Part shown: in pieces, positions 1 to 28,455 of the stretch
Numbering within the stretch: position 1 is the first letter of the stretch
How the letters are laid out: each line of letters begins with the position of its first letter
Virus record (IMG/VR): IMGVR_UViG_3300038674_000223
Coordinates: 1-28,455 of that record
DNA: 28,455 nt
Reading direction: 5' to 3' (one strand)
Origin: a virus
Lineage: Duplodnaviria > Caudoviricetes
The notes under the pieces: generated by a model
Seen by the model: only the letters and a program-made list of their open reading frames with translations
What the model was told of the DNA's origin: nothing
Database searches by the model: none
Program-made: the position numbers and the translations under genes

Positions 1-1
1 G

Positions 2-877
2 AGCACTCCCCCCGCCCTCCCCGAGTCCATCCCATCACACACCCAGGCGTGCCAGACCGCCCTCGCCAATCTCTCATCCGTCCCCCCAGCCACCCTGGCC
101 CCCTCCTCCGCTGCTCCCCTCATCGCCCCCGCCGAAGATGAGCAGTGCCTCCTCTCCTTCTTCACCGTTGAGGGGATCTCCCGTGCCCTTGTTACAACCC
201 AACTGACCGTCGAGGAGGAGTTCCGCATCCTGGCTGAGATTGCCCGAGACCCCATCAACCCCATTGTCCGCATGACCGCCCTCGACAAGATCAGAACCCG
301 ACTCCGAGACGCCCTCCTGCTCTCCGGCCAGTTTCAACGCTGCGTCGCCACCCAAACCCGAACCAACCCCGACGGCTCAGCCCTCCAGGCCAAGCTCGTC
401 ACCACCCGACTTCTCGGCCACGCCACCGAAACTGAACGGCTCCTCGCCGCCGGTTCCCGCGTCTCCGAGATCCTCGACCTCAACACCCAACCCAACCCCG
501 ATGACCTCCCCGCTCTCGACTCGCCCGTCCCCCCTTTACAGGAGAACTCCAATGCCCCAGGAACGTCCGAAGTACCGCCGACCCGCCCCGATCCCGAGGA
601 ACGGCTCCCCGGCCCACGGCCCTTCCACCCCTCCGCCGACCCCGGCGCCCTCACCTTCAAACGGAGACCTCGTCCCCGGCCCAACCGAGACCTCGGTGGT
701 GGAGGACTTGCCCAATCAAGCCGACAAGCTGCCGACGCCGCCCGTACCTCTGCCGCCCGCACCGCTACCTCCCAATCTTCAGTCCGACAAGATCCACCGG
801 CAGGCTGTCCGGGCCAAGACGGCCTACCTGATGTTCCGTCGGACCCTGAACTACAACAACATCATCCCCTGGAATAA
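2..877 (+). CDS. Terminase small subunit-like protein (5'-truncated by window edge)
   Basis: The frame of ORF 272..877 is open back to position 2. It contains LTVEEEFRILAEIARD...VRMTALDKI, resembling the helical oligomerisation segment of TerS, and lies upstream of TerL. The C-terminal part is low-complexity and overlaps the next gene. Confidence 0.5.
   Translation, partial: STPPALPESIPSHTQACQTALANLSSVPPATLAPSSAAPLIAPAEDEQCLLSFFTVEGISRALVTTQLTVEEEFRILAEIARDPINPIVRMTALDKIRTRLRDALLLSGQFQRCVATQTRTNPDGSALQAKLVTTRLLGHATETERLLAAGSRVSEILDLNTQPNPDDLPALDSPVPPLQENSNAPGTSEVPPTRPDPEERLPGPRPFHPSADPGALTFKRRPRPRPNRDLGGGGLAQSSRQAADAARTSAARTATSQSSVRQDPPAGCPGQDGLPDVPSDPELQQHHPLE
512..525 (+). repeat. 14-bp dispersed motif GCTCTCGACTCGCC, copy 1
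   Basis: Exact match; ends 26 nt upstream of ATG 552. Confidence 0.95.
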
Positions 878-1103
878 GCTCCCCCAGGCCGCTCGGTTCA
901 GCATCATGGCCGCTCTGGTCCGTCGGTTCGACGATCTCCGAGACGACGACCCCCTCCTCCAGGGAATTGCCAAGTTTGCCCCCCACACCACCACCCGCAG
1001 GGCTACCCGAATGCTGGCCCACCTGTACGGCTTCGAGGCCCTCCATGCCTGGCTCGCCACCCAGGGTGCCCCCGCTCTCGACTCGCCTCCGGAGACGACC
1101 TGA
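552..1103 (+). CDS. Hypothetical phage protein (Pro-rich N-terminus, helical C-terminal domain)
   Basis: ORF 501..1103; the better start is ATG 552, preceded by AGGAG (540-544). Its TGA overlaps the TerL ATG (TGATG). Confidence 0.7.
   Translation: MPQERPKYRRPAPIPRNGSPAHGPSTPPPTPAPSPSNGDLVPGPTETSVVEDLPNQADKLPTPPVPLPPAPLPPNLQSDKIHRQAVRAKTAYLMFRRTLNYNNIIPWNKLPQAARFSIMAALVRRFDDLRDDDPLLQGIAKFAPHTTTRRATRMLAHLYGFEALHAWLATQGAPALDSPPETT
1074..1087 (+). repeat. 14-bp dispersed motif, copy 2
   Basis: Exact match; ends 15 nt upstream of TerL ATG. Confidence 0.95.
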
Positions 1104-2989
1104 TGCCTGTCCGAATACCGCGGCAAGGCAACCCGCTCTACCCCCTCCCGACGGACTACGCCGCGCTGTCCGCCGAAGGCCAGCGCTTGGCCCGCCTCAA
1201 TGCGCTCCTGCTCCAGGAGACACCCGAGGACGTAGTCCACGCCTGGTCGTTCTTCCGTCGCTGGTACCTGGAGCCTGAAGACGCCCACTGGTACAAAGCC
1301 TGGTGCCCCTCCCCCCCTCTCCACTACCAAATGATTCACGATATGGCGGCCTACAGCCGCAATGTATGGGCTGCTCCCCGGGCCTTCTCGAAGACCACCA
1401 TCCTCCGAGAAGCGGCCATTCTGACTCTGCTGACACGCCCCTCCTTCGACATCCTGAACCTCCAGGCTACCATCAAGCGTTACCGGCTGGGCATGGATGC
1501 CATCAAGACGCTCTTCGAGACCAACAAGTACATCCACGACGACTTCACGGAGTTCTTCGGTGAGCCCATCGTCCCCAAGCGAGGGCGCCGACCCTGGGGC
1601 ACCGAAACCATCCGGCTGCCCAACCAGTCCACCCTCGAAGGCGGCTCCGTCCAGGGTGCCCTCCGTGGTGCCCGGCCGGACCTCCTCATCATCGACGACC
1701 CTGAATACGACGAGGACCAGTCCAACGACCAACAGGCCCTCATCGAGGACTTCGAGCGGCTCCTCTTCAAGACCCTCCTCCCCATGCTCCTGCACGGCTC
1801 AGTCATGTTCTGGATCGGCACCCTCATCAGCCGCCAGTCCTTCCTCTACTCTGTCACCCGTGGAGAGGATCCCCGCTTCACCCACTTCAATCGCCGTGTT
1901 CTAGGCATCCGGGCGGACGACGGCACCCTCATCTGGCCCGAGCGGTGGGATGCCCAGACGGTCCAAGACCTCCGTACCGAGATAGGTGAGTCCGCCTTCC
2001 AGTCCGAATACATGAACAATCCGGGCTCCGTCACCGCCCGCATCCTGAAACTCCACCCGGACTTTGGAACCTACTCTGTAGACGGTCCCGTCCACCGACT
2101 GGGCTCCCCCCTGGCCTGCCAGGACTTCTCCATCCACTACAAGCGCAAGATCGTCCAGGGGGACCAGATCACCGTCCTGAATGTCCAGGAACCCTTCGGG
2201 CCTTGGGCTTCCCGGCTCTACCGGGCCATCACCGTAGACTTCGTCTTCAAGCCCTCCCACACCTCCGACTTTGCCTGTATCGGGGTCTGGGGCTACGACG
2301 AGGAAGACGTACTTTGGGTACTCGACCTCCACCTTGAACGAGTCCGGGGTGCCCCCTTCACCCGCCGTATATTCGAGATGGCCTACCAGTGGCGAGTCCG
2401 AATCATCGGAACCGAGTCCGTCCCCGCCCAAGAGGAAATCTCTCAGGAAACCGCCGAGTTCGTCAGCGAAATGGCTGCCGGGACCGGCTATGTCCCCCGA
2501 GTCATCCCTATCCGATATGCTTCCCGCAAGGCTCCCCGCAACCTCGATGCCCCCACCAAAATCTCCAAGCAAGAACGGATCGCGGCCCTCGAAGCCCGGT
2601 TCGCTCGCCAGAAAATCCGCTACCCCCTCCACCGTAAATCCGAGTTTGCCATCGGCCAACTCTTCCACCAGACCGACTATTTCACCCTGGACCTCTCCCT
2701 CCTCCGCTTCGACGACGCCATCGACACCCTGGCCATGAGCCAATATCTCCCTCGCCGACGGGGAGACAGACCCCCCAACGCGCCCCCTTCCAACCAGATT
2801 GTAGACCTTCTCAGGTCCGGCCGGACTGTGGATCCCGCAACCGGCATCCCCTATGCCGCCTCCGGGTCTTCAGATGTTTTTACACCCGATGTGCTCAGTC
2901 GGCTCCGTCGCCAGAAATACGGAGACCGATACACCCAAGAAAAGGAGATTTCCCAATGGCCACCTGGACCCCCTCGCCTGACCTTCTAG
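1103..2989 (+). CDS. terL: Terminase large subunit
   Basis: Walker A-like APRAFSKTT, Walker B LRGARPDLLIIDDPE, coupling motif WIGT, linker LIWPERW...FQSEYMNNP, and RNase H-like nuclease acidic motifs AITVDF, SDFACIG, FDDAIDTLA. Confidence 0.95.
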   Translation: MPVRIPRQGNPLYPLPTDYAALSAEGQRLARLNALLLQETPEDVVHAWSFFRRWYLEPEDAHWYKAWCPSPPLHYQMIHDMAAYSRNVWAAPRAFSKTTILREAAILTLLTRPSFDILNLQATIKRYRLGMDAIKTLFETNKYIHDDFTEFFGEPIVPKRGRRPWGTETIRLPNQSTLEGGSVQGALRGARPDLLIIDDPEYDEDQSNDQQALIEDFERLLFKTLLPMLLHGSVMFWIGTLISRQSFLYSVTRGEDPRFTHFNRRVLGIRADDGTLIWPERWDAQTVQDLRTEIGESAFQSEYMNNPGSVTARILKLHPDFGTYSVDGPVHRLGSPLACQDFSIHYKRKIVQGDQITVLNVQEPFGPWASRLYRAITVDFVFKPSHTSDFACIGVWGYDEEDVLWVLDLHLERVRGAPFTRRIFEMAYQWRVRIIGTESVPAQEEISQETAEFVSEMAAGTGYVPRVIPIRYASRKAPRNLDAPTKISKQERIAALEARFARQKIRYPLHRKSEFAIGQLFHQTDYFTLDLSLLRFDDAIDTLAMSQYLPRRRGDRPPNAPPSNQIVDLLRSGRTVDPATGIPYAASGSSDVFTPDVLSRLRRQKYGDRYTQEKEISQWPPGPPRLTF

Positions 2990-3252
2990 TTATCCTGGCA
3001 CTCTCTCTGGCCGCCATCACTGTCATCGTCTCTTCCGGGCTGACCGCCTGGATGGGGATTCTCTTCCTCCGGATGAGCCGCCAGCAAGCCCTCACCCGTG
3101 CGATGGACTCCGCAGATGAGCGGGACCGCATCCTGGCCATCCGTGCCCTGGCCTCCCAGCTTCCCCGCCCCCCCTCCTCTCCATCCGGACCCACCAGAGA
3201 ACCAGCCGTCCCGTCCCCCACCGTCGGAGTGAAGCTGTCCGGCAGCCTTTGA
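2956..3252 (+). CDS. Small membrane protein (one N-terminal hydrophobic segment)
   Basis: RBS AAGGAG at 2942-2947; hydrophobic stretch LLVILALSLAAITVIVSSGLTAWMGILFL. Confidence 0.7.
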   Translation: MATWTPSPDLLVILALSLAAITVIVSSGLTAWMGILFLRMSRQQALTRAMDSADERDRILAIRALASQLPRPPSSPSGPTREPAVPSPTVGVKLSGSL

Positions 3253-3281
3253 ACGGATGAGGAGCCTGTACCTATATTCCA

Positions 3282-3310
3282 TTTACACACGCCTTCTCCC
3301 TGTATACAAT
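3282..3310 (+). promoter_or_regulatory. Sigma70-like promoter for the head module
   Basis: TTTACA (3282-3287), 17 nt spacer, TACAAT (3305-3310) in an AT-richer intergenic gap. A second TACAAT at 3352-3357 has a weaker -35 (GTGACT, 16 nt spacer). Confidence 0.7.
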
Positions 3311-3371
3311 AAGGCGCGATGATAGTGATGTGACTCACCGAGTCCGCACCGTACAATGAAGGGAGAACACG

Positions 3372-3842
3372 ATGGCGCTAACTCATCGACTCCGGCGTAA
3401 CACCCTCAACCCGGAGGACAAGGAAAATCCTCTCTTCCTCCACCGAACCGCCACCCTCGAAGCGGTGGACACCAGTGGTCGGATCAACCTCTTCGGGGCT
3501 CAGAAGCCCTGGGCGCCCGAGAAGGCCAACGTCCCCTCCCGGATGGCCCGACCCGGCTACCTCAGTGCCGTCCAGGTGGACAACTCCGACAACGATGAGG
3601 CCACCTACCTCAAGCTCTACGACTCGATTGACCCTACATTCGGAACGACCGAGCCGGTTGTCGTTCTGAAGATCCCCGCTCAATCCAATGTGCTGACCCC
3701 CCTCCTACTCCCCACGGGCCTCCACTTTAGTGAGGGCCTGTCGCTGGCTTGTGCCAAGGAAGGCGGTGGGGACTGCACTACCGATCCTGACGAGGACGTA
3801 ACTGTCACGCTGTTCTCGCCCCAGCGGATGACTCTGACTTGA
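3372..3842 (+). CDS. Small beta-rich phage protein, paralog 1 of 3 (possible virion decoration protein)
   Basis: RBS GGGAG; shares the pattern YLKLYDS..PTFGTTEP.VVLKIPA...GLHFSEGLSLAC with the next two ORFs. Confidence 0.8.
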   Translation: MALTHRLRRNTLNPEDKENPLFLHRTATLEAVDTSGRINLFGAQKPWAPEKANVPSRMARPGYLSAVQVDNSDNDEATYLKLYDSIDPTFGTTEPVVVLKIPAQSNVLTPLLLPTGLHFSEGLSLACAKEGGGDCTTDPDEDVTVTLFSPQRMTLT

Positions 3843-3875
3843 GCCAAGCCTACAAGCCATGAAAGGAGAACGAAC

Positions 3876-4259
3876 ATGGCCAGCGCAGCTTTGAAGGTTC
3901 TGGACGAAACCCCTGGAAATCTCTCCCTCCTTCGAACAACCGACCTGGAGGACGATGGGCTTCCCAACGTCATGAAAGGCCCATGCAATCTCTACGGAAT
4001 CTTCGTCCACAACAACGGAGCCGGAACTCCTGAAGCCATCGCCCTCAGACTGTGGGATGACACAGCCCCCACGGTGGCATCCGACGAGCCCGACTTCGTC
4101 TTCACGGTGGCCGCCGGGGCAATCACCTTCATCCCTTGCCAACTGCCCTCTGGGATTCCGTTTGCCAACGGGCTCACCATCGCCGCCGAATCAGTGGCCA
4201 ACGGTGACACTCCCGACACGGCGGTCATCGTCGAACTGTACGCTGGCCCCGCCAGCTAA
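3876..4259 (+). CDS. Small beta-rich phage protein, paralog 2 of 3
   Basis: RBS AAGGAG; LRLWDDTAPTVASDEPDFVFTVAAG...GIPFANGLTIAA. Confidence 0.8.
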   Translation: MASAALKVLDETPGNLSLLRTTDLEDDGLPNVMKGPCNLYGIFVHNNGAGTPEAIALRLWDDTAPTVASDEPDFVFTVAAGAITFIPCQLPSGIPFANGLTIAAESVANGDTPDTAVIVELYAGPAS

Positions 4260-4319
4260 CCGCACTGGGATGGCTCTCGACTCGCCAGCCAGTCGCACGG
4301 AGATGGCTCTCGACTCGCC
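4250..4319 (+). repeat. 33-bp imperfect tandem repeat carrying motif copies 3 (4273-4286) and 4 (4306-4319)
   Basis: 4250-4282 and 4283-4315 match at 28/33 positions; both motif copies are exact. Confidence 0.95.
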
Positions 4320-4340
4320 TGATAACTAAGGAGTAGGACT

Positions 4341-4712
4341 ATGGCTCTTTCCTCAGTAACTCCGATGGAGGCCGCAACCAAGACGATCTTGGATGTGGAT
4401 GAGACCGTAAGTGCCGCCAAGCAGGCGGCTGCCGCAACGGTGTACGCCGTCGAGGTGGACAACCAACTGAATACCGACCCCGTCTACGTCAAGCTGTACG
4501 ACAGCCTGCATGGCGACGTGACGGTGGGCACGACGGACCCGGATGTAGTGCTTCGCTGCCCGGCCGGAGAGGTCAGCCTGTGGCCTCTGGCGGGTGCTGC
4601 GGGCCTGGCGTTCAGCACAGGAATTACTGCCGCCTGCGTGCTGGAGCCGGGCACGGCGGGAGATACCCCCCCGGACAACGCCGTGAACATCAAGCTGTTT
4701 GCCTCCGCGTAA
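4341..4712 (+). CDS. Small beta-rich phage protein, paralog 3 of 3
   Basis: RBS AAGGAG/AGGA; YVKLYDS...TVGTTDPDVVLRCPAG...GLAFSTGITAAC. Confidence 0.8.
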   Translation: MALSSVTPMEAATKTILDVDETVSAAKQAAAATVYAVEVDNQLNTDPVYVKLYDSLHGDVTVGTTDPDVVLRCPAGEVSLWPLAGAAGLAFSTGITAACVLEPGTAGDTPPDNAVNIKLFASA

Positions 4713-4752
4713 CATTCCTCCGACTGTTCTTTCAGGAAGGAAGGAGTGTGCC

Positions 4753-6966
4753 GTGTTCCACCTTCCCAAGCGGGAAGAAGACCGTGTGACCGTCCTCAAT
4801 CAGATGAGGAACGCCGCCGACATGGAGATTCTTCCTTTCCGTGTCCAGTGGCTGGTCAACCATTGGTGGTTGCAGGGGTACCGGAATCTCCGCCGCAATT
4901 ACTTGACGGGCTCTGTAGACGCCAACTTCTTCAATTATGAGGATGCTGACCTCGACGACCTGAATGGTGTTCCTCGAAGCCGGGTCCGTATCGAGGAAGT
5001 TGTCGTCAAGTACCAGGCGGAACTGGGCCGACTCCTCAAAATGGACATCCGGCCTTCCGCTGCCCGCAAGGGCTTCGGACTGGACTCTATCCGTAAGGCG
5101 GCCGCCGCTCGGGTCATCCTCGAATATCTGACCGGACCAGTCTGTTGGGACACCTTCAAGCTGACCTTGTTCCCCAAGCTCCTGACCTTTGGGTGTGCGG
5201 GAATCGGTTGTTGGGCACGGGCCTCCACTGAGGCCGGGTCCGAGTCCAAGCCCCAGATCCCCTCCGCCGAGGATGACTTCACAGGTCGAGACCAATCCGT
5301 CGATACGGACCTCAACGTCATCCGGGGGCTGGTGGACGACTCTACGCTTCTCCCTACGTCGTCACCACCCTCCGCCATCGAGTCCCGGCTGGCCCTTGAG
5401 GTGATTCCGCCCTGGCAGCTTCTGCCTATTCCCCACCGGCCCACCACTCCCGATGAGGTTGAAGGGATCATCCGACGAAGGTGGGTAACACTGGATTGGC
5501 TCAAGAGCCGTTCCGGGCTGAAGCTACCCCGTGACCAGGCCAAGCTGAATCTTCGCGACGCTCCCTACGGCATAAGGCCTGATCCCTCTTCACCCATCGA
5601 AGTAACCTTCATGACGGGCTATGATGCCCGCACCCAGGAGTCTAACCGTACAGGTTCGTCCGGCCGCTCTTCCTTCACTCAGTATGCCCAACTCGAAGAA
5701 TACTTCCTGCTCCATGACGAGAAGGACCGCCTCTGCCGGTGGATCGTCAAAGTAGGCGACCACATCTGTGCGGACTACACCTATGAGGATCGTTCCGTCT
5801 ATATGCCCATCGGGATCTCTCGGTACCATCCAACCGGGGGATTCTATGGTCGATCCTTCGTCGAACTTCTCATCCCCTTAAACCAAGAGCAGGAGGAGAT
5901 GGCCTCCATCCTGTTCGACACGGTCAAAGACCTGTCGGCATTCGGCACCCAACTGGTTCCGGCCAACATCGGTATCTCCAAAGAAGAACTCACCCAGCAC
6001 CGTCACCGAAACAAAGTGTTGCTCTACGAACCCGACCCGACAGTAGACACCCCCAAGATCCTCTCTATTACCCCTGTCAACTTCAACGATTTTCCGGGCA
6101 AGGTCATGTCGGTGGCGAGCCAGATGATTGACCGCCTCACCCAACAGAACGACCTGATGCGTGGTGAGGCCCCCGGTCGTGTCGATAGCGCCCAGGGGCT
6201 GGCCTTCCTCCATGAGACTGGCTCAACACCTCTGGGTGTCCCAGCCAACTCTATCGCTCAGGGGCTCACCCAGGTCTACCGGGAGATCCTGGCGGCTGCT
6301 CCGGACCTCCTGTCCGGCCGTCAAGCTCTTCCTCTCCTGGGTATCGACGACAACCTGGTCGGGCTGGTCGTCAACCCAGAGGACGGCACCATCAGACTGA
6401 ATGCTACCAACTTCCCCAGCCCCTCCGAGGTTGAACTGGGAGTCCGGGACAAGCTGCCTGGCCCTCCCACCCTCCGGGAGCAGAAGCTCCTCTCGATGCT
6501 CAAAGCCGGGATCATCAACCCCGTCGAGTTCCGCTTCACCGTCTGGAAGGAAAATCTGGACATCCCTGTCGCCAACTGGGCCGAACAGGAGTCCTTCCGC
6601 AAGGCTACTCTCCAAGTTCTTCTTCTCTTTGGCGATGGGGAGGAGCCCGGCCAGATTATCGCCAGCACCGCTGCGGACCAGCCTGAAGTTCACCTCATGG
6701 TCATCAGCCAGTTTATGGCCAAGATCGAGTTTCAGTATGCGTCTACCGCCGTCCGGGAAGCATTCGAGAAGCTCAAGCAGACCTACATGAGTTTCCTGGG
6801 CCGAGGCTATCCAGACCAGTTGCCCTACCCGGAGGACGCCGCCACGCTCGAACAACAGGCCGGCCCCCCCGGTGGTATGCCTCCAGGCATGGGAGCAGGT
6901 ATGGGGGCAGGCATGGGAGGGGGCATGAACATGGCAATGATGGGGAGAGGGGGCGCTCCGGGGTAG
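4753..6966 (+). CDS. Portal protein (podovirus/P22-like head-tail connector)
   Basis: About 740 aa, between TerL and scaffold/capsid. Motifs FYGRSFVELLIPLNQE and MRGEAPGRVDSAQGLAFL; Gly/Met-rich tail. GTG 4753 follows AAGGAG (the ORF track starts at 4699). Confidence 0.88.
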   Translation: MFHLPKREEDRVTVLNQMRNAADMEILPFRVQWLVNHWWLQGYRNLRRNYLTGSVDANFFNYEDADLDDLNGVPRSRVRIEEVVVKYQAELGRLLKMDIRPSAARKGFGLDSIRKAAAARVILEYLTGPVCWDTFKLTLFPKLLTFGCAGIGCWARASTEAGSESKPQIPSAEDDFTGRDQSVDTDLNVIRGLVDDSTLLPTSSPPSAIESRLALEVIPPWQLLPIPHRPTTPDEVEGIIRRRWVTLDWLKSRSGLKLPRDQAKLNLRDAPYGIRPDPSSPIEVTFMTGYDARTQESNRTGSSGRSSFTQYAQLEEYFLLHDEKDRLCRWIVKVGDHICADYTYEDRSVYMPIGISRYHPTGGFYGRSFVELLIPLNQEQEEMASILFDTVKDLSAFGTQLVPANIGISKEELTQHRHRNKVLLYEPDPTVDTPKILSITPVNFNDFPGKVMSVASQMIDRLTQQNDLMRGEAPGRVDSAQGLAFLHETGSTPLGVPANSIAQGLTQVYREILAAAPDLLSGRQALPLLGIDDNLVGLVVNPEDGTIRLNATNFPSPSEVELGVRDKLPGPPTLREQKLLSMLKAGIINPVEFRFTVWKENLDIPVANWAEQESFRKATLQVLLLFGDGEEPGQIIASTAADQPEVHLMVISQFMAKIEFQYASTAVREAFEKLKQTYMSFLGRGYPDQLPYPEDAATLEQQAGPPGGMPPGMGAGMGAGMGGGMNMAMMGRGGAPG

Positions 6967-6971
6967 TGTAA

Positions 6972-6998
6972 CCGCAGACCCGGCTCTCGACTCGCCCT
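6972..6998 (+). repeat. Motif copy 5 (6983-6996) within a 27-bp sequence identical to 18850-18876
   Basis: CCGCAGACCCGGCTCTCGACTCGCCCT, just after the portal stop codon. Confidence 0.95.
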
Positions 6999-7069
6999 GA
7001 CGTGGTTCCGATGAAGTCGAAGTAGTCCGAGGAAAGACAGACAGAAAGAAAGAAAGGAAGGAAGAAATC

Positions 7070-8083
7070 ATGCCTTCAGAACTTCATGATGCAGTGAATC
7101 CCAGTGATCTGAGTCCCGATGTGCCATCCCCGAAGGATGCTCCCAAGACGGAACAGGCCGTTCGCAAGACGGACGACGGCCAGTATGTCCTGAAGGTGGG
7201 AGAAGCCGAAAAGACGGTGTCCGAGGCAGAACTGTTCCGCCTTGCTCAGCTTGCCCACGGTGCCCATCAGAGATTCGAGGAAGCCGCCCAGCTTCGTCAG
7301 AATACCGAGAAGCTGGTGGGCACCTTGAGGGAGGCGCTGCTGCGGGCGGATCAGGGGGATGCAACGGCCTTTAATGCGGTCCTCCAATTCATGGGAATCG
7401 ACGACACAACTCGACAGGCCAAGTTGACGGAGTATACTCAGGCGTGGGCTGCCGCGCGTGGCGACGGCTCTCCCGACAACCCGGACGAGGATGAAGAGGA
7501 GGATAACATGGACGAATCGACTTTGCCTCAGGAGACGCCCCCCCAGACGCCGCCGGGCCGACGTGAGAAATCTCCCCCTGCTCGGAAGACCCAGTTGGCC
7601 CTGGACGATCTTCCCAACGAGGTTCAGGAGGCCGTCAAGTTGATCGGGCATGAGGGCTTCATCAACCTGCTGAAGAGGACGGCCCAGGACTACAAGGACG
7701 CCGACCGCCAGAAAGTTTACGACGATGTGTGGTCGGATGTTGCAAAAGACTCCGACTTGAGTAGAATTGTAAGTAAGGGTGGCGCCCGAGCCGAAAAGCT
7801 GCGGGCGCTGACCGAGACATTGACGAGAGGCCGGATTCACGATGGTGAACCGTGGGGTCCAGGACTCCGGGCCGCCGTAATCAAAGAGTTACGGAGCCTC
7901 GCACAAGAGTTCGGGACCGGGAGCGGCCCAATACCCATACCAGGACTTGGTGCCGGTCCGGGGATCAGCCACGTTGAAGCCCAAGCCGAAAAACCGCCGG
8001 ACCGAGTGCCGATGTCGGACGAGAAGTGGGACGAGACCATCACGAAGCGGTTGGCCCACGCGGTGTTTCACGGCCAGGGTTAG
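7070..8083 (+). CDS. Capsid scaffolding protein
   Basis: Between portal and capsid; YVLKVGEAEKTVSEAELFRLAQ...RFEEAAQLR resembles podovirus scaffold N-termini; acidic and helical; purine-rich RBS region. Confidence 0.8.
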   Translation: MPSELHDAVNPSDLSPDVPSPKDAPKTEQAVRKTDDGQYVLKVGEAEKTVSEAELFRLAQLAHGAHQRFEEAAQLRQNTEKLVGTLREALLRADQGDATAFNAVLQFMGIDDTTRQAKLTEYTQAWAAARGDGSPDNPDEDEEEDNMDESTLPQETPPQTPPGRREKSPPARKTQLALDDLPNEVQEAVKLIGHEGFINLLKRTAQDYKDADRQKVYDDVWSDVAKDSDLSRIVSKGGARAEKLRALTETLTRGRIHDGEPWGPGLRAAVIKELRSLAQEFGTGSGPIPIPGLGAGPGISHVEAQAEKPPDRVPMSDEKWDETITKRLAHAVFHGQG

Positions 8084-8088
8084 CAGCC

Positions 8089-8253
8089 CTCAAGCCTCCA
8101 GACTCCAAGCCTTTGATCCTTAGTGTATTCTCCGACATCCAAGCCATTGGCCCCGGAGCACTGTGGGTTCCCATGTGGTAATGGGGACAGTGCATCGTTT
8201 CGAGGCTTCGCTTCTCCGCTCTGTCGGAGAGGCTTGAGTGTGAGGACTACACT
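8089..8253 (+). promoter_or_regulatory. Structured 5' leader of the major capsid gene
   Basis: CTCAAGCCTC (8089-8098) pairs with GAGGCTTGAG (8229-8238). Further hairpins: GCACTGT/ACAGTGC, GCTTCTCCG/CGGAGAGGC, and AGTGT/ACACT around the SD. Confidence 0.55.
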
Positions 8254-9687
8254 GTGGCTAATCTTGCTGATTCCATTGAGAAAATCGTTCGTGAGGAACT
8301 GTCCCCCGGTATTCAGGACGCCCTCGTCGAACTCGACCCTCTGTTTGCGGACATCAAACAGAATACCCGGTCGGCTTCCCAGTCTGAAATTGGTCGGGAC
8401 TGGAAGGCCATCATGACCTTCATTACCTCGCTGGCCGGGTCTCTCCGCGCTGAGGCGGACACGGCTATCGAGGGCGACGACCTCTCCTACGGAACCGGAG
8501 CAGGGGAGCCTGCCGTCATCTACTCGCCCAGCGTGACCTGGCCGAGCATTGCGGAATCACCGGCTCCTGGCTACGTCCAAAGGACGATCCAACTGAAGCG
8601 GTGGAAGGGCAACATGTTTGTCCCCCACGACATCCTGCGAGCGGATCGTCTGACGGCCTCCATCGGTTCCCAGTTGGCGGCTACCATCAAGCAGACCGCT
8701 CGGATGGTGGCCCACCACAAGGCCAACCTCTTCATGGCCTCCAACGCTACTACCCGGCCGCTGGGCGTTATCAGTGCCGTCATCACCATTGGTGATGGCG
8801 ACGCGGTGGTCTCTCTGAAGGCCTCTACACCCTTGAGGCGACTCCAACCGGGCATGGTCGTGGATGTCCACGACGCAAGCAACTCCTGGGTACAGTTGAA
8901 TGACCAGACGGCGGCGAAGAACGTGGTGATCGTCAAGGCGGTCGATCCCGTGACCGGCTACGTCACGCTGACCCACACGGTGAGTACCGCCAGGTGGGCG
9001 GACAACTTGGCGGAGAACGATGTGATCGTGCTCCGCAAGTCGTTCGACGCATCCGGGGGCCTCGGGTACGGCCCCAAGGGTCCGATGTATTGGATGGTGA
9101 ACAGCGGTTCGGTCTACGGGCTGAACACGGCGTACTACCCGCAGTTCAAGTCGCTTATCCAGGCGGTCTCCGGGACGCTGACCAACGAGGTGCTCCGTAA
9201 GTACATCGGCACCTACATGAACGCACGGTCGGTGGGCTGGTGGCCGGACACCCTGCTGACGACTTCGGGAGTCCTGTCGGACTACGTCGGCGAGACGGAC
9301 GACATCCAGCGGTTCCAGGTTCAGGGGGCTCCGGTGAACGTGCGGGGCGGCTTCGCGGCCGGGACCACCTTCACCTACGATGGGCGGACGTTCCCGATTC
9401 GCACCTCGGCCCTGATGCCGGGTGGCGAGCTTTGGGGCCTCCGCCTCAAGGGGAACATCACTCGGTACACGCCTCCGAAGCTGCCCGGCGCTGGTTCGTC
9501 GGGCGAGTTCGACGGCGACATCGAGTTCGTGGCTCCTCTGGGCGGCCTGAAGGGCATCTGGAAACACACTACGGTGAACGATGCCCTGTCGCCCTACGTC
9601 GAGGCCCCCTTCGAGTGCATCGAGGAGTACGCACCGGAGATCATCCCCGGCATCCGGCTGACCGGCCTGACCGAATGGACGGCCTGA
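8254..9687 (+). CDS. Major capsid protein
   Basis: 477 aa directly after the scaffold; GTG start after GAGGA; strongly biased codons; ends IRLTGL, a typical HK97-fold terminal strand pattern. Confidence 0.88.
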   Translation: MANLADSIEKIVREELSPGIQDALVELDPLFADIKQNTRSASQSEIGRDWKAIMTFITSLAGSLRAEADTAIEGDDLSYGTGAGEPAVIYSPSVTWPSIAESPAPGYVQRTIQLKRWKGNMFVPHDILRADRLTASIGSQLAATIKQTARMVAHHKANLFMASNATTRPLGVISAVITIGDGDAVVSLKASTPLRRLQPGMVVDVHDASNSWVQLNDQTAAKNVVIVKAVDPVTGYVTLTHTVSTARWADNLAENDVIVLRKSFDASGGLGYGPKGPMYWMVNSGSVYGLNTAYYPQFKSLIQAVSGTLTNEVLRKYIGTYMNARSVGWWPDTLLTTSGVLSDYVGETDDIQRFQVQGAPVNVRGGFAAGTTFTYDGRTFPIRTSALMPGGELWGLRLKGNITRYTPPKLPGAGSSGEFDGDIEFVAPLGGLKGIWKHTTVNDALSPYVEAPFECIEEYAPEIIPGIRLTGLTEWTA

Positions 9688-9834
9688 CCGACCGGCCGGG
9701 ACCGACAACTGACCGATTGGTCAGGACCAATAACTGACTGATCGGCCGGGCTGGATAACTGAATACGTCCCGAGACAGGGACATCGTGAGGCGGTATCCA
9801 TGACGCCTCGTTTGAGACTTCCTTTCTCTTCCCT

Positions 9835-9873
9835 CGGAGGGCCTCTTTCGATTCGTCGGGAGAGGCCCTTCCG
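9835..9873 (+). other. Long RNA hairpin downstream of the capsid gene (processing, attenuation or stability element)
   Basis: CGGA-GGGCCTCT-TTCGA [TTCG] TCGGG-AGAGGCCC-T-TCCG, directly before SD AGGAGG; no U-tract. Confidence 0.55.
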
Positions 9874-9891
9874 TAGGAGGACCAAGACAAA

Positions 9892-10350
9892 GTGGAGGCC
9901 CGTGACGTGCAATCTCCCAACATCCTGACTATCCGGCGGAGACCCTCCGACCACATCATCCAGCGGGGTGAACTGTCCGACTTCCTGAAGCGGCGGTTCC
10001 CCCACCTCCCGATGTTCGTGTACCGGCATGCCAAGACCCACAACTGGGTGATTGCCTGCTGGGCCGACAAGTCGGAGGGCACCTTCGTCGAATTGATGGC
10101 CATGCCCGACCCCTCCGGGTTTACCCGCGAGGACATGACCCGCCTCGATGGGTGGGCCAACCATCGGTTCATGTCCAACAAGGAGTGGGCCGCACTGATC
10201 CGGTCCCACGAGAGATCGCAGGCGAATGAGGCCCTCGACGACCAGGCTCGCACTCGGGATCGAAACAGGTTCATGGGCCGCAAACTGGGGAGTGACCACC
10301 CTTTCTTCGATAGCTCGGGCGGCTTCCCCGTGGACCTCCAGTACACCTGA
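9892..10350 (+). CDS. Hypothetical phage protein
   Basis: 152-aa ORF with AGGAGG upstream; fills the gap in the operon. Confidence 0.75.
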   Translation: MEARDVQSPNILTIRRRPSDHIIQRGELSDFLKRRFPHLPMFVYRHAKTHNWVIACWADKSEGTFVELMAMPDPSGFTREDMTRLDGWANHRFMSNKEWAALIRSHERSQANEALDDQARTRDRNRFMGRKLGSDHPFFDSSGGFPVDLQYT

Positions 10351-10379
10351 CCGCCGACGGCGGAGAAAGGCCGATTCTC

Positions 10380-11297
10380 ATGTCAACCGCGACCGTCTCG
10401 CCGTTCATGCTGACTCGGCTCATTGAGTTGATTCGCCAGTACACGGACGAGCCCGCAGCCAAGGCCAAGTACAAGGATGACGACTGCCTGGCTCATGCCG
10501 AGGCCGCCTTCCAGTCTATCCTCATGGAACTGAATGGGGCGTCGGACAACCCTCTTCTCGTCCGCCACACCATCACAGTCCAGACAGGCATCTCCTCATA
10601 CTTGCTGCCTCCTTCCGTGGAGCAGATCCGCCAAGTAGGCATCCGTAATGAGGAGGGAGTCCTCCAGGCCGTTATCGACCCCCGGCCCAGTGGCTCGTTC
10701 TACGGACCTGGTTTCCGGCTGGAGGGTCGAGTTCTCCGGTTCGACTCGCCCCCTCGCCTGTCCGCCGACCTGGACCTCGAACTGCTTTATGTGCCCAATG
10801 GAGACTTCCGACTCCACTATGGTACCGTTGAAGGGGGGACGGCCGCCGTCATCGACAAGGATGGCCTCCCTTTCTCCGAGTCTCCTACCTGCGGTGTGCT
10901 GGATACACGGGACAACGCCTACGTCGGTGCCGTCCTCCGGATCATTGAATCCAACCAGAACCTCGTCCAGGAGCGGACCATCATTGCCTACGACCACCTA
11001 ACCCGCCGGGCAACAGTTGATCCGCCATTCGATCCTGTCCCGACCGGGCCTGTCCGTTACGAAGTAGTCCCCTCCTACTACCGGCTTATCGAGACGGTTG
11101 TGGCGATCCACGTTGCCCTAAGTCTGCGGGCCATCCTGGGCGACAAGCGCAAGTACGAACTCCTGGAACGTCAGTATCTGCGAGTCCTCCGTACTCTCCG
11201 AATGCAAGTGGCCCGGATGGACCCCAACCGGGGAGACACCTACCGGCATGACCGGAGGCCCCGTGCCATCTCCGGCTCCTATCGGAGGTACACTTGA
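10380..11297 (+). CDS. Head-tail adaptor / tail tubular protein A-like
   Basis: Located after the capsid; helical N-terminus (LIELIRQYTDEP...AEAAFQSILMEL), TVQTGISSYLLP motif and helical C-terminus, as in podovirus adaptors. Confidence 0.7.
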   Translation: MSTATVSPFMLTRLIELIRQYTDEPAAKAKYKDDDCLAHAEAAFQSILMELNGASDNPLLVRHTITVQTGISSYLLPPSVEQIRQVGIRNEEGVLQAVIDPRPSGSFYGPGFRLEGRVLRFDSPPRLSADLDLELLYVPNGDFRLHYGTVEGGTAAVIDKDGLPFSESPTCGVLDTRDNAYVGAVLRIIESNQNLVQERTIIAYDHLTRRATVDPPFDPVPTGPVRYEVVPSYYRLIETVVAIHVALSLRAILGDKRKYELLERQYLRVLRTLRMQVARMDPNRGDTYRHDRRPRAISGSYRRYT

Positions 11298-12031
11298 TGC
11301 CCGTAGTCCCTTTTGATCCTGTAGTCAAGAACCTTCGGGAGTTTCAGGGGATGTGGTCCGACAATGAGGACGGCTTCATCTGCCCCTCGGACTTCCGAGA
11401 CTTGATTGCCACCGGCCTGGGTAACTTCTCCCAGACCTTCGCGCTCTCTCGACCCGATGAGCTAACCACCGATTCACTGGGCCTCAAAGACACTATGCAC
11501 TTCGGCTGGATAATCCCTGCCGGAGAGGTCCAGCCTCATTACTTCCTCCATCCTGCCGGAGAAATGCAGTCCTCCTGTCAGCATTCCGGAGGTTGTCTCA
11601 GGTCTACCGGCATCCTCAACTCCCTGACCACCGAGGGTTGGGTCTGGTCCACTGGGGTTGGGATTGCCTGCCTGTCCTCCGGCATCTACTGGCTGACCGG
11701 CTATATCACCGGATTTGGATGGAACAGCCGGGATGGGGAGGGAACCGTTTGGGCGGGGGGAGAAGTGGGCTTGCTGGCTCTGCCCGGCAGATGGCTGCCC
11801 GGCTTCCCTCTACGGTTCTGCAATCGAGGGTCCGAATCCACTGCTGAGAACCGAGAGACTTCTCACCTGTCATTCAGCACACTGGCCCCCCTTAATCGGG
11901 GAGACCTCATCGTTCCAGCCGGTATACGAGATGACGACCAGGCCGACTACATTACCCCAGCAGGGCAGACCGTTCCTCGGTTCTACGGCGCAACGGGAGG
12001 CAGAATCACTGCCGTCCGTATAGGAGGTTGA
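11297..12031 (+). CDS. Putative virion spike/fibre protein with C1q/BclA-like C-terminal beta-sandwich
   Basis: TGATG coupling to the previous gene; N-terminal DNEDGFICPSDFRDL; C-terminal SGIYWLTGYI...STLAPLNRGDLIVP. Confidence 0.55.
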   Translation: MPVVPFDPVVKNLREFQGMWSDNEDGFICPSDFRDLIATGLGNFSQTFALSRPDELTTDSLGLKDTMHFGWIIPAGEVQPHYFLHPAGEMQSSCQHSGGCLRSTGILNSLTTEGWVWSTGVGIACLSSGIYWLTGYITGFGWNSRDGEGTVWAGGEVGLLALPGRWLPGFPLRFCNRGSESTAENRETSHLSFSTLAPLNRGDLIVPAGIRDDDQADYITPAGQTVPRFYGATGGRITAVRIGG

Positions 12032-12035
12032 CTCA

Positions 12036-12569
12036 ATGGCTGATACATCCAGGGAACTCACGGCACTCCTGGCCTTGTTCCCCGACAATACAACCGGCCA
12101 GATCACTCCCCAGAATCTCCGGGATCTGGCTGTTTCCATGCTGTCCGGCTATGGCTGCCTGTCCGGAACGACGGAGGGCTCCGAGATTACCTCCGAGAGC
12201 GCCGTAGTTATTGACCAGTTCTCCGAGGAGTCCGTCAGTTCGGACGACGTGACCCTGAATGCCGATGACAACGACGGCCGCATTGCTGTCTCCGTCGAGG
12301 GCGACTACCTCATCAGTGTCTGTGCCAGCCTGAAGAACGAGGTGACGTGTACGCCCGGCAACATCGCGGTCTTCAAGAACGGAGTAGTTGTGCCCGGCCT
12401 GAATGCTACTCTCCGTTCGGGAGTCAGTGCCAACCAGATCACGCCTGTCAGCATCGCGGCAATCGTCCACCTCGAAGCGGATGACTATGTGGACGTTCGA
12501 GGGTGGGTGGCCACCGACGGCGACCTCCTCGTCAAGGGCGGTTCCTTCTTCATCAAGAGGGTAGGCTGA
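12036..12569 (+). CDS. Putative virion spike/fibre protein with C1q/BclA-like domain
   Basis: RBS AGGAGG; N-terminal DNTTGQITPQNLRDL; C-terminal EGDYLISV...AIVHLEADDYVDV. Confidence 0.6.
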   Translation: MADTSRELTALLALFPDNTTGQITPQNLRDLAVSMLSGYGCLSGTTEGSEITSESAVVIDQFSEESVSSDDVTLNADDNDGRIAVSVEGDYLISVCASLKNEVTCTPGNIAVFKNGVVVPGLNATLRSGVSANQITPVSIAAIVHLEADDYVDVRGWVATDGDLLVKGGSFFIKRVG

Positions 12570-12829
12570 TGCAACTCTCATCTCCAAGCAATTCTTTGGA
12601 AGTCACTACCTTGCCGCCCACAACGCGAGTACGCTGCCTGGTGTCGTGGAGGCCCGTGGCCTTCGATGGGCTCCTCCGCAGCCGTCCCTTCGACGGTCAA
12701 TACTTCGAGGCCCGAAGACTTGTTCGACCCCGGTTCGACGCTTCAGCACCCTCGATGCCCGTCCGGGACGCATACGATCCGCCCATTGTGACCCAGTTCA
12801 AAGTGACCTCCCAACAGGAGGAGCCATAA
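12569..12829 (+). CDS. Small hypothetical protein
   Basis: The ATG overlaps the previous TGA (TGATG) and the ORF ends just before the next start. Confidence 0.55.
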   Translation: MQLSSPSNSLEVTTLPPTTRVRCLVSWRPVAFDGLLRSRPFDGQYFEARRLVRPRFDASAPSMPVRDAYDPPIVTQFKVTSQQEEP

Positions 12830-12830
12830 C

Positions 12831-15233
12831 GTGGGCTTGAACCAGAACTGGACATACGAGTTTGGGTTGCCCGTGGCCGACTATCGGACGGAACCGGCCG
12901 CCATCTCCTATGGTATGAACACCGATCTCGTAGGTGTGGACGGCCGGTTCGTCGGCGTCCTGAAGAGGGCACCCGGGTTTGACCGTTGCTCTCGACTCGC
13001 CCTTACTACTACGGGTGAGTCCTCGGGATTCCAGCTTAGCGCGTTTAGCACGGGATTCCGCCGCAGTCGAGCCCTGGACTTCTTCCGGTATGCCGAGGTC
13101 TACAAGGGTACCACCGGGGTCATCCTCCGGGGCTTTGTTGTCCGTACCGGCCACACGTTGGCCTTCCACTACTACGATCCCCAGGAGGCCCAGTGGCTGA
13201 GCCACACGATCAGTGAGGAGTCGGCAGGCCCCATCGACATTACCTATGGGCCGAGGGCCATCTACTATACGTCCAGCCGGAGACGAGGACGTACTGTATT
13301 CTGGCATGAGGGAGAGTTCGTCAACCTGCCGTTCGGCCCCGCTCACCCCTCGGGGGCCATGATGCTGGTCCCTTCCGGCCCCATGTCCACCAACAAAGCG
13401 ACCGGGGCTTTGAGCACGCCGGTCAACCAGGACGGCCGGTACCAGATCGGAGTTCGACTCAGCGATTCTCGAAGGGGAGCGGCCACCCCCCTCTCCTGGT
13501 ACATGCTCGAAGATCCCCTGGCGCCGTCCTGGGTCAGAGAGACCCCCGCCGTTCCTCCTTCCTCCAGCCTCTACTACTTGTCCGTGGGCATTACGATCAG
13601 CCCCGAGGATGCTCGGTCCTATGACACCATAGAGGTGTACCGGTCCATCCGGGAAGGCTCGTACCTATACCGGGCATTGACCTGGCATGCCCCTTCCGAA
13701 GTTGCGGGTGCCCAAACCCTGGCGGACCTGACGGGAGTACGGCCTACTCTGTCGGGGGGAGTAACCAACAATCCTCCTTCCCCTCTGGGAGAGCAGGGGG
13801 GCGTCGTCATTATCCAGTTGGGGAACAAGAACCTCAATGGAAACATCGTAACTCTCCGCGAGGGGGTCCGCTGCCTGACGAGTGGAGTAGATGACACCCT
13901 GTTGTCGTACCTGTCGTCCTTCGACTTTCAGGAGGATACGGCGGCTGGACCGATACGGGCCTCCACTCTTCTCTATTCGGGTGGGGCGTTGTTCGCGGCG
14001 GGTGATGACCTGAATACAACGCGAGACGGTGGAGACATCCGGTTCAGCGTGTTGACTCAGCAGATGCCCGAGATATTCCCCGGATTGAATGTCCACGGGC
14101 TGGCCCGGTCGTCGGATCGAATCCTCCGCTTCCTCAAGTCCGGCAGCCTGGTATACGGGATCAGCCGAGACAAAGTGTATCGGCTGACTCGTGTAGGCAA
14201 CTTGGTCGCCTCCGAGCAGATGGATACTGGGTGGGGAGCGGTTGGGGCTGAGGCAGCAACGAATCTCGGACCCGATCTGGTCTTCCTCAGTTCCAGTGCT
14301 CTTCTTTCCATTCAGGCATCGTCCGGAACCCTGTCCACCATAAGCATTGTGGACCGGATCTTGAACCATCTATCGGAGTGGGGCGAGTCGAGAGCGGGGG
14401 TGTTCCTCGCCTACGATGCCGCTATGGCCGTCCTGTATCTGATTAACCCCGTCAAGGAAGAGGCGCTGTTGGTTTGGGGCACCTCGAATACGGTGACTCG
14501 CCGGAAGGACATGAACTTCGTCGCGGCCACTTCTGGCGTCCACCCTGTATATGGAGGTGGGGATCGTGTATTCCTGGTGACGGCTACTGGGCTGGTAGTC
14601 TCCTCTCCAGTGTCCTCGGAACCAACCACCCAACTGGGTATCGCGGGTACCATCAACGGGGTTGTCCGAGCCTCGTCGAGCGGGTCGGAGTTGTACGATC
14701 CCACCGCCCAGTTTGCGGCCGATCTCGTGGACTGCTATCTCTACATCCTGACGGGTGAGAATGCGGGGGAGAAGCGGCGCATCACCAGCAACACAGTCCA
14801 CCGCCTGGCTCTCGACTCGCCTCTTAGTGTGGAGAAGGGTGATCGTTATACGATCAGCCCGGTGCCTTTTGAGGTGGTGGGGTGGCCGCTGGGTTCGTCG
14901 GAAGACCCGAATCTGCCACGGGACTACTTTGTTCGGAGAAGGACTAGGGCACTGGGGGCCTACTTGAGGTTGCCTGGAGGGAAGTACGGGACTCCAACGG
15001 ATGACCATGCGCCCTATCCTTTGGTGACGGTGGGAGTATATGATGATATGAGTGAGCCTCCTGTCCATTCCGACTCCTTTGTGGTGCAGCAGGAGACTCA
15101 CGACAACTTTGGGCGGGTGGTGGCTGGTCGGGGGACACTGCTGCCTTTTGTTCAATGTTTGGTGTCGGGGCTCCCTCTGGAGATGATCTCGATGGTTGTC
15201 TCCGGGGAGGTAGATGACACGATGGAGATGTAG
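12831..15233 (+). CDS. Tail nozzle / tail tubular protein B-like (beta-propeller-type)
   Basis: 800 aa, beta-rich; RBS AGGAGGAG; N-terminal VLKRAPGF, internal IRFS...PEIFP and GAVG...LVFLS patterns; precedes the ejection-type genes. Confidence 0.7.
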   Translation: MGLNQNWTYEFGLPVADYRTEPAAISYGMNTDLVGVDGRFVGVLKRAPGFDRCSRLALTTTGESSGFQLSAFSTGFRRSRALDFFRYAEVYKGTTGVILRGFVVRTGHTLAFHYYDPQEAQWLSHTISEESAGPIDITYGPRAIYYTSSRRRGRTVFWHEGEFVNLPFGPAHPSGAMMLVPSGPMSTNKATGALSTPVNQDGRYQIGVRLSDSRRGAATPLSWYMLEDPLAPSWVRETPAVPPSSSLYYLSVGITISPEDARSYDTIEVYRSIREGSYLYRALTWHAPSEVAGAQTLADLTGVRPTLSGGVTNNPPSPLGEQGGVVIIQLGNKNLNGNIVTLREGVRCLTSGVDDTLLSYLSSFDFQEDTAAGPIRASTLLYSGGALFAAGDDLNTTRDGGDIRFSVLTQQMPEIFPGLNVHGLARSSDRILRFLKSGSLVYGISRDKVYRLTRVGNLVASEQMDTGWGAVGAEAATNLGPDLVFLSSSALLSIQASSGTLSTISIVDRILNHLSEWGESRAGVFLAYDAAMAVLYLINPVKEEALLVWGTSNTVTRRKDMNFVAATSGVHPVYGGGDRVFLVTATGLVVSSPVSSEPTTQLGIAGTINGVVRASSSGSELYDPTAQFAADLVDCYLYILTGENAGEKRRITSNTVHRLALDSPLSVEKGDRYTISPVPFEVVGWPLGSSEDPNLPRDYFVRRRTRALGAYLRLPGGKYGTPTDDHAPYPLVTVGVYDDMSEPPVHSDSFVVQQETHDNFGRVVAGRGTLLPFVQCLVSGLPLEMISMVVSGEVDDTMEM
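12988..13001 (+). repeat. 14-bp dispersed motif, copy 6 (intragenic)
   Basis: Exact match; read as C-SRLA. Confidence 0.95.
14382..14395 (-). repeat. 14-bp dispersed motif, copy 7 (only inverted copy)
   Basis: GGCGAGTCGAGAGC on the + strand; read as GESRA. Confidence 0.95.
14808..14821 (+). repeat. 14-bp dispersed motif, copy 8 (intragenic)
   Basis: Exact match; read as ALDSP. Confidence 0.95.
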
Positions 15234-15235
15234 AA

Positions 15236-17206
15236 ATGGCTACGGCTACTGACCCTCTGCTGGACTTGTCGGCATCCGCTCCCGCTCGAAAGAATGAGTG
15301 GGATTACTGGGAGGACTGGGCGAATCGAACCAGATCCGCTTGGTCTACCTACGAAGAAGATCTGGCAGCTGAGGCGGCCTTCAAGGATCAACAGGCCAAG
15401 TGGCAGAAACAGAAGAGCGCGTGGGACCAGGTGTGGTTCCCCGGAAAGACGATTGCTTCCCTCTTTGGATATGATCCGGTGGGGGCGCCGCCTACGGCTC
15501 CACAGTATGGGTCCGCCCCCGCAACCTACCCGAAGGCCACGACAAAGTCGTCAGGGTCAGGCTTGGGAATCTTGTCGGCACTGGCGAACATGCTTCTGGC
15601 CCCCGCGAAATCGACGGCAAGCGCAGAGACATCGACTACTCCCGCACCTATGGCGCCGAGTCTGGCCAAGCCTCCAAGCCGGGAGGACTTCGGATCGGAT
15701 GAGGAGTACCGGGCGGCGCTGGGGACGTGGGCTCGACAGGCGGATGTCACCAAGGCATTCGAAAGTGAATTGGGGCCGTTCAACCCCAACGAATATGATT
15801 CTCGGATGGCGAATGTTCTTAAGGCATTCAACCGGGACTATACTGCGGCGGAAGGCACTCGGGAGCGCCAGCTTGCTGAACTGGTCTCTCTCTATGAGGC
15901 TACAAACAAGGGATGGGGGGAGTCTATTGAAGGTTATAAGGAGGGGATGAACGCCGCATATGGTGGGGGAATCGACAAGTTCCTGGCGGCCCTGAAGGGG
16001 GATCAGGACACGGACTTGGCCGATCTGGCGACGGCATTCTCAGAACGGCGGGATGAGCTTGGCACTGCCTTTGGGGAGCGAGAAATCCAGAACCTGCTTA
16101 CTCTGATGGGCCAGCGGGAAGAACAAAGCTCGGGCCTGAAAGCCATCCAGGATATGTTGGCCCAGGGCCGAACGGACACTCAGCAACTGGCGGAAGGCTC
16201 CCGTGGCAGTGTCGAGTTGGCCTACCAGAATACCCTGAAGCGGTTTGACGAACTGGACAGGATGTACCAGGAAGGGCTGAGTGCGTTGAGCCAGTCGGAG
16301 AGAGACACGCTGGCCAATATGGAGTCGACGGTGGCGGCTGAGATGGACACGACCCGCCGGGGTATCGTGACCAATCTGGCCACCGGTCTTCAGGAGACGG
16401 CCTCCCGGCTTCAGCAGATGGGGTACTCTCCGGACTCGCCTCAGTACCAGGCGGCGATGTCTCAACAGCTTCATGCCTCGAATGTTGAGATGGGCCAGAT
16501 GTACAATCGGGCTTGGACATCCTTTCAGGCCCGGCAGACTGAGACGAGAACGGAGTTTGCCAACATCCAGTCGGTGTTCCGAACGAACGCGATGCAGTCC
16601 AAGGCTTATGGGCTCCAGTCCGTAGCTCAGGCAGGTGACACTTACAGCAAGACGATGAGCACGATCAGCAACTGGGAGGCATCCGAACTGAACCAGTTGT
16701 CAATCTGGAGTGGGGATGCTACCTCGAAGCTGCACACATGGTTCGGGGACAAGCTGGGTGACTATGCTTCGCGGGGCGATGACATGACGGCAGAATATCA
16801 GCGGCAGTTGACCGCGACGCTGTCCGAAGAGTATAAGATGAGAGATCAGATCCGGGGCACTTTCAATCGGGCCGTAGGTGAGGCCCAGGTGAACTGGTCT
16901 CAACATCAGGGGGCCATAACCTCCTTGGCCATGATGGCCCAGGATGAATTGGCAACGATGTACCAGGACATCATCGCAACGGATACGCCCATCTATACGT
17001 TCGATGCGGCCATGACCTTCCTGGGGATTCAGGAGTCCCTCAAGGCCAACGACTTCCAGATGATAAACGAGATGCTGGGCACCTTCTTTGAGGGCGGCCG
17101 GTTCTTTGCTCAACTGTTCGAGCTGGGTGGCTTTAAGCAGAAGACCCCGAAGACCAGCAGCTTCAATATACTGGGGTCCGGGTACTCTGAGACCTCGTAT
17201 GATTAG
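15236..17206 (+). CDS. Putative internal virion / DNA ejection protein (coiled-coil)
   Basis: Ala/Gln/Glu-rich helical protein of 656 aa immediately after the nozzle gene. Confidence 0.6.
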   Translation: MATATDPLLDLSASAPARKNEWDYWEDWANRTRSAWSTYEEDLAAEAAFKDQQAKWQKQKSAWDQVWFPGKTIASLFGYDPVGAPPTAPQYGSAPATYPKATTKSSGSGLGILSALANMLLAPAKSTASAETSTTPAPMAPSLAKPPSREDFGSDEEYRAALGTWARQADVTKAFESELGPFNPNEYDSRMANVLKAFNRDYTAAEGTRERQLAELVSLYEATNKGWGESIEGYKEGMNAAYGGGIDKFLAALKGDQDTDLADLATAFSERRDELGTAFGEREIQNLLTLMGQREEQSSGLKAIQDMLAQGRTDTQQLAEGSRGSVELAYQNTLKRFDELDRMYQEGLSALSQSERDTLANMESTVAAEMDTTRRGIVTNLATGLQETASRLQQMGYSPDSPQYQAAMSQQLHASNVEMGQMYNRAWTSFQARQTETRTEFANIQSVFRTNAMQSKAYGLQSVAQAGDTYSKTMSTISNWEASELNQLSIWSGDATSKLHTWFGDKLGDYASRGDDMTAEYQRQLTATLSEEYKMRDQIRGTFNRAVGEAQVNWSQHQGAITSLAMMAQDELATMYQDIIATDTPIYTFDAAMTFLGIQESLKANDFQMINEMLGTFFEGGRFFAQLFELGGFKQKTPKTSSFNILGSGYSETSYD

Positions 17207-17224
17207 CCTGTAGGAGAGACTGAA

Positions 17225-18916
17225 ATGGCGTTTGGTGGAAATAGGCAACGAATCAGCGGGCCGATCAGCCCGATGGGTCCGTCCATTGGGGGGTTCACGC
17301 CTGCTCAGCAGGTGATTGATCCTCAGCAGTCGGCGATTCGGCAACGGTCGTCTGAGGCGCTGATGGAGGCGATCCGGGCTGGGTCTGAGGACTTGTCGAA
17401 GAAGCGGGCACAGGAAGCCCAGATGGCCCACGAAAGCGGGATGGAGCAGATGAAGCAGTCGGGAGAGAACTCTCGACAGATGACTGGTTTGCTGGCCGGT
17501 CTGGGCAGCCAGTTCATGCAGCAACGCCATGCCTCGAAGGAGTCGGCGGCCCAGCGAGAGCTTGACGAGCGGCTTGCGGGCCTCCGGGAAAGTGGCCTGG
17601 ACCGCAGGTGGGCGGCTGAGTTGCAGGCCCGCAAAGATTCTCAGAGCCAGACGGAGGCATTTTCGAGGGAGGTCCGGAAAGACCTTCAGGCCCGAATGGA
17701 TGCACAGCGTGCCCTCGAAGGTCTCACGTCGGGGATGCCTGATGACTACGAGGGTCTGTTGGCGCCCTACAGTGCGGCGTATGAGCACTTGAAGCAGGCG
17801 GAGATAGAGGCTCTGCAACTGGGGATGGGCCTGTATCTGGATCAGCTTTATGGGGGGGATCTGAGGTCGAAGATGTTTGGGATGACTCCCACATCGGACC
17901 TCATGAGGGCGGGAGGTATGAAGGAGGGGATGGGGGCGTCGAGCCCGGCCCGCATCATGGACGACTATATGAGGGAGAGCGGGAGCTTCCAGTCGGCGGG
18001 ACAACAGCCCAGTTCAGCGGTCATGAAGGGCTTTCGGGCCTTCAAGGACAGCATGGACCAGATGGTCCAGTTGAAGGATCAGACCGACCAGTTGAGGCAG
18101 AGTGTGCCGGTCATGATGGTTTTCGGACAGGACGCGGACCTCAGCCAGGGCCTCAAGGGTGTTGCCGTCCGAATGATGGGGATGCAGGGGGTTACGCCTG
18201 TTGTCTCTTTGGGGGAGATGCTCAACCAGATGGTGACGGTGTTCGGGGGAAAGCAGCCCCCCGAGTCGGTCGAGAAGGTTGCCATCCAGCCCCAGATGGC
18301 CTACCAGGTATCCAGTTGGCTGACGGATGCCAAGGCTGCGCTGTATAACCAGTATGATATCCTGGAGAATACTCCCTCTCTGATTCCTCCAGAGGAGCGT
18401 GAGACTCGGAAGAATCAGATCATGGGCGTGGTTCGACAGATCGACCGGATTCAGGGCAACTACCGGAAAGTGATGGGCCAGGTCGAACATCGGATGAGCA
18501 TGGTGCCCGCATACCAGGAAGGAGAGTGGGGCGACCGGCTGACGAGTGGAGACTATCCGACAATGAGGGAGGCGGTCCAGGAGATCCAGGCCCAGAAGAA
18601 TCGGCTGGCCTCATTGATTGACGGCGTTCCGATGGACCAGGTCCAGGAGGTTGTCCAGACCGCGAGGAGTGACGAGATCCGGAAGATCCAGCAGGCCAAC
18701 ATTCGGACTTCCATGCTGATGTCGGAGGGGCGCTACGAGGAAGCCATGCAGTTTATTTCTCAGACGTTGGATGAAATCTCTGCGTCTCGGCAGCAGCGGA
18801 CCCGAGAAGTCCGGAAGATGCTGCCTACCTACAAGGATGTCCAAGGTGCCCGCAGACCCGGCTCTCGACTCGCCCTTCCGGCGGCGGATGAGCCTATGGG
18901 GCCGACTGTTGAATGA
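17225..18916 (+). CDS. Putative internal virion / ejection protein
   Basis: RBS AGGAG; Gln/Met-rich helical protein; gene order. Confidence 0.6.
   Translation: MAFGGNRQRISGPISPMGPSIGGFTPAQQVIDPQQSAIRQRSSEALMEAIRAGSEDLSKKRAQEAQMAHESGMEQMKQSGENSRQMTGLLAGLGSQFMQQRHASKESAAQRELDERLAGLRESGLDRRWAAELQARKDSQSQTEAFSREVRKDLQARMDAQRALEGLTSGMPDDYEGLLAPYSAAYEHLKQAEIEALQLGMGLYLDQLYGGDLRSKMFGMTPTSDLMRAGGMKEGMGASSPARIMDDYMRESGSFQSAGQQPSSAVMKGFRAFKDSMDQMVQLKDQTDQLRQSVPVMMVFGQDADLSQGLKGVAVRMMGMQGVTPVVSLGEMLNQMVTVFGGKQPPESVEKVAIQPQMAYQVSSWLTDAKAALYNQYDILENTPSLIPPEERETRKNQIMGVVRQIDRIQGNYRKVMGQVEHRMSMVPAYQEGEWGDRLTSGDYPTMREAVQEIQAQKNRLASLIDGVPMDQVQEVVQTARSDEIRKIQQANIRTSMLMSEGRYEEAMQFISQTLDEISASRQQRTREVRKMLPTYKDVQGARRPGSRLALPAADEPMGPTVE
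18850..18876 (+). repeat. Motif copy 9 (18861-18874) within a 27-bp sequence identical to 6972-6998
   Basis: Exact 27/27 match. Confidence 0.95.
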
Positions 18917-18946
18917 TGACTGAGCCTATGGAGCCGACTGTCGAAT
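18889..18946 (+). repeat. Tandem duplication of a gene 3' end
   Basis: TGAGCCTATGGGGCCGACTGTTGAAT (18889-18914) vs TGAGCCTATGGAGCCGACTGTCGAAT (18921-18946), 24/26 identical. Confidence 0.9.
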
Positions 18947-18988
18947 AGCGGCTGAGGTTTGTGGTTCAGGTGGAAAGCGAGGTGTTGG

Positions 18989-19915
18989 ATGCCACGATCT
19001 AAGTATGATGATCTTCGGGATCTTCTTGGGGGTCAGGACTTGTTCCAGAAATCTCAGGGCGAGACGGACCAATATCTCAGTGAGTTTCTCGGGCTGGGAG
19101 GTGGGGAAGCCCCGGGGGCATCTCTTCCAACAAACTGGTTTGATCGGCACGAGGCTAGGACAGGCAACAAAATAGTGTATGGAGTTCCCCCTAGTGCACC
19201 GGGGGCGGAGACCGTCGGAACCGAGGAGTCGAGCACGCTGTCTGATCTGACACCCTTGCTTGTTTCGTTGGGCTTGTCGGTGCTTACCAGCCGAATGGGA
19301 CTCGGCCCAGGAGTGGGGGCTGGAATTGGGGCTGTAGGCAAGGGTTCTCGTGCCTACCGGGCAGGCCAGGCGGTCCGCAAGGGGTTGGGTAAGTTGACCG
19401 GAGGCAGGCTGGGGGGTGGCCCGGCTGCGAAGACGGCGGCACCAGCAGTGGCTGACGTGGGCAAGAAGGCTGTGGAGAATGCAGTGAAGGGGGGAGGGTG
19501 GGGCTCGAAGTTCACGAAGGTGTTGGGTGTTGCGGGGCTGGGAAGTCTGGTCGCCGAGCCGATTGTAGGGGGGTTGCAAGATACCATCGCAAGAGTGTCG
19601 GGGTCGCCGACCCGAGCGGAGCGACAGGAAGAAGAACGGTTGAATATGGAGATTGCGGCCCTGTCCAGGAAGCGGGGGGCTGAACAGGCTCTGGCGGAAG
19701 AGGAGTTGAAGTTCCGGAAGGAGTTGGTGACAGCAGAGCGGGAGATGGTAAAGGAGAGGGCGCACCAGGAGATGCTGATGCGGCTGACAGAGATTGCGGA
19801 GCAGAATCGGAGAGGGCGAGTCGAGGGGCTCATGAACATTGAGCAAGCAATCGTGAACAGTCGAGTGCAGCATATGGACAGCCTGCGGGACATCATGACT
19901 GGGTGGGCTCGCTAG
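18989..19915 (+). CDS. Putative ejection protein (Gly-rich hydrophobic segments plus coiled coil)
   Basis: ATG 18989 follows GAGGTG; glycine-zipper-like GLGPGVGAGIGAVG; C-terminal coiled coil. Confidence 0.65.
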   Translation: MPRSKYDDLRDLLGGQDLFQKSQGETDQYLSEFLGLGGGEAPGASLPTNWFDRHEARTGNKIVYGVPPSAPGAETVGTEESSTLSDLTPLLVSLGLSVLTSRMGLGPGVGAGIGAVGKGSRAYRAGQAVRKGLGKLTGGRLGGGPAAKTAAPAVADVGKKAVENAVKGGGWGSKFTKVLGVAGLGSLVAEPIVGGLQDTIARVSGSPTRAERQEEERLNMEIAALSRKRGAEQALAEEELKFRKELVTAEREMVKERAHQEMLMRLTEIAEQNRRGRVEGLMNIEQAIVNSRVQHMDSLRDIMTGWAR

Positions 19916-19934
19916 ACCCGAGTGTGAGGAGCCG

Positions 19935-21506
19935 ATGATGGCTAAGAGCAAGAACCCGAGAAAGACTCCGAGCAAGACGCCGAGCAAACGTCCGGTACTG
20001 ATGAGTCCTCCTAGTGGGGGGGTCACGTCAGGGGGCAAGGTGGCTGTGGCGAGGTCGTTGGCAAAGTCCCTCATTACCGCAGAGAAGGAGGTTCTGAAGT
20101 CCGGGGGGCCAGGAGCCGCACTGAATTACAAGAAGCTTGAACCTCTTGTCCAGGCGATAGCAAAAGAGGCCGCGAGGAGCGGCCAGAGTTTGGACTCCCA
20201 GGCTGTTTTGAATCAGGCGTTGAGGACTCTGGCGGATCAACTGGATTCCCAGGGCGCTCCCGAGAAACTTCTCTATCGGTATGATGTGACGGCTGAAGAG
20301 CTCTTCCAGGGAAAGCACAAGATATTTCAGTCACAGGATCAGATGGAGAGGATGGTAAGGAGGACGACGGGTTCGATTGCGGGAACGAGACCGGTGGCCG
20401 CCCCAGTACCGGAAACCAAGCAGGTGGTAGCTGCTGCTACTCCCGCCACTGCTACTACTTCGGTGCCTCCGGTGAAGAAAGCTACCGTGGCTGCTCCGAG
20501 GAGGAAGGCTGGGCGAGCGGCTCCTCCGCCGGTTGTCCAGGCAGCAGAGAACAGCGTAGTGACTCCCACGCCGAAGGCCACGCCGAAGGCCGCCCCGAGG
20601 CGTCCTACTACGGGGATGTTTCAACCGAGGGGGCCGAGAGGCCAGTTTGCTTCGAAGCCCCCTGCGAGGCCCTTGAGGACTGCCCGTGAAGTTGTTGGGG
20701 CGAGGCTGGGGCTGGGTGCCCCCCCGAAGACTCCACCCAGGCTGGCTCCCAGGTTGTTCGGGGCGGCAGTATCTCCCGAGCATGCTCGGAATGTGGCGCC
20801 CACGGCTCAGCGGTTGCTGGAGCGGAGTGGACCGGCTACGACCATGAAGCTTGATCCTCGGATCTTCCCTCCGCGTATAGAGGCACTGGAAGAGAGGATA
20901 CGCATGCTGCCGCCTCCTCCGGGGACAACTCCTCCGGGGACGACTTCTCCGGCACCGAGGTCGAGGTGGGGGACGATTGGAAAGGCGGCGGGAGGCGCAC
21001 TGACGGCGTGGATGCTGGCAAGCACGGCGGGGGCCGTGGGGGACATCGTTCATGGAAGGAGTCGGAAGCAGCACGAGAAACAGTTGGAGCGAGCGAAGGA
21101 GGCATACGAGTCGGATTGGCAGCACGAATTGAAGATGAAGCGGCTGGAGTTGGAGCTTCAGCGGACGGCAGAAGAGCGGGCGAGCATCTTGGCGGGAAAC
21201 GACCCGAAGACGGCGGCCCTGATTATGGGGCTGCCTGAGACGACGGACCAGGAAGTCGTCATCGGAGGGAGGCCCCGGCCGGAGCGACTGGTCGAGTTGA
21301 TGAAGCTGGATGCGATCCGGTCGGGGGAGGCGTCCCGTCGGTTGGCGAATGACTCGTACCAGTTCCTGACTGGGGTGGGCTCGGAGGCCCCTTCCGGATC
21401 GGGGTCACTGGGTGATCTGATGGGTCCGACCCCGGAAGTGGGGATGGGCCAGGGGATGGGGCAGGGGATGGGGCTAGGAGGCCCTCCAGGAGGACTTGGG
21501 GGCTGA
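19935..21506 (+). CDS. Putative internal virion protein (basic, Pro/Ala-rich)
   Basis: RBS GAGGAG; K/R/P/A-rich middle, one hydrophobic segment, a coiled coil and a GMGQ tail. Confidence 0.6.
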   Translation: MMAKSKNPRKTPSKTPSKRPVLMSPPSGGVTSGGKVAVARSLAKSLITAEKEVLKSGGPGAALNYKKLEPLVQAIAKEAARSGQSLDSQAVLNQALRTLADQLDSQGAPEKLLYRYDVTAEELFQGKHKIFQSQDQMERMVRRTTGSIAGTRPVAAPVPETKQVVAAATPATATTSVPPVKKATVAAPRRKAGRAAPPPVVQAAENSVVTPTPKATPKAAPRRPTTGMFQPRGPRGQFASKPPARPLRTAREVVGARLGLGAPPKTPPRLAPRLFGAAVSPEHARNVAPTAQRLLERSGPATTMKLDPRIFPPRIEALEERIRMLPPPPGTTPPGTTSPAPRSRWGTIGKAAGGALTAWMLASTAGAVGDIVHGRSRKQHEKQLERAKEAYESDWQHELKMKRLELELQRTAEERASILAGNDPKTAALIMGLPETTDQEVVIGGRPRPERLVELMKLDAIRSGEASRRLANDSYQFLTGVGSEAPSGSGSLGDLMGPTPEVGMGQGMGQGMGLGGPPGGLGG

Positions 21507-21613
21507 GGGGTGTCCGAGGTAGGGGGGAAGGGCGTTCGCGGCAGGGCGGGGGGAATCCTCAAGGATTTCGGGGGTTCTGGGAATGGATAGGTAGGCAGGC
21601 AGGATGGTGAGTA

Positions 21614-24600
21614 ATGGATAGGCCGGATTTTCGGGTGCTTGGTGGGGCTGGTGGGGCTGGCGGGCAGTCGGTGGGGGGATTTGAGTCCCCTCGGTTTATA
21701 GATAGACCCCGGTTGGCGGCCTGGAATCTGGCCAAGAGGGGCGACCCGAATGCGGCTTGGCGGTCCATGCTCCAGCCGGAGAGCTTGTCACCCGAGGAGA
21801 TGGGGTGGCAACCGGGTGAAGATGGGTCGATAGTTGGGTCGGTTATCCGGACACTGACCAACCCGATGGTTATTCTGGGGGCAGCACTGGCCTACAAGTA
21901 TCCGGTGGGGGCGGCCCGTGAGGTACTGAAGAAGGCCACGGGGGCCTTGAAGGGATATGATCGGATGCTCCCCCCGGTGATTCACCGGTTGATGGGGCCT
22001 CGGGGCATCTTTGGGAAGACCAAGTTCCTGCATTATCTGGAGGGGTTCGCGGCCGACTCGAACCACTTTAAGGCTGCGGTGACGAGCAAGGCGGGAGCCG
22101 GGCTCGACAAGTTCATTGCGAGAATGGGGAGGGCACCTACCCAGGCGGAGCAGGTGGCTGCCTCGATGGTCAGCGAGGGACTGGTCCAGAATAGTGCACA
22201 TCCATCGTGGCAGTTGGTGAGGAGACTGGCCCGGAAGGAAATGTACCTGGAGAAATACAGGAGTTCGATGGATACCGGGAAGCTCAACCGGCTGATTCGG
22301 GATGCCATCAATGCGGAGAAGAAGGGCTTGATGGGCGGGGATCTGGACATCGAGAAGAAGCTGAGGTTGGTAGGATCGGTAACTCAGCGGGACTACCTCA
22401 TGAAGCTGGCTCCCCCCGAGTTGGTGGAGTCGGGGAAAGAGTCCTTGATGGACGGACTCCGCATGATGGTTCAAGGCCGGAATGTCCAGAGGCTGACCGA
22501 TGTGAAACAGGTTCGGAGGTTGATAAGTGATAAGGGAATGGAGAAGATCCTGGAAGTACGACAGGCGACTCCGGCCCAACTACTGGATATGGCCCACAAG
22601 AAAGGATTGGATCTGCCGTCAGTGCCCCTGGAGAAGAAGGCTCAGGCCGCATTCTTCAAGGATCTGAAGGCAAAGCTGGAGTTCGGGTACCGAGAAGGGT
22701 ACTGGCCGCATTCGACTCATAGGACACCGGCTCAGCAGGAAGAGTTCGTACGGATGATGTATGAGCAGACGGCGGCGGAACGGCAGGGCATGCTGCTGTC
22801 GGGGCTGGAGCCGGTCAGCCCGAGGGCCAAGGCGTTCAGGAACGCGACCATCCCTGATGCGACGGACTTCGAGTTTGTCAGCCAGGGGTTCAGTCCCGAG
22901 ACGGCCGAGGTGCTCCGGTACCTGAAGAAGATCCCGGAGACGAAACTGGTAAACGGGGAGATCGTGACCACGGGGGCCTCCAAGTACAAGACGTACTCGC
23001 TGTACTGGAGTGCCGTCATGGAGAACTATGGGAACTCGATGGCTTCGACGTATGCCTGGAGTGCTCGGGGGTGGGGTCCGAAACTGATCCAGGAGGTTGA
23101 GGGGCCGATGTGGGTGGCCTCTCAGAAGTCGGCGGCGGGTCGCCTCAGGTATCATATCGCAAAGGAGAATGTGCTCCCGGTTGCCCTGGGTAAGCTGAGC
23201 CAGACGGAGGCGATGTACGCACTGCAATGGGGGGGCCTGAAGAAGCAGGCGTTCGACTTCTTCACTGAGACGGCAAAGTCAAACAAGTGGGGACTGGGGA
23301 GAGAGTCTCAGTGGCTGGCGGACCAGTTGGCCCGTCCGGAGATGCGGGATCTGACGTTCAAGAATGCGGGAGCTAAGCTGGCGGGATACCTCTACCTGAG
23401 TGCGTTGGGATTGAACCCAGCCAGTGCCGGGCTGAACCTGTTTCAGAACATCACGCATACTACGGGCCTGGTGCCGTTCCCCTATGTGGCGAAGGGGATG
23501 CGCGAAGCCTCAAAGGGGATGCCTACTTTCCTGAAGAAGGTGGGATCGGGGACGAAGATCGAGCAGGCATTCCTGGAGGCATGGCCGGAGTACCTGAAGC
23601 TGGGGGGGTCGTCGTCTGAAGTGTCGGAGATGTTGAGGCGAGTCCGGATGGGCGCTGGGGGGATTGCCTCCGCAAGTCGAATAGAGCAGGCCAAGAAGTT
23701 GGTCATGGGGATGTTTAGTGGGTCGGAGCGGTTCAATAAGCTGACGGCATACCATGCGGGTCGGCTGTGGGGTCTGGGAGAGAAGCTGCCTGCCTGGCAA
23801 GCGGAACGGGTAGGCATGGAGATCATGAATAGGACTCAGTTTCCGGGGGGGTTCCTGAGCCAGTCAATCATGATGCAGGGCTGGTGGCCCCCCTTCAGGC
23901 AGTTCACCCAGTTTCCCGCCAGGACATTGGAGTTGTTCACGAGCAGTCCAGGTACGATGGGCCGGATGATGGCTACTGCCGGAGTAGCCCATGAGGCTGG
24001 AAGGGCGATGGGGGTGGACTTGTCGAGAGCGATGGTGTTCGGGGCCATGCCTCAGCCTATGGGGGAAGATCAGCCGTTCTTCCCGATGCCATTCATGCCG
24101 CCGCTGTTGGGTGTGATTGGGGGGGTGGGGTCGGACCTGTTCTCGGGGGAGGCGGGGTTCACGAACACGAGGAGAAATCTACCGCTGGCGATGCCGGGAG
24201 GCGTGGCCCTGGCCCGGGTCAATCAAGTGTATGGGTCTCCGGCGGTGGCCAAGATGATCGGTCGGGGATATGCGGACTACCGGAACCCGAGGGCCGACGG
24301 CACAATCCCCGTCTATACGGCGGATGGATCATTGAGGGAGTTCCAGAGCCCCGTGGGATTATTCAAGAAGGCGGTGGGCTGGAACACCCTCATGGGCGAC
24401 CAGGAAGCGGACCTGACCAGCTATCTGGTGACTCAGCGAGACCGAATCCGGAACTACCGGAGATCCTACATTGAGGCACTGGCCGCAAACGACATGACAC
24501 GGGCCTCCACGATTCACGGAGAGTATAAGAGGGCATACCCACAGTTGGGAGACATTGTGGTGAAGCCTTCGGATATTCGGGCAGTCCACCTTCGGCATGA

Positions 24601-24919
24601 CGTGACGAGGTTGGAGCGGGTACTGGAGACAATGCCTCAGGATGCACGGGAATTGTTCGGAGGAATGGTGGGCGTGGCGATGGGGGAGATTGGGGACCAG
24701 ACCCTGGGGATGGACCCTGCCATGTTGACTCGCCAGTCAACGATTGCCAAACGAGATCCCTACCGTCGAGTCCCCCGGGGAGAGCAGGCCAGCAGGGTGG
24801 CCCAACAGATAGGTGGGGAGGAGGAGGAGCGCCCTCGAATCCGGATGGATCAGACGGGGTCGATTGGTGGAGGCGGTCAGTTTTCGGCGTTCGCACCCTT
24901 CAACGTGTTCGGGAATTAG
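21614..24919 (+). CDS. Large internal virion / ejection protein
   Basis: 1101 aa, last gene of the operon; YLSALGLNPASAGLNLFQ and RTQF...PFRQFTQFP resemble motifs of large podovirus ejection/polyvalent proteins. Confidence 0.65.
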   Translation: MDRPDFRVLGGAGGAGGQSVGGFESPRFIDRPRLAAWNLAKRGDPNAAWRSMLQPESLSPEEMGWQPGEDGSIVGSVIRTLTNPMVILGAALAYKYPVGAAREVLKKATGALKGYDRMLPPVIHRLMGPRGIFGKTKFLHYLEGFAADSNHFKAAVTSKAGAGLDKFIARMGRAPTQAEQVAASMVSEGLVQNSAHPSWQLVRRLARKEMYLEKYRSSMDTGKLNRLIRDAINAEKKGLMGGDLDIEKKLRLVGSVTQRDYLMKLAPPELVESGKESLMDGLRMMVQGRNVQRLTDVKQVRRLISDKGMEKILEVRQATPAQLLDMAHKKGLDLPSVPLEKKAQAAFFKDLKAKLEFGYREGYWPHSTHRTPAQQEEFVRMMYEQTAAERQGMLLSGLEPVSPRAKAFRNATIPDATDFEFVSQGFSPETAEVLRYLKKIPETKLVNGEIVTTGASKYKTYSLYWSAVMENYGNSMASTYAWSARGWGPKLIQEVEGPMWVASQKSAAGRLRYHIAKENVLPVALGKLSQTEAMYALQWGGLKKQAFDFFTETAKSNKWGLGRESQWLADQLARPEMRDLTFKNAGAKLAGYLYLSALGLNPASAGLNLFQNITHTTGLVPFPYVAKGMREASKGMPTFLKKVGSGTKIEQAFLEAWPEYLKLGGSSSEVSEMLRRVRMGAGGIASASRIEQAKKLVMGMFSGSERFNKLTAYHAGRLWGLGEKLPAWQAERVGMEIMNRTQFPGGFLSQSIMMQGWWPPFRQFTQFPARTLELFTSSPGTMGRMMATAGVAHEAGRAMGVDLSRAMVFGAMPQPMGEDQPFFPMPFMPPLLGVIGGVGSDLFSGEAGFTNTRRNLPLAMPGGVALARVNQVYGSPAVAKMIGRGYADYRNPRADGTIPVYTADGSLREFQSPVGLFKKAVGWNTLMGDQEADLTSYLVTQRDRIRNYRRSYIEALAANDMTRASTIHGEYKRAYPQLGDIVVKPSDIRAVHLRHDVTRLERVLETMPQDARELFGGMVGVAMGEIGDQTLGMDPAMLTRQSTIAKRDPYRRVPRGEQASRVAQQIGGEEEERPRIRMDQTGSIGGGGQFSAFAPFNVFGN

Positions 24920-24949
24920 TGCCAGACTTCAATGTGTTCGGGGATTAGT
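24898..24949 (+). repeat. Tandem duplication of a gene 3' end
   Basis: CTTCAACGTGTTCGGGAATTAGT (24898-24920) vs CTTCAATGTGTTCGGGGATTAGT (24927-24949), 21/23 identical. Confidence 0.9.
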
Positions 24950-25064
24950 AGGGGTCAGTAACGAGAAAGACCCAGCAGCAGGATGCTACCGGGCCTATCT
25001 CGACATGCTAGGTGATCCCCGATGATCTGTTTCTCCCGGTGACTCCACCTCCCTTGTTGACTGT

Positions 25065-25164
25065 TGAAAGGCTGTCTCCGGCAGCGGACCCTGCTGTAGA
25101 CAGCTATCCATGAGACGGCCCGGAGCCCCCACAGTGAAGGCTCCGGGCCTGCTCTCGACTCGCC
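25065..25164 (-). ncRNA. Candidate small RNA beginning with the reverse complement of the 14-bp motif
   Basis: Predicted +1 at 25164; 5' end GGCGAGUCGAGAGC; 11-bp hairpin at 25117-25149; second hairpin at 25071-25104 followed by CUUUC. The 3' end is approximate. Confidence 0.5.
25151..25164 (+). repeat. 14-bp dispersed motif, copy 10
   Basis: Exact match in the convergent intergenic region. Confidence 0.95.
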
Positions 25165-25170
25165 ATCCTC

Positions 25171-25198
25171 AGTATACATCAGGAATCTGGAGAGGCAA
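25171..25198 (-). promoter_or_regulatory. Sigma70-like promoter firing antisense to the structural operon
   Basis: On the - strand: TTGCCT (25198-25193), 16 nt spacer, TATACT (25176-25171). Confidence 0.6.
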
Positions 25199-25230
25199 GT
25201 CCACTTTGCGGAGATGCAGTGATTATTTTG

Positions 25231-26388
25231 TCACTCCTCGGGTAGGCACGGGTCTTCTACCCAGCCGGTCGGAGGGGTCTCCGGTAAGGCGGTTGAGTCC
25301 GGAGAGTAGACCAACTCGGCTCCCTCGTTCCAGAGGTCCGCAACTGCCGCGTCGGTGAGGCCCGTCCTCCAGATGAGTACATTCCGAATGGATATGTCAC
25401 TTCTCCATAGTCCGGGGCCTCCTCCAAGGTAGAGCATGATGGGGAGAGGGTCGTCCGAGCCGGATGGCTCCAGTTCATAGATGGTGGGAATCCCGAACCG
25501 GGTGACGTTGCTGTCTGCGGGGGTAAGTGACTCGCCATTCAGGTTGACGTAGCAGGTTCCAGAGATTCGACGAATGACAGCATGGTACCACTTGCCAATC
25601 TCGATGACACCGGTGGCACCCTGGAACATGAGGGAAGGTTCGTTGACCCCCTCACCGTAGATACCGGGTCCGTTGACACAGAAAGTAAACCCAGTCTCGT
25701 TGAAGGGGCCAGTAGAGATAGATACACGCCATGTGGGGTTGTCAGCAGGGGGTGACGCGATTGCAAGGATCTGGTTGGCGAACTCGTGGAGCATGCGAAA
25801 GGTAACACTGATGGTAAAGTCCTGGTCGGTGTCCCACCAGAGTTCGTAGTTCCCGTCGCTGCGGGAGTAGGCGGAAAGGCCCTCAGCTTCCGGGTTGCCG
25901 TACTGGAAGCCGCTGCCTAGGTGAATGATGTTGCTCTCTTCAACGTTGAGCATGTTGATGGGGAAGAAGGGAGGGCCGCCCGGCCGGGGGGTCAAGACGT
26001 TGAGGGGCGGGCCGGACAGTTCATTCATGGGGAAGCAACAGAGGAAGTATGGGGCGGCCGCATCCACGGACGCTCGGCCGAACCCTGCGATGGTAGCAGT
26101 CTGGAAGACAAAGTCTGAGAAGGTATCAACGGCCCCCTGAACAGCAGCCAAGAGTCCATCACAATCCAGAACACCCTCATTGAGGAAGGATGGGGCCAGG
26201 CTTTGGGTGACTCGGAGGGCCAGGTCTAGCCGGATGGATCTCTGGACGGCGGTAGCCAACCGGCTGTCCGTACTGCCGATAGTCTTGAGGATGGCGTCAG
26301 TGTTGTTCTGGGCGGTTAGAAGGCCCTGGGCCTCGATCAAGCGGTTGAAGGCCAGAGCAGTCTCCGGCCCCGGTTTCAGGTTAGCCAT
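25231..26388 (-). CDS. LamG / concanavalin A-like lectin domain protein
   Basis: FTISVTFR ... IEIGKWYHAVIRR...YVNLNG ... LYLGG ... IRNVLIWRTGLTDAAVADLWN follows the Laminin_G_3 pattern; RBS GGGAG. Confidence 0.8.
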   Translation of the reverse strand: MANLKPGPETALAFNRLIEAQGLLTAQNNTDAILKTIGSTDSRLATAVQRSIRLDLALRVTQSLAPSFLNEGVLDCDGLLAAVQGAVDTFSDFVFQTATIAGFGRASVDAAAPYFLCCFPMNELSGPPLNVLTPRPGGPPFFPINMLNVEESNIIHLGSGFQYGNPEAEGLSAYSRSDGNYELWWDTDQDFTISVTFRMLHEFANQILAIASPPADNPTWRVSISTGPFNETGFTFCVNGPGIYGEGVNEPSLMFQGATGVIEIGKWYHAVIRRISGTCYVNLNGESLTPADSNVTRFGIPTIYELEPSGSDDPLPIMLYLGGGPGLWRSDISIRNVLIWRTGLTDAAVADLWNEGAELVYSPDSTALPETPPTGWVEDPCLPEE

Positions 26389-26406
26389 AGTCAGTTCTCC
26401 CGAGCC

Positions 26407-26420
26407 GCTCTCGACTCGCC
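26407..26420 (+). repeat. 14-bp dispersed motif, copy 11
   Basis: Exact match in the 33-nt gap upstream of the LamG gene; a - strand TACAAT lies at 26429-26424. Confidence 0.95.
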
Positions 26421-26421
26421 T

Positions 26422-26697
26422 TTATTGTACCCGTGCAAGCCGGGGGGTTCCAATAGGGGCGTTCTCCAGTTCCCAGATGATCTGGTCCAGGTCGGAGGGG
26501 GCGATGATCTGTGCCTCTGGAAATCCGTGGGTCTTAGCATAGGCCAAGGCGTCCAGTACAACACCAACCAGGGCGTCGGCCCATTCCCCGGCCGTCTCCG
26601 GGGTAGGTGCGTAGATGGGCAGAGTCACAGGTACATCATAGAGCCGAGGCTTGTTGGTAGGTCTTGTTTTCGGTTTCTTAACTGCTTTGCGGGCCAT
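26422..26697 (-). CDS. Hypothetical protein with basic N-terminus
   Basis: ATG 26697 follows GAGGAG; begins MARKAVKKPKTRP. Confidence 0.7.
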   Translation of the reverse strand: MARKAVKKPKTRPTNKPRLYDVPVTLPIYAPTPETAGEWADALVGVVLDALAYAKTHGFPEAQIIAPSDLDQIIWELENAPIGTPRLARVQ

Positions 26698-26753
26698 TTC
26701 AGTTCTCCTCTTCAAGTTTTAGATTTCAGCTTCCAGGCTGTGCTGCAATCTCA

Positions 26754-26981
26754 TCACGACGAACATGGTAGCACCTCCTCGGCAATCTCGTACTGGCCGT
26801 CGTGAATGAGCCGACTGAGTTCAAAACATCGCACAGCCATGCGGTCGAGGTAGCAGGTCAATTCCTCGATGGCGTCATCCCGGCTAGACCCCGGGCCGGC
26901 ATTGATCCACGGGCACACGCCGCCAGCGAGTCTGACGATTGGCGATCCGTCGTGTGTGGACGCCTCTATGACGATCGTCAT
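26754..26981 (-). CDS. Small hypothetical phage protein
   Basis: ATG 26981 follows GGAGGT (alternative start 27041). Confidence 0.6.
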   Translation of the reverse strand: MTIVIEASTHDGSPIVRLAGGVCPWINAGPGSSRDDAIEELTCYLDRMAVRCFELSRLIHDGQYEIAEEVLPCSS

Positions 26982-27021
26982 AGCACCTCCCTGGCAATGT
27001 ACGCGGCCTTCCGTGACGCGA

Positions 27022-27192
27022 TCATCTGTTTGCTGCGTCATTGAGAACCTCTTCGACAGTTATTTCTTCGATTACGATTTCGTCTGGACCGGACAGGGCC
27101 GACCGGACGATTCGCACTGCCTCATCGCGGGCATCTTCAGCGTCCTCGACAGAGACGTTCAGAACGACGGATACCATTACGTTGGTGGGCAT
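27022..27192 (-). CDS. Small acidic hypothetical protein (56 aa, not in the ORF track)
   Basis: AGGAGG then ATG; MPTNVMVSVVLNVSVEDAEDARDEAVRIVRS...; fills the gap between neighbouring genes. Confidence 0.65.
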   Translation of the reverse strand: MPTNVMVSVVLNVSVEDAEDARDEAVRIVRSALSGPDEIVIEEITVEEVLNDAANR

Positions 27193-27380
27193 TGGTCGCC
27201 CTCCTGTTCGTTGGCCAGTTTCAGGGTGACGGTATAGACTCGATAGCGACCGGCAACACCCATCAACCGGCTACGGGCACCGGCTACATACTGGGCCGTG
27301 TCACGGTCGAAGAACAGGCGGCCGTTGAGTACGTCATCGGTGACGCCCGATGACACGACGTAGTAGGTGCCCTCAATCAT
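27177..27380 (-). CDS. Small hypothetical phage protein
   Basis: ATG 27380 follows GGGGAG and overlaps the upstream stop (ATGA). Confidence 0.65.
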   Translation of the reverse strand: MIEGTYYVVSSGVTDDVLNGRLFFDRDTAQYVAGARSRLMGVAGRYRVYTVTLKLANEQEGDQCPPT

Positions 27381-27703
27381 TGGCCGCTCCCCTCTGGCGG
27401 AAGAAGAATCCATGGGACACACATTGCGGTGGACAGACCCATGCTAGATGGCGATCCTGATGTTCCATAGATAGTCACATCGCCTCCCCTGATAACGTAG
27501 ACGGTGGAGAATCCAGCTTGCTTTGCCATTCCACCATTCTCCATATGAGCCAGGGCCTCTGCGAATGGCACCAGCTTCGGTTCGGGCTCGGGCGGCTCGA
27601 AAAGAGCTTCCACTATCTCGTTTCGCAGACTGAAGGCGAGCCCGTTGGGCAGGTAGACGGTAGAGTTATCCCCGCTCAACCAGCGTGCAACCCTACATTC
27701 CAT
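27377..27703 (-). CDS. Hypothetical protein; C-terminal half weakly DUF2829/Tad2-like
   Basis: 3' part of ORF 27377..27982; PFAEALAHMENGG...VPW; start position uncertain. Confidence 0.55.
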   Translation of the reverse strand: MECRVARWLSGDNSTVYLPNGLAFSLRNEIVEALFEPPEPEPKLVPFAEALAHMENGGMAKQAGFSTVYVIRGGDVTIYGTSGSPSSMGLSTAMCVPWILLPPEGSGQ

Positions 27704-27751
27704 CCCTGCATTCACCTTACGTCTCACTGGTTTGTTTATCGCACACCTCCA

Positions 27752-27894
27752 CGCGGACGGCCGGAGTCGAACCGGCTTACTCGTTTGAGGCCCAAGGCTC
27801 ACGCTGCCCGTCGGCAACTGCTTGGGCGGTGTACTCTCGGGTTCTAAGCCCAACCCTACACCGAAGGTCGCGTGTCCCACCACGCCGCATCCGC
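27752..27894 (-). ncRNA. tRNA-like RNA with acceptor, D and T arms but an expanded central domain
   Basis: Acceptor GCGGAUG/CGUCCGC; D-arm GCGU-GGUGGGAC-ACGC; T-arm GCCGG-UUCGACU-CCGGC; ~90-nt insert; no encoded CCA. Confidence 0.75.
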
Positions 27895-27895
27895 A

Positions 27896-28115
27896 TGCCG
27901 GCCTCACACCGGCTCGACCCTCTGGGCTGTCACGCCTAGTTATATGGCGGCGTTCCCTGATCGCGCGGGGCCTGGCATCCATGGGCTTACGCTAATCCGG
28001 CAGTCTCCCCATGGTCTACTGCTCAGCAATGCTCTGCCGCCTGGACACACCAGGCATAGGCCCCTTCTTAGCAATACTGCCGGCCTCACACCGGCTCGAC
28101 CCTCTGGGCTGTCAC
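27896..28115. repeat. Two identical 38-bp direct repeats (27896-27933 and 28078-28115)
   Basis: TGCCGGCCTCACACCGGCTCGACCCTCTGGGCTGTCAC occurs twice. Confidence 0.95.
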
Positions 28116-28157
28116 ACCACACGGCGTACGTTCGGCAGGTGTCGCCAAGGCCCCAAA

Positions 28158-28397
28158 TCACTTGTCGTCGCAAGACACTCCACCATCATGCGCCTGGAGA
28201 ACCTTCCCGAGCCGCATGCGGGCATCTTCCAAGTGACGGTAGGCGAGCATGATGTTCGCTTTCGTCTCGCCATGCTGCCCAATCCAGGCCTGCGGCTCGC
28301 CGAACACTGAATGACCCATCAGCGCGTGGGTATCCATTCCGATCTGCTTGATCGTGGCCCTCAACCGATCGCACTCATCATTAAACTTCGGCTCCAT
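28158..28397 (-). CDS. Small helical phage protein, weakly Acb2/Tad1-hairpin-like
   Basis: RBS AGGAG; KANIMLAYRHLEDARMRLGKVLQA. Confidence 0.7.
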   Translation of the reverse strand: MEPKFNDECDRLRATIKQIGMDTHALMGHSVFGEPQAWIGQHGETKANIMLAYRHLEDARMRLGKVLQAHDGGVSCDDK

Positions 28398-28455
28398 TGG
28401 TCATTCTCCTATTGGCACTATTGCCATGCGGCGGGCCGGATCTGCCCCGGCCTCG

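Follow-up and report, generated by a model that had tools for sequence, protein, structure and literature searches.

A private 14-base word dispersed over an uncultured phage genome: possible docking sites for a lineage-specific repressor

An asymmetric 14-base word recurs in exact copies over both strands of an uncultured tailed phage from a digester, where it is maintained as a selected DNA word, and family-wide private words drift with the phage phylogeny. The window, the whole stretch of DNA analyzed here (28,455 nt), is the late-gene arm of this phage. We tentatively propose, with somewhat less than even confidence, that the copies are putative sites of a lineage-specific DNA-binding repressor, which would act as an operator at promoters and as a roadblock elsewhere. 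We infer each component of this proposal: binding by a protein, a phage origin for that protein, repression through binding, and polar roadblocks at intragenic copies. No close cultured relative was found for the family of this phage, and the open-access literature searched yielded no paper on the family or on phage words evenly spaced per strand.

The first-pass annotation had reported 11 exact copies, ten on the plus and one on the minus strand, with far fewer than one expected by chance. All 11 were recovered (Table 1) against an order-3 Markov expectation of 0.00, as were its partial matches, a 10-mer at 10741 and an inverted 12/14 match at 19815. A second 12/14 match, at 28258, had been missed; together these make two two-mismatch copies in the window, and there are none with exactly one mismatch. 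The word is not an assembly artefact, because contigs of run X2 (not flagged as source) bridge copies 18861, 25151 and 26407, and the 98.3% identical locus L069 keeps five copies in the same places. None of the 188 differences between the window and L069 falls within these five copies, where only about one would be expected. Contig L051, very likely the replication arm of the same phage, carries seven further copies, four of them reversed; no single contig joins it to the window. Together, the two contain 18 exact copies in 36.5 kb, with about a quarter of this phage's genome outside both. More than one copy was found in only two of 89 viral loci, both belonging to the window's phage.

Table 1. 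Repeated words, promoter-like matches and marker genes in the window
Feature	Position	Strand	Context
14-mer copy	512..525	+	within TerS-like ORF; 26 nt before start 552
14-mer copy	1074..1087	+	end of ORF 552-1103; 15 nt before terminase large subunit start
14-mer copy	4273..4286	+	intergenic; first member of 33-bp tandem pair
14-mer copy	4306..4319	+	intergenic; directly before ribosome-binding site of ORF 4341
14-mer copy	6983..6996	+	portal / scaffold-like gene junction
14-mer copy	12988..13001	+	within 800-aa gene (family F6), frame SRLA
14-mer copy	14382..14395	-	reversed, within 800-aa gene, frame GESRA
14-mer copy	14808..14821	+	within 800-aa gene, frame ALDSP
14-mer copy	18861..18874	+	close to end of 563-aa gene
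14-mer copy	25151..25164	+	purine strand starts 6 nt past -10 box of leftward sigma70-like promoter
14-mer copy	26407..26420	+	purine strand starts 3 nt past -10 box of leftward promoter before 385-aa gene
12/14 partial 14-mer	19815..19828	-	
12/14 partial 14-mer	28258..28271	+	missed by first-pass annotation
Second word CACGGGCCTCCAC	3713..3725	+	
Second word, further copy	5216	+	
Second word, further copy	9892	-	
Second word, further copy	12646	-	
Second word, further copy	24498	+	
Second word, first base different	13954	+	
Sigma70-like match TTGCCT-16-TATACT	25171..25198	-	points at end of 1101-aa gene
Sigma70-like match TTGGAA-18-TACAAT	26424..26453	-	before 385-aa gene
Terminase large subunit	1103..2989	+	phrog_38, E 4e-53; family marker
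Portal protein	4753..6966	+	phrog_156, E 0.002

Selection at the nucleotide level, as proposed earlier, is borne out: the copies are read in several frames (all three recorded previously were confirmed) and in both senses, and they lie in poorly conserved protein stretches. Among intragenic word copies, 80 of 132 fall below median protein conservation (p = 0.018), including seven of eight in the window's phage. Across the window and L051, 7 of 18 copies lie between genes, where 6.8% would be expected (p = 1.1e-4), and the other 11 lie inside genes. Of the 11 copies in G002, 9 are intergenic, as are 13 of the 19 in G010; the enrichment is absent in G005, G006, G008 and G009. The claim that three copies end 15–26 nt before start codons is also correct, with gaps of 26, 15 and 21 nt to 552, 1103 and 4341.

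The first-pass annotation had further argued that the polarity of the word follows the genome. This view has weakened because L051 adds four reversed copies among its seven, taking the window's 10:1 bias (p = 0.012) to 13:5 (p = 0.096). In relatives, both strands bear the words, near 1:1 in most, with no tie to the direction of transcription; no genome reached a two-sided p < 0.05 (20/20 in G007, 10/9 in G009, 24/28 in G011), and the window's phage has 11 copies with and 5 against transcription by automatic call, or 13/5 by hand. The position of copy 26407, on the plus strand inside a minus-strand gene block, was as described, but this copy and its neighbor 25151 are better explained by their place at leftward promoter starts than by genome polarity.

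Twelve of 14 relative genomes carry a word of their own, 9–16 bases long and present in 9–57 exact copies; G012 has none, though it encodes a TerS-like gene and an ERCC4 nuclease. The words differ by single bases along the terminase tree, and one of them, CCTCCGCAG, is constant over many phages. These natural variants, which range from a one-base change to full replacement, can be used to pair word with reader. Spacing is even per strand on 11 of 24 strands, and 13 of 24 rank within the bottom 5% of control words with matched counts, with mean gaps per strand mostly of 1.5–5.5 kb. In the window the 14-mer is not evenly spaced (CV 0.73, p = 0.31), and the argument for a lattice therefore rests on the relatives, which have common ancestry and some orthologous sites.

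The relatives also display an oriented pairing. Within the CCTCCGCAG clade, G-rich strands stand back to back in close pairs and face each other across long gaps (median 405 versus 2027 bp; 18 of 21 further loci; p < 1/4000 pooled over five genomes). G013 shows the opposite geometry, and G002, G004, G009 and G014 show no such arrangement. Opposite-strand sites are often 23–76 bp apart. Alternation of orientation was rejected as a separate effect: 207 switches exceed the 162 given by label shuffling, but a circular-shift null gives 198.7 (p = 0.11), so the alternation follows from per-strand evenness. Close pairs enclose no origin-like AT-rich DNA and no excess of gene starts (16/50 versus 16.0 expected).

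Turning to promoters, all of which are sigma70-like consensus matches, the purine strand of the word starts 3–7 nt past a -10 box twice in the window and also in G001 and G009, involving three different words; G001 has its different word at the same place as copy 25151. In the CCTCCGCAG clade (32 loci with 427 sites and 442 promoter-like matches), the word begins 21–24 nt before the end of the -10 box at 13 sites, where about 1.1 would be expected over eight cells (0.14 per offset and strand). This places it at a constant position in the spacers of strong promoter matches; the narrow register was picked after seeing the data, and several cases are paralogous or orthologous promoters. Promoters in register stand before the polymerase operon or small genes. 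With a broad footprint, overlap between words and promoters is not enriched (12 versus 9.4, p = 0.24). A role as a -35 element was rejected, as no -10 box lay at the right distance in the contexts read by eye.

Under the proposed mechanism, a sequence-specific DNA-binding protein of the phage lineage would dock on the 14-mer. Where the word overlaps a host sigma70 promoter, the bound protein would repress that promoter; elsewhere, it would form a directional roadblock to RNA polymerase. Even per-strand spacing and oriented pairs would allow a transcript from any start, in either direction, to be stopped within a few kb, and the outcome would be that transcription of phage DNA by the host is shut off across the genome, possibly as a late switch, as a dormant state or to exclude phages of the same type. 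Most repressor sites are less strict than eleven exact copies with no copy at one mismatch, which counts against this reading. Monomeric repressors on dispersed asymmetric sites have precedents in L5 (PMC9283540, PMC6550527) and in the C1 protein of phage P1 (PMC8546580).

Sites of this dispersed asymmetric kind have been understood for only a handful of temperate phages; in the present case an entire uncultured family inherits them. By analogy, the words appear to resemble L5 stoperators and P1 C1 operators, while falling outside the stoperator class. The operators and stoperators of Cluster A mycobacteriophages, bound by an L5 gp71-type repressor (PMC6550527, PMC9283540), are likewise 13–14-bp asymmetric words in some 20–30 copies genome-wide, with a consensus that differs between relatives and with few copies at promoters and most elsewhere; the 18 copies in 36.5 kb match this pattern, and consensus matches (two in the window, the register in relatives) suggest copies overlapping early promoters. 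In contrast, L5 sites follow the direction of transcription and occupy mainly short intergenic spaces. Here orientation shows no tie to transcription, intergenic copies are enriched but a minority (7 of 18), relatives space the word evenly per strand, and most relatives lack the integrase or ParA of temperate phages with a known repressor. The stoperator analogy drawn in the first-pass annotation thus stands for dispersed asymmetric repressor-like sites and breaks down for orientation and lysogeny genes. Phage P1 has 22 dispersed asymmetric 17-bp C1 operators (PMC8546580) that repress adjacent promoters; it differs as a plasmid prophage with a known C1, and most 14-mer copies have no promoter nearby.

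Gene content sharpens this difference. A tyrosine integrase was detected in 2 of 13 genomes and in none of nine near-complete ones, with about a quarter of the genome of the window's phage outside the available sequence; serine recombinase, ParA and HTH_3 matches were absent from all 13, and no CI-type repressor was found. There is therefore usually no lysogeny to maintain, and most near-complete family members look lytic.

The private per-strand lattice and its oriented pairs also admit another reading, possible but distinctly doubtful, in which a phage enzyme reads the word as a self-mark or as the priming signal for a family A polymerase lacking a primase, and this reader doubles as a promoter repressor. 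If true, this would be a new class of signal, spread over the whole genome and serving phage replication or the distinction of self from non-self, and the spacing and pairs provide sharp predictions separating repression, self-marking and priming. The self-mark alone, unlikely in our estimation, would be Chi-like: the word would stop or tame a translocating nuclease (a phage Cas4/AddB-like exonuclease with an AAA_24 partner, or a host enzyme), protecting phage DNA and supplying 3' ends for recombination-primed replication. Even per-strand spacing fits such a role, the CCTCCGCAG-clade layout would cap the loss from a break at any point, the half-site GACTCGCC is by itself overrepresented (8 versus 1.5–2.1), and PD-(D/E)XK, AAA_24 and ERCC4 genes are core in the family. 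As PMC12315714 describes Chi in Chi-rich lambdoid phages, it is similarly directional, present in more than 20 copies per genome, inside genes and on the G-rich strand. That account, however, concerns a host-defined octamer read by RecBCD, biased to one strand, clustered near an end and associated with lack of a phage recombination module, whereas the words here are phage-lineage specific, 9–16 bases long and on both strands, in phages that possess such a module (among the records compared, L051 included, 12 have PD-(D/E)XK and 13 have AAA_24). An exact 14-base word is moreover too long for Chi, the promoter register is not predicted, and the pair geometry fails in the five genomes named above.

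Priming or nicking, which we regard as rather unlikely, would allow both strands to be copied by the family A polymerase in the absence of a conventional primase. Searches for Prim-Pol, Toprim_2 and DNA_primase_S came back empty in all 13 genomes (controls positive), but a host or unrecognised primase is possible. The observed gaps between words would suit priming, and PMC8718748 describes an 8-base site of the NrS-1 primase-polymerase, likewise a lengthy single-strand signal, specific to the phage, that a replication enzyme reads; the word here is longer and promoter-associated, and no such enzyme was found. For nicking, PMC3517423 reports near-exact dispersed asymmetric words in tf and LUZ24-like phages, in 8–14 copies per genome and slightly changed between relatives. 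The tf words have nine bases and are confined to one strand, a trait also of nick words of the T5 and phiKMV type, whereas here both strands are used (13+/5- in the window's phage), often less than 100 bp apart in relatives, and words stand in register at promoters; nicks on opposite strands at the distances seen here would break the DNA. Against priming stand the single minus-strand copy in the 28-kb window, the lack of AT-rich DNA inside close pairs and the promoter register, which is not predicted. Helicase loading at the word was rejected because helicase type differs among phages with an identical word (AAA_25 in G007, D5-like in G008 and G011); these unrelated helicases count against priming as well.

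A host reader, by which the word would follow the host through a DnaA-like protein, a nucleoid protein or an uptake signal, seems quite improbable. It would accommodate the constancy of CCTCCGCAG over phages of 40–55% GC and the distribution of a second word, ACGGGCCTCCAC, missed by the first-pass annotation, which has six exact copies on both strands of the window and occurs both in the window's phage and in the L180/G017 type, whose terminase is about 48% identical, while the closer G001 and G002 lack it. The 14-mer is nevertheless private to one phage, words drift with the phage tree, and the L183 word has only five copies in the 3.1-Mb genome bin holding that phage, three of them on the phage contig.

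Packaging sites, suggested in the first-pass annotation, found little support, and we consider it very improbable that the words are sites of the small terminase subunit, which would offer many entry points for packaging and repress promoters only incidentally. A TerS-like gene occurs in the window, where its ORF ends at 877, and in 14 of 14 relative genomes, and copy 512 falls inside this region and copy 1074 shortly beyond it, but G012 has the gene without a word. Known pac systems have one or a few clustered sites, which also counts against this reading. The sRNA targets suggested alongside fared no better: it is highly improbable that the words pair with a small RNA, guide or primer, that starts with the word at promoter 25171–25198. 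The minus-strand sequence 24955–25168 opens with the word and forms a strong predicted fold (z = -4.8), and base pairing would explain all-or-none exactness, yet the matching G001 region folds no better than shuffles (z = -0.8), the CCTCCGCAG clade has no peak of the word at +1, the window has no Rfam match, and gradual one-base drift would fit a protein better. Promoters of a phage RNA polymerase are the least probable of all, despite the several copies 15–26 nt before start codons, as six-frame searches of the genomes with three patterns revealed no catalytic motif, the 1101-aa protein is similar to large polyvalent or virion proteins, and word orientation is unrelated to genes, where T7-like promoters are co-oriented.

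For the favored repressor, several reader candidates were considered. The one widespread winged-HTH gene, upstream of TerS and matched by a Xis/BldC-like model over about 50 residues with every E-value above 0.001, was rejected: it went undetected in G003, G004 and G006, all with strong words, and phages with one and the same word differ in its second helix. The ERCC4 nuclease is 62–72% conserved in a same-word trio, yet also present in word-less G012. PDB profile searches with three families returned nothing useful. A small retargetable reader for asymmetric words of 9–16 bases would have practical use, as would a priming signal that needs no primase.

A tRNA scan of the window gave no match. 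Run X14, on record as RNA, covers 2 of 30 bins and is too sparse to inform on expression, and contig ends near 14-mer copies are too few for any meaning. Copies 6983 and 18861 have 27 nt in common, and G002 carries its own word at the portal/scaffold-like junction, where the window has copy 6983.

The word arrays in this phage family are real, under selection and family-wide. All eleven exact copies of the asymmetric 14-mer listed in the first-pass annotation were recovered in the window with matching coordinates and strands (ten on +, one on −), against an expectation of 0.00 under an order-3 Markov model. No one-mismatch copies were present, and the two copies with two mismatches lie at 19815 (−) and 28258 (+). 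The 3' half of the word, GACTCGCC, occurs a further eight times (1.5–2.1 expected); the 5' half is not enriched. Copies 6983 and 18861 are identical over 27 bases, 13 of them outside the word (P = 0.0002 versus shuffled flanks), a common flank which suggests that some copies spread via copying and not point mutation. The assembly artefact that the annotation had raised as an objection is ruled out, because contigs of metagenome run X2 bridge three copies and L069, a viral locus 98.3% identical to the window, carries five at unchanged positions.

The 14-mer was found in 89 viral loci, 15 of them represented by stretches of ~600 bp only, and more than one copy occurs only in L069 and L051. The latter, a contig 8081 bp long, carries genes for a UDG-fused family A polymerase (with homologues in 12 of the 14 family genomes), an ERCC4 nuclease, a PD-(D/E)XK nuclease and an AAA_24 ATPase. 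It was present in all four runs compared, and in run X1 all 30 of its bins were covered at a depth of 7–10, the depth of the window's contig being 9.3. Although no contig links the two, L051 very probably represents the replication arm of the same phage or of a close strain. Its seven copies, oriented by family gene order, comprise three on + and four on −, which changes the strand totals from 10+/1− for the window (p = 0.012) to 13+/5− (p = 0.096); the proposed polarity following the genome is therefore not established.

Fourteen relatives (genomes or fragments G001–G014, terminases 28–63% identical) were compared. A private dispersed word of 9–16 bases occurs in 12 of these, in 9–57 exact copies versus <1 expected; G001 has a 12-mer in five copies, and no dispersed word of this kind was found in G012. 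In a rapidly built terminase tree with 47 rows and words labelled from de novo scans, CCTCCGCAG is common to a 13-row clade (one row having CCTCCGCAA) and sister rows carry words one base apart. The words of G001 and G002, the nearest rows to the window, are quite unlike the 14-mer. The window also contains a second word on both strands (see table), which is absent from L051. In a more distant digester phage type (L180/G017), two words are present, each on both strands; one of them shares the core of the window's second word and occurs genome-wide there.

In 12 genomes, 11 of 24 strands showed words spaced more evenly than expected at random (Fisher p = 7e-13; this and the other geometry p-values overstate independence because the genomes are kin and have some orthologous sites in common), and 13 of 24 strands fell in the lowest 5% relative to count-matched control words. 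In G003 and in the five genomes that belong to the CCTCCGCAG-like clade, the distance from a C-rich + copy to the next − copy is shorter than that to the previous one (the five clade genomes pooled, p < 1/4000), and 18 of 21 further clade loci agree, with medians of 405 bp (next) and 2027 bp (previous). The geometry is reversed in G013, shows no effect in G002, G004, G009 and G014, and gives p = 0.015 with ambiguous strand assignment in G010. Close pairs are not AT-rich and have no tie to gene starts. The 14-mer itself shows no such evenness within the window (CV 0.73, p = 0.31).

Such geometry would be accounted for by a Chi-like self-mark, a reading which we consider unlikely and which leaves promoter placement and word length unexplained. 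Across a broad promoter footprint, word overlap was not enriched (12 vs 9.4). When 32 clade loci were examined base by base, 13 word sites were found to start 21–24 nt before the end of a −10 box (~1.1 expected, 8 cells), an offset picked after seeing the data and including some promoters that are copies of one another; these sites begin at the −35 box of a near-consensus promoter or immediately past it. Single promoter-spacer cases occur in G002, G003 and G004, and one word lies at +1 in G009.

In the phage studied here, 7 of 18 copies are intergenic (window plus L051, hand-curated genes; 6.8% expected, p = 1.1e-4). Copies within genes occur in each of the three sense frames as well as antisense, in keeping with the earlier claim of differing frames, and seven of eight core-gene copies fall in protein stretches of below-median conservation. 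For the two + copies within the − strand block, the purine strand begins 6 nt and 3 nt, respectively, past the −10 box of a leftward sigma70-like match. A start just past the −10 box is the usual operator position. In G001, the promoter in the matching position beyond the large virion gene bears a different word, 7 nt past its −10 box. The word private to G002 occupies the portal–scaffold junction (compare copy 6983) and also precedes the polymerase gene (compare L051 7663).

We tentatively favor, at somewhat under even odds, a putative double-strand binding protein acting with a directional roadblock. Such a protein would be the sole reading to cover the fixed promoter register, while the roadblock would cover strand-wise spacing and oriented pairs. 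Priming or nicking sites, a slightly fainter prospect than the self-mark, would explain the spacing and why no primase was found, leaving unexplained the very close opposite-strand pairs and the helicase, which is exchanged among phages bearing the same word. Little weight is given to packaging sites, reading by a host factor, targets of an RNA guide or phage promoters.

A reader for this proposed binding role was sought in 13 genomes (G013 omitted), with about a quarter of the window phage's genome unseen, judging from relatives of 50–57 kb. Tyrosine integrase occurs in 2 of 13 genomes and none of nine near-complete ones; serine recombinase, ParA, HTH_3 and three primase families were found in none of the 13, nor was an RNA polymerase motif in the genomes searched. 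A winged-HTH gene lies upstream of TerS in 10 of 14 genomes (weak in L069) and was rejected as sole reader, since it was not detected in three genomes whose words are strong; no candidate from the 13 genomes holds up in that role. The family combines the UDG-fused polymerase A with three interchangeable helicase-like gene types and no recognised primase.

Known systems were compared using PMC6550527, PMC3517423, PMC8718748, PMC12315714, PMC10201439, PMC8546580 and PMC9283540. The L5 stoperators (PMC6550527, PMC9283540) and P1 C1 operators (PMC8546580) would be the closest functional analogs. The words nevertheless fall outside the stoperator family, because they depart from it in orientation and in lysogeny. 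Word orientation had no link with transcription direction in any of 19 rows. No description of the phage family, or of phage words evenly spaced per strand, was found in the open-access literature.

Terminase large subunit and portal genes were identified in the window; the genes that follow likely encode head, tail and virion proteins, based on position and conservation across relatives, with no library match above cut-off. A 1101-aa protein is similar to large polyvalent proteins of viruses. Window-bearing runs are bioreactor, biogas and wastewater metagenomes, six of which were used for coverage comparison, and no close cultured phage was found. As to the host, one related cluster of terminases includes members binned with Phycisphaerae and with Bacillota, which may be binning noise. 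The palindromes GGGCCC, CTCGAG, GACGTC, TGATCA and GTCGAC are avoided completely or nearly so in the window, pointing to putative host type II restriction pressure.

Coordinates of further features in the window and its relatives
Location	Strand	Feature	Remarks
Window 1–1103		TerS-like (small-terminase-like) ORF, end 877	Overlapped ~325 nt in another frame by ORF 552–1103 with strong ribosome-binding site
Window 3713, 5216, 9892, 12646, 13954, 24498	both	Second word, ACGGGCCTCCAC	Six exact copies
Window 24955–25168	−	Gene-free, strong fold (z = −4.8)	Between promoter-like match and terminator-like hairpin; convergent with 1101-aa gene end; possible antisense small RNA
Window 27748–27900	−	tRNA-like cloverleaf (z = −2.75)	Acceptor-, D- and T-like arms, long two-hairpin insert; no call by ARAGORN or Rfam
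Window 27896–27936 / 28078–28118		41-nt direct repeat, 98%	Adjoins tRNA-like element; other strains have different neighbors there
G006 2371–2455 and 56768–57010		Two 12-bp tandem repeat arrays	Within ORFs
L253:4084–4374 (G001)		97-aa gene adjoining integrase	Ribbon-helix-helix look by eye, no Pfam match; possible repressor in temperate relative
L254:1202–3187 and L253:19498–19713 (G001)		Ubiquitin-like module	ThiF/E1, JAB peptidase, ThiS-like protein; also in G002, G003, G005, G006, G009, G012, G014

Follow-up and report, generated by a model that had tools for sequence, protein, structure and literature searches.

A candidate small RNA is predicted family-wide in a group of podophages: a short guide segment lying directly before a hairpin is complementary to a motif dispersed through the phage's own genome, and sequence comparison indicates that motif and RNA segment change together from phage to phage. 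It appears very probable that this RNA is real and acts through pairing with these sites, and it is most likely an RNA that acts on the phage's own DNA rather than an mRNA antisense regulator. Our leading reading, to which we give a probability of roughly 45%, is that the RNA would serve as a primer whose hairpin is removed as a flap by a nuclease and whose freed end is extended by the phage PolA.

The window, by which we mean the entire 28.5-kb (28,455-nt) stretch of DNA that was analysed, is a fragment of a podophage-like virus. Its only matches in PHROGs are to the terminase large subunit and to one unknown family, a Pfam scan of it returned zero matches, and comparison with an annotated phage collection yielded nothing beyond terminase matches of 23-29%. 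On its minus strand, G25164, the first base of GGCGAGTCGAGAGC, lies 6 nt past the -10 element of a predicted promoter (Table 1). The sequence-only reading had noted this promoter, the 14-mer at the predicted +1, the two hairpins that follow and 11 exact copies of the motif (the reverse complement of GGCGAGTCGAGAGC), and all of these are confirmed in the sequence. On its own the window promoter is at chance level, because sites of such quality number 2 in the region 24000-28455 against 1.7 expected. Folding of a 105-nt RNA from this start gives two hairpins with an energy of -57.3 kcal/mol (z -4.68), which was equalled by 0/200 shuffles. The earlier proposal of a free 14-nt seed holds in that the 5' segment matches the motif, but only nucleotides 1-8 are clearly unpaired in the fold model (0.86-0.99), while nucleotides 9-12 form pairs with the sequence flanking hairpin 1 on its 3' side. 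Similarly, the proposed length of ~100 nt agrees with the two-hairpin fold, but the CUUUC tail after hairpin 2 is a poor terminator; since the hairpin at 24996-24968 is a better one, the primary transcript may perhaps be ~205 nt long.

A near-identical locus (L108) differs from the window over 400 nt by 4 substitutions and 1 insertion, all of which fall within hairpin 2 and preserve its fold. A 74-aa ORF overlapping the RNA was rejected on the ground that the 1-nt insertion in L108 breaks its frame. The adjacent non-virion-strand gene of 385 aa (25231-26388, minus strand) is without a family match and found no relatives in the viral collection; by eye only, its product resembles a lectin/laminin-G-type domain. 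Further along the same strand a 38-nt direct repeat is present in two copies ~180 bp apart (27900-28115).

The motif is the top 9-mer among the 22,942 of the window, with 10 of its exact copies on the plus strand and one on the minus strand. Conservation among the copies ends sharply on both sides and, as had been claimed, one of these ends coincides with the base matching the predicted +1. Many sites are intergenic and upstream of ribosome-binding sites; five exact copies lie mid-gene in differing reading frames, which implies that the constraint acts at the nucleotide level. The motif is also not limited to the virion operon, as had been supposed: a scan of the collection recovered an 8-kb replication-module record (G001) with seven exact copies of the 14-mer, three on the plus and four on the minus strand. 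G001 has no overlap with the window; from the shared motif, a promoter like that of the window preceding its PolA gene, and the gene order in a complete relative (G002), we infer that it comes from the phage of the window or from a very close one. All 18 full copies in the two records match perfectly. The window contains in addition a second dispersed motif of 12 nt, ACGGGCCTCCAC, with six copies in both orientations (3714+, 5217+, 9892-, 12646-, 13955+ and 24499+), a near-identical counterpart of which is dispersed in G003/G006/G024. No RNA unit for it was found within the window; a second guide RNA, encoded in the part of the genome beyond the window, may go with it.

Table 1. Features of the candidate RNA locus and positions of the dispersed motif in the window.
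Feature	Positions	Strand	Remarks
Predicted sigma-70-type promoter for the RNA	25171..25198	-	TTGCCT-16-TATACT; 9/12 consensus matches
Candidate guide/primer segment	25151..25164	-	14 nt, from predicted +1; same as dispersed motif
Hairpin 1	25117..25149	-	directly 3' of guide; 15-bp stem in model; predicted 3' flap once guide is annealed
Hairpin 2	25071..25104	-	fold kept in near-identical L108
Terminator-like hairpin	24968..24996	-	likely 3' end of primary transcript
Last virion-strand gene	21614..24919	+	1101 aa; synteny marker; RNA points at its 3' end
Exact target site	512..525	+	guide complement on +; within ORF 2-877
Exact target site	1074..1087	+	just upstream of terminase large subunit gene
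Two exact target sites	4273..4319	+	33 bp apart; intergenic
Exact target site	6983..6996	+	between putative portal and scaffold genes
Partial site	10741..10750	+	guide's 5' 10 nt kept
Exact target site	12988..13001	+	coding sequence
Exact target site	14382..14395	-	coding sequence; reversed orientation; unable to pair with mRNA
Exact target site	14808..14821	+	coding sequence
Exact target site	18861..18874	+	coding sequence
Partial site	19815..19825	-	guide's 5' 11 nt kept; reversed orientation
Exact site	26407..26420	+	leader of minus-strand 385-aa gene, 3 nt past weak -10; unable to pair with that mRNA

The relatives are podophage genomes of ~50 kb, each with its own dispersed motif of 9-17 nt and between 5 and 48 sites per genome; every long-record relative examined that has the replication module carries such a motif. 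Proteins of one of them were found in assemblies labelled Phycisphaerae and Bacillota, and another contig in a Gemmatimonadota assembly. The complete relative G002 (49.7 kb, with terminal repeats) is 37% identical to the window in the 1101-aa marker protein, and at the syntenic place and in the same direction it has TTGCCA-17-TATATT, 6 nt, a different sequence and then a long hairpin. This different sequence at the +1 is the top dispersed 12-mer of G002. The unit recurs at the position and in the direction of the window also in G036, G039, G044 and G047, where it has the Sak4 gene on one side and the 1101-aa homologue on the other and is directed at the 3' end of the latter. A second arrangement is seen in G009, G011, G013, G018 and G028-G032, in which one motif copy just downstream of the ERCC4 gene stands directly before a hairpin and U-run, mostly preceded by a near-consensus promoter; units without a recognisable promoter are those of G003, G018, G027, G039 and G051. 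At the level of loci fetched with PolA, 59/68 have a motif with at least five dispersed copies, and in 30 of these 59 the same unit is, by eye, the best motif-adjacent hairpin; many of the remaining motif-bearing loci stop short of the place where it is expected. A 34-kb fragment (G023) with nine copies of its own motif had no unit, the usual unit region being missing from it.

Some genomes may have more than one such unit. At G002:25714 (minus strand) one of three long copies of a second motif abuts a strong hairpin with no clear promoter, which suggests two RNA units in one genome, and G040 likewise has two motifs. A further conserved hairpin outside coding sequence, its paired stems variable, was seen at G009:16688+, G013:3819+, G012:13959+, G020:21020+ and L222:1801-; as a guide, this locus of the G009 clade was rejected because G011 has an altered motif before it but an unchanged genome motif. 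The sequence AGGCCC was also considered as the beginning of a conserved scaffold. Of 80 loci found in a scan for promoter-G-N12-16-AGGCCC, G002 was the only family member, and the sequence was dropped as a family marker because the other 79 are without a dispersed seed and ordinary terminators of these phages also start with AGGCCC.

The co-variation of seed and dispersed sites in related phages, anticipated by the sequence-only reading, is borne out at several levels. A matrix of guide counts by genome (18 x 19) is diagonal, and in 14/18 records the 9-mer ranked first is the one that precedes the hairpin, a result that is by itself partly circular as the units were chosen as motif copies. In 24/24 units examined, the conservation among the genome's other sites reaches the hairpin base and then stops. 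Across 10 distant units, which are nevertheless kin, the stem has nine pairs that are 100% paired, seven of the nine having changed on both sides (0/500 shuffles). The hairpin of the window is tied to these distant ones by architecture and position, the sequences being unalignable. As the units were first found via motif copies, we ran blind tests in which the motif was picked by over-representation only and had to have an 8-bp stem and a pyrimidine tail following it within at most 8 nt. Such matches occur in 18/20 records against 7.9 expected, and when a promoter at most 75 nt upstream is added, in 8/20 records, the window among them, against 0.26 expected; in both cases the records are related, and examples had been seen before the thresholds for promoter and stem were fixed. 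The blind matches in G031, G027 and G040 differ from the units picked earlier. Lax tests of hairpin adjacency are weak for individual genomes (P 0.014-0.93; 0.036 for the window), and another lax test was positive in 15/21 genomes with a per-genome chance of 0.06-0.92. The control record G033, which shares virion genes with the family and has no PolA or ERCC4 match, was kept outside the blind tally and gave four stem matches from a clustered GC-rich repeat; in this record seven copies of a GC-rich element of ~24 nt are clustered in the non-virion region (G033:2090-13304).

The orientation of the sites bears directly on whether mRNA or DNA is the target. P1/P7 C4 and P4 CI are small structured antisense RNAs of temperate phages, with a small number of mRNA targets in a single orientation, and the RNA of the window resembles them in being small, structured and complementary in short segments to phage sequences. 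The sequence-only reading had accordingly favoured multi-target control of the late mRNA: 8/10 of the other exact copies in the window could pair with virion-strand mRNA, several of them near start codons, with a duplex energy of -28.9 kcal/mol. Family-wide, however, sites in coding sequence number 92 sense against 92 antisense (16 records). Several genomes show a motif strand bias, which does not follow the direction of transcription: where genes run opposite to the virion genes, the sites still tend towards the genome strand preferred elsewhere (31 vs 18, p 0.085), which is not what mRNA pairing predicts. A search for integrases of the tyrosine type found one in 1/32 near-complete genomes. 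The C4-like proposal fails on these three counts, the equal orientations, the bias relative to transcription and the 31/32 genomes without a tyrosine integrase; further against it are the perfect matching of all full copies and a search of Rfam, C4 covariance models included, that found no match in the window and seven related loci. We therefore consider it very improbable. The sole such integrase is that of G002, where integrase, excisionase-like and possible ribbon-helix-helix genes together with a tRNA-like fragment lie beside the RNA promoter (L117:3966-5374).

Dispersed asymmetric sites may also be operators. Cluster A mycobacteriophages are reported to have 20-30 asymmetric, lineage-dependent stoperators of 13-14 bp, some of them in promoters (PMC6550527), and the sites described here are likewise many, asymmetric and lineage-specific (9-17 bp). 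On this account the motif would be bound by a phage protein and the promoter-motif-hairpin would be a mere regulated leader or attenuator. It would accommodate the GAGG-like core that several lineage motifs have in common, and the motif copies that G009 and G011 carry, in either orientation, within the -35/-10 spacers of five strong promoters. Two candidate proteins could be named for it. One is a conserved HTH-like family encoded upstream of the terminase genes (L118:9061-9903, L001:3-416) with weak MerR/Xis-like winged-helix look-alikes; it was rejected as a partner, there being no Pfam family above the cut-off and no solved relative, and the atlas look-alikes being merely leads. The other, a Cro-like gene that follows the unit in one clade, was set aside because it is present in 7/32 genomes only. 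Stoperators are protein-recognised, follow transcription, act in temperate immunity and have no linked hairpin RNA, whereas the sites of this family are not oriented by transcription and integrases are few. Moreover, the motif abuts the hairpin at varied positions, often without a downstream gene, through more than 12 motif changes. Orientation, scarcity of integrases and motif-hairpin contact thus weaken the plain-operator alternative of the sequence-only reading, and we judge it quite improbable. A T7-like late promoter was also rejected as an identity for the motif in view of its two orientations and mid-gene positions.

We next consider the replication genes with which the RNA is associated. 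The family has a set comprising a UDG-PolA, an ERCC4 (XPF-like) nuclease, a PD-(D/E)XK exonuclease, a Sak4 annealase and a helicase; G001 encodes the UDG-PolA, the ERCC4 nuclease, the exonuclease and an AAA_24 (Sak4) protein, and by inference the missing replication region of the window's own genome resembles it. The ERCC4 nuclease is present in 70/73 PolA loci, with the exonuclease and Sak4 genes near PolA/ERCC4. The ERCC4 proteins match Pfam ERCC4 and phrog_3490 and retain GDY and ERK in 8/8 inspected, the strict GDXnERKX3D pattern holding in 2/8, as the spacing in these proteins reads ERK-x3/x4-D/E instead of ERKX3D; a single-sequence structure model had a pLDDT of 37 and was not used. A primase is what these genomes appear to lack: searches of 32 near-complete genomes, with positive controls, gave 0 matches above the cut-off for Prim-Pol, Toprim_2, DNAG_N, DNA_primase_S, AEP-TOTE and Toprim_3, and no primase domain was listed among the 106 and 87 non-virion ORFs scanned. 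A single sub-threshold match to a primase model, in G011, is stop-ridden, and the SF3 and SF4 helicases align only to the helicase half of primase-helicase profiles (for example, positions 340-767 of 772). Among dsDNA viruses with a DNA polymerase, a primase is reported in 98%, and non-canonical priming has been suggested for the exceptions (PMC4889955). A diverged primase could hide among the many unannotated ORFs, and the host DnaG could be borrowed for priming.

That no primase gene is detectable points to the RNA as a possible primer, the reading that we favour. In the mechanism that we propose, the small RNA would be a ready-made primer for replication of the phage DNA: its 9-14-nt segment would pair with genome sites in single-stranded form, perhaps with the help of Sak4, so that the hairpin projects as a 3' flap; the phage XPF-like nuclease would cut the hairpin off; and PolA would extend the freed 3' end of the remaining 9-14-nt RNA. 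XPF-family enzymes are described as freeing 3' flaps from annealed intermediates (PMC6320978), and the RNA fits a primer donor because its annealed 5' segment would leave the hairpin as a flap of this substrate class. Transcription, RNA:DNA pairing, flap cleavage and extension are each inferred from sequence. We tentatively favour, at slightly less than even odds, a family that would have swapped its primase for RNA-programmed priming with guide-hairpin RNA, Sak4, XPF-like nuclease and PolA at tens of co-evolving sites. At G009:17353-17384 and G012:17652-17683, two inverted motif copies 14 bp apart form a conserved non-coding, origin-like arrangement.

Certain features sit less easily with priming. 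The sites are spaced 2-3 kb apart per strand in dense genomes, which speaks for priming, but sparse ones have five (G002), 6-7 (G018) or nine (G040), with single-strand gaps of up to ~20 kb, and these are too few to sustain ordinary Okazaki priming. The partial sites of the window retain the guide's 5' end better than its hairpin-proximal end, which weakens the priming reading, as do the promoter-spacer copies in G009/G011, which look regulatory. The latter, along with copies that adjoin other promoters and the many window sites that are intergenic and before ribosome-binding sites, would suit an RNA that guides a non-cutting phage protein to double-stranded sites and represses or blocks transcription there, as a natural CRISPRi-like switch. 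Such a regulator would fit the co-variation and both-strand evidence equally well. TldR, IscB/omegaRNA, TIGR-Tas and VIPR are RNA-guided DNA-binding systems with a 5' guide and scaffold, programmable on either strand, and the present RNA shares this layout and either-strand recognition; unlike them, it would have a single guide that matches its own genome many times, with no array. An action on DNA sites, which the sequence-only reading had raised as a second option along with a TnpB-like partner, is nearer to the evidence than mRNA antisense, but it has no listed effector of a known family: Pfam and PHROG scans of the window (its missing ~22 kb being outside), G001, G002 and the non-virion ORFs of relatives listed no Cas9/IscB, Cas12/TnpB/TldR or TIGR-Tas effectors, and the ORFs scanned in G002 and relatives gave no listing of a Cas, TnpB/IscB or Nop-domain family. 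The flank profiles of the sites are near background, with no clear PAM-like base. Guides of 9-10 nt with 35-48 sites, half of them in coding sequence, would be odd for gene control, and the missing primase would be left unexplained. We hold an RNA-guided regulator to be unlikely, though it is the most probable of the alternatives to priming.

The same replication module permits a further reading, in which the RNA marks sites for recombination or DNA-degradation enzymes (the PD-(D/E)XK exonuclease, Sak4 or the ERCC4 nuclease), which would read them as a Chi-like self signal programmed by RNA. To our knowledge, Chi recognition, where known, is protein-only, and such a signal does not explain why conservation of the sites stops exactly at the hairpin base; we regard it as rather improbable. 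Like Chi, the sites are dispersed on both strands, and the nuclease-annealase module travels with the system. The outcome, which we hold equally improbable, would be that recombination-dependent replication is promoted or that phage DNA is spared. Recombination intermediates are themselves described as able to prime replication without a primase (PMC3016281), so that this account is close in spirit to priming and hard to separate from it.

An operon with ubiquitin-like (ThiS-like), JAB and ThiF components is found in G002 (L118:1477-5187) and also in G018, G023, G028, G029, G031, G032, G040 and G051.

Priming by a transcript has precedents, of which ColE1 RNA II is one, forming a transcript-primed origin. 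Such R-loop or transcript-primed origins, including T4 oriF and oriG, resemble the present system in having a promoter-made RNA complementary to DNA, in our case by sequence only. At origins of the T4 oriF type the transcript is reported to be hybridised to DNA, trimmed by a nuclease to a 3'-OH and used to prime synthesis in cis (PMC3016281). The R-loop origins act in cis at a single origin and involve RNase H, whereas the phage RNA is proposed to work in trans at 5-48 sites spread over both strands, through a guide of 9-17 nt that co-evolves with them and with a predicted 3'-flap cut. In retroviral reverse transcription the polymerase is primed by a tRNA, a structured RNA made beforehand, of which a short stretch anneals to a dedicated site, much as we propose here. 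The tRNA is, however, a host RNA that uses its native 3' end at one RNA site, whereas the phage RNA would use a 5' or internal segment at many DNA sites and need trimming. Using narrow sets of search terms, we found no description of a guide-hairpin RNA system of this kind in the open-access literature.

If the priming reading is true, these phages would have a new way of starting DNA synthesis in double-stranded DNA viruses, which would account for an unusual departure from the pairing of viral DNA polymerase with primase (98% in the survey cited above, PMC4889955). Their replication start sites would be reprogrammable via 9-14 nucleotides, and the RNA with three or four proteins would constitute a small programmable system for site-specific initiation of DNA synthesis. 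Even should one of the rival readings hold, an RNA that resembles a guide and changes in step with tens of sites in the same phage's genome, over dozens of lineages and with no known RNA-guided effector detected, would point to an undescribed form of RNA-directed DNA recognition.
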